This document shows positions 1-64,000 of a stretch of 64,000 nt of DNA, piece after piece; position 1 is the first letter of the stretch, and every line of letters begins with the position of its first letter. Location: assembly GCA_032718475.1 (NCBI GenBank), contig JAUCBJ010008796.1, positions 1 through 64,000 on the forward strand, in the 5' to 3' direction. The notes below the pieces were generated by a model. It was not told where the DNA came from. It did no database searches and worked only from the letters and a program-made list of their open reading frames with translations. A program made the position numbers and the translations under genes. This DNA comes from Nemertoderma westbladi (taxonomy: Eukaryota; Animalia; Xenacoelomorpha).

Positions 1-454
1 AAAAGAGTTCTGATGTTGGGTAATATGTATAAAGGTATAATAGTCTGACAGTTGATATAATATAGTATGACACAATAGGTAATATATAATGGCGGTAGCG
101 GACGGTGACAGAAGTCCCCGTTCCACCCTACTGATCTGACTGAGTAAACTGAATAACTGACCGGTATGATTACTGGTAACTGGTTATATTGCACGGTGGC
201 CTTATTGCTACTCAATCGATGCCTTTCCCCCCTCTGATTGGTTGATACCCCTGTTGGCACCCTTTGCCCCCCTCTGAAGTGCTTCCCTTCGCCCTTGCTG
301 TTCTCTCTCTTGTCAGGGGAGTAACCCCTGACCCTTATTGTGTGTGTCTCCTTTGGGGCCTATTGTCCCCGTTTACTGGGCTGACAATAGGCTCCCAATA
401 TTGCTTTATGGCTCACTCTATGGGTTTGTGTTAGCGGAATTGGATAAGCTAACA
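1..454 (-). repeat. 3' LTR of element A (partial)
   Basis: Direct repeat of 6648-7101; begins TGTTAGC on the minus strand right after a purine tract. Confidence 0.95.
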
Positions 455-492
455 CTCCCCCCCATGCTATCTTCCCGGTGAGAAGATAGCAT
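455..492 (-). promoter_or_regulatory. Polypurine tract (GGGGGGGAG) preceded by an 11-bp hairpin
   Basis: PPT 455-463 abuts the LTR; ATGCTATCTTC 464-474 and GAAGATAGCAT 482-492 are reverse complements; same arrangement in B at 28708-28744. Confidence 0.8.
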
Positions 493-839
493 CCAACTCA
501 AGTGCGCTACAATTCCGCTGGATCCCGATCTATTATCGGGTGTGGGGTGGGTCTATTTTTTCGGAGTCGGCTTTCCAGGCCGCTCCCTATGGGTATGATG
601 TCACTACCCTCTGGCGTCTCGTGTCGGGCCGATCGTGCGCTTCTCTCACACAATTTTTGTTTCCCCAACACTCTCACCACTCTACTCCAACTCTCGCGTA
701 CTCCCGGACCTCCTCGTCCCACACTCTTCCTCTCACTTCTCCTCCCCCACACTTGAATTGCGCCCACGCTCTCTTCGCACTCCGCACTATTACCTCTCCA
801 CTCTCTTGTCACTCCCTAAGGCTTTAATCTCTAATGCTA

Positions 840-2740
840 CCCCTGTGCTATCATACTATCTACCTACTGCTTACTAACTCTAACTATCTAACTAACTCTG
901 CTAACTACTAACTCTTACTACTTCTAGCTCTAACTGAGAGCCTCTAACTTTCTACTGACTCTAACTCTCTACTAAGTCTAACTAACCCCTACTAACTTTC
1001 TACTTCTACTAACTCTACTTGACTCCTCTGAGTCTACCAACTCTGCTAACTAGCTCTACTAACTCTACTCCACTAGCTCTGCTAACTCTACTCCACTAGC
1101 TCTGCTAACTCTAAACTAGCTCTACTAACTCTACTCCACTCTTCTAACTACGTGGCGCTTGCGGTGCCCACAACCATTCTACTATCTGGCACCCTATGTG
1201 CCCTTCTACTACTCAACTACCTCTCTAGCTCTACTACCTGGCACCCTATGTGCCCTCTCTGCTCTACTCTACTAGCTGGCACCCTATGTGCCCTCTCTAC
1301 TACACTACCTCTTTAACTCTACTACCTGGCACCCTATGTGCCCGTCTGTACTCCTCTACACCCCCTTTACGTCTCATCGCCTACACGTGACGATCTGCTC
1401 TGCTCTACTCTACTATCTGGCACCCTGTGTGCCCTCTCTACTACACTACTACCTCTCTAACTTACTACCTGGCACCCTATGTGCCCGTCTCTACTCTTCT
1501 ACTCTCTGGCACCCTATGTGCCCGTCTCTACTCCTCTACATCCCCTTTACGTCTCATCGCCTACACGTGACGCTCTGAGTGCCGGCAGAGTGGGTACGTT
1601 AATTATGTGAACTACTACTGACTCTACTAACTCTCTTCTAACTCTACTAACTCTTTTTGTGCCCGGCACCTCTTGTGCACGGCACCTTCTAACTCTACTA
1701 ACTCTCTACATGGCGCTAACGGTGCCCACAACCACAACCGGTACTACGTACCCTCTTACTAACTCTACCTCTATCTACGTGGCGCTAACGGTGCCCACAA
1801 CCACAACCGGTACTACTACGTACCCTCTTACTAACCTCTAACTCCCACTAACTCTAATTAACATACCCTGCTCTTACATCACACACATCATCACGCCCGT
1901 GCCCCACTAAGTTCAGCGCATTCCCTACTAACTCTAACTACGTGGCGCTTACGGTGCCCACAACCCTCTACTGCTACTACTAACACCCCTAACTAGCGGT
2001 ACTACGTACCCTCTTACTACTCTAGCTCTCTCTACTAGCTAGCGGTACTACGTACCCTCTTACTCTTACTAACTCTCTAACGGTACTACGTACCCCTTAA
2101 CTCCTACTCTCTAACGGTACTACGTACCCCTTAACTCCTACTCTCTAACGGTACTACGTACCCTCTAACTCTCTAACTATCGGTACTACGTACCCTCTAA
2201 CTCTAACTAACTAGCGGTACTTACGTACCCTCTATCTCTAACTAACTAGCGGTACTTACGTACCCTCTAACTCTCTTCTACTAGGTACTACGTACCTACT
2301 AACTCTCTAACTATCAGTACTACGTACCCTCTAACTCTAACTAGGTACTACGTACCTACTGACTCTCTAACTAACTCTAGGTACTACGTACCTACTAACT
2401 CTCTAACTCTAGGTACTACGTACCTACTAACTCTAACTCTAACTAGGTACTACGCACCTACTAACTCTTACTAACTCTAGGTACTACGTACCTACTAACT
2501 CTAACTCTGATTAGGTACTACGTACCTACTAACTCTAACTAACTCTAGGTACTACGTACCTACTAACTCTAACTCTGATTAGGTACTACGTACCTACTAA
2601 CTCTAACTAACTCTAGGTACTACGTACCTACTAACTCTCTAACTAGCGGTACTTACGTACCCTCTTTAACTAACTAACTAACTGACTAACTAACTAACTC
2701 TTACTACCTAACTTCTACCTACTCTATTATTTAATTATTT
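840..2740. repeat. Low-complexity array of short palindromic units inside element A
   Basis: Repeated GGCAC-cctat-GTGCC, CTACGTGGCGCTnnCGGTGCCCACAACC and (TA)GGTAC-tac-GTACC(TA) units separated by CTAACT-rich linkers. Confidence 0.85.
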
Positions 2741-2752
2741 TCTTAATTTTAA

Positions 2753-5700
2753 TTAAATAATTATTTTATATTTTGTGCGTGGGAAGGGCGTCTCGCCCTC
2801 ATTCCCACCCCCCTCAGTCCAAAACTTTGGACGACTAAAACCTCTCACGTGCCCCTTCTTCCAGTAGGCACTCTCCTGCTGCCCTCCTATACGTCCTCTA
2901 ACTCTTCGCCACACTCTCTTCGGTGCCACCTTTGCTGGCCTCCCCCTTCGTATGTGCGCTGGCATTAAGGCCCTCGACGACCCCCGCTCGTCCCTCGGTA
3001 TACGCGGTGTCTGCCCGTGCAATGCCCCCTCGCACTGTGTCCGTCCTGCGTGTGTATGCAACACGCCTCCTCCTACTTTCCCGACTCCCTTATGTTTGCT
3101 AATGGGCTTCTCTGCCCCTGGTCTAGTCCTTTCACATCCTCTCCCTTTCCAACACTCTCCGGATCTGTGTCCTTTTACCACACATCGATGACATAGTCCG
3201 TTTGCGTCTGTGTAGGCTACACGATCTCGTTTGGGCAACGCTTGCCAATACTTGCAACTCCTGGTCTTATGGGTTCCGTCCCGATGTAATTGACATTGGA
3301 ATCCTGGATTATAGCGTTTCCTGTATAGTCCTTCACGTATCGCGCTTAGGTTTATATGTACCGATTTAATGTTTTGGTTGTCTAGACTCGGCCTACTGGG
3401 TATATTGGGATTGTGTTTATTTTTGGTGTTATTTTCTTTCTGTCCCTGCCACGGTGTGGCCCTGCTACCACCTAACTGTGGACTAGCAGTCCCCTGTACG
3501 GCCGCGTGTGGTGTTGACTGTCCGCACGACCTGTTCTCGTCCAGGGAGTTCGATGTTCTCGCTCCTATCGGGGTATATTGTCGATATTGTGATGGGGGAA
3601 TGTCACCCTGTCCCCCCCCAGCCGGTATGTTTGGTACTGGGGTTGATGTTAATACATTGGGGCCCATACGTCTATCTCCAATAACTCCCCCCTCCCCTGG
3701 ATATATGTTATGTCCCTGTGTATTATTATAGTCATGCTGCTGTACCGATATAGGCCTACCTACCTCTCGCCTACCTACCGGTATGTACTCCGCGACTTCC
3801 GGGTTTAATCCCGTCGTTCGCGCTACCCCATCGCCTACTCTATCTCTCCCAGCATGGCCTATAATAGTATGTGCAGTAAGGCCTACAGTATGTCCTGCAG
3901 TCTGCATGTGCCCTTCCGAACCGAAGTTTATTCTTCGCGAATCTCGAATCTCCCCGCGACTACCGTACTCTCGATCGGCAGCTATATCCCGTCGGGAAGT
4001 TTCCCTCTCGATCCCCTCTCCTGTTCTCTTCTTCGTATTGGTACGTCCTGTACCCCTCTCCTGGCGTGCGGTGCGTTTCTCCGGGGCGACGGCAATCTCC
4101 CGAAGTTCGACCCCACTGGCTCCCTGACTCCATCTCTACTATCGACGGTCCGTTATCCGTCCTCGCACTCCTATCGTTCGTGGCGACACTTCTTCTACTA
4201 TCTTCTCTTCTTCTCTTTTCTGTGTAGTATTCCGGCTCGTGAGGTCTCTCGTCGACCTCCCGGTTAAACTCCACTGTTCTTCTTCCCTCTTCTGGTCGGG
4301 CTCGACGCTTCGTCTGCCCTCTCGCGACGTCAACCTGCCTCTCTCTGCTCGATCGCACGCCGCTGGGGATACTCGCAATCCCCCTATTACTCTCCGTCGC
4401 CGGGTGTTGCGGTTTACCTGATTCGGCCCGCGCATTATCCGCTGACGGCTGTGGGACACTCTCTGCCCCCCCTCTCTCTCTACTAATCTCTCGCGGTGGG
4501 GTGCCCGTAGCCCCCCCCCACCCGCCACTTCTAACTTCACTATCTCTTACTACACTTCTGCACCCCTCTTGTGGGGCATTCTCTGCCCCCCCTCTCTCGC
4601 CACTAATCTTATGTGGTGGGGCGCCCGTAGCCCCCCCCCACCCGCCACATCTAACTTCACTATCTCTTACTTCGTCTCTACACCCCTCTCTAGTCGACGC
4701 ACTGTCTCTACTACGGCTGGGTCTATTCACCCCCGCCTCTCTCTCTACTACTGCGTGGCCCATCAGGCCCACTTCGGGTTGGCTCAACCCCGCTACCTCC
4801 TGCCTACCAACTACGTGGCCTACCAGGCCGCCGTCGGGTTGGCTCAACCCTGCCACTTCCTGCCTACTAACTACGTGGCCTACCAGGCCCCCGTCTGCCG
4901 GGTTATGTACGTCCGACACGCTCATATTAATAGCACCATTCCCAATATTATTTGTTAAATCAATTAAATTATTAGAATTTGAAACGGGATTATTATTTAA
5001 ATTATTTAAATTACTTAGATCACTACTATTCTCTAAACTTAAATTATTATTCGAATTATTTTGCGGGTTTGAATTGAAATTATTATTTAGAATATTTGTA
5101 TTTAAATTTAAATTACTACTACCCGGTAAAATATTATTTCCTGTAATAAAGGGATTAGGGTTATTTACTACGGTACTATTAATATTAACTACTTCTGACG
5201 TACTACTACTACCCCCCCCCGCCCGTACGGCTACACCAGTTCTGGTTCTCTCGCCCGGTGCCTGTAAGTGGGGTCTCACTCTCTGACATTTCCAACCGCG
5301 CCAGTTCTAGTCGGCGCCGTTCTAAGTTTGGCTTGATATTGCGCAAGCCTCCCTATCCAGGCACGCAAATTATCCCGCCTGCGCTCATCCTCTATCCCCA
5401 TCTCTCGCATATTCTGCTCGGTCAACTCTGCCCCTCTCGCAAGCATCTCAAACTGCTCGCTCTCTACACCCATCTCTAGCTCTCTACACTCCTTGGCCCT
5501 CTCTCTATACTCCTCGGCCTTCTCTCTACACTCCCTCTCCAACTCTACAGCCTCCTCTGAGAGTGTGGTTTCCCTTCTCAATTGCCACTCTAACCATTCC
5601 TGCTTACTCGCAGCCGTTTCTAATTTATACTCTATGCGTTCACTCTGTCGCACCCGTCTTTCTTTTACGGAGGATGTAGCAGACTTATCGGTTGCGACGG

Positions 5701-6430
5701 ACTCCCGTCGCCCCTCCGTCCCACTAACTTTCCCCCGCTTCCCGGAACTTCCTCCGACCGACGAGACCGAATCCTCGAAATTAACCTCGGATTCGCCCTC
5801 CCCAGGTCTTCTAACTCTTACTTTCACTCCCCGGGCATCGACTAAGTATGGCCCTACGTACACTACGCTAGGTTCCATACCCCCACATTCCCATAGTTCA
5901 ATCAGTTCGTTGACAACTCCCCTCGTCCTCTCCTCGGCTAATTCTCTCTGCCCAAAACACACTAGGTGATCAAAGTATCTGTTCGACTCACCTAGTCCTT
6001 TCCTCAGTCTCAGCTCGTCTACCTTCGCACCCTCCTTGGCCTCTCTCAGTTGCTCCCGGGTCGCGAGGTAGGCCCGTCGAAGTCGATCAGAAACCCCGAC
6101 GTCCTCGTCGCCGACCTCTCCTCCGTCTCTCCGGGTCCGACGTCGTACCGACGGCCCCACCGTCGCCGTTCCGGTGGACCGTTCGTCGTCCTCGGCCTGT
6201 GGCTGGCCGGTGACATCGGTATCGTCGACCCTCGCTCCGCGTCGACTCGTCTTTCTCTTCTCCTCCCTTCTCGTCTCCTCTCCCTCGACTCGCTCTCTCG
6301 GTTGTAGACGACCCCCCACATCTTGGTTCGCCGGGTTGCTCGTTGTCGACGTGGCGTCAACCTGCGTCGACGTGGTCGGCGTAGCATCGACCGGCGTCGT
6401 GGGTTCGTATCGTCTCGCCGTGGCCTCGCG
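2753..6430 (-). pseudogene. gag: Frameshifted, internally deleted BEL/Pao gag of element A
   Basis: ORF pieces 5276-6319, 3960-5279 and 2753-3907; CQLHRDGTHKTRSC...LCHRCVVKGHRSGEC knuckles; collinear with element B ORFs (YVGPYLVDARG, QTAGHTVGLTAH). Confidence 0.8.
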
Positions 6431-6562
6431 GATCGTTAGATCGTCGTCCGGGGTCCGCGGCGGTGTCGTTCCTCTCTCTCGCTCATCGTCGTCTTTGGTG
6501 AGCTGGTCAGTCGCAGCTGGACGGTATCTATTCTATCACTGTCAGGGCAGCTGGGCGGATCT

Positions 6563-6573
6563 AGTTCTGTCAC
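6563..6573 (-). promoter_or_regulatory. Non-tRNA primer-binding site of A (GTGACAGAACT)
   Basis: Directly follows the LTR-terminal CA on the minus strand; 9/9 (10/11) complementary to LTR segment 6752-6762. Confidence 0.65.
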
Positions 6574-7101
6574 TGTGACGGGATCTACGGATCCCGGTTT
6601 ATCCGTTTGGGTTTTCTGCCCACGCGTCCCCGCCGTGTGTGAAAGGTAAAAGAGTTCTGATGTTGGGTAATATGTATAAAGGTATAATAGTCTGACAGTT
6701 GATATAATATAGTATGACACAATAGGTAATATATAATGGCGGTAGCGGACGGTGACAGAAGTCCCCGTTCCACCCTACTGATCTGACTGAGTAAACTGAA
6801 TAACTGACCGGTATGATTACTGGTAACTGGTTATATTGCACGGTGGCCTTATTGCTACTCAATCGATGCCTTTCCCCCCTCTGATTGGTTGATACCCCTG
6901 TTGGCACCCTTTGCCCCCCTCTGAAGTGCTTCCCTTCGCCCTTGCTGTTCTCTCTCTTGTCAGGGGAGTAACCCCTGACCCTTATTGTGTGTGTCTCCTT
7001 TGGGGCCTATTGTCCCCGTTTACTGGGCTGACAATAGGCTCCCAATATTGCTTTATGGCTCACTCTATGGGTTTGTGTTAGCGGAATTGGATAAGCTAAC
7101 A
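6574..7101 (-). repeat. 5' LTR of element A (528 bp)
   Basis: Minus strand TGTTAGC...GATCCCGTCACA; the end at 6574 is inferred from the same terminal 12-mer in the TSD-defined LTRs of B. Confidence 0.9.
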
Positions 7102-8250
7102 TTATTACTAGTATTAGTATTACTAGTATTATTATTACTAGTATTAGTATTAGTATTAGTATTACTAGTATTAGTATTAGTATTAGTATTACTAGTATTA
7201 GTATTAGTATTCCTAGTATTAGTATTCCTAGTATTAGTATTAGTATTACTAGTATTATTATTACTAGTATTAGTATTCCTAGTATTAGTATTAGTATTAC
7301 TAGTATTAGTATTAGTATTCGTGTTACTAGTATTAGTATTATTAGTATTAGTATTCCTAGTATTAGTATTACTAGTATTATTATTACTAGTATTATTATT
7401 ACTAGTTTTATTATTACTAGTATTAGTATTACTAGTATTAGTATTAGTATTCGTGTTACTAGTATTAGTATTACTAGTATTAGTATTCCTAGTATTAGTA
7501 TTACTAGTATTATTATTACTAGTATTATTATTACTAGTATTAGTATTACTAGTATTAGTATTACTAGTATTAGTATTCCTAGTATTAGTATTAGTATTAC
7601 TAGTATTAGTATTCGTGTTACTAGTATTAGTATTACTAGTATTAGTATTCCTAGTATTAGTATTCCTAGTATTAGTATTACTAGTATTAGTATTACTAGT
7701 ATTAGTATTAGTATTAGTATTAGTATTAGTATTACTAGTATTATTATTACTAGTATTAGTATTACTAGTATTAGTATTCGTGTTACTAGTATTAGTATTA
7801 CTAGTATTAGTATTACTAGTATTATTATTACTAGTATTAGAATTACTAGTATTAGTATTACTAGTATTATTATTAGTATTACTAGTATTAGTATTAGTAT
7901 TACTAGTATTAGTATTATTATTATTAGTATTAGTATTAGTGTTACTAGTATTAGTATTCGTGTTACTAGTATTAGTATTACTAGTATTAGTATTCCTAGT
8001 ATTAGTATTACTAGTATTAGTATTCGTGTTACTAGTATTAGTATTACTAGTATTAGTATTACTAGTATTAGTATTACTAGTACTATTATTACTAGTATTA
8101 GTAGTACTAGTATTAGTATTAGTATTACTAGTTAGTATTAGTATTACTAGTATTAGTATTACTAGTATTGGTATTACTAGTATTAGTATTCCTAGTATTA
8201 GTATTGCTAGTATTATTATTACTAGTATTAGTAGTACTAGTATTACTAGT
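7102..8250. repeat. Degenerate (TAGTAT)/(TAGTATTAC) microsatellite
   Basis: Visible 6/9-bp periodicity. Confidence 0.97.
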
Positions 8251-8573
8251 TTAGTGAAATTTACATCCCCGCTGCTGGTTCTTGAGGGTGAAGCAAATTT
8301 ATTTCAACCTACTCTTTGGCCAACCAACTCTTTGGAAGTCATTAAATAGGCAAAAGTATAAGCAGAAATTACACATTAACAGAAAAAGCTATCAAAAAAG
8401 CATTGGCTTGGGGAATGTCCAAAACTTTTGGTTTCCATTGAATGTCGAAAGTTTATACAGTATACGCAATTAAAGATGATAAAACTTAAACATTTATGTT
8501 GCTCAATCAACAGCGAATTTTTTAAAAGACCAGCACTTTGAGTAAAACATAGAATAAATAAATGTATTTCTCT

Positions 8574-9933
8574 TTGGTGATGGCTACTTAAGGGAGGGTT
8601 GTTCCATGGTCCTTGTTTAATGGCTGGTGATTGCTACTTACGGGAGGGTTGTTCCATGGTCCTTGTATAATGGCTGGTGATTGCTACTTACGGGAGGGTT
8701 GTTCCATGGTCCTTGTTTAATGGCTGGTGATTGCTACTTACGGGAGGGTTGTTCCATGGTCCTTGTTTAATGGCTGGTGATTGCTACTTACGGGAGGGTT
8801 GTTCCATGGTCCTTGTTTAATGCCTGATGACTGCTACTTACGGGAGGGTTGTTCCATGGTCCTTGTTTAATGGCTGGTGATTGCTACTTACGGGAGGGTT
8901 GTTCCATGGTCCTTGTTTGATGGCTGGTGATTACTACTTACGGGAGGGTTGTTCCATGGTCCTTGTTTAATGCCTGGTGATTGCTACTTACGGGAGGGTT
9001 GTTCCATGGTCCTTGTTTAATGCCTGGTGATTGCTACTTACGGAAGGGTTGTTCCATGGTCCTTGTTTAATGGCTGGTGATTGCTACTTACGGGAGGGTT
9101 GTTCCATGGTCCTTGTTTAATGGCTGGTGATTGCTACTTATAGGGGAGGGTTGTTCCATGGTCCTTGTTTAATGGCTGGTGATTGCTACTTACGGGAGGG
9201 TTGTTCCATGGTCCTTGTTTTATGGCTGGTGATTGCTACTTACGGGAGGGTTGTTCCATGGTCCTTGTATAATGGCTGGTGATTGCTACTTACGGGAGGG
9301 TTGTTCCATGGTCCTTGTTCAATGGCTGGTGATTGCTACTTACGGGAGGGTTGTTCCATGGTCCTTGTTTAATGCCTGGTGATTGCTACTTACGGGAGGG
9401 TTGTTCCATGGTCCTTGTTTAATGGCTGGTGATTGCTACTTACGGGAGGGTTGTTCCATGGTCCTTGTTTTATGGCTGGTGATTGCTACTTACGGGAGGG
9501 TTGTTCCATGGTCCTTGTATAATGGCTGGTGATTGCTACTTACGGGAGGGTTGTTCCATGGTCCTTGTTTAATGGCTGGTGATTGCTACTTACGGGAGGG
9601 TTGTTCCATGGTCCTTGTTTAATGCCTGGTGATCGCTACTTACGGGAGGGTTGTTCCATGGTCCTTGTTTAATGGCTGGTGATTGCTACTTACGGGAGGG
9701 TTGTTCCATGGTCCTTGTTTTATGGCTGGTGATTGCTACTTACGGGAGGGTTGTTCCATGGTCCTTGTTTAATGGCTGGTGATTGCTACTTACGGGAGGG
9801 TTGTTCCATGGTCCTTGTTTAATGGCTGGTGATTGCTACTTACGGGAGGATTGTTCCATGGTCCTTGTATAATGGCTGGTGATTACTACTTACGGGAGGG
9901 TTGTTCCATGGTCCTTGTTTAATGGCTGGTGAT
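8574..9933. repeat. 50-bp minisatellite, about 27 copies
   Basis: Unit TGGCTGGTGATTGCTACTTACGGGAGGGTTGTTCCATGGTCCTTGTTTAA repeated head to tail. Confidence 0.97.
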
Positions 9934-10689
9934 TTCATTTCCAATGTCAGTTTTCACATTTGATGGCTTACAAATTTTCTATTTGTTTATCAGGGTGTAC
10001 GCTATATTTTGACGAACAAATGGACACCGACAGGCATACACACAGATAAGATACCGCCACTGACATCAGAAATGAAATCACCGGACAAGGAAAATCCATG
10101 ACGTAGGGAACTTTTTAGGCAATGTGCTTTGTAATTTTTTGACGGACAGATAGTCAGACATCCAAGAAGAGATATTGCTGTACTGATGCACATAAATTAG
10201 ATTTAAATGTAAAACAAAAGTAACACAAATTACAGTCAGTAGAAGTGTAACAGTTTGCTATAACCAATACTATTACCACCAATTACAGCGATTTTATTGG
10301 CAGTAGCCACAGGAACAGCTGTAACCACTGTAAAGTTTGTCTGAAGTAGAATCTTTAATATGTAAATGTCTGTCGCTATACCTCCCTGCTATTGCAATAT
10401 CTCATCCATGAGTAACTGTAACACAACATACACCTGTAGTAACACGAGGAAACTTGTAGCAAAGGTGATTGTGTAATCTATAGTTAGACAGTCGTGTACA
10501 GAAGGAATTTCCAAACTTAAGATTAACCTGCACTACAATATGAATTCCTCACTATACTCCTCGAACTCTACCTAAATACGCCGAAACTTTGTTAAATACG
10601 ACCCAAATATCACACAGATCATTATGCAAAAACAATAACAAATACACCAAACAATGTACGTACCGGTATAAAGGTATTGTCTAACATAA

Positions 10690-11170
10690 CATATAGGATT
10701 ACCCCTAAAGCTTCGCAGCTTATTTCCAAGGGGGTCCTTTATGTTACTTGGTTACAAATACAATATTACACTACGCTAACCTAAAACCAATATAAAACGT
10801 AATTACACTATGTACATGTACAACTTTACCGAGAGCGTGACAATGCCCGACTCAACGATAAAGATGTAATGTACAGAACAATTTATTATAAAACGTAATT
10901 ACAGTATAAATAGTAAATAATTAATAAACTAATAACTTACTGTAGGACTATTGTACCTATTTTTACATTGCACACGGAGGTGAGATTTAACGGCAGATTT
11001 AAAAGAATGTTGATTGTCTAGGTTTTTTATTTCACCAGGCAGAGCGTTACAGTTTTTAATACCGTTAAAAAAATGGAAGCTGAAGTAAATCTTTATTGAA
11101 AGATGAAAGAGAACAAAATATTAATAGACAAGGAAATTTTTATGATTATTGGACGTACTGGTCAGTTTAT
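10690..11170 (-). mobile_element. 3' end of a Crack/L2-group LINE (degenerate)
   Basis: Minus-strand translation FFNGIKNCNALPGEIKNLDNQHSFKSAVK resembles the WNxLP...FK C-terminus; 3' stem-loop GGACCCCCTTGGAAATAAG...TAGGGGTAATCC near 10696-10738. Confidence 0.55.
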
Positions 11171-13055
11171 ATGGCAGCTTTAAGACTCTGGAACGACTAT
11201 GTGGAATTACATGGAATAGACTTCCAAAATACATAATCTCCAGTTCCAGTTGTCATAGGAAGTTCATTTTAGGCTCATTCGAATAATCTTTTCGCAGAGA
11301 ACAAACTTACCATTTGGCTTGCAAACATTTTAACAGTGGGTGACTGACCAATCATAACTTTTTAAGAAAATTTGCACAGCATGTTTTATTATTTCCCCCC
11401 ATCTAATGTTATGATGCATCACAACCCGTCGTCATCCTATATCAAATGGTAACTTTGTTCTCTGAAAAAAGAGCTTTCAAATGAGCATTAAATGAACTTC
11501 CTACGACCACTAGACTGTAGATAATATTGGGTAGGGCTTTTTAGTATATAAACTGATATTCTGGGTTTCATTTTTCACTAGCCCACGGAACCCCAGCCAA
11601 GCAGAAGGATTTTTTTGATATTATTATTTATGCGGCATAGTTTGTGCAATTGATATTGCGGTTGAGTTTCGGATTATTATGCCTTAATTATTTATATTGT
11701 ATTGAATTATATACGTTTTTACTGATTGTAATTATTATTTATACGTATTGTAAATAAGTACGTAAATATAAGGAACTTATTGATTGTTTCATAACTTTAT
11801 TTTATTGCCGCACCATTATTTATTTTACCCACATTTATACCATCTCACTGTATCTGTTGTATCTATATCTCTATATGTTCAATCAGTGTAGACGATTTGA
11901 CCCTGTTTTTCAGCCGATCTCGCTGGCAATTCTGTAGTCTCCATGTCCCCATCCAAACCAAAGTGTGGCTCTATAAACATCACCCTTCCCCTCAACCCCC
12001 GCAAAGAATCCTCTGAAGTTCACACCACGTGATGTCGCAGGTTGTAGGCATGTTTTAGTGCGAACACTACATACAGTATGTCAAATTGTTCGAAACTTGA
12101 AAAACGTGGTGTACAAGGCTCCGTCCGTAGTCATGTATATTGTAGTCCTGCAGTTGGTATGTATCATTTAATGTTATGGTTACAAAAGCCTGTCTAACCT
12201 GCTCTTTCTTATTTGTAATGATAGCTTAGCGTTTATTGTTTTGGTTAAAAACCTACTTAATAACCTCCCTAATAACCTGTTCCTATCCCTCAACTGTTAA
12301 TCTCCTTGTTTTTTTTTTAGAAAATCCTGCTTAGTTTTTCATATTTAATGACTTCTAGTCTAAACAGATAGATTAATATTGGGATGAAATAAAATATTTA
12401 CATCGCCCTCTACTGGCCACCAATGAAAATGCTCAATTTGCAATAGAGCAATGTCATAAACTGGATGATCCTCCCAGCAATAGAAGTGACTATGTGGTGT
12501 GAAGGACATTCGCTCATTGCTTGCATGTGTAGCATATCCAATATCTACCCTTTTTGATTTTCTGGTATAGCCTATATACCATCAAGGAACCCAACAGTAC
12601 GAGCCTAGCAAGGACTCCCATAAAGCGGCAAATGAAGTGCAAATGCAGTGGGGAAGAGTCCCACATTTAAGGTGGTACTCAAGACTCAACTCAACAAGGT
12701 CTGAGTTACAGATCCTGGGCAGCTGTAGACCACACTTTCCATTTGCGGATGTGGAGGTCCTCTGCCATGACCTTAAATAACAAATATTTCCAACATAACC
12801 TACAGATTATACTTACAGAAGTAATGTTATATTTATTATATTAAGCAAAATGTTGGTCAGAATCAATGTTCACTGTCAGGATTTTGGTCTACTGGCTATT
12901 CAAAAAAAATACTTCGGAGTCAAGGCAGCTTGTAAACTGTGACCACAGCTGTTGAGCTCCCTTCAATTTCTGTAATAAGAAGAAAAATAAAAATTCAGAA
13001 ATCTGTAACATGTTGTATTAGTAATCAAATAATAACTATTAATCTTTGTTGGCAG

Positions 13056-13187
13056 ACTGGATGTACAAAGCCAACGCCGTGTGACCCAAATGAACCCAAT
13101 TGTGCAATTGCAACAACAATCCCAGGTCAATGGAGTACATGGGGAGATTTTACAACGTGCACATCATTATGTGCCGGAGGAGTGAAG
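13056..13187 (+). CDS. Host gene exon: Cys-rich segment and first half of a thrombospondin type-1 repeat
   Basis: cag|ACT...AAG|gtaagc, phase 0-0; encodes GQWSTWGDFTTCTSLCAGGVK. Confidence 0.9.
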
Positions 13188-13529
13188 GTAAGCTAACATG
13201 CGTATGACATACTGAAATATCAATAGAAAAATATCCTATAAGCTAAAGATTTACCGGCAAATAATATTGCTGCAACAAAATTTGATTACGTATTTGTAAA
13301 CGTATTGTTGTGGAGTTTTGGACTTTCTGGTAACAAATGTATCATCATTAAATACGATGATGGAATCGGCCAATATTATTATTATAAATTATCATCAGGA
13401 AAAATATGTTAAATTAATATATCACATTTTATTTGTAGTATTACTCTACATTTCAATTAATAAATTAAGGTAATCTTTAAATTAGGTAAAAATAATTCTT
13501 AGCATAATATCTTCCACCCTTATTCACAG

Positions 13530-13794
13530 ACAAGAAATAGGGTTTGTAACCGACCGTCTGGTTCTAAACCCTGTAGAGGGAAACAAACAGAGATGGAACT
13601 TTGTAACAACTTTCCATGCCCGAAGTGGAGTCCGTGGGAGAATTCTCCAAATAGTATTTGTCAGACAGATGAAGGAAAGTTCTGTGGTCTTGGGACCATA
13701 CTTCAGATACGACAGTGCTTGTATCCCATTCCAGAGTTACCTTGTGTCGGAGAAACTACCAGAACATTCCCATGTTATAATATTCAATGCCATT
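13530..13794 (+). CDS. Host gene exon: rest of TSP1 repeat 1 and TSP1 repeat 2
   Basis: cag|ACA...CAT T|gtaagt; TRNRVCNRPSGSKPCRGKQTEMELCNNFPCPKWSPWE...CGLGTILQIRQC...CVGETTRTFPC. Confidence 0.92.
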
Positions 13795-14568
13795 GTAAGT
13801 GCTTCTTTATTATAAATGTTATTTCTTTTTATCAATATTGCTCATACAAATAGGTCTGGTGCAGCAGAACTATAAGCCATCACAAGTGAACCGTTTCGTT
13901 ATAGTATTATTCTATACTGGTCAACCCATTCACACTCATCTTAGTTTTTTAAGGATGTTTCATTACCTCGTAAGAGTACCATATACAATGGTTTATGAAC
14001 TCCCATATCATTAACCTGATTATGTTCTATGTAAGACAATAAGCTAATTGAAGCTTAGTTGTGACGAACCGTACTGTAATGTTATTCCCCACCATTATTC
14101 CTCTCAAAGCTCCCAAGTCAACACAAAGTCGTCTTTCAGAAACTTTACTATTACCCATCTTTAAATGTTCATAAATACTCATGGAATCACAATTTAATTG
14201 TTTTCCTTCTATATCTTAACAAGTAATATTTGAAATAAATAGTAGGGTATCCATACCATACACACCACAATAGTAGATGCTGCGAATGTCGAGCTACCTG
14301 TCTGAATATATTAGACAGCCATATCATTTCCTACAGAGCTTCCATTACTAAAATCGACAATCCAAAACTACAATCTGTGTAGCACTCCAGAACCAGATAT
14401 GTTTGAAATCTTTTATATATAACTTTTGATCAACTGATTCCTCAGATTCATCATTCAGCAGTTTGAAAAAATGATTGCGGAATTCAGTATCACTGGAGTT
14501 CAATTTAGTTATATCTGTATGTAGGCATCCAATTAATGTACCTGTATTAAGGTACCTGTATTCTGCAG

Positions 14569-14634
14569 TGCTACCGCAATATTTACAGATACATTCAGGT
14601 GATAATGTGTTGAAACTCGTTGGTGTCGTGCAGA
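14569..14634 (+). CDS. Probable host gene exon (66 nt, phase 1-1)
   Basis: ttctgcag|...|gtaagt; open frame LLPQYLQIHSGDNVLKLVGVVQ; its inclusion avoids a TGA at the 13794/17415 junction. Confidence 0.6.
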
Positions 14635-16235
14635 GTAAGTGGTGAAAACCGTGTGCTATTTTGTTCTACTTAGGACATGGCTACATTTACTTTACTTTAC
14701 TTTTTGATATCGTTGGTTTGCTGATCTCCAAATATTTGATTTAGAAGCTGGACTCAAAGCATAATATTGATTAGTGAACTTATTTTCCTTACTTAGTTGG
14801 TGGTATTTATTTATTACTCCTTCATTGAAAACATTTGGATGTCTCGTGCTCCAAGCAACAAAATGGGGGGTGGGGGGAACCAATTTAACAATATTGGCTG
14901 GAAGTAACATCCAACAGGAGAAACCAAGGGATGATATAGCTGGGGAAGGGCAAGCTGGCAGGTGGACTAATAATCCACCTCCAGTAAGCCAGGCTAGGCA
15001 CCTTTAGTACCGTAGAGCTAATGGTAAACTGTGCAATCAATATCAGTTAATTAATACCAACACTAAAACAAACTATTATTTTACCGGCCTATGGCCAGTT
15101 AGTCTATCAGTCCGGTTCAAGCCGGTGCAGCGTGCAGGAAACCTCTAATCACAAAGTCGAATGGATGGGATCCTAGGGCCAACACATTTGAATTTGATGC
15201 TCATTCAGCAGACCCATTGCGTTATGGTTGCTGTCACTGCTCCATCATCCTTGTCAAACTTATTTATTTCAAAATTGTTTATTGGTCAAGAATTGACAAC
15301 AATGTTAAATCATCTTTCTTTAAGTTATTTATCATGGATCTATTATCCTTGAGTTCAGCTAGTGACGTCGGTAAAGCCATTTCTGATATCAGCATTTATT
15401 CCAGACAGACCGACCTATCTAACGGCACTACAAAATACTACACACTACTGTAGTTTTGCTGGTTCCACCACTGTACTTACATTTAGTTTATACATTGCCC
15501 TGGGTCTATAGCAATAGTGTTAACCAAGATTCATCTTCAGTATTTCATACCTGAATATGGATTGTTTTCAGCTGGAATCTAGTTCAGAAAGCGAACTGGA
15601 AAGCTATGGACTCATCCTGGAGCCTATGAGTCACATTTGACCAGTCAGGGGTCATGGTGTCCATGGTTGGTTATGATCAAACTGATATTGGGTCAGCCTG
15701 GGTTCGCATCTGGTCAGTCAAGAGTCACTTCCTGTTCAGGGATAGGTGGAATTTGTAAGAACACCTAAAAACAATGACAGAATCAGCCACAGTCAAAAGA
15801 ATGATAGACCAGATTTTACCAGATTAGACCAGACAAAAATTGCCACAAGCAATGTTAATAACAGTAGATCGCAGCCCTAAAATTCTGCCAAATTTTGGAT
15901 CTGCATATCATCTGAAAATCAAAAGGAATACAGTCTAACTTGTTTGGACAACACTAAAATGTCAGGACAACACTCAACTCATGTAATTCAAGTGCTGCAG
16001 TGTCAGCAGAATGAACAGTTTGTGAGCTTAGTCACCTGATGCTCTCGTCATCTGATAGGCCTTGGCAAGAGACTGGGGATCAGATCAATCAGTACCAGAT
16101 AGGTGCTATATCGCCTCCTATTAAACTGCCTGGCAATGGAATTTAAGTACGACCTAATCAGAGTATGGTGCAGATCAACTGTGCACTGGCTTTAAAGCAG
16201 GTTTGAGTGTATGTACTATACTCTTCACTGATTAA

Positions 16236-16495
16236 CTACTACTACTACTATATCTGCATGCTGCATGGCAGCTGCATTATGTATATTAAAGAATGCTGTG
16301 CTGGCTTGTCATAAAAAATGTGCCACCACAACTCTCTATCACCCATGACGTGATTGATCATCCGCATCTTCAAGGCCAGTGTCCTTTAAGAGGTGTCTCA
16401 AGAAAGTCATGGGCTGGCCACTATGCTTATTCACTCCATGAGGACGCCAAAGCACAAGATTATGCACTGGCTGGTCCTAACAGCAAAATCAATAT
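16236..16495 (-). mobile_element. 5'-truncated 3' end of the RTE-like LINE family
   Basis: Reverse-complement similarity to 29570-29782 including the (TAG)n tail. Confidence 0.75.
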
Positions 16496-17414
16496 ACAAC
16501 AAACAGAAAACACATACACATAAAATAATGAAAAATTTAATGCAAATCAATTCATCTTTGATAAGCAGAATTAGCTGCAAGAATTGTTTGTGCAAGTTTG
16601 ATAATTATTGCAATATTTTGGCCTACACTAAACGTTACAACTGCATTCGACCCATCCTTTTGTATATTGCAGCTGCCATTAAAGTTGACAATGTTGGCAT
16701 TGTAAGAATAACTGATTTCTTGAAGTCTACAGAAATCATTCTCTGTCAGGAAATAGTTCAGAATTCTCCATTCACTACAGATGAATTAAAGGACCTCACC
16801 TGCAAAACCTTAGGAATCAAGTCGGAAAAACCAACCACATGGTTGGTGGAGCGTATTTCCGAGTACATAGATATTCGGACAACGTGCGTTTCATCTACAA
16901 ACCCTGTTATAGTAGAATGTGATGAAGAAATCGAATACATCAGCGAGACAAGCTACATTGAGTGCGGAGATCAATGTTACTATAGCGGTGAGTCAGCCAT
17001 ATTATACAGCTGTATGGATTTACAGGAGTCTCCTTTATACCTAGTTAGTGTGCTTGTTAGCACTTTGGTTGAGTCTGCACTATGGGCCAGTGTGTTAGCA
17101 CATTGGTGGGTACTATACCCCAGTGTGATAGAAACATTGGTTGAGTCGACATTTTACTGACGACATTATTTAGAGAGTTTGGGGGAAGGGAAATGGCTGT
17201 AAATCCCATCTTGGAGAATTAATATCTATCACAATGTTCAATTGTCAATTAAGTGAAAGGAGCCAAAAACAATTTTTATTAAATTTTGTTTGTTGAAAAA
17301 GTCTAAATTAGAAATCACTATTATTAACATTATTATTATATAATTATTTGAACTTTTCAGGAATAAATCTATATACTTTAATAACTAAAAAGTGCAATAA
17401 GGTTTGTTTGCCAG

Positions 17415-17489
17415 GATCCAAGTGCACAGGAGAGGTATGCGAGGAGCAACTCATCAACACCAGATGTACCAAAAATTACTGCAACCCAT
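17415..17489 (+). CDS. Probable host gene exon (75 nt, Cys-rich, phase 1-1)
   Basis: ccag|GA...CCA T|gtaagt; SKCTGEVCEEQLINTRCTKNYCNP. Confidence 0.65.
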
Positions 17490-18399
17490 GTAAGTTCGTA
17501 ATTATTCATATATTATTCAGTTGTTGAAGGAACTGTTAGTCTTTACTCAGGAAATGGATTGTTTTCGGCTGGAACCCAGTTCAAGAAGCGAACTGGAAAG
17601 CTATGGACTCATAGTGGACCAAGTCATGGACCCAGTCCCAGATATACCATATTCTGTTTCGTAGGAAATACAGGAGCTCTATACAACTTTGTGCTTTTGC
17701 TTTTACACTTTGACCCTTCTCCAGTGATCACCACCTTATCGTGGCCAAGGTAAGACTTAGTCTGCGTGCTAGCAGAAAAACGAAATCTGCCTTGCCGCGG
17801 CATGACTTGTCCTCTCTGTTGCAACAGCCAAGTGTGAGATCCAGCTTCACACTCCAGCAGAGCAATAGGTATGAGGTTCTTGCCTCTGAGGCAGCAGATC
17901 ACTGCAAGGGCTATACTGCCTTAACAGAAGCAGTTAAGTTATCAGCTGCAGATACAGTTCCTGTATACATACCCTCGAAACAGGGAAAAGGCCCCCTGGA
18001 CTGACCACAAATTTCAGAAGTGCCGAAATTACCTCTATATTATGTGTGGGTGTGCTAAGCCACAACTTACAGGGGTGAAATCTTACGGCACAGAAGGTTC
18101 GCCATGTCCTGCAATTGTCTGATTGTTACAGTCGAAAAATTGTGAATAATATAAAACTGATATAATTATAATGGAATTATTGTTTGTACAAAGATATGTT
18201 GAGATATATTGATGTATAAAAACTGGTACATGAATGTCAGAATGTTACAGTTACATAATATTATCGGACTTTACAAATATACTGTAACAATATATAACTG
18301 TATAAAGGAACCAATCAAAACTATAGAACAACTATAACTAAGAACTATAATAAGAAAAATAATGAGAACTATAATAAGAACTATACTATAACTATGCTA

Positions 18400-19334
18400 C
18401 TATACTATACTATACTATACTATACTATACTATACTATACTATAGACTATAGACTATAGACTATAGACTATAGACTATAGACTATAGACTATAGACTATA
18501 GACTATAGACTATAGACTATAGACTATAGACTATAGACTATAGACTATAGACTATAGACTATAGACTATAGACTATAGACTATAGACTATAGACTATAGA
18601 CTATAGACTATAGACTATAGACTATAGACTATAGACTATAGACTATAGACTATAGACTATAGACTATAGACTATAGACTATAGACTATAGACTATAGACT
18701 ATAGACTATAGACTATAGACTATAGACTATAGACTATAGACTATAGACTATAGACTATAGACTATAGACTATAGACTATAGACTATAGACTATAGACTAT
18801 AGACTATAGACTATAGACTATAGACTATAGACTATAGACTATAGACTATAGACTATAGACTATAGACTATAGACTATAGACTATAGACTATAGACTATAG
18901 ACTATAGACTATAGACTATAGACTATAGACTATAGACTATAGACTATAGACTATAGACTATAGACTATAGACTATAGACTATAGACTATAGACTATAGAC
19001 TATAGACTATAGACTATAGACTATAGACTATAGACTATAGACTATAGACTATAGACTATAGACTATAGACTATAGACTATAGACTATAGACTATAGACTA
19101 TAGACTATAGACTATAGACTATAGACTATAGACTATAGACTATAGACTATAGACTATAGACTATAGACTATAGACTATAGACTATAGACTATAGACTATA
19201 GACTATAGACTATAGACTATAGACTATAGACTATAGACTATAGACTATAGACTATAGACTATAGACTATAGACTATAGACTATAGACTATAGACTATATA
19301 TACTATACTATATACTATATACTATATATATATA
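18400..19334. repeat. (GACTATA)n satellite flanked by (CTATA)n and TA-rich repeats
   Basis: Pure 7-mer array about 18443-19298. Confidence 0.97.
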
Positions 19335-20680
19335 CACCAAGGTTAAGGCAGAATCACCAGCCGATCGCCCCAGTGATTGGAAGGACCACTTTGAAAAAAT
19401 TTGAAAAGCTCCTCAATATTGACAGGGTATTGCCTGATAACTTTATAGAAGTAAAGGTGTCTGAGTCTGTACTCCCAGATATTCCCATAGGTGATATCTC
19501 CTTTGCAGAAGCGAAGGCTGCTGCAAAGAGCATTAAGACCAATCAAGCCAGTGGAGTAGATGGTGTTCCCCTTGAGGTCTTTAAAATACCTGAGTGTTTA
19601 AAGCCCATCTTTCCCATCATAGCAGACATGTACAGAACAACAAGAGTCCCACAAGAAATGAAAACAAATAAGTTGGTGCCAGTTCCCAAGAAAGGCAACC
19701 TAACTCTCCATGGTTCTTTTCAGGGAATCTCATTGATCACGATTGCTGCAACGTCGTTATACAATAGAATTATATTAAATCGTATCAGGGATCCCATTGA
19801 GAGACTGCCCCATGGAAATCAGAATGGATTGAGTAAGGTCGTGAGACCATGGAGCCCATTTTGGCACTTCGAAGGATAATTGAAAAGTTATCAAAAAAGA
19901 AAGACAGACATCTGGCTGTTATCTTTGTTGGCTTTTTCAAGGCCTTTGATTCAGTCTCTCACTAACGTATGTTCAGCATACTTTCACTATATGGGATTCC
20001 TGATGAAATTATTGCAGCAATCAGATCAGTATACGATGGTTCGACAACATTTGTGTCTACTGTTGACGGTGATACAGAACCATTTGAAGTGTTATGGGGC
20101 GTCCTCCAAGGAGACACACTTGCACCATTCTTGTTCATTATTGTGGTTGACTATGTTCTACGCATGTCCTTAGATCATCATAATGATGATGGGGTGATGA
20201 TAACTCCACCTACTGGCTCCAGAAGTTGAGGAAATCCTGCCAAGTACCTAACTGATCTAGACTTTGCTGATGACTTAGGAGTACTCTCAGAAACATTAGA
20301 GGGAGCCCAATGGCTCCTCAGCTCATTAGAACATGCTGCTTCTAGTGTTGGTCTTTTTATTAACTCCAAAAAAGATCAAAATTTTGACAGTTAACTTTGA
20401 AAGTCCTCAGCAAGTCTCTGACTGGATGAGTGTAAGCTCAAAGGATGGTATAATTGAGCATGTGGACGACTTATGTTACCTGGGATCATAGATCCGAAGT
20501 CATGTGAGGACCTTCGAATACGTAAGGGAAAGGCATGGGCAGCATTGAATAGGCTTTCCAGGATTTGGAAGTCACATAGAATTAGTCGGAAACTTAAGAT
20601 CATTTAGAGCAGCAGTAGTTCCAGTACTACTCTATGGGAGTCCACGCTGGGCTCTAACTGCTGAGGACACCAAATCTCTG

Positions 20681-21308
20681 TGTGAGCGGATTCAATTCCA
20701 TTACATTATCCACCCGAAAATGTGACCAGTGGCATTTTACTAATATAGTTGAGGATACGAGATTACCAATAATAATCTCGCCTCATAACCAACTTTGGGG
20801 GGGGGGGGGGCGATACAAGCCCTAAAGCCACAGAGAGAGGTGAGAGGTCAAACCACCTCGGAGGGAGAACACAGCTAGTAGAGGCTAGCGGCAGGGGGAA
20901 ACACTCACAGGGAGTGCCAAAGTGACAATTAGTATATTAGCCAATAGCCACTGGGTACAGAAGGCCAAGTAGAGTAAGAGGTGAAACCAATATCTGTGTG
21001 TATCAATCATATATTATTCTGTATTACTGATTTACCAGTCAGTTGATCAATCACAGAGTTGCAGACCGGTCATAGTTTACGACCGTCGCCAACCAATATC
21101 TATTACTGATTTACTGCTGTCATTCTGTATTGTGGTATCAATTACGTACTGATTCTGTGCTATTATCATTCGGAACATTAACATTGAGAAACACAAACTC
21201 TGTTATTTTCCCCGACGGCCTTTGGCCAAACAACAATAGCTCAACAGCCCCAGCAGAATGGTGACGCATACTAAATCTAACCCGGTCGGGATCTACGATC
21301 CCGTCACA
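20681..21308 (+). repeat. 5' LTR of B (628 bp)
   Basis: Direct repeat with 28745-29406; lacks a ~37-bp segment present in the 3' copy. Confidence 0.95.
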
Positions 21309-21319
21309 GTCGTAAACTG
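21309..21319 (+). promoter_or_regulatory. Non-tRNA primer-binding site of B (GTCGTAAACTG)
   Basis: 10/10 complementary to LTR segment AGTTTACGAC 21074-21083, plus one G:U pair. Confidence 0.7.
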
Positions 21320-21356
21320 CCAGCCTACTAACAAACTGTGACTGCAAGACAAAAAG

Positions 21357-24300
21357 ATGAGCAAACAGGAGCCCCGACAGTCAGAAGGGGAGAGAATGCC
21401 GCTGCGGATCCCGGACGACACCAACCAAACGATCCGAGAGGCCGCGATGAGACGGTATAGGCCTGCCACTCCGGATTTGCCAACGAGGGACGATCCAGCA
21501 ACCCAAGTGGAGAGCGGCTGTCAACCACGAGAGAGAGGCGAGCGATTCACGACGACGACGGCGGTCGGAGTACCGGAGTTGCCGGCCAGCCTCAGGCCGA
21601 GGGCAACGGACGGCCCACCGGAATGGCGACGGTGGGGCCGCCGGTACGATGCCGGACGAGGAGAGAAGATAGAGTCGACGAAGAGGATGTCGGGACGAGT
21701 GATCAGCTATGACGGGCCTACAACGCCACAAAGAAATTACTCAAAGAGGGCTAAGGAGGGGAGAAAGGTAGACCAGCCTAAACTATACGAGAGGCTAGGT
21801 GAGTCGAATAAAAATTTTCGTTATTTAGTCCGTTTTGGACAGGGAGAACTGGCGAGTGAGAGAGTGAGGGGGGTCACCACGGAACTGTTTGAATTGTGGA
21901 GGTCCGGGGTAATGGAGCCAGACGTAGTGTACGTAGGGCCTTACTTAGTGGATGCTAGGGGAATTAAGTTAGTGGGATGGGCAGACCCACACGACGGAGC
22001 TGAGGTTAGGTCGTTAGGTGTCGTCGGTTAGCGAGAACCCTAGAAAGCGGGGGAAAGTTAGTAGGACAGAGAGGCAATGGGAGTCCGTCGCGACCGATAA
22101 GTCCGCTACATCCTCCGCTAAAGCAAGAAGGGTGTTAGAGATAGATCTGGCGTGTCAACTAGACATTGTGGCGCTGGATCAAAAGGAATTGGAGAGACAA
22201 TTAGATGAGGGAACTGCATTATTGGAGAGGGAGAGAGAGTTAGTGAGAGAGAGTAAAGAGAGGGCTGAGAGGGTAGCGAGAAACTTTAGAGAGTGCGAGG
22301 AGAGGAGGGCTGAGAGGATTGCGAGAGAGGCAGAGTTAGCCGACCAAAGCATTAGGGAGGATAGAGAGAGAGAGAGAGAGCGGGAAAGCGTATGCGGGAT
22401 ATGCATACCCGGTTGAGGGGGATTATGCAATACCAGACGAAGCAAAAACGCCGGTTAGAACTGGCAAAGTTGGGATTATCGGAGAGTGAGGCTGGTTCGG
22501 GTAGTATTTACGAGGAGCCAGAAGTAATGGAAACCTTTGTTAATACCCCACTTACAGGTGCCGGACGACAGACCCAGGACTGGTGGAACCGTACGGGCAG
22601 GGGGGGGGGGTAATAATAATACGTTAGAAGGAATTAATATTAATAGTACCGTAATAGACAACCCTAATCAAACCTTTGTTGCAGGAAATAATATTTTATC
22701 CGGTAATAATAATTCTAATTTAAATGTGCAAAATAATCAAAATAATGATTCTAATTTAAATGTGCAAAATAATCCAAATAATAATTCTAATTTAAATGTG
22801 CAAAATAATCCAAATAATAACCCTAATTCTGAACAAAATAATTTAAATAATTTAAATAATAATTTAGGTAACAATATTAGGTTAAATAACAACCCTGAGG
22901 AAATTAATCAAAATAATATTATTAACAACGGTGCAATTAATACAAATGCAGGGGGAACAGGTGGCCCGGCCAACGAGAGCCTGCAAGGCCAAGTAGTTAC
23001 AAAAGGAGTAGCAGGGGTGAGTCAACCCAACGAGAGCCTGCAAGGCCACATAGTCACGCAGGGAGTAGCAGGGGTGAGTCAACCCAACGGGAGCCTGCAA
23101 GGCCTCGCAGTCGCACAGGGAGAGGAGGGGGTGAGTAGACCCAGCCAGGGTAGAGATAGTGCGTCGACTAGAGAGGGGCGTAGAAGCGAAGTAGGAGGTA
23201 GCGAAGAAAGAGGTGGCGAATGGGGGGGAGGGGGCTAATGGCACCCCACCACGAGAGATTAGTGGCGAGAGTGGGGGGGGGCAGAGAATGTCCCACAAGC
23301 GTCGGCGGACAATGCGCGCGGCAAGTTAGGTGAACCGCGGCACCAGATGACAGAGAAGTAGGGGGATTGCGAGTATCCCCAGGAGCGTCCAGCCGGACAG
23401 AGAGAGAGAGACGTTGGCGCCATGGGCGGGCGGGCGAGAGGACGTCGGGCCCAGTCAGAGGGCGGGGGAAGAACAGTGGAGTTTATCCGGGAGGTCGAAG
23501 CGAGATCTCACGAGGGGGATCACTACACTGAAGAGAGAAGAAGTGAAGAGAATAGAAGAAGCGTTGCTACGAGCAACCGGAGAGGAAGGACGGACAGTGA
23601 ACCGTCGGTAGAAGAGATGGAGTTAGAGAGTCGGTGGGGTCGAACTCCGGGAGATTGCCGTCGCCCCGGAGAGACGCAGCCTGGTGAGATATACCACACA
23701 CCGGGAGAAGGGTACAGGATGTACCGGTGTGAGGACGAGGACAGGAGAGGGGATCGAAGAGGAACTTCCTGATGGAATATAGCTGCCGATCGAGAGTACG
23801 GTAGTCGCGGGGAGGACTTCTTGGAATATTTGAGAAGATTAAACTTCGGTCCGGAAGGACACAGGCAGACTGCAGGACATACTGTAGGCCTTACTGCACA
23901 TATTATAGGCCATGCTGGAAGAGATAGTGTAGGCGATAGGGTATCGCGGACAACAGGATTAGATCCGGAAGTCGCGGCATACATACCGGTAGGTAGGCAA
24001 GAAGTGGATAGGGCTATACCGGTACCTGCACACCAGTATGACTATAATATGCAAGGATATAATATATACTCAGGGGAGGGGGGAGCTATTTCCGATAGAT
24101 GCATGGGCCCTAACATGGTAACATCAACCCCAGTACCAAATATAACACCGGTGGGGGGGGGGGGGGCAGGATGACATTCCCCCATTGCAATATCAGCAAT
24201 ACACTCAACCAAGAACAAAAACCCCAAACCCTTCAGACCCAAATAAGTCGTGTGATAGAGAGATATGGAGGGGACCGTTACCCCCAGTGATATATCCAAT

Positions 24301-25986
24301 GCAGAGAAGGTCGACAGGCCCGACAGGCGAACCGCACCCAACAGCAGGGGAGTCTGCACAGCAACCATCAAACGTGCTAGAAGTACAAGCGATGGGAATG
24401 GCAACACTCATCGACGCGCTTAAGACCAGGATCGAGCTGCCACCAGTGGAGCCGTTCAAATTCGATGGTAGTAAACCAGAGGAATATCTGCAATTCCGGC
24501 ATATGTACAGTAACGAAATATTGACAAAGAATCTGACGCAGGCGGAGTGCCTAAAATACTTACAAGTTTACACAGGGGGGCCAGCATACGACATCGTAAG
24601 GCAGTACCAAGGTATCGAAGGTGGATTCACGACTGCATGGTGGGCCCTTCGGACAGGGAATTCGGACATCCTGCTAAGATCATCCGACAAACCTTGAGGG
24701 GGATAACATCAGGCGGACTACAGGATAACCCTGTCAGCATCAAGACTGTTGCGAATAAAGTCGAAAAGGCGCTGATTGTGCTAAAGACCTTAGATGCGCC
24801 TTACGAACTCAATGCATCTAATAACATCACCACAATAGCGCAGGTACTACCGATCTGGCTGAGGAATAAGTGGAGAAAGATCGCCTTCTCCAACAGAGAG
24901 AAGAAGGGTGCGGAGCCAGGGCTAGAGGAGATGTCGAACTTCCTTAATTATGAGGCGGAGTTGATTACATCTACCTATTTGGATGGACACTCAGCGGCCC
25001 AATCAAGTCTAGAATTCCGTTCAGCGTGTCAGAATCCTCAGGGTGCATGTTCGCAGGCACAATGAGAGAAATGGAGGACGAGGGAGCAGAGGAGAAACCA
25101 GAGACGGGCGATGGGGAGGACCCATATGAGAAGCAGGCCAAGGAAGAGAACCAGGAGTCGGGGATGGGTACGGATCTGGAACCACACATAGTGGAGTGTG
25201 GGAAAGGGTCGAGGACAGAGAAACACCGCCGACAGATGAGTCAGGAATAGAAACAACAACAAGAGAGTGGGCGGACGAGAATGGGGAGTATCGGTATAAG
25301 GATAGAGAAGAGTGGACGGCGAGATGTCCGGAGAGGTGTCCGGAACAGACGCCGGTCCAGTTGAGAGGCATACCGGTGGGGAGGAGGTCGAGTAAGAAGA
25401 CAAGGTGGAAAGAGAAAGGATGTGCGAAGATTAGACCAGGGGCAGAGAAGCCCATGATCCCAGGCCCATGAGGCAGGAAAGTGGGAGAGGGCATGTTGTA
25501 CACGCATAAGGGGGTGGCAGAGTTCGAAGGGGCATTAAATGGTAAGCCATTACGTGTACCGAAGGATGATCGGGGGTCATCGGGGGCTTTAATGCCGGCG
25601 CACATATTAAGGGGGAGGCCAGCAGAGGTGGCATGTACCAGTAAGAATGACATGAGGGGCGGCATTCTACCGCCAAATGACGACAAGATGAAGGGTGGCA
25701 CTTTGCCGCCAGGGGACGACCACGAGGAGATCAGTGATATGACGGAAAGACCTGACTTAAGGGTGAAGGAGAAGTGAAGAGAAGTGAAGAAGATTCCAAA
25801 AGAGTTGGAATTGAGAAGAAGAGTGGCGCGAAGATTAAGAGGACCTATAGGGGGGCAGTGGGAGAGTTGCCTGCTGGAAGAACCGCCCTTAGGTTGTTGA
25901 GTCATCCAATATGTTGGACTGAGGGGGGTGGGAATGAGGGCGAGACACCCTTCTCACACGTGAAAAATATAAAAATAAAAATATAA
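21357..25986 (+). pseudogene. gag: Frameshifted BEL/Pao gag of element B
   Basis: PFKFDGSKPEEYLQFRHMY...LKYLQVYTGGPAY and LPIWLRNKW...LEEMSNFL resemble the BEL/Pao capsid (DUF1759-type) region; multiple frameshifts. Confidence 0.85.
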
Positions 25987-26040
25987 AATAAATAACAAGC
26001 AAATAATAAAATAAGTAGTAAGATAGTAGAAAGTACTAGT

Positions 26041-26792
26041 TTTTTTTTTTTAACTTACTAGTTTATTATATAATTTGCACAATATCAGCATAACTCTTTT
26101 ACAGGCACTTTATTAATAGAACAAAATAAATAATTCCTACACCGATACCGATAATAAAAAAAATAATAAATAAAGAAAGAAGGGAAAGAAGGGCCTGTTT
26201 AGAGGCCTATGACTACCACTGACAGTCAGTCTAGCTGGTGTTGGTATCAGCGTTAGTCAGGCGAATCGAGTCTGCGGACACCTGATGATAAACGGGGCGT
26301 TTGGTGGCGGATCTCGCTCCACGGAGACACATCAAACTGGAGCAGAGAAGCGTGAAGCTTATCTTCCTCCGCGTCCAGCAGATACACTCAGAGTAGCTGA
26401 GGTCGCGACGATTTTAGAGTTTAAGCGATAAATGCTTAACGAACTGTTGCATCGCTGGCGCGGTACCGCCAAAGGCTGAAAGTATCAGAGGCACAAACGA
26501 CGACAGTTCGACCTCTCGGATGCGCTCCTCGTACTTCAGGCGTTTCCGCGCCTTGTGGTGGGAATAAGCGCCCTCGGTGGTCATGGCTGCATTGGTGGCC
26601 GCTAGAGGGTTGTAGACCGAGACGTCGAAGTAAGTCTTCTCGAACCGGCCACCCCAGAACCCACTGACAAGAGACGTCCAACCTCGCCTGATCTTCTGTG
26701 GAGGTGGATCTGTGGGTGAACTCCTCACCTGTTAGAGGCTGGAGTGTTGGCTCTACTGCGACGTTGTGGGCTACTTCGGTTAGCGCCCCTAC
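26041..26792 (-). mobile_element. 5'-truncated CRE-clade non-LTR retrotransposon (REL endonuclease end) inserted in B
   Basis: GFWGGRFEKTYFDVSVYNP...KRLKYEERIREVELSSFVPLILSAFGG; poly(A) seen as T-run 26041-26051; TSD TAGAAAGTACTAGT at 26027-26040 and 26793-26806. Confidence 0.85.
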
Positions 26793-26809
26793 TAGAAAGT
26801 ACTAGTAGT

Positions 26810-27290
26810 AGGTAGTAGGTAGTACGTAGTAGGTAGTACGTAGTACTAAGTAAGGTACATAGTACCATAGAAGTTAGAAGTTGTGGGCACTGAGGGCGCC
26901 ACATAGGAGCAGTAGTAGGGTACATAGTACCGTAGAGGTTGTGGGCCGCCCGAAAGCGCCACGTAGTAAGAGAGTAGATGGTATGGTATGTAGGTATACC
27001 ATAGAAGTAGTAGCAGAGGGGTTGTGGGCATCGAAAGCGCCACGTAGTAAGACAGTAGAGGGTATGGTATTTAGGTATACCATAGAAGTAGTAGCAGAGG
27101 GGTTGTGGGCACCGAGAGCACCACATAGTAAGAGAGTGAAGGGTATGGTACGTAGGTATAACATAGTAGCAGTATTAGGGTACATAGTACCATAGAAATT
27201 TGAAGTTGTGGGCATCGAGAGCGCCACGTAGTAAGAAAGTAGAGGGTATGTAGGCATACCATAGTAGTAGAAGGGTACATATTAAGAAGG
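26810..27290 (+). repeat. Degenerate tandem array inside B, related to the array in A
   Basis: Recurrent GTTGTGGGCAnCGAnAGCGCCACGTAGTAAG, the reverse complement of a unit in A. Confidence 0.8.
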
Positions 27291-27309
27291 AAGTAGGAAG
27301 GTAGATAGG

Positions 27310-28034
27310 ATGATAGCACAGACAGGGGGCAACATAGATAAAATTAAAATAGAACTAAGAAAAATTGGCACTTTGGGGGTGGTAGAGAACACAGGACATT
27401 GTGGAGCAGTAGGGATGGGCCAGCTCATGGGCCTTATCTGCCACAAGCCGATGGACTGGGGCAAGTTCCGGGAGGAGCACGGAGCGGGCACAGGACATTG
27501 TGGAGCAGTGGCGATGGGCCAGCTCATGGGGCTTGTCTGCCACAAGCCGATGGACTGGGGCAAGTCCGAGAGGAGTACGGAGCGGAACTGGCAAACTCGC
27601 TGAAATGGGGAGCGAGGCCAGGGAAACAGGAGATATATCAGATCCGAAGGGGAGCGATAAAGATATATCAGAAGAGATATATCTTACAGGAGGATTGGAT
27701 AATGATAGGTTTATTAAACCTATTCATGGCCGTGGTTATCGGAAGAGAGCCGTCGGCATTTCTGCTATCAGGAGCACCTCTAAATCACAGGAGAGCCTTT
27801 AAGGTGGCCTTTGAGGGTCTTGTAGACCACCCGGGGCTGAAGGGCGAGTTGGTGTACTACGATAGCCGACACCTAGTGGACAGAGAGGTGGATACACCCT
27901 ACAAGATGTGGAAGAAGTTGGTAGCATATTTGAGGACCTATGGGGATTCCCTCAGGGGAGTTGGCAAAGATACCAAAAGGACACCAACCATAGATCTGGA
28001 AGGCAAATACGAACTCCTAAGTGCAAATAATTAA
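27310..28034 (+). pseudogene. Remnant of an additional 3' ORF in B, with a ~99-bp tandem duplication and a frameshift
   Basis: ORFs 27310-27603 and 27399-28034 join by a 1-nt deletion in the second repeat copy; HRRAFKVAFEGLVDHPGL resembles HRYYPGRAYEGVYAFHPYL in ORF2 of C. Confidence 0.45.
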
Positions 28035-28744
28035 GTGCAATTAGTATGTACGTATGTAGATAATTAATCAATATAAATATATAACCAATATAAGTACTAT
28101 AGTCATATATATAACCTTTCCCAATTAACTACTGGGACTGGGGACCAATTGACTATGACAGGAGGACGAGACACTAGACGAATCACGCTTCTTGAGTACG
28201 ACGGCACAAAAGGGGAGGGTGAGGCTCGTCAGGGGTAGGTGGAGACATTAGACGGATCCCATTTCTCAAGTGTGGCCACACTAATGAGAATGTGGGAGCT
28301 TTACAGGAGGGTATGGAGGATAAAAACAAGGTATCTATTGAGTATAAGAGAAAGGGGGGAAAGGGGAGGTGTTGGCGCGTGAGGAAGTGAGATGAGTGCA
28401 ATTCAAGCGTGGGGAGCGAGCAGTGAGAGAGGAAGAGTCCCAAGGGACCGAAGAGAGAGTAAGGGACAGCGAGGTCCGTGAGGAAGATTAGAGTGAAGTT
28501 GTAGAAAATTGTGTGAAGAGAGAGCACAATTGTCTCAAACAGAGACACCAGATACCTTGATGCAACATAGCTCACGATTGCAGCAAGGAGTGGTAGCAAT
28601 AACACACCCAGGGGGGGCAGTCTGGAAAGCCGACCCCGAGAAAAGAACTCCACCCCACACCCGATATTAGATTGGGTTCCAGCAGCATTGAAGCGCACTT
28701 AAGGTTGATGCTATCTTCTCACCGGGAATATAGCATGGGGGCGG

Positions 28745-29406
28745 TGTGAGCGGATTCAATTCCATTACATTATCCACCCGAAAATGGGACCAGTGGCATT
28801 TTACTAATATAGTTGGGGATACGAGATTACCAATAATAATCTCGCCTCATAACCAACTTTGGGGGGGGGGGCGACACAAGCCCTAAAGCCACAGAGAGAG
28901 GTGAGAGGTCAAACCACCTTGGAGGGAGAACACAGCTAGTAGAGGCTAGCGGCGGGGGGAAACACTCACAGGGAGTGCCAAAGTGACAATTAGTATATTA
29001 GCCAATAGCAGGCAGGGAAGCACGTGATCAGAGATAGGAAAGCATCCACTGGGTACAGAAGGCCAATTAGAGTAAGAGGTGAAACCAATATCTGTGTGTA
29101 TCAATCATATATTATTCTGTATTACTGATTTACCAGTCAGTTGATCAATCACAGAGTTGCAGACCAGTCATAGTTTACGACCGTCGCCAACCAATATCTA
29201 TTACTGATTTACTGCTGTCATTCTGTATTGTGGTATCAATTACGTACTGATTCTGTGCTATTATCATTCGGAACATTAACATTGAGAACCGCAAACTCTG
29301 TTATTTTCCCCGATGACCTTTGGCCAAACAACAATAGCTCAACAGCCCTAGCAGAATGGTGACGCGTACTAAATCTAATCCGGTCGGGATCTACGATCCC
29401 GTCACA
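28745..29406 (+). repeat. 3' LTR of B (662 bp)
   Basis: Direct repeat of the 5' LTR with a few substitutions; followed by the TSD. Confidence 0.95.
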
Positions 29407-30119
29407 CTCTGGAGGGCATATTCACAAGAATGCTACGCCGGGTTCACTGTGTCTAGAACAATGTACACATCTCCAACCAGACACTATATAACATTGGAGG
29501 TGTCGCATTGGTTCCCCCAAGCTTGACACTAGAACAAAGCCACTTCTACTTTGCAGGACATTGCTTTCACCGTGAGGACCAGCCAGTGCATAATTGGCAG
29601 CCTCATGGAGTGAATGAGCATGGTGGACAGCCCAAGACTTTCTTGAGCCCTTGAAGATTCAGATGATCTAGCAAATGTCATGGGTGATATGGAGTTGTGG
29701 TGGCGCGATTTTGTCAACAGGCCGGCACAGCATTCTTGAAAATGCAGCTGCAATGCAGCATGATGATCCTAGTAGTAGTAGTTGGTGCAACCATGACAGA
29801 TGACACTGGGCATTAAGCTGACAGTTTCGGGTGTTTGAAATATATATATATTTTGAATCACGAAATGATCTTATAATACTAAACAAGTTATGCAGTTCAA
29901 CTGTTAACATCAACTCGTCAAATGTTATACAACTATACTCTCATCAGCATAGCATGCACTGTACTATGCTTCATTTAGTTGGGATTATACCTTGGCTACT
30001 ATATATCAGACCATACCTAGACACCTGTAATTCCATTGTATAAACTGAAATTGCAGGAAAAAATAAACTCAAATCCCTACTTTCTTGTTTGTTTTATAAA
30101 ATGTTGTTAAACATTGTCT

Positions 30120-31480
30120 CTTACCAACATTCATAGGAATGTTTGGCAGGTTGGTTAAAGGAATTAAATCAAAGAGCCTTGATGCAATTCTGATATTCGT
30201 GGACATCAAGAAAGCATTCGATTCCATCCATAGAAGTAAAATGCTGGAAATCGAACAGCTTATGAAATCATTACTGGCATTGTATTGCTATATTGTGTCA
30301 GGTGCCAGATGGTGTGGTGAGAGGTGAGACTAAGCTTTTCCCAATCCTAGTGGGTGTACTGCAAAGCAACACATTAGCTGGCTGGCTCTATTCATAATTG
30401 TATTGAATTATGCAATGAGGATTATGTATTGGATTATGCAAGCCATAACTGGTGATGTTAACAATGCAAGGATGTTTAGAAACAGCACATATCCTGCTCA
30501 TACCGTCACAGATACCAAGTTTGTGGATGACATAACCATGCTTTCTAATATAAATTCTACCAAATCCGAATTAATGACTTTGAATGTTAATGGAATCCTT
30601 ACCATTGTTGACAAGCGTGAAATCGCTCAAAGGTCGGGTGTTATAATGCATGCACTCGCACTGTCTCCTCCTTGAATGGCATACTACCAATCTTACTACC
30701 AAAAAAATTACTTGAAAGAGGGATTGAACTCTGTACCTAGAGATTACAAGTCCGATGCTCTACCAACTTCCTGTATGAGCTACATGAGCATATGATGCTA
30801 CTGCCTGTATGAAGCCTTATTACTAAAACCCAACTGGAAATTAACAACAACAAAACCAACAACAACAGAGTGAATACTAGAGGTCTCGCTACACAGACCT
30901 AAAAAACGTCAACTTCCAGTTGACAACTTCCAGTGCATTGGATCATGGATAGAGATCAGCAAAAAAGGCATATAAGTAAGCAAAGGCATGGGTAGCTCTA
31001 TCATAAATGGATACCATCTGGAAATCCGACCTCTCCTTGCATCAGACGACAGGATGAAAATATACTTTTATACGTGGGTTAGACCTAAACACTGACAAAA
31101 TTACTTGAACAATGAATTTATTGCTACAAAAGACTATTAAGGATAAGGACAGCCTTAAAATACAAACGACTACTAATGGAAGCCCTAAAAACATCAATGC
31201 GAGGCAACACATGAGAAACGCTATGCTTTATGGTGCAATTCCAGCTGTATCAATCTCAGTGAACACAGATTAAGATTTAGGTAGCACTGCTAGCGAAGTA
31301 AAAAGGAGATTAAACCTAATCTATTTTTTTTGCAACTAACAGAAGGAAAGCTCACATATCTAGACCAACTTGAAAGCATTGCCACTGGACTTGGGATAAA
31401 ATATATTGATACAACCCTGAAGAATGCCTGGGAGAGCCGGGGAGAATGCCAGGGAAGCCTGGATTGCACCTTGGAACAGC
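30120..31480 (+). mobile_element. Highly degenerate RTE-group LINE RT fragment
   Basis: AILIFVDIKKAFDSIHRSKML; VTDTKFVDDITML; TYLDQLE...GL. Confidence 0.7.
30705..30785 (-). mobile_element. tRNA-derived SINE-like head (degenerate)
   Basis: Minus strand AGTTGGTAGAGCATCGGACTTGTAATCTCTAGGTACAGAGTTCAATCCC has A-box and B-box-like motifs. Confidence 0.5.
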
Positions 31481-31844
31481 ATAATTTAACTGAACCTTCA
31501 ACTGAATTATTTTGGGAATGAATCCAAGATGCCCTTAGTGGTGCAGATCCTTTGCATCAGATGTGGATGTTCGTGGAAATTTACTAACAAGCAATTGTTA
31601 TAATCACATAATTCTCACTCAAATTTTGCCAGTAATGTAACATAGAAATATAAATCAAACTTGTGCGGCCAATATGCCCTGCCCTTTTAGTACCTTTGAT
31701 TTTTTGAACTTTTTTTTGACTTTTTGAAAATAATATGCCATGAAACAAAACAAATTATAATGGTTAATCTTCTATCAATTAATTATATTCATATTATCTT
31801 CAATCAAATCCCCTAGAATAATGCCAATATATCACTTAGTTAAT

Positions 31845-31977
31845 ATATCAGTTAAAAATTATCATACCTAAATATAGTTAGCCTATCACCTCCAATATAT
31901 CAGTTAATATCAGTCTCCTAAATATAGTTAGCGTATCACCTCCAATATATCAGTTAATATCAGTCTCCTAAATATAG
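31845..31977. repeat. Short ~50-bp tandem repeat
   Basis: CCTAAATATAGTTAGCnTATCACCTCCAATATATCAGTTAATATCAGTCT in about 2.5 copies. Confidence 0.8.
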
Positions 31978-32072
31978 ACTACCATATAGGTTACTACTTC
32001 CTAATAACAGTTCAGTTCTGTAACAGCTCAGATATTTTTATCTTAATTGATGACAAATCCTTTAAAATTCTC

Positions 32073-33282
32073 TGTAAAAGCTTTTGTGGGATACTGATTC
32101 GTTTGCCTTGCTGGCCAGTTCCCCCCCGGTCGCTAGAATACTCTAAAAGGGATCTATAGGTAAAATAGTGCAAGCTACCAGCTTATTGGCTGATGTGCTG
32201 TACTGAGGTATCTGGGTTCCGTTTAATCGGCCAACCAGCTTAGAGAGGTTGCCTTAGCCCTGCTGTCCGTATCGGCCAATAGAATTTGAGTGGGCGTTGA
32301 TTTCGACCTATCCCAGAGCTACTGAACTGAATTTTCCTATCTCACTGCTCATCCTCTGTGTTGGACGGGAGCTTCGGGGAATAAGGGTAGTTGGTATCCT
32401 CGTATAGGGATTCTAGTCTTATGATTCTTCATATGATTCTGTTGTTGTGTTCCCATTTTTCGCCATAACACCGGCTTTTGGGAAGAACTCTAGTAAAACT
32501 GCTTAAATTATCGAAGGTATAAACTGTTATCCTATCAACCTACCATCCTACCTACTAATCAATCAATCAACCTGATTCTGTTGCTAATCATATTGTTTGT
32601 ACTGTTATTTACCGTCAGTTATTAATTGTATCTATTTGTTGATGGAAATATTGCTCTTTGGAGAATACGGATAAATCACCCAAATTTCCCAATTTTCTTG
32701 ATACACTACAGGTTAGAGAGACAGGCTATATATAACAATTGCGATTTATATTAATGTGGTGTGTATTGAATCTAATGTTATTTAGCAGACCCTACATGAG
32801 TCAATTGCTGCTCTCTTTATGTGTGATCAAATTTACTGACGGTCGGCAGAATAGTGTGCATGATTGTAATTGATAACAAAGTATTTCCTAAAGAATACGC
32901 TTTATACTTTAATCATAAGCAGTATCGTTGCGTTTAGTATAAGTCCTAGTCCTGTTTAAATAGATAGAGCGCCACGTCCTAAAGGAACTGTTAATATTTC
33001 CCGAAAGCCAATAATATCTGTCAGAAATTAATTAATAACGATCAATCGAATAATACAGTAAGTTTACACTGCAACCTTACACTGCAATAATAAAATTTAA
33101 GCAGCCGAATTCAGCCTCCCGGGTGTAGATCCATCGGGTGAATGATCGCGCATGGGCTGTCTTCGGGTAATGTTTTGTTTAATAGCATAAAATATTGTCG
33201 TATGCTAAAGGTGTTTTAATTAACTAGAAGACATATAAATTTTGGCAGGTTGAACTGCTAAAGGTCTTCAAAAGCGCGAACA
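32073..33282 (+). repeat. 5' LTR of C (1210 bp)
   Basis: TGTAAAAGC...GCGCGAACA; CCAAT boxes near 32184 and 32276; AATAAA near 33089. Confidence 0.97.
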
Positions 33283-33295
33283 ATAACAGTTTATA
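33283..33295 (+). promoter_or_regulatory. Non-tRNA primer-binding site of C (ATAACAGTTTATA)
   Basis: 13/13 complementary to LTR segment TATAAACTGTTAT 32518-32530. Confidence 0.75.
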
Positions 33296-33348
33296 ATCTT
33301 ATTGCAGTAAGCAATAAGGTTGCAAATACCGTAGTGACCGGTAACCTG

Positions 33349-33480
33349 AACCGGTACTTCTGTAGGTCAGTAGGCCCAACTGCCAGAACCGGTACTGCTG
33401 TAGGTCCGTAGGTCCAACTGCCAGAACCGGTACTTCTGTAGGTCTGTAGGCCCAACTGTCCTAACCGGTACTGCTGTATA
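33349..33480. repeat. 38-bp tandem repeat in the leader of C
   Basis: AACCGGTACTnCTGTAGGTCnGTAGGnCCAACTGCCAG in about 3.5 copies. Confidence 0.85.
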
Positions 33481-33703
33481 AGTACATTAGTATTATTCGA
33501 ATTTGATTAGTGTATACCGGTAGGTCTTAATACTTAATCAGGGACTGCAGCCCTGAATTTTTATTGAGATTCTACTTATTTCTGTCGGTTTTATTTACTA
33601 GTAGGCTAATATTGAGCAGAAGGCGTGTGACCCTGCTCAGATTGTTCAGATAATTGTAGGGTGAGCTGCTGTCTGACTGTTGTTGAGTTTGGAGAGATTA
33701 CGG

Positions 33704-34222
33704 CGTGTGTAGAGTTTGTCTGATAAAGTGCCGTTAGTAAGTTGGGGCAGCCATATGCTGTAAGGTCAATCCCCTCTTAAAGAATAAGTCGTACTACCGT
33801 GTTAGAACGCATACTAACTAACTGTTTCAGAATCTGCATATACTGTAGTTTATTTAGGCTTGATCGTAGTCTGCCAGTGTTTTAGCCTGTGTTTGTTTGT
33901 GTGGTCTGTTCAGGTACCGTAATAGTTATTACTCAAATATTTTGTAGGCTGGATTGTTGTCTAGCTATTCTTAGGCCTGAAGGGATTGCTACGTGTGTAG
34001 AGTTGTCTGATAAAGTGCCGTTAGTAAGTTGGGGCAGCCATATGCTGTAAGGTCAATCCCCTCTTAAAGAATAAGTCGTACTACCGTGTTAGAACGCATA
34101 CTAACTAACAGTTTCAGAATCTGCACATACTGTGGTTTGTTTAGGCTTGATAGTAGTCTGCCAGCGTTTGGTTTGTATTTTGTTTGAGTATTCTGTACGG
34201 GTAGCGTAATATTTATTATTCA
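33704..34222. repeat. Tandem duplication (period about 288 bp) in the leader of C
   Basis: 33704-33935 matches 33992-34222. Confidence 0.85.
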
Positions 34223-35534
34223 GAGTTTATGCGATTATTCGCAACATTCATGTCCCCAAGTTTATCCCTACAGTAATTGTGCTTGTTATACATACCGTTA
34301 TAGTTAAATTAACCCCGGTACTACACGGGCTGCTTGGCGTAGGACAAGACTGGTGACATTGTGCCCTGGTCACTCCAGCAGATGCCGTGGTTCTTTTAAC
34401 TGTTCAAGTATATTTAACTACTGATTATTTGTTATACCGGTACTTGTACCTAATTTAGGGTTTAGTGTACAGTGCTTTCCGAAGTAATTAGTGTGTAGGC
34501 AGTATATTTGTGTTGTAAAGTGGTTGATAGGCACATTCGTTAGCTCTATTAACTTCTAGGTAGGAACAATCCGTGATACATAACGTAGTACCTATAGCGA
34601 TACGGTTATAGGTCGTCAGGCGGTGGTATTTTCCTATCTGGACAGTGCAATATATTTACTACTACTTATTATTTAAATACCGTAGTATTCTGTCAGTTGT
34701 AATAACCAGAAATCTAACCCTTTGTTAGACTGGTTTGTAGACTTCCTGTAAAATTACCCTAAAAAATTCGTACGTAATATTTTGTTGTGTTTAATTAGAG
34801 AATTAATCTCACCCGTATCGTAAGTAATTTGTAGTATTAAGTAACTTAGGTAAATTAGAATTATCAGTTTTAGTGTCAAATAAATAGCACTTCACTGAGA
34901 GCGCACAGCTTCCGTGTAGTGACCCCCAGAAATAATAACATTTATTTCAAATATTGACAAAACCCCTTTTAAACGGGTATATATCTATTATAAATCAACT
35001 CAAACGATTTATAAATAGTAGGCCTGCCATACAACAACTAGGTCTCAATATCAGTTGGACTACTGCTTAAATAACGGTAATAAAGTAAGTTAAAGTAACC
35101 AAGTAACCTTAAAATATTCAGAAATTCAATTATTCTAAAAATAATTGACATACCGGTACTTACCATAGGCTTATCCTATTTATTTCTATAAATTCGAGCT
35201 GAAATCATACCGGTATTCTGTAATTAATTCTAGTTCATAATTATACTTATATATACTATAAGTGTCAGCTGTATACCGGTATTCAAGATGGGCCTATTAT
35301 ATATTTATATATATTTGTGCTAAAATTACATACCGGTACTCTGTGACAAATCTAGTCTGTAATAATACTTATATATATATTATAAGCATACCGGTATTCT
35401 AATATATTGTATATATATCACGTTACACTGAGTAACGGTATCGGTAATAAATCGCTAGGCTTGCGGTCATACTGAATTACCAGACTTGCTTTAACTGAAA
35501 CTATAGTAGTAGACATTCAACTGTATAGCTAAAC

Positions 35535-35984
35535 ATGTCTGACACTCAGCAAAACCTGTCAGACAGTCTGATCGATACAACTATCTGTGACTCAGATAGG
35601 AGTGTGGAGCGATTAAGAAAGGAGTTCAGCTCACCTCCTACTGCAAAAAAGGTCATCCCTCCAGTAGTATCAGACCCTAGGCTAATCCACCATAGGTCCA
35701 TCATAGGCACTCGGGCACAGGTCAAACGGAACCAAGAGGCAGTTGTCCTATCGCAGCAGCATCTTGGTCAAGACCCTACTTCCCAGCGACCCGATAGCTC
35801 CAGTAGTTCGGATACTGTAGAGCTGACCCCCGAACGCGGAGTGCAGATGGCTGCTACAGTCTACTCGGACCCCCTTCTCACCCTTCCTGCTGCAGTCTAC
35901 TCGGACCCCCTTCTCACCCTTCCTGCTGCAGTTAACTATATTCATTGCGGTGGAGGAACATCAAGCCGACTGGGCGAGAAATAA
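35535..35984 (+). CDS. Upstream ORF or out-of-frame N-terminus of gag in C (149 aa)
   Basis: ATG in AAACATG context; overlaps the +1 frame, which is open from 35827; contains a 36-bp duplication. Confidence 0.55.
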   Translation: MSDTQQNLSDSLIDTTICDSDRSVERLRKEFSSPPTAKKVIPPVVSDPRLIHHRSIIGTRAQVKRNQEAVVLSQQHLGQDPTSQRPDSSSSSDTVELTPERGVQMAATVYSDPLLTLPAAVYSDPLLTLPAAVNYIHCGGGTSSRLGEK

Positions 35985-38900
35985 GCGAGCGACCCAAGAT
36001 AATTATGCGGGATACGCCAGGGAAGAATTAATGTCTATTGTCGAGTCACAATGGAACTTTCCCGGACTCGGACTCCCGTTGGACCTGTCCGAGGCTACTT
36101 GGGAAGATATACACAGGATGGGAGTGGCAAAAGATACAATGGATCCAGCTGTTTGGAAGAGGTCGGCATCAGGATATGTGCAGGGATTCTTCGGCTCCTT
36201 GGAGCGATTGGAAGAACAACTGTTTCGACAACCTCAAGGACCTCAAGAGCAGGAAGAGCTGCTATACCAAGTACGTGAAAGAACCCTACGCATACGACTA
36301 ATCCTCTCAGCCTTTGAGGAAACTTCCAAAAGAAGACAGGACACGTCGCTGCAGGTTGCTGTCAAAACTTGGTTACATCGGGTAGATCTCCAAGTACAGG
36401 AAACGGCCCAGTGGAAATCCCAGCTGGCTGAGAGATCAACCTATGAAGAACAAACTGATGTCACCCTTTCTCAAGCGGAAAGCGAAGAGACCGCCGAGAA
36501 ACCGCGAACTAGAGACGCTATCGACATTTATTTGTCCGACTATCAGCGATTCCTAGGAGACGAAGAGTTGAGTAGACGGCTGTCTGGACTTTCCCCTAAT
36601 AGTGAAGGAACCAAGCTTGTGTTGGACTCAATCGATGCCGAAATGTTAGCTGCAAACCAAGCTGAATGTGATGAAAAACTCCGCCTCACTAGAGTCCGAG
36701 AAGAACAAGTAAAGAAAGAATGGATAGAGAAAAGAAAGGTGGCAGCAGCAGCGGCGGCAGAAGCAGAAGCCAAAAGAAAGGCGGCAGAAGCAGAAGCCGA
36801 AAGAAAGGCGGCAGAAGCAGAAGCCGAAAGAAAGTCAGCAGAAGCAGAAGCCGAAGCCGAAAGAAAGGCGGCAGAAGCAGAAGCAGAAAGAAAAGCAGCA
36901 GTGGCAGAAGCAGAAAGTAGAGCTTCTGAGGAGACTATCCAATTGGAGTTGAAAAATCTGCAAGAGACGCAAGACAGTATAAATAAACAGTTTACTGCTA
37001 ATCAAATGCAGATGATGAGAAAATCTACTCCCAAGCGCCAGGGATACACATCCTCGGAGGAAGGCGAGACTACCGATCCTGAAGGCGGAGGAAATAGATC
37101 TCATCTAAGTAGGCGTAGAAAAACATCTTACCGCCGCAAATTGCCTGATTTGCCCCCAGCTGTTAGAAGACAGCTAGCTAGCACAGACTTGAGTAGTATA
37201 GAACCCACAGCCCAAAGTATTAAGGTCCAAAGACTCTCTACAATAGTTGATGAGCCTGAGATAATTAGGCCTGTCGTTCCCAAGGTCACTTCTGTGTTAG
37301 AGACCCCTGTACTTCCAGAGCTTAACTCTAAATTCCCTTTACATAGTACTACACTGCCTGTACCCGGTGGAACAGTCCAAGAGAATATCCCTGTCCAGAT
37401 AGCAGAGAGAGAAATCAAAAATTTGTCTCCCGTCGTCCCGCGTCAGCCCGCTACTATGTTGGCGACTCCCGCTTCGGCGGTTGAGTGGGTGGAAGAGGGA
37501 CGGCGGGGGATGAATCTCCTGCTAGGACAAATGCAGGAGACTGTCCACCAACTTAAGGGAACAGTGAGAGAAGGCAGAGCAGAGTTGCAAGAAGTGCAGC
37601 AAAGTATCGCACTAGAACGCGATAAATTAGTCAATATACAAAGGGGCATACCAATACCCCCTGTAACATTGTGTCAACCTGTTAGGTCTGAAGTATTACA
37701 TGCGCAAGGTGTGGAGCCTACACGCATCTATACTGCTAGTGAAGTTGAAACTCCTATAACAAACCCTATTAAGGGTGATTATAGACCTGTTATTAATGAT
37801 ATTCCCTATAGACCTGATAATGATCCGAGAAATTTATATACCGATAATTCGATATTAAATAACACGATGGCCCAAGAAAGCTTTACGCGTCAGATGGCTA
37901 GAACAGAAGCCCGCCAAGCGGTCAAAGTGGGAGAGATCGTCAAATTCAATGGAGATGAGATGAAATGGTTACCTTTCAACGAATATTACAAAGATAGCAT
38001 ACAGAACTCTGTACTATCTAACGGAGAGAAACTTAGATTCCTCATCAAGTGCTTGGAAGGACCTCCCAAGTTAATGGCGTTAAAGTTTATTGGACATCCA
38101 GATGGGTTAAGACAAGTTTGGGATACATTAAACATCAGGTATGGTAACAAGGATAACATAGCTAAGTATTTGTATGCAAAATTAGTAGCCCCTCGACACT
38201 TCCTTAGTAGCGGGATTATAGAGTTTTCCGATGAGATTCAAGAGATCTGTAGACAATTGGACTGGTTAGGTAAGTCTCATGAATATCAGAGTTCCATGGT
38301 TATTGGAGCCGTAGTCTCTACTTTACCAAAGGGTGGAGTATGTACACGCTGGGACAAGAAAGTGTTGTACATGAATGAACAACAACGACGAAGTCCTACC
38401 ATGGCTGATCTCATGTCTTTCTTAGATGGTGAAGTCAAACTACAACTCATCAAGCAGTCCAGAGAAAAAACATCGGAAAATAAGGTAAGTGAGAAACCCA
38501 CTTCTAGGAGAAGGGTAACACCGGTGTGTTACACTGACGACGGCGAAAGCCAAGCTTCTCAAGAAGAAGACAGCGGGAAAGACACCGAACGTTCTTACTA
38601 TGTTGACAAAACCTCCAAGGACGTAAGTAAATACAAGGCTCGAACCAACAATAGGAGAGAACAGGTTGCTAAGACCCCTCCTCAGTCTCCTAGCAGAATG
38701 CGCGGAAGAAAGCCCGAAGAAAGAACGAGAGTGCATCAGACTACCCAAGGTAAAGTAAGTAACATAAAACCTAACTGTGCGCTGTGCGACGGGACCCACC
38801 GTTTGAGTGCGTGTGCGGAATTTCTAAAGAAATCCCTTGTAGACAGACGTACAGTTGTGTGGGACAAGCGGTTATGCTATAATTGCCTCAGACCAGGACA

Positions 38901-41900
38901 CCAACGGCGAACCTGTTACTCCGACATAAAGTGTGAAAAGTGTGGTGCGAAACATCACATCTTGTTACATAGTGAGTTCGAACGAGACAAGCAGAGTCAG
39001 GTAAGTGAGTCCGAACTACATGTCCAATTCAGTGATGTAAACGACACTGATCAGGAGTCTGAGATGGAAGGGTTCTATACTGACGAATTCTCCGACGCCA
39101 ATGAATCCTGTTATCTAATAAATACCGCGGTGTATCGAGCACTTACTTACGAAAAGGACATCAACGATGAGTTTTCCCCAACTAATTTCGCCAAACAACC
39201 ATCTTGGAAAGCTCCAGCTTCCAACGTAGGAATCAGAGAATTTCCTGTAGTTCAGGTAAGAGTTCACGGTCTTAACAAAAGCTACATAGTGAATGCCCTC
39301 CTGGACTCCGGCAGCACAGGAACATTCATCGATCAAGAACTAGCCGAAGATATCTTTGCTGGACAACCCAAGTTCCGGACTAAATTGAATATGTCAGGAA
39401 TTATGCAGGTTTGGAAATCTACCCTAACGGCAGATTACTATGTAGGTGTGTTGTCCACCCCCCAGGATAAGTTAGGAACACAAGGCATAAGGTCAGTAAA
39501 AATGGTGGCTATAAAGAACTTTGCTACTACTCAAGCAGACCTTTATAATTGGGACGAAGATGAGAGCGTCCAACATCTGAAGATACCTCGATTCCAGACA
39601 GATTATCCTGGAGTGCAAATACTTATCGGCCAAAACGCGCACGAGGCGCTCGAAACATTAGAGAAACGGCCTGCTCAACCACAACCACTGCAAACCTATG
39701 CGGTAAGAACTAGAGTAGGTTGGTACTTTACTGGCCCTTCCCGTAGAACTCTCGAAGAGAGAATGCCACACGAACAAATATATCAAGGAAGTGATTGGGA
39801 AGTGGAAAGCAGTGAGGTGGACGAACTAACTGAGGGAACACCATACTCCTCAGATAATGACGACATCTACCAACTCTTCGAAGAAGAGAACACAATTGAC
39901 CTACTTACAGAGAATCAAACTTGGAAAAACCAAACGAACCTATGTCAACTGATTCGCCCAACGGAATCCATTATTTATAATGACGAACTTAATGACGAGG
40001 TAGAGCGCTACAACGCTAGAACTCGGGACGAACTCGCCGTACGATTCTTTACCCAAGAATTAGTAGAACCCAATTCATACGACAAAGCCCTGTCAATAGA
40101 AGAAGAAAGAGCCAAGCAAATCCAGGAAACAACCACACGTTTTTTAAAAGATCAAGGTAGATATGAAATCGGACTACCCTTCCGAAAACGTGAACCCAGA
40201 TTTATAAATAACAGACCCTTGGCTGAGAAAAGAATCAATCAATTACATCGACGTCTTACGGCAAACACTTCAGCTAAGGAAATGTACCAAACTCAGTTGA
40301 AGAAATTTATCACAAAGGGATATGCGGAGCGAGTACCGGAAGGAACTCCAATAACTGAAAGAACTTATTATCTAACACATCATTACGTTCCCAAGCCCGG
40401 TAAACCCCATGAAGTACGAGTCGTATTCGATGGCTCTGCTCTATATATGGGCCAATCCCTTAATTCCGAGTTGTTACCAGGACCCAATTTACTACAATCT
40501 TTGTTGGGAATACTTTTGAGATTAAGACAATATTCCATCGCGTTCGCTTCTGATATCGAAGGAATGTTCTTACAAGTCAAGGCGCTGGAGAGAGATAGAG
40601 ACATCCTGAGATTTCTGTGGTGGCCTGAAGGAGACCTCAACCAGAAACCGGTGGAGTACTGGATGACCATCCAGGCTTTTGGGATCATATCTAGCCCTTC
40701 CAATGCCTGCTCCGTGGTGCGAACCACTGCGAATGACAACCGAGACTCCTTCTCCAAAGAAGTGATAGACAACATAAAACGCAATATATACATGGACGAC
40801 AATTTAAGGTCCCTTCCATCAGTAGAAGAAGCCATAGCTGTCGCGAAAGGAACGGTAGAGTGTTTGAAAAGAGGTGGATTTCGACTGACGAAATTCACTA
40901 GTAACTCCCGTGAGTTTCTGGAAGCCATACCGGTAGAGGATCGCGGAGCGAAAGACCTAGACTTAATAAAAGACGATCTTCCTGAAACCAAGACGCTAGG
41001 CTTGAAGTGGGACACGGAAAGAGATATCCTGTTTTTTCAGCTAAAACAGCGAGATAATCCAGTTCGGACCAAACGGATTTGTTTAAGTATCCTGAGCACT
41101 TATTTCGACCCATTGGGATTTATTAGCCCAGTTATATTGATTGCTCGGAGTTTAGTACAACAAATGTGGCTTGAAAACCACTCGTGGGACGATCCCCTCA
41201 AGGGAGAATTATTAAAGAAATGGATGAAATGGGAGGACTCGCTACCTGCTATCGAGAACTTTATAATTTCCCGTTCATATTTTGGTCATGTTCTCCCTAC
41301 GTATTCCTATCAACTCCATGTATTTGGAGATGCCAGCGATATGGGAATCGGTATAGTAGCATACCTGCGAGTCGAAACTCCGGATGGAATCAAAGTTGCC
41401 TTGGTTACCTCTAAGGCATTGATTAACAACAAGCTTAAGGTTCCTCGGGCGGAGTTAAAAGCAGCCTTATACGCTACAGCTATCGGCCGGAATGTAACGG
41501 AACAGATCGATTATCCACTGGAGAAAACTGTTTATTGGACCGACGCTTTACTTGTGTTGGAATATATAACCAATGAAGTCTGTCAGTTCAGCGTCTTTGT
41601 TACTAACAGAGTGGCCATTATTCTTAGTCGCACAACGATAGATCAATGGAGACATTGCCCTGGTACGATTAACCCAGCTGACATCGCCTCCAGAGGAGCA
41701 ACTCAACAGGAACTGATAGATACCCCTGACTGGTTGTGTGGACCCGACTTCCTGAGCAAGGAAGAGGATGAATGGCCTCCTCACCTTACTACGGCTGAGA
41801 TTAGACAAGCCAAGGGAGCGGAGAAAGTCAAACCCAAAATTAGAACAAGTAAATCGAAATTATTTAAACCGACAATCGATCTATCTGTATTACATACTGC

Positions 41901-43611
41901 CGAAAACGATACTTCGGATCCACAATCCCTCGCCACAAACAAGTCTGTTGTGGAAATTAGAGACAGAGATTGGAAATCTGAGATACCAGATGTCTCGCAA
42001 GGAATCTCACCCCTGCTGCAGAGAGCACTGCATCATTACAGTTCCTGGAATCGTCTCTGTAAAGCCATCACATACTTAAAGAGATGTTTTCACCATCATT
42101 ACTCCAGGAAGCAGACCACTAGTGATCCTGCTCCAGTAACATCTGCGCAAGTTTATGTTATTAAAGATCTACCGAAGTACAAGATATCAGACCGGTTTCT
42201 AAAGGAGAAGATCAGTTACCAGGAGCATGAAGAAACTAATAAGCAGCTACTGAGACTCCTGCAATGCTATGAGGATTCCGATAGGTACTTTCTGTTGTTG
42301 AGAAATCCGCAGATGCGCTTAAGGGATCGCTTCTCTAGCACAATGATAGATGGGTTAATACGTGTTGGAGGAAGGCTTACAAACGCCCCATTATCCTTTG
42401 ATACTAAATTCCCTATACTCATTAGTAATCTTGAAGTACAAATCAAGATGATTGTAGATGTTCACAGTAAACTGTATCATGCTGGTAGAGAACGAGTTCT
42501 TAGCGAAATTCGAACCCGCTATTATTTTCATAAACCGCGTAGAGCTCTGAATCAAGTTCTTAGGAACTGCATACCTTGTAGGAAAGTATTCAGTAGGCCT
42601 TTAACACAGCGAGAGGCAGAATTACCTATGGAACGAGTAAGCTTTTATGAACCACCCTTTACTAATACTGGTGTGGATTTATTTGGCCCTATTGAAGTGT
42701 ATCGTGCTAGAACTATAATCAAGAGATGGTGTGTAATCTTTGTCTGCATGACTTGTAGAGCTATCCATCTCGATATGGTGAACGATCTATCTACTAACAG
42801 CTTCGTCTTATGTTTACGACGACAGATCGCTCGTTTCGGCACTAGCAATACGATGAGATCCGATAAGGGAACGAACTTCATTGGTGCCAACAACGAAATT
42901 CAGGCTTACGTAAAGGACTGGAATCAAAGACAGGTGGACGACCAGCTACGGATAACGGCGTCTAGCTGGACCTTTAACGCCGCCGACGCCCCTTGGTGGG
43001 GAGGAAGTTGGGAGAGATTAATTCGAAGTGTCAAGACCACATTTCACTTTATAGTGCCGTGCCGCGCATATCTCACCGACGAACTTCTACGGACGTTAAT
43101 GGAGGAAATCGCTGCCTATCTTAACGAGAGACCGCTTATGCCAGTCTCATCGAGTCCCGACTCCCTGGAAGCGCTAACACCCGCGCACTTCCTACTTAAA
43201 AAACCTGTAGCCATGCTCCCACAATCCGAGATTGCCGATGGGGATGAATACTGTCGTCGAACTTGGCAGCTTATGCAGTTGCTATCCCGTCGTTTCGCTG
43301 ACCATTTTGAGAAACATTATCTGCCCACGCTACAACTTCGAACTAAGTGGTTTGCGCAGCAGGAAAATGTCAGCGCCGGAGACATGGTCCTTATTGTAGA
43401 TCCGGACCTTCCACGTAGACGGTGGCAGATCGGTCGTATCATCGAGACGCACATCTCGGAGGATGGTCTAGTGCGCTCAGTAGAACTCGTCGTAATGCGG
43501 CGTAATTTCAAGAAACCCGGTACCCAAGGAGGTGAGGTCTCTATAGGGGTGCCGGGAACAGGCGGCGGTGGACTCGTGAGGGTCTGGGGGCACGTTAAAT
43601 CTTTCTTATAG
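35950..43611 (+). CDS. gag-pol: BEL/Pao gag-pol polyprotein (capsid, 3 Zn knuckles, aspartic protease, RT, RNase H, integrase); true start uncertain
   Basis: KFNGDEMKW; CALCDGTHRLSAC/CYNCLRPGHQRRTC/CEKCGAKHHILLH; LLDSGS; YLTHHYV..VRVVFDGS, DIEGMF, YMDD; FGDAS, PRAEL, WTDA, NPAD; HSKLYHAG..CIPC, GVDLFGP, SDKGTNF, GGSWER. Confidence 0.97.
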   Translation: MEEHQADWARNKRATQDNYAGYAREELMSIVESQWNFPGLGLPLDLSEATWEDIHRMGVAKDTMDPAVWKRSASGYVQGFFGSLERLEEQLFRQPQGPQEQEELLYQVRERTLRIRLILSAFEETSKRRQDTSLQVAVKTWLHRVDLQVQETAQWKSQLAERSTYEEQTDVTLSQAESEETAEKPRTRDAIDIYLSDYQRFLGDEELSRRLSGLSPNSEGTKLVLDSIDAEMLAANQAECDEKLRLTRVREEQVKKEWIEKRKVAAAAAAEAEAKRKAAEAEAERKAAEAEAERKSAEAEAEAERKAAEAEAERKAAVAEAESRASEETIQLELKNLQETQDSINKQFTANQMQMMRKSTPKRQGYTSSEEGETTDPEGGGNRSHLSRRRKTSYRRKLPDLPPAVRRQLASTDLSSIEPTAQSIKVQRLSTIVDEPEIIRPVVPKVTSVLETPVLPELNSKFPLHSTTLPVPGGTVQENIPVQIAEREIKNLSPVVPRQPATMLATPASAVEWVEEGRRGMNLLLGQMQETVHQLKGTVREGRAELQEVQQSIALERDKLVNIQRGIPIPPVTLCQPVRSEVLHAQGVEPTRIYTASEVETPITNPIKGDYRPVINDIPYRPDNDPRNLYTDNSILNNTMAQESFTRQMARTEARQAVKVGEIVKFNGDEMKWLPFNEYYKDSIQNSVLSNGEKLRFLIKCLEGPPKLMALKFIGHPDGLRQVWDTLNIRYGNKDNIAKYLYAKLVAPRHFLSSGIIEFSDEIQEICRQLDWLGKSHEYQSSMVIGAVVSTLPKGGVCTRWDKKVLYMNEQQRRSPTMADLMSFLDGEVKLQLIKQSREKTSENKVSEKPTSRRRVTPVCYTDDGESQASQEEDSGKDTERSYYVDKTSKDVSKYKARTNNRREQVAKTPPQSPSRMRGRKPEERTRVHQTTQGKVSNIKPNCALCDGTHRLSACAEFLKKSLVDRRTVVWDKRLCYNCLRPGHQRRTCYSDIKCEKCGAKHHILLHSEFERDKQSQVSESELHVQFSDVNDTDQESEMEGFYTDEFSDANESCYLINTAVYRALTYEKDINDEFSPTNFAKQPSWKAPASNVGIREFPVVQVRVHGLNKSYIVNALLDSGSTGTFIDQELAEDIFAGQPKFRTKLNMSGIMQVWKSTLTADYYVGVLSTPQDKLGTQGIRSVKMVAIKNFATTQADLYNWDEDESVQHLKIPRFQTDYPGVQILIGQNAHEALETLEKRPAQPQPLQTYAVRTRVGWYFTGPSRRTLEERMPHEQIYQGSDWEVESSEVDELTEGTPYSSDNDDIYQLFEEENTIDLLTENQTWKNQTNLCQLIRPTESIIYNDELNDEVERYNARTRDELAVRFFTQELVEPNSYDKALSIEEERAKQIQETTTRFLKDQGRYEIGLPFRKREPRFINNRPLAEKRINQLHRRLTANTSAKEMYQTQLKKFITKGYAERVPEGTPITERTYYLTHHYVPKPGKPHEVRVVFDGSALYMGQSLNSELLPGPNLLQSLLGILLRLRQYSIAFASDIEGMFLQVKALERDRDILRFLWWPEGDLNQKPVEYWMTIQAFGIISSPSNACSVVRTTANDNRDSFSKEVIDNIKRNIYMDDNLRSLPSVEEAIAVAKGTVECLKRGGFRLTKFTSNSREFLEAIPVEDRGAKDLDLIKDDLPETKTLGLKWDTERDILFFQLKQRDNPVRTKRICLSILSTYFDPLGFISPVILIARSLVQQMWLENHSWDDPLKGELLKKWMKWEDSLPAIENFIISRSYFGHVLPTYSYQLHVFGDASDMGIGIVAYLRVETPDGIKVALVTSKALINNKLKVPRAELKAALYATAIGRNVTEQIDYPLEKTVYWTDALLVLEYITNEVCQFSVFVTNRVAIILSRTTIDQWRHCPGTINPADIASRGATQQELIDTPDWLCGPDFLSKEEDEWPPHLTTAEIRQAKGAEKVKPKIRTSKSKLFKPTIDLSVLHTAENDTSDPQSLATNKSVVEIRDRDWKSEIPDVSQGISPLLQRALHHYSSWNRLCKAITYLKRCFHHHYSRKQTTSDPAPVTSAQVYVIKDLPKYKISDRFLKEKISYQEHEETNKQLLRLLQCYEDSDRYFLLLRNPQMRLRDRFSSTMIDGLIRVGGRLTNAPLSFDTKFPILISNLEVQIKMIVDVHSKLYHAGRERVLSEIRTRYYFHKPRRALNQVLRNCIPCRKVFSRPLTQREAELPMERVSFYEPPFTNTGVDLFGPIEVYRARTIIKRWCVIFVCMTCRAIHLDMVNDLSTNSFVLCLRRQIARFGTSNTMRSDKGTNFIGANNEIQAYVKDWNQRQVDDQLRITASSWTFNAADAPWWGGSWERLIRSVKTTFHFIVPCRAYLTDELLRTLMEEIAAYLNERPLMPVSSSPDSLEALTPAHFLLKKPVAMLPQSEIADGDEYCRRTWQLMQLLSRRFADHFEKHYLPTLQLRTKWFAQQENVSAGDMVLIVDPDLPRRRWQIGRIIETHISEDGLVRSVELVVMRRNFKKPGTQGGEVSIGVPGTGGGGLVRVWGHVKSFL

Positions 43612-45477
43612 TGCAAGGGAGTTACTGAAGGCCCTCGTGTCTTGCGAACCATGAATTGACATGGTGCCGTGGTACCGTCTTGTCGGCCTGTTGCCGTACT
43701 GCCAGTCCTGTACACAGTAGGGGTGGTGACTTAGTGTGATCTGTGGTTTATGTGGTTTATTTGGTAGGTCTATGTTTGGTATGTATGAGTTGACCAGACT
43801 CTGTACTGTCTCTGATTGGTTGCCAAAACGTGTTTTTTCCCAGGGTAGCACTATTGGAATGGAGGTGTTGCATCGGAATGGACAGGTTCTGATGATTCTG
43901 TTGGTACTACTATTGGAATGGAGGTGGCACCCGGAATATCGGCTGCAAGGAGGGGTTGGTGTTGTAGTGTGGTCCGAGTGAATGATACTCTGGAATCTGT
44001 GGTTTGTGTGTGTACGTGGTATACGTGAGTGTATGTATGGCCACTGCGAGTGGGTATGGGAACCCTTACCGGTTGGTTCAGTCGCCGCTGGTTATTAGTA
44101 GGACAATATTTTACTGCGCCCCAGCATACTTTGTGCACACAAAGTTATTTTACCCTGTCGGTAAAATAAGGTACTCTAGACTCTTTATCAGTCTATACAA
44201 TTTTGTCCCCTCTGATTTTGTCACCGATTTTGTCCTCCCCGATTATGTCCTCTGTGTGTGCGTGGTATGCGTCAGATTGGTGTTTACCTTTTGTGTACTT
44301 GATTATCGAACATCTGTTGAGTACACGTGTACAGTGACTGGTAAGTGGTTACTTGTTCCTAGCTTTCGAGCTAGTCAGTATTGTTTGCGGAACCGACTTC
44401 CCCTCAATACTGCCGGCGAGGCGGGTGAAAACGTGTCAAAATTCCAATGTGGGTAGCGCAAGCCCGCTTGGGACAAGACCGTCGGTTTGGCTCAAGGGCG
44501 ACCTTGATGCTCGATCGCTATCGACTGGTCCACCCGCCGGTTGACTCTCTGAGTTGGCTCAATGTACAGTCAGGCCACAGCAAGTTGACAGTAGCCGACC
44601 ATCTGGCTACACCGACGAGTTGTGCCGGTGTGATCGGGGGATTGAAAAGTGAACCCGGGAAGCATCGGGCTACCCTCCGGCCCGGTCTGATAAAAACATC
44701 AGTCGGACTGGCCCCAAGGGTGGTGGGACAGCGTCCGCCTCATGGGTGCGCCTCGGAGTCATCAGAGAGGAGCCCAGAAGGACGCAAGCGATAATCTTTG
44801 AGACGCAACAACTCAATCGCCCAGTTGGTCGTTTATGTTTACTGGAAAGAGACAGAGAACTCTCTGGAAACTATGGAAGACAAGACACTCTTCCCTCGAC
44901 CACCTCCCTAATTCCTCAAACATCTAGGGACTCCCAAACGTGATACGTCTGGAGTGGGTGTATGACTATGTTATTTATCTATTTTATTACATTTTATATG
45001 CGAACTTTATTATGTACTTTATTATAATCGTTTTTATTCAATTTTATTTAGTGGAATGTTATTTTAGGGATTATTTGGTAGATTAGTGCAATATATTAGT
45101 GTTTATTACGTACATAATCACTTATAATATATATTTAGTGCGACGGCGGGAAATAATTATTTTTTCTCTTCCCTTACTGTCCGTATCATATTATAAATAC
45201 GTGACTACAGTAAGATGAAATGTCCGTACTTCTTAAAGTACAATAAAGCCACTACTATATTTAAGTATTATTGGTAGGCAGAGTATTAGGAATGCAAAGT
45301 TCAGATCCTCGTGTCTCGGCTAAACCAAGCTCTGGGTAGACCTTGGAAACGACTTGCCTCTTCACACTGACATTGCTTCGTGCGATATTGCTCTTCTACC
45401 TTATAACAAATAATACATATAGTAGCGTGATGTCCCTCTAACAGTAGCGTAAATCGCAAATAAATCTGTTAAACTTT

Positions 45478-45763
45478 TTGACCATCTGTAATTCTAGTCG
45501 ATTAAGATATCGTGGCACCCACCGATATACTTGAAAGACAAATCCTAGAATCAGTGGTTAACGTCCCCAGACAAGTTCTGGAATAAATTGGTGCCCATCC
45601 TAAATATTAATTTAATATTTATTAAAATCTGTAAAATCCCGATCCTTTAAAATTTTTAGTCAATTAAGATATCGCGCAGTATTTACCGATATTCTTAGAA
45701 GGACTATTTTATAGAATTAAGGATCCTAAGTCCCCAGATATGCTCTGGAATAAAATTTGTGTC
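45478..45763 (+). ncRNA. Two tandem copies of a putative structured cis-acting RNA between pol and ORF2
   Basis: Both copies have nested stems, a CCAGA-n5-TCTGG hairpin and a possible loop-tail pseudoknot, with different but pairing outer stems. Confidence 0.5.
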
Positions 45764-46567
45764 AATTTAACATCAAATAATAAAATTCACGGGAATAAAT
45801 TTAAATTCATATTCAAATGAATTTCATAAATTGTCATTTTGCGCAATTTATAACATTCCCAAAATTCCAGTAATTAATAGATCATGGGAGCGGAGATTCA
45901 TATTGAGTGTACTAGAGTGCGAGAATCTCCAACATATAGTCAATAGCCGATAAAATTTATAAAATCATGCATAAAGAGGATATTGACAATTAAAGAATTA
46001 CTATTAAATAACATCCCAGATCTGTATGCATGAGAATTCCCCTAATTCTACCGCTAGTTTTCCATAATGTCACCATGGCAACACCCACGCTAGAATTAGA
46101 AGCAAGTTAAAGGAACAATAAAAAGCTTACCCCATTGCGTAGCATAAGAGTATACATAACGCACTATTAGTATCCAAGGATACATAGTAATAACGTGACA
46201 TTCTGGAAGACACTGACTAACGGACAAATGGCATGCATGTGTGCAGTAAGCAATGATTGTATGGAATTTGTGCGTTTATAGGTGAATGTTACTACTAAAG
46301 TGTGTTTACAGTAGCTAATCGCAATTGTAAAGTAGCCCTAACTCTACCGAGATAACCTCAAGTGGATTCAAGCCTTGGGGACGGACAGTGGTGGGACTTG
46401 TGCCGGTTATCGTTGTCGTGCTGTTGCTACATGTTGGCATAAACACTGCGACAACGGTACATCGGCGCTGAGAAACCCACTGTCCGGGGGCAAAGCCTAG
46501 TAGGCAGCGACGCCCGCTTGCCTAAAATATTAACTCATATTGATATTAATAAACTCAGATAACAGAT

Positions 46568-49500
46568 ATGACGGAATTGATAGAAGATGACCTTGGTATC
46601 AGGGAGCGATATACTCTACCTTTACAAGCGTTTGTGGATAGCTTGATACGCGGTGAAGCCGATCCGACTATTACGGAGGACGATGGTCGTTATATCGAAC
46701 CGCCGATGTCCCAGGAACAACTTACGCGTGAATTGGACTATAGAAAATTCACCGCTCGCTATACGAATCGTAATGGTACGTATATGGACTTCTTAACTAC
46801 CGGCCATCCTACCGATTTAAATGATACGGAAGATGTAGACACCGAAAGGGAAATGGTTTTATTTAAATATCATGCCCAGCGGAATCGTAATGATAAACCG
46901 AGAATAGAACACGAGAACTCTATTCGCAACCTACTCGACAGAGAAAACGTTGAAGAACCCGATAAGCGCCTCAACTTCAACGACTACTTGGAATTTTTGA
47001 GAGAAACCTATCTCAATATTGCCAGTCAACAGAACCTAGAGACTCGATATCCTCAAGGTATACATCACGATCCCATAGTAGAACTCAAACGACTCTATTT
47101 CACCATGATGTATCTTACCGCAGATCGTCCACTGCCTGTTGTCCCGGACAGCTTTGAACAAATGGAAGAGTATTGCAAAACTGGAGAACGATCACCAGCG
47201 TTTCCTCTGCAGGACGTACGTCTTTGGTATTATTGTGACTCATGTCCTAGACCTAACCAGCAAACGGAAAGACATAAACATCCGCGGAGACGTTGTGCTA
47301 AACACAGTTTTACGCGTTATACTTACGGGAGTTTCGAGCGAAACCTGTTCGACGTATCACCTACGATCGCCCGTCTAAAACGATCGCTAAATAAACCTAT
47401 GATCAGAGTTCCGGAATACTCGGTCAGGCCTCCCCATTTCCCCGTGAGACCTCAAACTCTTGATCCTAACAGTATCACTGATCCTCCCGAGTTATACTCA
47501 CTGTTCAAAGATTTGGTGTTACCCGAGCAGTTAATCGGTGGTGTTCCAGCGGTAGGTTCGTTAGATATTCGACCATCCTATTTAACCGGATTGGGACGCG
47601 GGCATCTAACATCGCCATTTAATCCTTACAATCGACCAGGATTAACTCCGATACAACCTGCCACGGAAATCGAGGAGAGTGTCATCAGAAACGCTTTAGA
47701 CGCCATCCGACAGAAAATCGGAAAGGGAACCCAGGATTTTCTAGAGAAACGTAAATTACAGCAGCAGGTCCAATCGGTGAAAGAGTTAGCCTTGCCGCAG
47801 TTTGATAGAGAAATCCAAAACCTCGAAGAGGACATCGAGCTTGGACATACGTATTCTCTACAGGAGTTTCTAGAAGAACGCTTACAGAAACAAGCGGAGG
47901 AAAATCAACTAGAGGAGAAACATACGGAAATGGATGAGAGAGAGGAAGCCGCTTTAGCCCAACCCGAAGCTCAGATACTCATAACCGATCTCTACTCTAA
48001 AACCGTCCGTCATCCCTCGATGGTTCCGCATTTCGGAGACAAACTTTTCGCAAAGATACAACCTCAACCGGTTGATATCGGCATAAGGTCGCAAAATCTT
48101 ATCGCTGACGCTCCTATGTTACAGCGTCCGCCAATCGAGGCCGCTCGAGTTGACGGTATACTCGTTGAACCTCCGGACAATCGAGCGGATCTTGTCCGTC
48201 GTATGGTACACGATGTCAACATACGCGCTAGACCTTTACAGAACTCTTTTTATGGAATTAAAGATCACCCTTATTACGTTAATCTGACTCAATATTATAT
48301 GGTAAAACCAGAAGATCCGACGCATAATTTAAAGTTTCTACCACTAATAAATCCTCTGGACATTGTCGAACTCGAACAATTGCAAAAACATCTGGATCAG
48401 TTAGTAAAGGTAAACTCATTTCGAAAACCATATAACGTTTCTCGAATAGAGAAGGATACAGAACCTCCTTATAATCTCGATGGATTTATTAAAACTCGAT
48501 TAGTCCATTGGAATCTAGACGTAATATTCGAGGAGGAGAAAATACAAAGATATGGAAATGTGGAGACGTATACCACTCGATACATGAAGTATAGTGATCT
48601 CCCTGACGCTAATCAATGCGCCACCTTGTGGCATCCAGTAGGGATGACCCTCGAGAACGCCACCAAAGAGTGGAATGAAACTCTTAATATCATTGAGATG
48701 TATGGCGTTGTTACTTACGATAACGAAGGTAGCATTCCAATCGGAGAATTAGGAACTACGCGCATGATACACATACGCGGATTAGCTGGTTCCACTCACG
48801 TGTTTACGCGAGCGTGTTCCGACGTGGTCGATTATTCCTTTGAAACTCTCACCGAAACGCAAAAGAATCTCCGACATGGACAATTCGAACTCGCGCAGCG
48901 TTACGTCATTGACACCGAACGCAAACCGGCCATGGGTATCGATGGATCGATGTTACCCCAGCCCGTTCTCGAGATGTTATTCAACGAAAGAATCATTAAA
49001 ATCGGCTCAGCTGTTTACGGGGATCTCCAAAACGACTTTCGGAATATGGAAAATATCCCCTATCCTTTCGTGGATACTCAGCTGATAGCTCCTTGGGCCG
49101 AAGGCCGAGGTTTCTTTCGCACCATGTATGCTAATGCGTCTAGCAACGTTACAAAGGTGCAACGAACTTCCATCGGACATCTTGCCTTTCAGGAATACGG
49201 ATGTAATTTCAAGGTCGGAAATCCCATCAACTATCAACAAGTATACGGAGACCATTATTCTCGATTATACTTTGACGGACCGTTGACCGCACCTGGCGCC
49301 GTGTATAGCTTCATGAGTGTTCCACTCCGTCCCTCCTTAGCTATCTACACGATCTTCGAAAACACCGCACTTTCCGGTTGGCTAGCCGATGTGTGCAGTC
49401 GTACTATACGCGCCCATCCATTAATCCTTGGGACCAAACTCGCTAAGCTAGATGAACATAATAAATTCATCCGCTTTGAATGTTTCCGACGGTTTTTAAC

Positions 49501-50821
49501 CCCGTTTCGCAACGTGGATAGCCAATTCAAAGACCGCGCTTTGACCAAGCTCAGCTTAAGAGACTCGGCTGCGGAGAAGTTAGATAGCGCTGGATTTGCT
49601 ATTTTCAAAGACGTTTGTATAATAAACCTGCACTCCTCGGTTATCCAAAGACCTCGGATCCCCACAGGTTATTCTGTCGTGGAAATTCAGACGGTAGGTC
49701 CACTTGAGGAGACGGCCATGCCTACCTCAACTATACAAGGGGAAGACGAACCCATATGTTTAGAATCTGAAGAGATTCAGCCCCCCACGTCTCGGAGTAG
49801 CGATAGCGACTACATATTGGAATGGTATCAAGGTCCACAGTGTCTTACTGCGTATGATTATCGCCATGCCAATTATGTTTCTCGACAACGTTGTCGGCTG
49901 TGCGCATCGAGAGACCATATTACGTCTATGGACACCAACGATCTCTGTTCCTATTTCCACGAGCAACCGTCGATGGAAATCTATTGTGCATATTGTCGGC
50001 TTAATAATTTGCATATTTTTGCTGTCTGCCCCCAATTTATGACTCAATGCCATCATTGTCAATTAAAAGGACACGCCAGCTTTGATTGTCCATTTAATCA
50101 TGATTTAGAGAGCGTAGATGAAATGATTGTACTACGTTATATCAGAGCTTGGGAAGCGAACGCTGATTTACATTGTGATTCACGCCATCGCTATTACCCT
50201 GGACGCGCTTACGAAGGAGTTTATGCGTTCCATCCTTATTTGTTTGCCTCCGTCGAGCAGAAATCACGCCTATCAAGTTATGAACTACTGAAGCGCGTTG
50301 GAGAATGTATTTCAACCAAATATGTACGCAAATTTCTCAGGAGCATTAATCCGAGTGACATCAATTCTTACAACTTAATAAACTTTATCCGTCAAGATCC
50401 GGACTATGGAGACTTATTTGTCAACTCATACCCCGAGTTACAGGAAGTGTATCGACGGCCTTACGAGTATCGAGCCCGCGAACGCGAGTTGGAAAGAACC
50501 ATTAAACCAAGGAAGTTTCTAACTACCTATGGTCCACCCACGGCCCTCGTTCAGACCACTCGTAAAGGACCCGTAAGAGCGGCTGTCTTGAAACGAGCTC
50601 TCAAAGCCGTTAGACCCCTCTCCCCGGACGTTGATGTCAATCGACCCGGTACTTCGACCGGCGGATATACCGATCGTAATCCCATACCTTCTGATGCAAT
50701 CATATTGCACCCTTCACCCAGGAGTTATAGCCCTCCTTGTAAAGTGGCTCGCCCCAAAGAGAAAAGGACTCTTGCTAGCTTTAAAAAACTGCGTAAACGC
50801 CGTCCGCGCAAGAAAGACTAA
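46568..50821 (+). CDS. Accessory ORF2 of C (1417 aa): N-terminal Cys/His domain, coiled coil, DEDDy-type 3'-5' exonuclease, Zn-knuckle cluster, basic tail
   Basis: Intact ATG-TAA ORF inside the LTRs; VVTYDNEG, LPQPVLEMLFNERIIKIGSAVYGDL, FVDTQLIA, SIGHLAFQEYG, PLRPSLAIYTIFE; CRLCASRDH, CAYCRLNNLHIFAVC, CHHCQLKGHASFDC; KKLRKRRPRKK. Confidence 0.8.
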   Translation: MTELIEDDLGIRERYTLPLQAFVDSLIRGEADPTITEDDGRYIEPPMSQEQLTRELDYRKFTARYTNRNGTYMDFLTTGHPTDLNDTEDVDTEREMVLFKYHAQRNRNDKPRIEHENSIRNLLDRENVEEPDKRLNFNDYLEFLRETYLNIASQQNLETRYPQGIHHDPIVELKRLYFTMMYLTADRPLPVVPDSFEQMEEYCKTGERSPAFPLQDVRLWYYCDSCPRPNQQTERHKHPRRRCAKHSFTRYTYGSFERNLFDVSPTIARLKRSLNKPMIRVPEYSVRPPHFPVRPQTLDPNSITDPPELYSLFKDLVLPEQLIGGVPAVGSLDIRPSYLTGLGRGHLTSPFNPYNRPGLTPIQPATEIEESVIRNALDAIRQKIGKGTQDFLEKRKLQQQVQSVKELALPQFDREIQNLEEDIELGHTYSLQEFLEERLQKQAEENQLEEKHTEMDEREEAALAQPEAQILITDLYSKTVRHPSMVPHFGDKLFAKIQPQPVDIGIRSQNLIADAPMLQRPPIEAARVDGILVEPPDNRADLVRRMVHDVNIRARPLQNSFYGIKDHPYYVNLTQYYMVKPEDPTHNLKFLPLINPLDIVELEQLQKHLDQLVKVNSFRKPYNVSRIEKDTEPPYNLDGFIKTRLVHWNLDVIFEEEKIQRYGNVETYTTRYMKYSDLPDANQCATLWHPVGMTLENATKEWNETLNIIEMYGVVTYDNEGSIPIGELGTTRMIHIRGLAGSTHVFTRACSDVVDYSFETLTETQKNLRHGQFELAQRYVIDTERKPAMGIDGSMLPQPVLEMLFNERIIKIGSAVYGDLQNDFRNMENIPYPFVDTQLIAPWAEGRGFFRTMYANASSNVTKVQRTSIGHLAFQEYGCNFKVGNPINYQQVYGDHYSRLYFDGPLTAPGAVYSFMSVPLRPSLAIYTIFENTALSGWLADVCSRTIRAHPLILGTKLAKLDEHNKFIRFECFRRFLTPFRNVDSQFKDRALTKLSLRDSAAEKLDSAGFAIFKDVCIINLHSSVIQRPRIPTGYSVVEIQTVGPLEETAMPTSTIQGEDEPICLESEEIQPPTSRSSDSDYILEWYQGPQCLTAYDYRHANYVSRQRCRLCASRDHITSMDTNDLCSYFHEQPSMEIYCAYCRLNNLHIFAVCPQFMTQCHHCQLKGHASFDCPFNHDLESVDEMIVLRYIRAWEANADLHCDSRHRYYPGRAYEGVYAFHPYLFASVEQKSRLSSYELLKRVGECISTKYVRKFLRSINPSDINSYNLINFIRQDPDYGDLFVNSYPELQEVYRRPYEYRARERELERTIKPRKFLTTYGPPTALVQTTRKGPVRAAVLKRALKAVRPLSPDVDVNRPGTSTGGYTDRNPIPSDAIILHPSPRSYSPPCKVARPKEKRTLASFKKLRKRRPRKKD

Positions 50822-50899
50822 CTGTTTAGAGTATTTTTATATTTTAGAAACTGTGATTTTGTATATTTTATAGACTTAAATCCCATTTTCTGGGAGCGG

Positions 50900-52110
50900 T
50901 GTAAAAGCTTTTGTGGGATAACTGATTCGTTTGCCTTGCTGGCCAGTTCCCCCCCGGTCGCTAGAATACTCTAAAAGGGATCTATAGGTAAAATAGTGCA
51001 AGCTACCAGCTTATTGGCTGATGTGCTGTACTGAGGTATCTGGGTTCCGTTTAATCGGCCAACCAGCTTAGAGAGGTTGCCTTAGCCCTGCTGTCCGTAT
51101 CGGCCAATAGAATTTGAGTGGGCGTTGATTTCGACCTATCCCAGAGCTACTGAACTGAATTTTCCTATCTCACTGCTCATCCTCTGTGTTGGACGGGAGC
51201 TTCGGGGAATAAGGGTAGTTGGTATCCTCGTATAGGGATTCTAGTCTTATGATTCTTCATATGATTCTGTTGTTGTGTTCCCATTTTTCGCCATAACACC
51301 GGCTTTTGGGAAGAACTCTAGTAAAACTGCTTAAATTATCGAAGGTATAAACTGTTATCCTATCAACCTACCATCCTACCTACTAATCAATCAATCAACC
51401 TGATTCTGTTGCTAATCATATTGTTTGTACTGTTATTTACCGTCAGTTATTAATTGTATCTATTTGTTGATGGAAATATTGCTCTTTGGAGAATACGGAT
51501 AAATCACCCAAATTTCCCAATTTTCTTGATACACTACAGGTTAGAGAGACAGGCTATATATAACAATTGCGATTTATATTAATGTGGTGTGTATTGAATC
51601 TAATGTTATTTAGCAGACCCTACATGAGTCAATTGCTGCTCTCTTTATGTGTGATCAAATTTACTGACGGTCGGCAGAATAGTGTGCATGATTGTAATTG
51701 ATAACAAAGTATTTCCTAAAGAATACGCTTTATACTTTAATCATAAGCAGTATCGTTGCGTTTAGTATAAGTCCTAGTCCTGTTTAAATAGATAGAGCGC
51801 CACGTCCTAAAGGAACTGTTAATATTTCCCGAAAGCCAATAATATCTGTCAGAAATTAATTAATAACGATCAATCGAATAATACAGTAAGTTTACACTGC
51901 AACCTTACACTGCAATAATAAAATTTAAGCAGCCGAATTCAGCCTCCCGGGTGTAGATCCATCGGGTGAATGATCGCGCATGGGCTGTCTTCGGGTAATG
52001 TTTTGTTTAATAGCATAAAATATTGTCGTATGCTAAAGGTGTTTTAATTAACTAGAAGACATATAAATTTTGGCAGGTTGAACTGCTAAAGGTCTTCAAA
52101 AGCGCGAACA
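50900..52110 (+). repeat. 3' LTR of C (1211 bp)
   Basis: Preceded by short purine tract GGGAGCGG (50892-50899), followed by the TSD. Confidence 0.97.
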
Positions 52111-52115
52111 TTCTC

Positions 52116-52580
52116 CTCGACCCTTTTCATATTACCGTGTTTAGTACAGACCCTGATACATTCAGTACAAGATTGTTCTTTGATACAAATTCAGATACTG
52201 CCTCTAAGGTTGAAAACAATATAATATAAATTTACCTATTCTGACTATTGAACCTGGTGGTGCTTCGATTAATTCCTTTTCTATATCATTCACACCCTTC
52301 TTAGTGTATGTTATCACTTTTGTAATAACACATTTGTGGACAATCTTGCAAATGTCATTAAAATCAGGGGTTGGGGATAGTGGGTTAGATCCAATAACAC
52401 GATCTAGTACACGTTTTATTGTACCGCTAATCCCATCGGCTGGACCATTGCCATGTCCAGCTTCCATAAAAACCCACTGCATCTCGATTCTAGTTGTTTT
52501 ACAATATTCTATAAAAAGTTTGAAAATTGAACGGTTCCTATACTGGGCTGATGGGGAATCTGTCACTATAATAATGCTAG
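52116..52580 (-). pseudogene. DNA transposase fragment, probably Sola-like
   Basis: TDSPSAQYRN...WVFMEAGHGNGPADGISGTIKR matches the D..QYKN / HGKG..DG..G..K pattern. Confidence 0.6.
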
Positions 52581-52629
52581 TGATACCAGGGGCCGGTTTT
52601 GGTGGACAAGGGTGGCCTCAGAATTGGGT

Positions 52630-52855
52630 TGATGGTTCAACTCAGGTTCAGATGGATGGACAAGGTGACAGACACTCAGGTTCGGGTTCAGATGGATGGA
52701 CAAGGTGACACTCAAGGTTCAGGTTAAGATGGAAGGACAAGGTGACACTCAGGTTCGGGTTCAGACGGACAGACAAGGTGACACTCAGGTTCGTGTTCAG
52801 ATGGACAGACAAGGTGCGACACTCAGGTTCGTGTTCAGATGGGCAACTGAACCCG
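52630..52855. repeat. ~36-bp tandem repeat
   Basis: TCAGATGGAnnGACAAGGTGACACTCAGGTTCGnGT in about 6 copies. Confidence 0.85.
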
Positions 52856-53330
52856 GTTCTCCACTATATGTAATAATCATTGGATGTAAAGACAATCTCT
52901 CCTTTGAATAGTAGGCGGAATGAATCTCTGCCAGTCTTTGTGTTGAGTAGTTCTCACTCCAGTCCACCCTAAGTCTCGACGCTCGACGCTAACGCTCGAC
53001 TATGCCCTATATTGATTTATACGCCGCATTACGTGATCTTTCAGGTCTGCCAGTTCTTCTAGTTTATTGTTCATAAATGATCATATACAATTATAGTAAT
53101 TATAGTTATAGACCAATAATACATTAAATTAAATTTCGATCTAGATATAAACATAAACCCAATCCTATACAGTAATACAGTAGATACTTTACAATAACAC
53201 AGTCCAATCCAAACGTGTATGTATATACTATACAGTAGTTAATATTGACAAATTACAACCGAAATTGCCATCAAAAATCAAATTAACCCACAAACTCCCG
53301 GCGCGATAGATGACACAGAACCTGATAGAT

Positions 53331-53926
53331 GGGTATAACTTTTCGCCGTATCCGTATCCGTATGCATTTGCCGTATCCGTATGTACATACGCGTATGTGC
53401 CGTATGTAATGGATTCCTATGGAGAATAATCCGTATGTGATTTTAGAGATTAGGCATTGCGGACCAGTAAGAAGTGCACAACACACATGCAGACTGAAGA
53501 CAGGTAGGCCTACTTAAAGCTAAGTGATTTAAAGAGTGTGGCTGCCGCTACCTTATGTCAGCGAGTGCAACTGGGTGCCAGTAATTAATCTAAGTCCAAC
53601 CGGGCGGCCAGGTGTCAGTTTGTACAATAAAACAAGCGCTGTGGCGCATCCCGGGACTGAAGGACATCATCTGTCACTCATCCTGGACCTACAATGTTTA
53701 GTTGACGTAAGGTAGCCACACTCTTTAAATCACTTAGCTTTAAGTAGGCCTACCTGTCTTCAGTCTGCATGTGTGTTGTGCACTTCTTACTGGTCCGCAA
53801 TGCCTAATCTTTAAAATCACATACGGATTATTCTCCATAGGAATCCATTACATACGCACATATCCGTATGTGCATACGGATACGGCAAATGCATACGGAT
53901 ACGGATATGGCGAAAAGTTATACCCT
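53331..53926. mobile_element. MITE/foldback element with ~225-bp inverted repeats and 8-bp TSD (hAT-like)
   Basis: 53331-53560 is the reverse complement of 53701-53925; TGATAGAT at 53323-53330 and 53927-53934. Confidence 0.9.
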
Positions 53927-54859
53927 TGATAGATGACACCGAACTCCAGAATATCATTAAATTAATAGCTTAATATACATAATAAACCGTATTATACACA
54001 AATAGTAATAGTACACTGTTATTTACTATTACACCTTTCCGAACTCCTTCATACAATCATGCACAAACCCTCCAACATTGAAATTTAAGTAATCACTACC
54101 ATAAAAAAAGTTTGTATATCAACACTGTTTTTGGATCATAACCTAGGAATAGCACGTGGTGTTCATCCTGAACTCCGCCTATTGCACAGTTGCAAACTCG
54201 ACTTTCTCTTGCTAGTGGGACCATCTTCCTGTCCCTACACGTAACCAGTGTGATGAGAGACGGAATCTGGTGCATGCCAACCGGTGTTTATTAATTATAT
54301 TTGCACACCTATTAATAGACAAACTTGGGTTGATCTTTCTGTATTTTCGTATTATCGTTTTGTCTTATTGGATGAGTTTACAATGTGTTTTATCAGCGAA
54401 AAATAGTTTTCTCTATTATGCGCACAATCTAAGCACGAATATAACTCTGTAGATAAAGAAAAACCTTCAATAACACTGTAAAACGACGCGAAGTGGGCAA
54501 TCATCAGGCAACATAGAAACTTTTTTCAGAAATGATTCTCATCTATCCAAAATTAATGCTTTTAAGTGCAGAAATCCACTTCCAATGTAAATTAATTCAT
54601 TGGGGGTAGACTTCCTAACGCCCAACAATGTTTTTAGAATCTGTTGGTATTGGTCTTCAACAGATTTTAAATTGCCCACCCAGGACTCGCACCCATATAA
54701 TATAGATGAGAAAAGAGCTGTTCTGCGACTCTCTTCTTAATTAATCATGGCACATCAACATTTTTATTTATAAAGGCAGTGAATTACAAAATATGTTTGT
54801 ATTTTGCCTTTAAATGTAAGTCAAGGGCAGACTTAAACTCCCCATCCTGAGTAAAAAAA

Positions 54860-56340
54860 GCCGGTAATATACGTATTCCCCTGTAATTGTTGCACATAGC
54901 CCTACTACCCCTCTTAAAAATATTAATTAAACGAGACTTAGACCATTCAGAAGGATAAACAGCACTCGAGAATACAAGAATAAATAATGCTGTGATATAT
55001 ATTAACCACTGGATAGGTAGAAAACGTAGAAACCCTGGTGCGTATCCATCCGGCCCACTACCCGTACCACTCTGGTGCGTATCCGTCCGGCCCACTACCT
55101 GTACCACTACCCAGCCCACTACCCGGCCCACTCTGGTGCGTATCCGTCCGGCCCACTACCCGTACCACTCTGGTGCGTATCCGTCCGGCCCACTACCCGT
55201 ACCACTCTGGTGCGTATCCGTCCGGCCCACTACCCGTACCACTACCCAGCCCACTACCCGGCCCACTCTGGTGTGTATCCGTCCGGCCCACTACCCGTAC
55301 CACTCTGGTGCGTATCCGTCCGGCCCACTACCCGTACCACTACCCGGCCCACTACCGGCCCACTCTGGTGCGTATCCGTCCGGCCCACTACCCGTACCGC
55401 TCTGGTGCGTATCCATCCGGCCCACTACCCATACCGCTCTGGTGCGTATCCATCCGGCCCACTACCCGTACCACTCTGGTGCGTATCCATCCGGCCCACT
55501 TCCCGTACCACTCTTAATTTTCCCTACTGCCTCAGTTAGCTCGCCGACTGTAATATAATCGTCAAGGCATGGAATATATGGCAAGGGTGACGCATCTCGG
55601 TCGAGATGGATATGGTCTATGTCTGGTTGAGTGACGTTCAAGACTTTCTCATAGTGTAATTTAAACTCCTCATCACTCAGTTGAATCTCAGACGCAGTTG
55701 TACCATCCTGGAGACTGCCCCTCCAGTTGATAGCACTCCAGCAGCGTTATCCTTCTATAGCAACTGAGTCCACCTGTTATGTGAGTCTCGCGAACCTCCA
55801 GCCATCGAGCTGACTTGAGCAGATTCAGCAAAATTATACTTGACTTAGAAGCAGATTTATACAGAGAGTTAGTAATAGACTCAATGGTTGCATCAACACT
55901 GGCTTCCTGTGGCACAGATATTGCAGTCGACTCCTATACACTTGATTGGTTTATTACCCATAACCAGAGTGTGCATGCGCAAGCTACAGGCAAACTCATG
56001 ATGACTACCCAACTCTACACCATGCCCATATATATATATTCGCCAACCATTGTATCTGCTAAGAGTGTTGCTACCAGGCGGGGATGGTTGGATGGGATTC
56101 TCCGGTCAGTTATCACTTTGACAGCCTGTGAAAAATCCAAGCACTCTGGTGAAGTAATACACAGATCGATTTCTGATATCCATACTTCACGCTGTCTAAA
56201 AGTAAGACCGGTACTGAGACAACCCATTTCTATAACTAAATGATTAGCTACTACTAATCCTGTTTATTTTATTATCCCGCATAATTTGTGTTAATTATGA
56301 TGTTAATGATGTTAATCCAAGTGATAGTTTCATTTTTTAT
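54860..56340 (-). mobile_element. Degenerate APE-type LINE fragment interrupted by a minisatellite
   Basis: GLTFRQREVWISEIDL...IPSNHPRL (endonuclease end); YPSEWSKSRLINIFKRGSRAMCNNYRGI (RT start). Confidence 0.7.
55034..55513. repeat. 37-bp minisatellite with internal sub-repeats
   Basis: CTCTGGTGCGTATCCGTCCGGCCCACTACCCGTACCA repeated. Confidence 0.95.
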
Positions 56341-57023
56341 TTAAATCTGATTGTGCTTATACATTCTCCATATCTAAGTAAATATCCAAAAAGTTAAAGA
56401 TTCATATCTCATTGAATCGTATCGTAGGTATCCATAACATTGTTATTATTATGATAAAAACCTTTTATATTTACTTTTCCGTATCCAGTCAAGATTTTAC
56501 ACCTTTTCAATTTATTTATCCGCATCCAGTCAAGATTTTAGATTAGTTTTTAGACATTAGCCAAAGTAATTCTACATAAACTGTTCTCAGTATCTCAGTC
56601 AGTTTGTCATTATATTTATTTCCGGATAGGGAATCGTGAAATCAAAGTAATCGGTCAAACTTGTTGTCTAAATCAATTTATAGCGGACGTGAGCAAACCA
56701 AGCGGGAAATTATTGAATAGAACAATTTTGGAATGGCGTTTTTCTCTGTTAAGAGGTGTACTCCCATGGCTCCTTAAAAGTCTCATAAAGTACAAGTCTC
56801 ATAAATTTACCAAGATTTATAACCTGAAATATACTATACTCACTGATACAAAACCCATTAGCTGACCTCATCTGTCCTTACCGAGCAACTAAAATAATAA
56901 ACGTAATTATTTACTATTTTACTTCTATAAACCAGTACGATACATCCCTGCCGTATCCTTTGTATGTTGTATTAATTCTCTATATTAATTGATAATTCCT
57001 TCTATAATTGTTTCATCCGATAG

Positions 57024-57202
57024 ATATGAGCAATCTACCAGCTTTAACTATACAAACTAATAAAGCATCACTGCATTGGGGCACATCTTTTATCTTGGAT
57101 TGCACATTTGCATTTAAGCCTCTGAAGGACTCCCCTATAACAATGAAATGGTACAGAAATGGTACGGAAATGTTTATTCACACAGATCCTCGTTACTTTC
57201 AG
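57024..57202 (+). CDS. Host gene exon: Ig domain, N-terminal half
   Basis: tag|AT...CAG|gtaaaa; GTSFILDCTF...ITMKWYRNG. Confidence 0.88.
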
Positions 57203-57682
57203 GTAAAATTATATTGTATGAAATGTATATTTTATGGTGAATTTTAATTTATAGTAAAGTAAAGTTAAGTGAACGTGTGAAAAACGAAACAATGGAGGCA
57301 ATCCGAAGGTTCCTCTCTCTTGGCTGTTACCTATAAGGTATGGAGCCACACTAACTCCCAAGAGTGAACACACCATAACTATACAACCCTTTCTTTACTT
57401 CCCCAGCAGAATCTAGCTCCCCATTATTGTACAGCTGTATTTGCGTAATCACTAATGTCTAAAGTGTCTTGCATTTAACTGCAACATATCAAAATCCCCT
57501 TGTCACAAATACCCAGTTTTACAGGTCTGCATCTAACATAAAATAAGTTAACTAATTATCAACTGAGTTTAAACAGGTCACTACAATATATCATGAAAAA
57601 AGTACATAAAATCGCATTGCATAAACTTATGAATTTTTCCTACTATTTGTTTATAACATACCGACTTATTCTCATCCAATAG

Positions 57683-57818
57683 GTTATTGGTACCGCTGGA
57701 CATTCTTTGACGATTACTGACGTTGTTTACTCAGATATTGGTGTCTATAAATGCGCTATCCGAGGTTACGATGGATCTACCAAGTTCAGCCTTGAAGTTT
57801 CCATAGGCGTTTTAGAAC
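57683..57818 (+). CDS. Host gene exon: Ig domain, C-terminal half (not in the ORF track)
   Basis: tag|GTT...GAA C|gtaagg; HSLTITDVVYSDIGVYKCAI contains the DxGxYxC motif. Confidence 0.92.
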
Positions 57819-58639
57819 GTAAGGACAAATATTATTATCAAAAAAAATTATTTGTTCGCAAAATATGGTAGTTTAATCCACCCACTTTGGAAAAATTGTT
57901 AATGATACAAAAGTAGATAATTAAGCGCCGATATTTATGTTTAGATTTAATTAACTTGGTATTTAGTAAGTATTTATGAATTTATTTGAAATGATAATTT
58001 TTTTAATTAAACACCGCATTAATGAAAAACAAATTATGGTTACGAGTTTAAATGTACATTTGGTAGTATGGATCTAGTATGAACTTGAAGGTCAGATCTG
58101 CACAACACTAAAGAACATAGAGCTAAGCTACTAGCTACATTATCTTTGTCCACCTCTCAAACTCACAAAGTTGTTCAGTTACTATTGCCAAATTTTTCAT
58201 GTAAATCCAAAACACAATACAGCAAACCTTGAATATAAACTACAATTTAATATAATGTTAACTGTTAAATTATGTGAAAGAAAAACAAATACAGTATTTT
58301 GCTAAGCTTCATAACCATAACTAGAGCATAATTATTCGAAGCAGAGAGGTGCTCAAAAAATATGATATAGCATCATATTTCCATAAAATTATTTCCGTAA
58401 AGTAAACCAGTATATATACTTCCTAAAAAAGAGACATGTTGGGCACAAGAAGTTGATCTAATTCTTCCAATTCTTTGTATGTTTCCCACAAATCCATCCC
58501 ATGATTAAATTAAGAGTAATCCCTATCTCCACCAGTGTAGGAGGTTTCTTCGATATTAACATGGTCGATTCTGGTCAATTCCAACTGAATTTAAGATACG
58601 TTCACACATCATGAACGTTCACATTCATGAACGCAGATT

Positions 58640-58875
58640 AAGATTCAGTGGGCACTGCTGGTGAAGTAAAGACGAGGTCATACCAGATCTACTTTTCTGG
58701 CAACCAACTCATGGAAAGCGTAGTCGTGGACGACCGGCCATAACATATATAGATCAACTTGAAAGGGATACTGAACTTGGGAGAAACGAAATTGCGACAA
58801 CTATGGAGAATCGGGAAGCCTGGAAGGATCTCATTTCCACTGTCCGAGTTCGCTCGACCTAGTAGTAGTAGTAGT
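58640..58875 (+). mobile_element. 3' end of an RTE-group LINE
   Basis: GHCW...DLLFWQPTHGKRSRGRPAITYIDQLERDT; (TAG)n tail at 58860-58874. Confidence 0.8.
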
Positions 58876-59104
58876 TCACAATAATATCATATCAACATCA
58901 ATATCATGTCATGATAGAAAACTTAATCCAAATATGGATATATTGGATGCAACTTTATTGGCGTAATAAATGTGTGAATCAATAATAATACATCAGTGAA
59001 TAAATCAGTATAAATAAACAAGACAGCTTTATCTATTTTAGATCGAATTCAGATATGAATTTTGAAGCAAAAATATGAAATAATTATGGTTTATTTTTTA
59101 CCAG

Positions 59105-59277
59105 CGATCGTTCTACCCGATATATGGATGGACCGTGTTAGTTCCATAATCTACGAATCAATGCAACTGACTTGCCACTTTTCTGAAACACCTAAGAATA
59201 ATGGCGATATTGTTACTCTGAAATGGATACAAAATGATGTTGAGATTTCTGTGTCAAATGCTAATCATTACGAACAG
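59105..59277 (+). CDS. Host gene exon: second Ig domain, N-terminal half
   Basis: ccag|CG...CAG|gtttga; ESMQLTCHF...VTLKWIQND; phase compatible with the previous exon. Confidence 0.85.
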
Positions 59278-59754
59278 GTTTGAAAACCATAACAACAATA
59301 AATGATATGGTACTGTTCTTGTGCGAGATATACGAGCAAAAATTGTAGCAATACAGAATTAAACTAATTATTTTATTTATTTTAAATTTTTTTCTCTATT
59401 TAGACTTATGTGGATATTAGTAGTATAATATGTAAAGTATAATATACTACTAGGATCGGCATGCTACATTGCAGCTGTATTTTTAAGAATGCTGTGCCGG
59501 TATATTAAGTATAATATAGTAAGTAATTATAATATAATATTTTATAATAAAATTATATTTTGAAAATCTAATCTTAGGTTGATCGAAATATATTTTTGAC
59601 AGACCAATATCAAGCAAGTAAAATTAATTGGAAACAGAGAAACAACATGTTGCTATCTGTTCAACTGTAAGTAGTCATCATTTTGTTTAAGCAGGGACAC
59701 GAAGTGCAACCCTGTTTAAATACTGTAAGTAAAATTATCACATTGGTTACATTT

Positions 59755-59796
59755 TTGCATACGTGTTTCGCCGGGATTTGGCTCATCAGCTACACT
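59755..59796 (-). ncRNA. Minimal type I hammerhead ribozyme core (Penelope-type)
   Basis: Minus strand CTGATGA-GCC-aaatccc-GGC-GAAAC-AC-GTA; stem I weak. Confidence 0.5.
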
Positions 59797-59914
59797 AACC
59801 CGTGCATGCCACATGTTAATCCAACTAACTACACCTAAATCCAGCTAAATACACACACATACATATAAACAAAATAGCATAACATATTTGTTGGCCATAG
59901 CTTTTTCAAATTCG

Positions 59915-59985
59915 GCAATGATGTCCAGGTGGGATCAAACTGGTGACCTCCGAGTTGGAAGTCTGACGCTCTAACCATTCAGCTA
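59915..59985 (-). mobile_element. tRNA-derived SINE-like head
   Basis: Minus strand TAGCTGAATGGTTAGAGCGTCAGACTTCCAACTCGGAGGTCACCAGTTTGATCCC; A and B boxes, poor acceptor stem. Confidence 0.55.
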
Positions 59986-59989
59986 GTTT

Positions 59990-62900
59990 TGGATGAACAA
60001 CATGTGGAGATCTTACGTGCAGCGGAGGCGAGAAAGGATGCCGAGTGAGAAGAGGAGCGCAGTCGCAGAGTTGAGGCAAAACTGCAGGAGTTGGAAGACA
60101 CACGTAAGCGCAAGGAACTCAAACGCGAACGCAAAGAACGCGAACACAAACATAGGAAACTCGAATGCGAATTCGAAAGTGAAGAACGCAACGCAAGGAA
60201 TGTGAACTTGAACACGAATGGGAAGAATGCGAACTTGAACTCTAACGCGAACGTGAAGAACACAAACGCGAGGATAGGCAGATACAATGCAAAATTGAAC
60301 ATGAGCGTGAGCGACGATTGCTACGTGAGGAACAAGTGAACTTGAAGGCAGAAACCACTGCGAGAATTGCTAAGAAAGTAGAACAACGACAGTTAGCCAA
60401 ACTAGAAAGTGTGAGGTTAGACTAGACTTAGACAAGTACTCCGATCGCGAAACCGTTTTCTGCATATCGCATACCTGTTGGTATTAGTGCCTCACTGATT
60501 GCACAAGGTCTGCGCTATCAAGAGGATGCTTCAAGGTTAGAATATTACTGCGACTCAGACGAGATGATAGAAGAAACTCCAAGAGGACAAAGATTGGACA
60601 AACCAAAACCAAGGGTTTGGAATCTGCCAATGGATTATGTCAGACCAGTTCGAGAGAAAACTTCCGAGTTAAACCGGAGGAAGGATCTTATGAAAGGAAA
60701 CATCTTAGCCAAATAGAGCCAACAACAAAATTGAGTCAGGAATTTGTCACAAGAGAGAAGATGAGCGCTGGTATAGTGCAAGCTATAGCCCCGCACATCC
60801 AACCTATTACGGATATACTAAGCAACCTACAACTGATATATGCTGCTCAACTAAAGACTGATTTTAATCCGAGTAGACAAGAACAAGGTAGAGCCCAGTC
60901 TGGTGCACGAGTATGTATATCGGAGGCACAATTCTACAAAGACCTCAGGTAAGGACACCTGTTCCTACAATTTACAATCCCGATTTCTTGCACTCGGATG
61001 AAAGATTTATAGAAGGGGCTTGGATTAGAGCTTCAGGCTGTAAACCACTTCGAGATCAGGTAAGCAGTAGTGACTCGAGTGAGGAAGGCGAAGATTTAAG
61101 ATGGCAGAAATCCTATAACCGGAAGGGAGGAAGAACAATAGTCGAGCAGGTGAGTTAAACCCATGGGTGGGGGCCAAACTCGACAACCCTGCAGAGTTGA
61201 CTAACTTATTAACTAGGAATTATGCCACCCTCAGGGACATTGGTAAGTTTGCCGCCAGGCAGGGATTGCTGGCGCAACAACCCCAAAAGTTTATGGGCAA
61301 CCATAAACATTGGAGGAAGTTTAACACTTATGTCAATGAGCAGTTAACAAACAGTACCTTTACCCCCAATGAAAAATTAAATTACTTATTGCAAATGCTC
61401 CATCGTGAGCCAAGAGCCATTGCTGACAATTTCGTTGGAAACAAAAGGGCATCTGAACTAACAATGAGACCCTTAGCGACATCTATGGGAATAAGACCAA
61501 AATGGCACAATCAATAGTAGAGGATTTGGGGAAAGGTGGAAAAATCACAACACCTTTAGAACTGTTAAACTTGGCCAATGCCATTTCAAATGCCTTAGAT
61601 ATTTTAAAAACAGTGAATTTACCACACCATGGTGATCACGCTGAGGTTTTAAAGAGTATAATAAGACGCCTGAACATGTGTTATCAGCAAAAATGGCGAA
61701 AATTAGAGAACAGGTTGGAGGGTCAGGATAAGGTGTTAACACTAAGACATATTCATGATATGACAGCTAAGTCAAACTTCTCAGAAGTGAATATGAGAGA
61801 AACTAAACCTGCTTTGGGAAGGTCTATGGTAAGTTTCAATGAAGACAAACAGACTGTGACATTTAACTCGGTAGATAAATAGCGGAACAATAAATGGAGC
61901 GGAACAGCTGATCACACACCAAATATGGGAAACAAGACCAGCCGAGCCTTATGTCAATTTGCCACACGCCCACAGGACTATATTGGGTTGGTATACACGG
62001 CACACGCGTACCTATCGCATATGAGTTCCCAAGTGGCGACAAGCTAATCGATGTATACGATGACTCGCAAACTATACCTCAGACAGCACCTAACCCATGC
62101 AATTCCGTAGAACAAATGGATATAGACAATTTCAGAAGAACCTGTATCGATCATTACAGTGATTTTAGCAAATCAGAGGAAGAGTTATATCCTGGTAATG
62201 TGAAATTGTCAGAACCACTCTATAATGATCGAACAGACAGTGAACTCAAGGACTACTGTTATCAGACCCGTGGGTCTGGTTCAGTAGCTCACTTGACATA
62301 CTTAAGTAACGTCATCACATATACCAACAAAGTTGAAGGTCAGGTGGCGAAATATCGAGACCTCGATATTTTTCAATTAAGCAAAGAAGAATTGAATAAA
62401 GAACAGATTCGTCAAGACCTTGTGATGGGAGCTAGGACTATAGAATGGTTAAACAAGGATGCAATGGAACCTGGATGATACGATGTGACCATATCTGCAG
62501 ACAAGAAGAGATCTATAGAGATAATGGAAGATACTATACATCTTTTGCCAAGCGGACATTTTGAGGTCCAAATGTTGTGGCATCAACAGCCTCTAAAATT
62601 AGAAAATAATTACAGCCTGCCATTAAAACAATTGACTGGGGTGAGGGTGCGGCTGTTAAGGAATCAGGACATGAAGGAGAAATATTGCACTCAGATAAAC
62701 AATTATCTGACAAAGGGATTCGCCGGAAAGGTAGAGAACCCAGAGATTGAGTCCAACCAGACTTATCTCCCACATCACTACGTAACCTATCCAGATAAAC
62801 CTAACAAAGTCCGCATAGTAAATGATTACGCTTCAGTTTATAAGGGTATGTCCTTAAACTCGGAACTTATGGACAGTCCCAATCTGAATAACTATTTAAT

Positions 62901-64000
62901 CGGGATATTGGTAAGCTTCAGACAGCACCGATTTGCATTTACATGCGACATTGAGGCAATGTTTCATCAAGTGCGAGCCTGCAAGGCTGATCAGGACAGC
63001 CTCAGATTTCTCTGGTATGAGAACGAAGACTTATCAGGTCCAGTGGTTACATACCAGATGTATGTTAGGATATTCAGTGCTCGCAACAGCCCAAACGGCA
63101 TATTATTTGTTCTAAAGAAGACCGCAATGGCCCAAATTGGGAATTATCCGGCTGATGTCATTGAGTCGATCCTTAAGAACTTCTATATGGATGACGGATT
63201 AGTTTCCACGATTCGTAGATTAACTAATATATATAAAGTAACCGAAGTTATTTATATATTGGAGGATATTTAAAGGACAATAATGAAGGGATATATCCCT
63301 GAAGAGCCATGGAGAAGGTGAACCACAAAGGAGGATGCAGCACTGCCATTCGCCCGCCATGGCAACATTTATTACCATCAGCGATCTGTGGTGGAGCTAA
63401 ACACAGAAATAAACACAATTATGACAAGGGTATGAGAAAGGAGAGGTTAAAGGCGGTGGAAGATAGGATGGAAGTGTTGAGGCGGGAGTATAGAAGTCAA
63501 TATCCGTATGATTTCACTGCAGATATATATGATATAAGCGTAAACCCTGGTGAAGAGATTGCAAAGATGTATCATATGAACATGTTCTTATCACATGATG
63601 AACCCTTATCTGCCATAAGTGACCATTTCGATGGAATGCATTTGTATAGAAGGACGCGATGAGATGACGAGGAAATGCCAAAGGTCTTTAGCGTGTATAA
63701 ATTGTTCTATAAGTGCTGTGAATGCATGAACAAACAAGATGTTTCCATTCGTGATTGTGTGAATGAAGAAAGACCCGACCCAATATTGACACGGTGTAAA
63801 GCACATCAATTCCTCAGGAACAACAAAGGAGGATATTCAATGAGTAATCCGATGATAACCATAGATTTCAGCAGAAAGAAGCCACCAGCGCCTATTACAC
63901 CAAGGATTACGACTCCGGATCCTTATAGTGAGATTGGAACTCGTACTACTTCTGCTTTAGTGGAAATGACTGCTGCCATGTTGCTTTATCGAGCGTATAA
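59990..64000 (+). mobile_element. Degenerate BEL/Pao element D (gag, partial RT, then ORF2 homologue); no LTR seen
   Basis: PQKFMGNHKHWRKF...EKLNYLLQML; YLPHHYV..KVRIVND, DIEAMFHQV, LRFLW, NFYMDDGL; 63430-63830 similar to the ORF2 N-terminal domain of C. Confidence 0.88.

Follow-up and report, generated by a model that had tools for sequence, protein, structure and literature searches.

The window, a stretch of 64,000 nucleotides of Nemertoderma westbladi contig JAUCBJ010008796.1, contains a 20-kb LTR retrotransposon, element C, and two smaller gag-only elements, A and B (features are on the + strand unless stated). Element C is bounded by a 5-bp target site duplication (TSD), TTCTC, at 32068-32072 and 52111-52115. 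LTR comparison and the flanking TSD placed its 5′ LTR (1210 bp, TG...CA) at 32073..33282, and its 3′ LTR lies at 50900..52110, preceded by a purine-rich tract (PPT) at 50890..50899. A single inserted base is the sole difference between the two LTRs, which, together with the TTCTC duplication, indicates a young insertion. The TG...CA LTRs, the 5-bp target duplication and the PPT are all structural hallmarks of BEL/Pao elements.

A non-coding leader of 2.5 kb (33283-35827), which holds a 38-bp tandem repeat at 33348-33478, separates the 5′ LTR from an uninterrupted gag-pol ORF of 2594 codons (35827..43611). This ORF encodes a BEL/Pao-type Gag-Pol in the order PR-RT-RH-IN, with DUF1759, CCHC knuckles, protease, the RT motif YMDD, an RNase H region, integrase and DUF5641. 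DUF1759, the Pao Peptidase_A17 region, the integrase zinc domain and DUF5641 scored above the Pfam cut-offs, and the motifs that we take to be those of the protease, the YMDD-containing RT, RNase H and integrase all lie within the one open frame. The best relatives of the RT region among BEL/Pao proteins were 34-44% identical, and the named sources of such relatives included many marine invertebrates and fish. The Pfam domains, the motifs and the RT-region identity upheld the BEL/Pao assignment made by an earlier, sequence-only reading of this DNA. The domains were those of BEL/Pao and not those of a Ty3/gypsy chromovirus pol. A tree of RT regions (103 rows), built without named reference elements or an outgroup, showed element C as a long branch without close kin and assigned it to none of the named clades (Suzu, Sinbad/Sailor, Pao, BEL, Tas, Dan, Flow). 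No relative of it was found among the viral contigs searched.

An intact extra ORF of 1422 codons (46553..50821) lies between pol and the 3′ LTR. It follows a 3-kb spacer (43611-46553), and it helps bring element C to 20 kb, twice the ICTV range. Among the contigs of run X1 there is one in which 43514 is joined to 44791. The ORF has almost no homologues: two weak relatives were found, both with sub-threshold CCHC matches and one with a sub-threshold 3′-5′ exonuclease match on a stretch that aligns with element C. These matches, like those of the ORF itself, fall below the family cut-offs and give a weak hint that it may carry CCHC knuckles at roughly residues 1115-1185 and, around residues 780-950, a region resembling a 3′-5′ exonuclease. 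A search for shorter homologues found none, comparison with the PDB gave no significant match, and a single-sequence AlphaFold model was unusable (pLDDT 31.6).

The sequence-only reading had claimed that the 5′ LTR of element C is followed by a complement of its own LTR in place of a tRNA-type primer-binding site, and both parts of this claim were confirmed. The 13 nt immediately following the LTR-terminal CA, ATAACAGTTTATA (33283..33295), are the exact reverse complement of 32518..32530, a candidate self-primer within the LTR that also reads TATAAA. An identical second copy of this segment is present in the 3′ LTR at 51346-51358. No TGG occurs in the 100 bases that follow the 5′ LTR, and the 18-nt tRNA-Arg or tRNA-Gly site that belongs to the ICTV description of the family, which is not a phylogenetic criterion, is likewise absent there. 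No tRNA genes were found in the window, and an Rfam search over element C gave no match. A hairpin lies directly 3′ of the primer-binding position (33298..33318), and the fold model predicted hairpins flanking that position on both sides.

Taking as a criterion an own-LTR match of at least 10 nt that starts 0-5 nt past the LTR, element C has 13 nt at offset 0. When the LTR was shuffled with dinucleotide composition preserved, a match of this length arose in 6 of 20,000 shuffles, or in 18 of 20,000 when offsets of 0-5 were allowed. None of 3,480 sampled internal positions matched the LTR at 11 nt. The two strands of the window together hold 2,117 ACA sites and, inverted-repeat arms aside, the site at 33282 was alone in reaching at least 11 nt. 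The arms in question, which also reach at least 11 nt, belong to a long, near-perfect inverted repeat near 53380-53830 that is possibly MITE-like. No splice junction in the element C LTR improved on the contiguous 13-nt match.

Elements A and B offered a comparison within the same window. Element B occupies 20681..29406 (LTRs at 20681-21308 and 28745-29406; TSD CTCTG), and its 10-nt segment at 21074-21083 is complementary to 21309-21318. Element A lies on the − strand at 1..7101, with its 5′ LTR at 7101-6574 and its 3′ LTR truncated where the window ends; its 9-nt segment at 6752-6760 is complementary to 6565-6573. Both matches are at offset 0. Matches of these lengths arose in 21 of 20,000 shuffles for B and in 16 of 20,000 for A, and exactly 9 nt was reached at 12 of the 2,117 ACA sites, that of A included, which makes the 9-mer weak when taken alone. 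When the two primer segments were aligned at their 3′ ends, five of nine positions differed, and each difference was matched in the partner site. No splice junction beat the contiguous match in A, and in B the only one to do so was a GC-donor junction in the 3′ LTR (12 versus 10 nt). Both elements have TATA-like and TCAGTT motifs upstream of the primer segment.

No match to pol was found in A or B, and their Gag similarity is weak (tblastn, and DUF1759 with an E value of 9.5e-4, below the cut-off). The sequence-only reading had cited them as elements with the same geometry and different sequences. The geometry held (9-10 nt at offset 0), but the two do not count as independent autonomous elements: because they are gag-only, non-autonomous and related to each other, they amount to two related data points. 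Their LTRs, otherwise diverged, close with the same short hairpin-forming sequence, and a stem-loop directly upstream of the PPT is common to both (455-500 on the − strand in A; 28715-28744 in B). A BEL/Pao RT-region fragment at 62320-63264, for which no LTR was identified, is the fourth such element in the window.

A scan of metagenome contigs provided 79 further loci, the best of 483 confirmed matches, from 15 of the 64 parts of the collection. For a fair test of the signature we used the 10 families in which the 3′ end of the LTR could be fixed at the point where two LTR copies diverge; the LTR end of L018 was set, and L048 was trimmed, by eye. Eight of the 10 had a self-complement of 10-15 nt located 0-4 nt from the LTR end, compared with none of 90 cross-family pairs at 10 nt or more. 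The complementarity is thus kept with different letters in related families, as the earlier reading had required. Of the two remaining families, L075 has a TGG-type site, with TGG 5 nt past the LTR, and L068, whose LTR does not end in CA, had a best match of 6 nt. L068 (464-490) has no match within 0-4 nt, although inspection by eye suggests that a longer one, to one of the LTR copies, starts about 7 nt past the LTR. The LTRs of L018, L037 and L044 end in TATA rather than CA, and their self-complement is kept 2-4 nt further on.

In six of the eight positive families the partner segment exists only across a predicted GT-AG junction within the LTR, and in two (L044 and L053) it is contiguous, the form also found in element C. 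A blind scan of junctions covered 78 loci, L033 having been left out because it repeats L031, and candidate junctions were present in 63 of them. The best own-junction match reached at least 10 nt in 20 of the 63 loci, compared with 174 of 3,878 cross pairs and 3 of 63 in a reverse-only control; the match in L024 is probably due to chance. A hand-picked set of 21 loci comprised 16 of the predicted spliced form, four contiguous and one TGG-type, with donors that were mostly GTAAG and acceptors that were pyrimidine-rich. Because these loci were chosen partly by their matches, the set is descriptive only, and the 10-family comparison remains the fair test. Contiguous and spliced states appear to interconvert, since of the sister families L029 and L031 the first is contiguous and the second spliced, and in L053 one LTR copy has the intron end and the other the joined form. 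The contiguous form in C, A and B could reflect either the loss of an intron or a lineage that never had one.

The 20 positive hand-picked loci and elements A, B and C together made a set of 23 elements. Their first 9-mers were of 22 different sequences, each matched by the element's own LTR. The helix was 11 nt long in 15 of the 23, and the 3′ end of the primer was AC in 19, AT in three and CT in one. In all 20 positive loci the helix started 0-4 nt from the LTR edge, and its length and 3′ end were near-constant. Element C is a long branch without a close relative among these loci, so the survey backs the group more than C itself, and we judge the comparative signal to be strong at the level of the group and good in the case of C. 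The extra ORF need not have a part in primer making, because relatives of 6-7 kb carry the signature as well.

The sequence-only reading had cautioned that the transcription start was uncertain because the LTR segment reads TATAAA at 32518, and this caution was justified, as the promoter-like motifs are ambiguous. The only TCAGTY initiator-like motif in the element C LTR is TCAGTT at 32615, and TATATA occurs at 32727. Both are downstream of the segment, and a start at either would leave the primer segment outside the 5′ transcript. The only AATAAA in the LTR, a candidate polyadenylation signal (33089..33094), is also downstream of the segment. The LTR's only GTAAG donor-like site, at 33058, lies just upstream of this AATAAA. 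It might be used to make a subgenomic RNA without the primer site, or might keep the 5′ LTR from directing polyadenylation. In run X1 all 30 bins of the element were covered, with many variants, and 32510-32555 was uncovered; X1 consists of contigs that may be DNA, so this gap says nothing about the transcription start.

In a folding model, the probability of the 13-bp helix was 0 for RNAs that start at or before 32460, and it climbed to about 0.9 only when the RNA began at 32518. Folding of long RNAs is unreliable, and the scan is not evidence for that start, since any helix of this kind gains once competing upstream sequence is taken away. A second helix, of the U5-IR-like accessory kind, was looked for as well. 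Across the 23 elements, the flank upstream of the primer and the flank downstream of the site paired with a mean of -6.98 kcal/mol, versus -5.38 kcal/mol when permuted (41 of 20,000 permutations). Element C itself was weak in this respect, 17 of 22 cross pairings being as good. The paired upstream flanks, together with the predicted splice-junction primers in relatives, suggest that in this group the primer can be internal in the RNA and is not necessarily the 5′ end of the transcript.

From the geometry and the co-variation, which constitute the support for the reading, we conclude that element C probably uses its own RNA as the primer for minus-strand DNA synthesis, in a Tf1-like manner. Transcription would begin at or upstream of 32518, and in the packaged RNA 32518-32530 would pair with 33283-33295 as a 13-bp helix. 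By analogy with Tf1, the RNase H of the element would then cut the RNA 3′ of 32530, so that the primer would end opposite the base that immediately follows the LTR. From this primer RT would copy U5 and R, a distance of about 750 nt, and then transfer to the 3′ end. Many relatives are predicted to put the primer together by splicing out an LTR intron. Such an intron could persist because the primer part would not be copied into strong-stop DNA and the LTR would be rebuilt from the 3′ copy.

On balance we also favour a broader reading, in which much of BEL/Pao has abandoned tRNA priming in favour of an internal primer of about 11 nt with an AC or AT end. In most families this primer would be assembled by the spliceosome from two LTR exons, so that only spliced genomes would be reverse-transcribed, and element C would be a deep-branching, contiguous member of 20 kb.

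Four other explanations were weighed. The helix may have a structural function, closing an LTR-leader domain that controls packaging, translation or polyadenylation, while a host RNA primes here or elsewhere. Any conserved RNA helix would co-vary, and the TGG-type site of L075 shows a host-type site among the relatives. However, the LTR edge is where the synthesis of the minus strand has to begin, and it is at 0-4 nt from this edge that the helix started in 20 of 20 positives, with near-constant length and 3′ end; for a host primer, moreover, element C has no TGG within 100 nt of its LTR. We consider this explanation unlikely.

Self-priming could also proceed from the 3′ LTR copy (51346-51358). 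Transcription would then start downstream of 32530, which would place the segment in U3, where it might also act as a TATA box; the primer would come from the 3′ end either of the RNA being copied or of another RNA packaged with it. The positions of TATAAA, TCAGTT and TATATA in element C fit this arrangement, as does the identity of the 3′ LTR segment. In A and B, however, the TATA-like and TCAGTT motifs precede the segment, and a cut in the 3′ copy would be expected to remove the template needed for LTR rebuilding. Priming from the 3′ copy thus seems quite improbable.

We give little credence to priming at 33283 by a tRNA half or another host small RNA, with the LTR match incidental. Half-tRNA priming is described for some copia lineages in the accessible text of PMC6317226, but a shared host primer is difficult to reconcile with 22 different 9-mers in 23 elements, each with its own-LTR match, or with the 0 of 90 cross pairs. 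Finally, a chance match in element C, for which the AT-rich segment, the long LTR and the selection of the finding from a large scan might argue, is extremely improbable given the 6 of 20,000 shuffles, the single ACA site of at least 11 nt outside the inverted repeat, and the 8 of 10 families against 0 of 90 cross pairs.

Self-priming by the element's own RNA, if it operates here as we favour, would extend a mechanism described in some Ty3/gypsy groups and predicted in one copia lineage to BEL/Pao as a third LTR family, and widely within it. It would bear on whether self-priming or tRNA priming originated first, a question raised in PMC3601003. Self-primed elements would presumably neither depend on a tRNA nor offer a site to 3′ tRNA fragments, and annotation tools that depend on finding a tRNA site would overlook them or set their bounds wrongly. 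In relatives, the predicted splice-made primer would couple reverse transcription to splicing. Term searches in the main text of three BEL/Pao surveys (PMC554778, PMC6238403, PMC3118150) turned up nothing on the PBS, tRNA or priming. We found no report of BEL/Pao self-priming or of a splice-made primer in the literature that was open to search in part; subscription papers and repeat-database notes lay mostly outside it, and an earlier mention is possible.

Among known systems, self-priming is given for Tf1/sushi and Tcn1 and, by prediction, for the copia lineage TAR (PMC6317226, PMC4600332, PMC6934838 and PMC5443660, each in its available part). The accessible parts of PMC7175516 and PMC4600332 describe, for Tf1 and Tf2 of Schizosaccharomyces pombe, Tj1 of S. 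japonicus and the Tf1/sushi and Tcn1 groups of Ty3/gypsy, what we find in element C: a site after the 5′ LTR with complementarity, of about 11 nt in those systems, to the LTR of the same element, and no tRNA site. The Tf1 primer is 11 nt long and is released by an RNase H cut between bases 11 and 12 (PMC7175516, same parts). Element C differs from these Ty3/gypsy elements in its BEL/Pao pol and in the distance of about 750 nt from primer to LTR end. The TAR lineage of plant Ty1/copia elements (Houba, Osr-1) resembles C in having a match of at least 10 nt located 0-5 nt past the LTR, but these are copia elements of plants, and their self-priming is likewise only predicted in the available text of PMC6317226. 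The bdelloid elements Juno and Vesta, with a DEDDy-exonuclease ORF3, share an extra ORF after pol (PMC5408684, as partly available); the ORF of C has 1422 codons and an exonuclease hint below cut-off, and the likeness is one of description. As to its own family, element C agrees with the ICTV account of Belpaoviridae (Semotivirus) in its LTRs, single gag-pol in the order CP/NC-PR-RT-RH-IN, PPT and optional third gene (PMC8742986). In the same account the site for tRNA-Arg or tRNA-Gly spans 18 nt and the genome 4.2-10 kb, whereas C has no TGG site and measures 20 kb (PMC8742986). Element C is therefore Tf1-like by geometry and not a member of Tf1/sushi, and it deviates from what the ICTV describes for the family to which it belongs.

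What the first reader, a model, noticed from the sequence alone, without database searches (positions are those of the whole stretch)
32073..52110. Integrated system: 20-kb, recently active BEL/Pao element combining self-priming, exonuclease and structured intergenic RNA
Seen: two long intact ORFs, LTRs differing by about 1 nt, a perfect TSD, a 2.25-kb leader and a 2.95-kb intergenic region. Known: typical BEL/Pao elements are roughly half this size or less. Inference: the features may be linked. The PBS partner is also present in the 3' LTR (near 51346-51358), so a 3'-5' exonuclease could resect the transcript 3' end back to the duplex and create the primer, an alternative to RNase H cleavage as in Tf1. 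This mechanism is speculative.
Basis: inference. Interest (0 to 1): 0.82.

Follow-up and report, generated by a model that had tools for sequence, protein, structure and literature searches.

The report
Giant self-priming BEL/Pao with exonuclease gene
This is a young, unusually long animal jumping gene of the BEL/Pao group whose primer site pairs with its own terminal repeat instead of a tRNA, so it likely primes its own copying; its extra exonuclease-like gene is probably not needed for that, and the structured spacer RNA is largely an insert that interrupts the integrase gene in this copy.

Summary
The 20,038-bp BEL/Pao element is real and young: LTRs differ by one indel and the 5-bp TSD is perfect. 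The PBS pairs over 13 nt, flush with the LTR end, with its own LTR (0 of 2000 shuffles). Two Gag-only neighbours show the same with other letters. ORF2 (1417 aa) holds a likely DEDDy-like domain plus zinc knuckles.

The 'integrated system' reading does not hold up. (1) ORF1 is not intact: a 1,270-nt segment (43521-44790) separates it from its last conserved integrase motif, and contigs in three runs skip the segment. (2) The most structured spacer RNA (z -4.6) lies in that segment. (3) Six of 13 distant relatives with mapped LTR ends have a self-complementary PBS (five only across a predicted LTR splice junction, one pair with compensatory changes), and none of 98 fetched loci encodes ORF2.

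Best reading: Tf1-like self-priming from the transcript 5' part, with ORF2 an independent accessory protein. The transcription start is unknown, so 3'-end priming is not excluded. The scan noted BEL/Pao self-priming before on other genomes; I found it in no paper searched.

The parts
32068..32072 (.). 5-bp target-site duplication, left copy (right copy 52111-52115)
32073..33282 (+). 5' LTR, 1210 nt, TG...CA
32518..32530 (+). PBS partner (13 nt, begins with a TATA-like hexamer; pairing can extend about 5 nt upstream with one bulge and a G-U pair); candidate self-primer
33283..33295 (+). PBS, flush with the LTR end, no TGG, complementary to own LTR
33296..35534 (+). long non-coding leader with a 38-nt tandem repeat and a 167-nt duplication
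35535..35984 (+). 149-codon ORF, out of frame with ORF1 and overlapping the open 5' extension of ORF1's frame; separate uORF or split Gag N-terminus, unsettled
   Evidence: no usable Pfam hit
36031..43611 (+). ORF1 Gag-PR-RT-RH-IN, 2526 aa; catalytic motifs present; its last 30 codons lie in the insert
43521..44790 (.). 1,270-nt insert of unknown origin, no TSD or TIR found, skipped by other copies; interrupts the integrase C-terminal domain
44380..44790 (+). GC-rich multi-hairpin region inside the insert (z -4.6); no Rfam match
44791..44943 (+). displaced integrase tail carrying the terminal DUF5641-type motif (44812-44847)
44944..46567 (+). family spacer (1.62 kb), AT-rich, a few local hairpins
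46568..50821 (+). ORF2, 1417 aa: unknown N-terminal half, DEDDy-like domain (about aa 715-935), three zinc-knuckle-like motifs (aa 1109-1174), basic C-terminus, no transmembrane segment
50892..50899 (+). short polypurine tract
50900..52110 (+). 3' LTR, 1211 nt, second copy of the PBS partner at 51346-51358
20681..29406 (+). neighbour E2: Gag-only BEL/Pao derivative; PBS 21309-21318 pairs with own LTR 21074-21083 (10 nt)
1..7101 (-). neighbour E1: Gag-only relative of E2, cut by the window start; PBS 6573-6565 pairs with own LTR 6760-6752 (9 nt)

Best explanation
This is a young copy of an abundant, roughly 18.8-kb BEL/Pao retrotransposon family that likely primes minus-strand synthesis with the 5' part of its own RNA (Tf1-like, probably cut by its RT/RNase H), carries an independently acquired accessory protein with a predicted DEDDy exonuclease fold, and in this copy has a 1.27-kb insert that splits the integrase tail. 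Shown: the pairing and its register, the same pairing in neighbours and relatives that lack ORF2, and the displaced integrase motif. Inferred: the transcript starts at or just before 32512-32518, folds onto the PBS, and is cut after 32530 to free a 3'-OH. Inferred: ORF2 sits in the env position and acts on RNA (exonuclease fold plus zinc knuckles plus basic tail), most likely in RNP handling or against host small-RNA silencing, not in primer making. Inferred: this copy's own integrase is impaired, so it either gained the insert after integration or was moved in trans.
For: 13-nt flush complement, 0 of 2000 shuffles. E2 10 nt (2 of 2000) and E1 9 nt (1 of 2000), each with different letters; cross-pairings between elements reach only 0-7 nt. 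Of 13 relatives with mapped LTR ends, none has TGG at the PBS start; one pairs contiguously over 11 nt (L027, 0 of 300) and five pair over 10-13 nt across a GT-AG junction in the LTR (L024, L035, L037, L082, L084; 0-2 of 300 each). L082/L084 show two compensatory changes at homologous GTGAGT donors. These elements are 5.5-7.8 kb and 0 of 98 loci hit ORF2. In E1 and E2 a TATA-like box 30-31 nt before a TCAGTT initiator lies 33-45 nt upstream of the partner. The PBS helix has mean pair probability 0.92 if the RNA starts at LTR nt 440-446. Insert. Exonuclease fold: Atlas score 0.92 to a cluster with PF01612 on 50% of members, and all ten best family hits agree. Homolog P0003 (E 1e-6) shares the exo-plus-knuckle layout. 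DEDDy accessory ORFs exist in tRNA-type positions of rotifer LTR elements (PMC5408684).
Against: No RNA data: the start site is unmapped. In this element the partner itself begins with TATAAA and the only TCAGTT initiator lies 99 nt downstream of the partner start; if that is the promoter, the partner is in U3 and present only at the 3' end. The helix probability drops to 0.0 for starts at LTR nt 400 or 272, and is only 0.11-0.16 in E1. Six of 13 relatives show no self-pairing and one (L009) is borderline. A 12-nt complement also occurred inside one LTR away from its end (L090), so LTRs hold long internal pairings. The ExoI alignment with P0003 is not significant by itself (1163 of 2000 shuffles), and both structure predictions failed. 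The joints were read at 85% likeness with sides of 22-49 nt. Many of the 98 loci are short contigs, so the absence of ORF2 is firm only for the complete elements.
Confidence: 0.55

Rival explanations
1. One reading: the ORF2 exonuclease resects the 3' end of the genomic RNA back to 51358, and that end primes at the PBS.
For: The partner begins with TATAAA and lies upstream of the only TCAGTT initiator, so it may be in U3. ORF2 keeps acidic residues at D718, E720, D819 and Y927-E931 (motif assignment by inspection). A 3'-5' exonuclease stalling at a duplex is chemically plausible (general knowledge).
Against: The same PBS type exists without ORF2. The only AATAAA is about 560 nt past the partner. 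Resection would remove that molecule's 3' R, so strand transfer would need the second packaged genome (inference). The partner in the 3' LTR is an automatic result of LTR duplication.
Confidence: 0.1
2. The primer is supplied in trans by a separate short LTR RNA (a prematurely ended or spliced LTR transcript, or an excised intron whose 5' end is the partner), trimmed by a host or ORF2 exonuclease.
For: A donor-like AG|GTA site at 32516/32517 puts the partner at nt 2-14 of a possible 195-nt intron that ends at an acceptor-like CAG at 32711. Relatives need splicing to form the partner, and in L082/L084 AATAAA follows the partner at once.
Against: No RNA evidence for the intron. The acceptor fell below my 70% pyrimidine filter. 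The contiguous partner needs no splicing.
Confidence: 0.17
3. The PBS-LTR pairing is a regulatory or packaging structure, and reverse transcription is primed by a host RNA such as an internal tRNA fragment.
For: ICTV describes the family as tRNA-primed (PMC8742986). Half-tRNA primers exist in copia elements (PMC6317226). Long internal LTR complements occur. A host tRNA set was not available to test.
Against: The pairing ends exactly at the first base after the LTR in three window elements and in L024, L027, L035 and L037 (offset 1 in L082/L084). PBS letters differ among families and change together with the partner, which a fixed host primer would not allow.
Confidence: 0.13
4. The 1.27-kb segment is a functional cassette of a subfamily (for example an IRES or promoter for ORF2), not a disabling insert.
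For: It folds well on the sense strand (z -4.6). It is laid on by many contigs in all four runs, and one joint links 42483 to its start, so it exists in more than this copy. No TSD or TIR was found.
Against: It cuts off a motif kept by 42 of 44 scorable relatives. It ends 1.78 kb before the ORF2 start. ORF2-bearing copies without it exist in three runs.
Confidence: 0.1

Closest known systems
Belpaoviridae / BEL-Pao LTR retrotransposons (Sinbad/Suzu-like aquatic lineages; clade label from recall, no reference elements in my tree)
   Same: Single Gag-Pol ORF in the order PR-RT-RH-IN with DUF1759, Peptidase_A17 and DUF5641; RT region 38-45% identical to elements of fish, cnidarians, echinoderms and molluscs; TG...CA LTRs, 5-bp TSD, short PPT.
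   Different: About 18.8 kb without the insert against 4.2-10 kb (PMC8742986, whole text read; PMC3118150 passages; its supplement row lists a Sinbad maximum of 21,008 bp, median 7,253); no tRNA-type PBS; second ORF is exonuclease-like, not env; long branch (1.38) in the RT tree.
Tf1/Tf2/Tj1 and the Tf1/sushi group; plant Tcn1 and TAR lineages (self-priming)
   Same: PBS next to the 5' LTR complementary over 10 nt or more to the element's own LTR, the criterion used in PMC6317226 (passages read); mechanism as summarised in PMC4600332 (passages read).
   Different: Those are Ty3/gypsy or Ty1/copia elements. In Tf1 the partner is the mapped 5' end of the mRNA and RNase H cleavage is shown; here neither is tested.
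DEDDy ORF3 of bdelloid Juno and Vesta LTR elements and Terminons
   Same: Accessory ORF in the env position with an RNase D-like DEDDy domain with altered acidic motif, no TM segment; function unproven (PMC5408684, PMC6431247, passages read).
   Different: Not BEL/Pao hosts. ORF2 here is 1417 aa with zinc knuckles and a 700-aa unknown N-terminal part. I recall a report of an exonuclease-like ORF in nematode Cer elements (Malik et al. 2000); this is recalled only, and one search found no paper to check it.
Giant LTR elements Burro and Ogre
   Same: Size near or over 20 kb through long non-coding parts and accessory ORFs (PMC6431247, passages read).
   Different: Both are Ty3/gypsy; no sequence relation was tested.

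Membership tests
BEL/Pao (Belpaoviridae) | Gag-Pol with PR-RT-RH-IN order and BEL/Pao-type domains | tested here: met
BEL/Pao (Belpaoviridae) | RT groups with BEL/Pao elements | tested here: met
   (519 hits at E<=1e-50; the 120 listed all carry PF05380); one search places it among them, without an outgroup from other superfamilies
BEL/Pao (Belpaoviridae) | LTRs of 0.2-1.2 kb, TG...CA, PPT | tested here: met
BEL/Pao (Belpaoviridae) | 18-nt PBS complementary to a tRNA 3' end; genome 4.2-10 kb (descriptive traits in the ICTV profile; membership rests on RT) | tested here: not met
   no TGG at the PBS, self-complement instead; 20,038 bp; PMC8742986
Tf1-type self-priming | PBS adjacent to the LTR complementary over 10 nt or more to own LTR | tested here: met
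Tf1-type self-priming | partner is at the 5' end of the transcript | tested here: inconclusive
   promoter motifs ambiguous; folding favours a start at LTR nt 440-446; no RNA reads
Tf1-type self-priming | cleavage by RT/RNase H creates the primer 3'-OH | not testable with these tools
   needs biochemistry
Tf1/sushi group (membership) | Ty3/gypsy chromovirus RT | tested here: not met
   BEL/Pao domains
DEDDy 3'-5' exonucleases | DnaQ-like fold | tested here: inconclusive
   Atlas features 0.92; P0003 has PF01612 at E 0.2; no direct Pfam or PDB hit; models unusable
DEDDy 3'-5' exonucleases | acidic residues in ExoI, II, III | tested here: inconclusive
   D819 and Y927-E931 align with P0003; D718/E720 assigned by inspection, not significant; the last D is E in both proteins
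DEDDy 3'-5' exonucleases | catalytic activity | not testable with these tools
   needs an assay

The most novel reading that the evidence does not exclude
A giant BEL/Pao lineage has captured its own 3'-5' exonuclease to make the reverse-transcription primer, by trimming either its genomic 3' end or a short LTR-derived RNA back to the PBS duplex: a primer-making route with neither tRNA nor RNase H cleavage.
Probability: 0.12. Interest if true: 0.85.

Novelty: new variant of a known kind. Interest (0 to 1): 0.55.

Why it matters
BEL/Pao elements are described as tRNA-primed and 4-10 kb long. A self-complementary, co-varying PBS in many families, partly built only across a predicted LTR splice junction, would extend self-priming to a third LTR superfamily and tie it to host splicing. 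A 1417-aa exonuclease-like accessory protein in an abundant, recently active family gives a concrete target for asking what DEDDy ORFs do for retroelements. The claimed three-part system is not the reason this matters: one part is an insert and the other two are separable.

Tried and rejected
No whole genome is held for this window, so copies could not be compared in an assembly. No RNA holder listed; X5 is only a guessed RNA run kept as contigs, so start, end and splicing could not be read. Variation among copies at the PBS and partner was not obtained. Depth differences were not used as evidence: the insert bin is low in X1, X3 and X5 but not in X4, and the tool warns that depth is no copy number. 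AlphaFold of the exo domain failed twice (pLDDT 30.2 and 28.9), so no fold search was run. ORF2 searches: none in the 5.8-billion set for aa 680-1000 within 779-2480 aa; only P0003 itself for its own domain; none in viral contigs; no Atlas hit for aa 1-690; PDB only chance hits. Single-sequence locus scans found nothing. Rfam: 0 matches at E<=1 in 32000-52200. The insert has no similar sequence elsewhere in the window and no convincing TSD or TIR, and no look-alike in earlier findings; I saw no hammerhead core by inspection. The RT tree (quick method) does not cluster the self-PBS label (3 changes, 204 of 500 shuffles as low); its labels predate the splice test, so it says little. The big element's LTR is not alignable to those of E1/E2 (scores below the shuffle maximum), so their promoter layout cannot be transferred to it. 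For 13 loci with unmapped or uncertain LTR ends, a scan gave two significant hits: L060 (10 nt, end unverified) and L090 (inside the LTR, rejected). Literature searches for BEL/Pao self-priming and for a BEL/Pao exonuclease ORF found no such report; subscription papers, Repbase and GyDB entries were not searchable.
Full report
Observation. The element spans 32073-52110 (20,038 bp). The LTRs (32073-33282, 50900-52110) align over 1210 nt with no mismatch and one 1-nt indel, and both sides carry TTCTC, so the insertion is young. ORF1 (36031-43611, 2526 aa) has DUF1759, Peptidase_A17, Integrase_H2C2 and DUF5641 and the expected PR, RT, RH and IN motifs. Its RT region is 38-45% identical to the 120 listed BEL/Pao polyproteins of fish, cnidarians, echinoderms and molluscs. 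Contigs of four runs from four studies cover all 30 bins of 31900-50950, with many divergent copies. ORF2 therefore belongs to an abundant family and is not a private capture. Of 24 listed differences in ORF1, 16 are at third codon positions.

ORF1 is interrupted. In 42 of the 44 relatives that my pattern could score (of 120), an RPxx[KR]L motif closes the integrase. P0001 lacks it and ends in 30 unrelated residues. A profile of relatives' tails finds the motif in a separate peptide at 44812-44847 (E 4e-4, the only hit above threshold among all six-frame peptides of 36000-52000). Independently, contigs in X1, X3 and X4 pass from 43517-43520 to 44790-44791 (sides 22-49 nt, 85% likeness). The segment 43521-44790 has no convincing TSD or TIR and no similar sequence in the window. 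Without it the family is about 18.8 kb, with a 1.62-kb spacer. That is still about twice the 4.2-10 kb given by ICTV (PMC8742986, whole text read), though a Sinbad maximum of 21,008 bp is listed in a supplement row of PMC3118150.

Structured RNA. 44380-44790 folds on the sense strand with z -4.63 (0 of 100 shuffles; minus strand -1.71). It lies inside the insert. In a 150-nt scan with 25 shuffles per window, 3 of 12 windows inside the insert and 4 of the 17 beyond it reach z < -2.5, so small hairpins exist in the true spacer too. Rfam gives no match at E<=1.

Primer site. The first 13 nt after the 5' LTR are the exact complement of 32518-32530, with the partner's 3' end against the first PBS base, the register that a primer needs (0 of 2000 shuffles). 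There is no TGG. Two Gag-only LTR elements in the window (E2, 20681-29406, DUF1759 at E 0.001, below cut-off; E1, its relative on the minus strand) show the same with 10 and 9 nt of other letters (2 and 1 of 2000); cross-pairings reach 0-7 nt.

Relatives. I fetched 98 BEL/Pao loci; 13 had a usable LTR 3' end (for L037 and L024 the end coincides with a contig end and is backed by a sister locus). None starts its PBS with TGG. L027 pairs contiguously over 11 nt (0 of 300). Following a lead from earlier scan notes, I tested splice junctions. L024, L035, L037, L082 and L084 (three families) pair over 10-13 nt only across a GT-AG junction in the LTR (0-2 of 300 each). At their homologous GTGAGT donors L082 and L084 differ by two compensatory changes, and the duplex energy improves from -16.2 to -23.0 and from -13.4 to -19.3 kcal/mol. 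L009 is borderline and six show nothing. The ten elements sized are 5.5-7.8 kb, and no locus of 98 hits ORF2 or P0003 by tblastn at E<=0.05. A self-complementary PBS is thus a wider BEL/Pao trait that does not need ORF2 in cis.

ORF2. Pfam and PDB give nothing. The ESM Atlas scores aa 690-1000 at 0.92 against a 3'-5' exonuclease cluster (PF01612 on 50% of members; the ten best family hits agree) and 0.92-0.94 against unnamed clusters. One homolog exists among 1.84 billion representatives, P0003 (E 1e-6), a 648-aa protein with the same exo-like domain followed by zinc knuckles. Acidic residues sit at D718, E720, D819 and Y927-E931; the first pair is assigned by inspection only. No transmembrane segment is present, so it is not env-like. 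DEDDy ORFs in this position are known from rotifer Juno and Vesta elements, with 3'-end processing or silencing roles only proposed (PMC5408684, passages read).

Mechanism. The best-supported reading is Tf1-like (PMC4600332, PMC6317226, passages read): the RNA 5' part folds onto the PBS and is cut to free a 3'-OH (inferred). The helix is predicted at 0.92 if the RNA starts at LTR nt 440-446 and at 0.0 for starts at nt 400 or 272. In E1 and E2 a TATA-like box and a TCAGTT initiator at canonical spacing lie just upstream of the partner. Against this, in the big element the partner itself starts with TATAAA and the only TCAGTT lies downstream, so the partner may be in U3. This keeps the 3'-end and trans-primer models alive. 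I give it about 0.1, a trans primer 0.17, and a non-priming role 0.13.

Novelty. Searches for BEL/Pao self-priming and a BEL/Pao exonuclease ORF found no report; subscription papers and Repbase were out of reach, and I recall but could not check an exonuclease-like ORF in nematode Cer elements. The scan itself noted BEL/Pao self-priming in seven findings on other genomes, and none on a BEL/Pao exonuclease ORF. Verdict: a real, unusually long BEL/Pao family with two interesting but separable traits; the structured-RNA part is mostly an insert; the integrated system is not supported.

Noticed in passing
window 39863-41639 and 41826-44808: Contigs of all four runs skip RT plus most of RNase H, and skip the integrase up to its tail; both skips keep the reading frame. 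This points to an abundant non-autonomous Gag-PR derivative that keeps ORF2; that both skips lie on one molecule is not shown.
   Followed up: partly
L082 and L084 LTRs; L024, L035, L037: The PBS pairs with a predicted exon-exon junction inside the LTR, with compensatory changes between L082 and L084 and AATAAA right after the partner.
   Followed up: yes
window 1-7101 (-) and 20681-29406 (+): Two related Gag-only BEL/Pao derivatives; both LTRs end in the same 12 nt with a short hairpin at the U5 end; E2 has a 228-codon unknown frame at 27348-28034 and a 5-bp TSD.
   Followed up: partly
window 43317-43652 (-): A 111-codon, proline-rich ORF starts inside the insert on the minus strand; it could be the start of another element's gag, which would make the insert a captured leader.
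   Followed up: no
window 32703 to 46350: One X4 contig joins the LTR acceptor-like region to the acceptor-like site 218 nt before ORF2 (side 23 nt only); possibly a similarity artefact or a trace of ORF2 splicing.
   Followed up: no
window 60000-63300: A further, decayed BEL/Pao gag-RT fragment with many stops (by inspection; no Pfam hit in the four ORFs tested).
   Followed up: no
window 7103-8255, 8575-9934, 18439-19326: Tandem arrays with 15-, 50- and 7-nt units; the first abuts the 5' end of E1.
   Followed up: no
window 53331-53925: Long near-perfect inverted repeat (146 nt at 99% plus 70 nt at 94%), MITE-like.
   Followed up: no
L080-L098: BEL/Pao elements in 19 loci of prokaryote genome bins, most likely host contamination of those assemblies.
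   Followed up: no

Follow-up and report, generated by a model that had tools for sequence, protein, structure and literature searches.

A BEL/Pao element with an additional gene

The window, i.e. the whole 64,000-nt stretch of Nemertoderma westbladi contig JAUCBJ010008796.1 that was analysed, contains a 20,038-bp BEL/Pao retrotransposon with an extra ORF behind its gag-pol, where env is usually found (Table 1). The assignment to BEL/Pao is based on a single gag-pol containing DUF1759 (E = 9e-12), Peptidase_A17 (4e-36), Integrase_H2C2 (4e-7) and DUF5641 (3e-19), all exceeding the Pfam cut-offs, and on TG...CA LTRs flanked by a 5-bp duplication. The LTRs are 99.9% identical, with a single gap, and the element carrying the extra ORF is thus young. 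Its copy in the window is not fully intact, since a ~1.27-kb stretch in pol is skipped by contigs in three of the four runs; this stretch supplies the last ~30 codons of the gag-pol ORF and has neither a second match within the window nor a Pfam match. Scans of viral contigs revealed no relative, and an Rfam search of the element found nothing.

Table 1. Coordinates of the BEL/Pao element and its observed or predicted features within the window
Feature	Position	Strand	Remarks
Target-site duplication, 5 bp	left copy 32068..32072, right copy 52111-52115	.	
5′ LTR, TG...CA, 1210 bp	32073..33282	+	AATAAA at 33089
Candidate self-primer within 5′ LTR	32518..32530	+	exact reverse complement of 33283-33295
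Candidate splice donor, GT at 32712	32709..32717	+	one joint, run X5; lead only
Primer-binding position	33283..33295	+	without TGG; complementary to part of the 5′ LTR
gag-pol ORF, 2526 aa, BEL/Pao type	36031..43611	+	Pfam families
~1.27-kb stretch breaking 3′ end of pol	43521..44790	.	contig joint skipping the stretch, runs X1, X3, X5
Candidate splice acceptor, AG 46350-46351	46336..46351	+	216 nt before ATG; lead only
Long predicted hairpin in extra-ORF leader	46382..46487	+	fold of 46300-46590
Extra ORF in env position, 1417 aa (P0001)	46568..50821	+	ATG 46568 to stop 50821
N-terminal ~690 aa	46568..48634	+	Cys/His cluster 47234-47305; acidic helical stretch about aa 370-470
Predicted DEDDy-type 3′-5′ exonuclease domain, residues ~690-950	48635..49417	+	D718, E720, D819, Y927, E931
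Three Cys/His zinc-knuckle motifs	49892..50089	+	followed by a helical motif conserved in both homologs
Basic, NLS-like C-terminal tail, aa 1406-1417	50783..50818	+	sequence only
3′ LTR, 1211 bp	50900..52110	+	short purine-rich tract just before

The initial annotation of this locus described an intact ORF of 1417 aa in the env position, devoid of a signal peptide and transmembrane helix. This description holds: the frame is unbroken (chance at this composition ~2e-34) and is situated between pol and the 3′ LTR; the highest 19-residue hydropathy is 1.36 and the N-terminus is acidic, indicating by this simple test that neither a membrane helix nor a signal peptide is encoded. An env identity was therefore rejected, the protein having no signal peptide, no transmembrane anchor and a basic C-terminus. 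Base composition per codon position is close to that of gag-pol. The correlation of codon usage with gag-pol (0.51) was discarded as evidence, because an off-frame control performed as well (0.48).

The three Cys/His knuckles and the NLS-like tail were also located as initially annotated. The knuckles read C1109-x2-C-x4-H-x9-C, C1140-x2-C-x5-H-x4-C and C1161-x2-C-x4-H-x4-C, and in a profile search they resembled retroviral nucleocapsid (E = 8e-5) and Air2 (E = 0.007). A fourth Cys/His cluster, absent from that annotation, is formed by C223, C226, C243 and H246. Searches of Pfam, PDB and the ESM Atlas with the N-terminal ~690 aa gave no significant match, the ESM Atlas result for aa 1-690 indicating neither absence nor novelty.

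Relatives of the extra ORF

Searching aa 468-1267 against 1.84 billion representatives resulted in two matches at E ≤ 0.001 (P0003 and P0004), both 31-32% identical to the query. These homologs are stand-alone proteins of 575-648 aa with the same order of domains, an exonuclease followed by three knuckles. Word-index searches retrieved P0003 itself alone among 7989 candidates and none among 2415 and 4872 others. Two remote relatives sharing the domain order point to an old module and not to a fresh capture from the host, in line with the initial annotation; judged from these sequences, the exonuclease-plus-three-knuckle module appears to be old. Nor did a described BEL accessory gene or exonuclease ORF of this kind in BEL/Pao emerge from the literature searched, which contained only part of the subscription papers and yielded rotifer, Dada and review papers only.

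The ORF might nonetheless be a passenger, either a gene taken recently from the host or cargo that does nothing for the element. The two homologs might themselves be host genes, and one contig (run X5) lacks codons ~121-1058, so that a derivative without the exonuclease exists. Furthermore, among the 40 variants listed out of 2933, 33 are coding, a small and biased sample in which six of nine changes in the ORF alter the amino acid as compared to 7/24 in gag-pol; silent changes (3/9) are thus not in excess among the ORF variants listed. However, a conserved cellular gene would be expected to yield many matches in 1.84 billion representatives, not two. The ORF has no introns and no stop across 1417 codons, contains none of the 12 indels listed out of 199, resembles gag-pol in codon-position composition, and all 30 bins were covered in all four runs, from four studies. 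A passenger is therefore improbable.

The predicted exonuclease domain

The motifs on which the exonuclease assignment was originally based are all present: VVTYDNEG (ExoI) at aa 714-721 (48707-48730), KIGSAVYGDL (ExoII) at aa 811-820 (48998-49027), FVDTQLIA at aa 834-841, SIGHL at aa 868-872 and YTIFE at aa 927-931 (49346-49360), and the residue at position 931, claimed to replace the last Asp, is Glu. Two checks proposed at that stage failed to recover the domain directly: Pfam returned no family at E ≤ 10, and a single-sequence AlphaFold model of the window protein had a pLDDT of 30. PF01612 had no match on the window domain and matched P0003 at E = 0.2, phmmer against PDB produced chance-level matches only, and searches of PHROGs and of phages (tblastn) with the window protein were blank or at chance level. 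The DEDDy assignment consequently depends on the homologs. No HRDC, helicase or polymerase domain was found in the protein.

A profile of the window domain and its homologs, searched against 177,635 PDB sequences, retrieved Egalitarian first (E = 0.0023), with ExoI and ExoII in register, and EXD2 third (E = 0.45). D718 and E720 align with D561 and E563 of Egalitarian and also with RNase D, and D819 with D621 of Egalitarian and the ExoII Asp of EXD2 and RNase D; over the ExoIII stretch the alignment to EXD2 keeps the order and is not significant. The NCBIfam RNase D model TIGR01388 matched the window's own domain (E = 0.0017) with 17.7 bits against a curated cut-off of 298.95, which bars filing the protein as RNase D proper and leaves the fold-level claim unaffected. 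In the ESM Atlas, 25 of the 30 matches to the domain were 3′-5′ exonuclease clusters (score 0.92), the top three rows being unnamed eukaryotic clusters, and 50% of the members in the row shown carried PF01612. The single metagenome locus retrieved by the domain profile is a bacterial RNase D (hhalign 86.7%). The P0003 model, built from a three-row alignment, is confident only over residues ~35-120 (mean pLDDT 30.6; 68/648 residues at least 50); it matched Egalitarian, Exd1, RNase D and EXD2 in Foldseek, with Z 9.3 and rmsd 2.4 over 86 residues for EXD2, covering the N-terminal half of the domain.

Taken together, these data support residues ~690-950 as a predicted RNase D/Egalitarian/EXD-type DEDDy 3′-5′ exonuclease fold. 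The domain had been called WRN/EXD-like; it is a predicted DEDDy (DnaQ-like) domain of the WRN/EXD/Egalitarian/RNase D kind, but WRN is not singled out, and the data favour none of WRN, EXD2, Egalitarian, Exd1 and RNase D over the others. D718, E720, D819 and Y927 are invariant across all three distinct sequences, and at position 931 the window protein and P0003 have Glu while P0004 has Asp, a pattern which suggests that catalysis may be retained. On the effect of an Asp-to-Glu change at the last catalytic position the literature searched contained nothing.

Klenow and other polymerase exonuclease domains were among the fold matches, and the element is 20,038 bp long. It is thus conceivable that the protein is a proofreading subunit of the reverse transcriptase permitting an RNA genome of ~18-19 kb, by analogy with nidovirus ExoN, which bioRxiv 2021.02.01.429129 links to genome size. 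Against this, RNA-directed members rank above the polymerase domains, the ORF is not fused to the polymerase, the homologs stand alone, and a large share of the element is non-coding or consists of the extra ORF itself. With an ORF apart from the polymerase and best matches among RNA-acting proteins, proofreading is the least likely of the three roles initially suggested and is, in our opinion, highly improbable.

Priming and leader structure

The primer-binding position is complementary to the element's own 5′ LTR over 13 nt at offset 0. A match of this length was reached by 3 of 5000 Markov LTRs and by none of 3510 slid pseudo-sites, and the duplex has pairing probabilities of 0.77-1.0 in the predicted fold of 32518-33320. 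According to PMC6317226, self-priming elements carry in the 5′ LTR a complement of at least 10 bp to a stretch 0-5 bp after the LTR; with 13 bp at offset 0 and no tRNA site, we infer that the element self-primes instead of using a tRNA, although half-tRNA priming may be an alternative at 33283-33295. No tRNA genes were found within the window. The first six letters of the candidate self-primer also read as a TATA box. A neighbouring, degenerate BEL-type element (20681-29406) has a 10-nt self-primer match and, by tblastn, no trace of the extra ORF; a third LTR element (LTR about 6636-7101, minus strand) has no self-primer match (5 nt). For self-priming in BEL/Pao, the literature searched contained papers on other groups only.

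One contig joint, from the single run X5 and of uncertain type, fits a splice from the LTR to the leader of the extra ORF and is a lead only. Among the runs listed as containing the element none is an RNA run, which says nothing either way about expression. The candidate donor recurs in the 3′ LTR at 51540, and a branch-like CTAAC directly precedes the candidate acceptor AG. The leader (46300-46590) is predicted to fold with z -4.75, none of 200 shuffles being as stable, the best of the element's 133 tiles; further structured tiles occur at 45123-46020.

A spliced origin would suit a nuclear adaptor resembling Rev/CERV or Egalitarian, which would use its exonuclease fold and knuckles to bind stem-loops of the unspliced genomic RNA and promote its export or transport, with catalysis dispensable. 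The strongest hairpin of the element being in the ORF leader, together with the additional structured tiles and the NLS-like tail, is consistent with this reading, and Egalitarian, the best PDB sequence match, binds stem-loops in RNA, among them the one in the I-factor; it retains all five catalytic residues, which are dispensable for RNA binding and function (bioRxiv 2025.08.03.668247). Such complexes are also among the Foldseek matches of the P0003 model. Cer1 CERV, which is made from spliced RNA and required for export of genomic RNA (PMC10309623), provides a precedent. However, the acidic residues and the tyrosine have been kept across sequences just 25-32% alike, and the splice itself is a single joint of uncertain type from one run. 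An adaptor function is therefore doubtful, albeit with a real chance of being correct.

Possible roles of the exonuclease

Our tentative preference, which we do not regard as probable, is that the protein trims structured RNA of the element at its 3′ ends, with the self-primer as the most plausible target; RNA-export adaptor or small-RNA counter-defence functions are nearly as likely. Processing of element RNA 3′ ends was proposed for rotifer DEDDy ORFs (PMC5408684), and primer 3′-end trimming, one of the roles suggested in the initial annotation, gains a concrete candidate substrate, namely a self-primer and not a tRNA. Splicing from the LTR donor to the acceptor 216 nt before the ATG would yield the subgenomic RNA for the protein, whose knuckles would bind the genomic RNA. 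Once the ~750-nt loop separating primer and primer site had been cut at some point, the exonuclease would digest the unpaired 3′ tail as far as the duplex, generating a 3′-OH flush with the LTR end.

Several observations speak against trimming. The neighbouring BEL-type element has a self-primer without the extra ORF, though it is degenerate. The Tf1 primer is freed by the RNase H domain, according to a reference cited in PMC4600332, so an extra enzyme is in principle unneeded. The separation of the ORF from gag-pol and the NLS-like tail suggest a nuclear protein more than one packaged in the particle. Glu stands in for the last catalytic Asp, Egalitarian works without needing its conserved catalytic residues, amino-acid changes are frequent among the few ORF variants listed, the X5 derivative has lost the exonuclease, and the structural models are confident over little of their length. 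The complete scenario, in which a giant self-priming BEL/Pao lineage swapped env for a primer-maturation enzyme by way of an ancient mobile exonuclease-plus-knuckle module expressed from spliced RNA, is unlikely to be right in all its parts.

Alternatively, an active exoribonuclease could protect the element by trimming or destroying small RNAs of the host, such as piRNA and siRNA, or the precursors of these. Nibbler, Mut-7 and Exd1, whose roles in small-RNA metabolism are established, belong to the fold family. The gene is large and separately encoded, its N-terminal half could bind host factors, and a conflict gene would fit the surplus of amino-acid changes seen in the nine ORF variants listed. 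Divergent contigs of the family are very many in the host (134,946 records, run X1), although summed contig depth is not copy number. Mature piRNAs, being 2′-O-methylated at the 3′ end and Piwi-bound, would be poor substrates. In rotifer elements, DEDDy ORFs were not clearly linked to copy number (PMC5408684). Arenavirus ExoN, which suppresses host immune signalling (bioRxiv 2021.02.01.429129), offers a precedent. Counter-defence is thus likewise no better than a modest possibility.

Comparison with known systems

The role of retroelement DEDDy exonucleases has been open since their description in rotifers, where activity is not yet demonstrated (PMC5408684). The present element extends such ORFs, as a predicted domain, to a second LTR-element superfamily, BEL/Pao, and defines a conserved exonuclease-plus-knuckle module. 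It also illustrates that env should not be presumed from the position of an ORF, and routine annotation with Pfam overlooks the gene completely. Two candidate RNA substrates, the 13-bp self-primer duplex and the long leader hairpin, occur in the same element, so that a single purified domain and short synthetic RNAs would suffice to address the question. If primer maturation were true, no accessory nuclease would have been shown earlier to act in the priming of LTR elements, and retroelement DEDDy ORFs would acquire a function.

The closest parallel is found in bdelloid rotifers, in the LTR retrotransposons Juno and Vesta and in Athena/Terminon elements, which carry a DEDDy ORF3 reportedly expressed from spliced messages (PMC5408684, PMC6431247); the accessory DEDD ORFs of gypsy-type elements mentioned in the initial annotation are thereby confirmed for the rotifer case (PMC5408684). 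As here, this ORF3 is RNase D-like, separate, situated between pol and the 3′ LTR, free of membrane segments and has one acidic residue swapped. Compared by description only, the swap is at the third position there (DEED) and at the last here (DEDE); the present ORF further differs in its BEL/Pao carrier, its 1417 aa, three CCHC-type knuckles and NLS-like tail. Egalitarian, EXD2, Exd1, RNase D, Rrp6, WRN-exo and Nibbler/Mut-7 (DEDDy, PF01612) have the fold predicted here and the ExoI/II/III order, ExoIII being a candidate motif in the present domain, which lies below every curated cut-off and has the knuckle module attached. Dada DNA transposons of Laccaria and Ectocarpus likewise bear a DEDDy domain, for which 3′-end processing was proposed; it resides inside the DDE transposase, with four canonical acidic residues (PMC3706591). 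Tf1/Tj1 and the Tf1/sushi group resemble this element in having a primer-binding position complementary to their own LTR and no tRNA site; they are Ty3/gypsy elements with RNase H primer release and no accessory exonuclease (PMC4600332, PMC6317226), whereas self-priming here is predicted from sequence alone. CERV of Cer1 from C. elegans, a nuclear accessory protein that an LTR element produces from spliced RNA (PMC10309623), belongs to another element group and is comparable by analogy only.

The BEL/Pao element and its additional ORF

The element carrying the extra ORF in env position (the main element) spans 20,038 bp and, because its TG...CA LTRs are 99.9% identical and a 5-bp target duplication flanks it, represents a recent insertion. 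Judging from the 2526-aa ORF upstream of the extra ORF, which contains Peptidase_A17, DUF1759, Integrase_H2C2 and DUF5641 (all above Pfam cut-offs), the element is assigned to BEL/Pao. DNA of the extra ORF was found in six of the seven listed sequencing runs, from four studies. Comparison of the contigs of four runs with the main element covered 30/30 bins in every run by very numerous, divergent contigs, whose depth does not equal copy number; the extra ORF is therefore part of a multi-copy family and no peculiarity of the window copy. The pol of this copy is broken near its 3' end by a stretch of ∼1.27 kb, since contigs in three of the four runs skip it. The inserted stretch has no counterpart elsewhere within the window, matched no Pfam family and is GT-rich on the plus strand; because each of the four runs contributes some contigs that cover it, it could be repetitive or belong to a minority lineage of copies. 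Internally deleted derivatives, some without much of pol, were recognized in other samples by contig joints at 39863–44808, and one contig of run X5, one of the four compared, lacks codons ∼121–1058 of the extra ORF, exonuclease part included (joints at 46930–49740).

The initial annotation described an intact 1417-aa ORF with exonuclease motifs, three Cys/His knuckles and an NLS-like tail. All of these were recovered: the frame runs from an ATG to a stop codon with a chance probability of ∼2e-34, every motif lies at its described place, the knuckles occupy aa 1109–1174 and a basic stretch forms aa 1406–1417. The protein was also said to lack a signal peptide and transmembrane helix, in agreement with its peak hydropathy window of 1.36 and acidic N-terminus, a simple test on which an envelope protein was rejected. 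The N-terminal 690 residues received no assignment from Pfam, PDB or ESM Atlas.

Features of the window
Feature	Position	Strand	Remarks
Element related to 21300–28700	1–7101	−	70–90% similar; LTR copies ending at 454 and ∼6636–7101
Tandem array, 15-nt unit	7103–8245		within 7103–9934
Tandem array, 50-nt unit	8575–9934		27 units
Tandem array, 7-nt unit	18439–19326		127 units
197-codon frame	19286–19879	+	presumably resembles a non-LTR reverse transcriptase fragment; no Pfam match at E<=0.1
Degenerate BEL-type element, 8.7 kb	20681–29406	+	LTRs 20681–21308, 28745–29406; 5-bp duplication; DUF1759 remnant (E 0.001)
Its self-primer match, 10 nt	21074–21083
Its unassigned 228-aa frame before 3' LTR	27348–28034
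Main element, LTRs	32073–33282, 50900–52110
Leader, 2.7 kb	33283–36030
38-bp tandem in leader	33348–33478
∼285-bp duplication in leader	33654–34222
151-codon stop-to-stop frame in leader	35529–35984		no Pfam match
Insert in pol	43521–44790
AT-rich region upstream of extra ORF	45123–46487		clusters several of the element's most structured 150-nt tiles
∼100-bp internal repeat upstream of extra ORF	45492–45587, 45654–45754
Extra ORF, 1417 aa	46568–50821	+
∼600-bp MITE- or foldback-like element	53331–53925		long near-perfect inverted arms
Tandem array, 37/135-nt units	55035–55514
Decayed gag-pol fragments, another BEL/Pao element	60488–63273	+	38% identity to main pol, 281 aa

Predicted exonuclease domain and its homologues

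The initial interpretation was upheld in part, namely for the predicted DEDDy 3'-5' exonuclease fold of the domain. The suggested Pfam search of aa 690–970 returned nothing, as did a word-index search with the protein; phmmer against PDB gave chance-level matches only. The NCBIfam RNase D model did match the domain (E 0.0017), with a score far under its curated cut-off, and 3'-5' exonuclease clusters made up 25 of 30 ESM Atlas matches (score 0.92), the other five, among them the top three, being unnamed clusters. A domain profile searched against PDB ranked Egalitarian first (E 0.0023) and EXD2 third; in the Egalitarian alignment D718/E720 fall on D561/E563 and D819 on D621. The sole metagenome locus retrieved with the profile (347 pattern matches) encodes a bacterial RNase D (hhalign 86.7%). 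This locus, L001:4646–5806, serves as an outside reference; it is an ordinary RNase D gene adjoining an aspartyl-tRNA synthetase-like gene.

An exhaustive phmmer search with aa 468–1267 against 1.84 billion representatives yielded two matches, P0003 (648 aa, E 7e-7, 31% identity) and P0004 (575 aa, E 7.5e-5, 32% identity; a cluster of five near-identical members), from ENA assemblies with contigs up to 9.4 and 11.5 kb, respectively. Each aligns to the window protein in two segments, the exonuclease region and the knuckles, whose arrangement is shared by all three proteins. With a profile built from these two proteins only, the window ORF scored 51.5 bits, bacterial RNase D came second at 9.7, and 300 shuffles all remained at or below 3.7 bits. 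The knuckle profile matched retroviral nucleocapsid (E 8e-5) and Air2 (E 0.007).

Structure prediction, also proposed initially, failed for the window protein (single-sequence pLDDT 30); the model of P0003 is poor overall, yet of moderate confidence over residues ∼35–120. In Foldseek it matched Egalitarian, Exd1, RNase D and EXD2. Further structural matches were EXD2 at Z 9.3 across 86 residues and viral 3'-5' exonucleases. Those routes to the fold that share an alignment are not independent of each other; taken together, the domain very probably has the DEDDy fold. D718, E720, D819 and Y927 are invariant in all three distinct sequences (window, P0003 and P0004). The final motif position is Asp in P0004 and Glu in P0003 and the window protein, bearing out the earlier remark on the last ExoIII residue.

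Candidate self-primer and proposed role of the extra ORF

The TGG of a tRNA-type primer site was looked for right after the 5' LTR of the main element and is not there. Instead, 33283–33295 is the exact reverse complement of 32518–32530 within the LTR (13 nt, offset 0), a match reached by 3/5000 Markov-simulated LTRs and 0/3510 slid pseudo-sites, and one that agrees with the self-primer criterion of PMC6317226. Folding of the leader favours this pairing. Neither this signature nor the candidate splice described below figured in the initial annotation. The first six letters of the candidate primer double as a TATA box, a reading that bears on where the transcript starts. The second BEL-type element also has its match at offset 0 (2/5000 controls reach this); the third, at 1–7101, has none, and its GC-rich primer position may be a mutated tRNA site.

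A primer originating from the transcript itself must end in a defined 3'-OH, and trimming of structured RNA is an activity of RNase D-type enzymes (PMC5408684). We therefore propose, tentatively, that the extra ORF encodes an accessory protein trimming 3' ends of the element's own RNA, the self-primer being the most obvious substrate: the exonuclease domain would trim the RNA to that 3'-OH while the nucleocapsid-like knuckles would hold it. Against this role, the neighbouring self-priming BEL-type element lacks such a gene, Tf1 is reported to cope with RNase H (PMC4600332), the window protein has Glu in place of the last Asp, and the basic tail suggests a nuclear destination.

This tail agrees with an RNA adaptor of the Rev/CERV or Egalitarian kind, as do a candidate splice and predicted hairpins, because Egalitarian binds stem-loops without need for its catalytic residues (bioRxiv 2025.08.03.668247) and CERV, an accessory protein made from a spliced RNA, acts in export (PMC10309623). 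The splice is a candidate lead: one joint of run X5, a run of uncertain type, connects the LTR to 46350–46352 in a way consistent with a GT..AG splice whose end lies 216 nt upstream of the ATG. An origin in the 3' LTR is just as possible for this joint, which would then be a back-splice or duplication. It was the only fit among 16 joints tested, with ∼100 further joints besides those listed, and random deletions fit in 0.6–1.1%. Just behind the candidate acceptor lies a long predicted hairpin (z −4.75), the stablest of 133 tiles across the main element. We consider an adaptor only slightly less probable than the trimming role, which is itself less likely than not. Counter-defence against small RNAs would be compatible with the fold family and is about as probable as an adaptor. 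Least likely are a passenger ORF, which is very improbable, and proofreading, which is extremely so.

Among 40 listed variants of 2933, those in the extra ORF comprise three silent and six changing ones (n=9) and those in gag-pol 17 and seven; the counts in the extra ORF run against purifying selection, in a small sample, biased toward sites at which the window copy departs from the majority.

Comparison with known elements

The self-primer arrangement, here deduced from sequence, is similar to that of Tf1/Tj1 (PMC4600332). Among rotifers, DEDDy ORFs in env position have been described for Juno, Vesta and the Terminons (PMC5408684, PMC6431247, PMC5718144, PMC6338049); in Dada, the domain lies inside some transposases (PMC3706591). 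No DEDDy-type gene was found for BEL/Pao in the literature searched, which excluded Repbase, Dfam and most subscription papers, and to that extent the ORF is not an already described BEL accessory gene. Thus, a retroelement DEDDy ORF is known as a kind, and what is new is its BEL/Pao carrier, its size, the fusion to knuckles, a signature reading DEDE and the co-occurrence of such an ORF with a self-primer.
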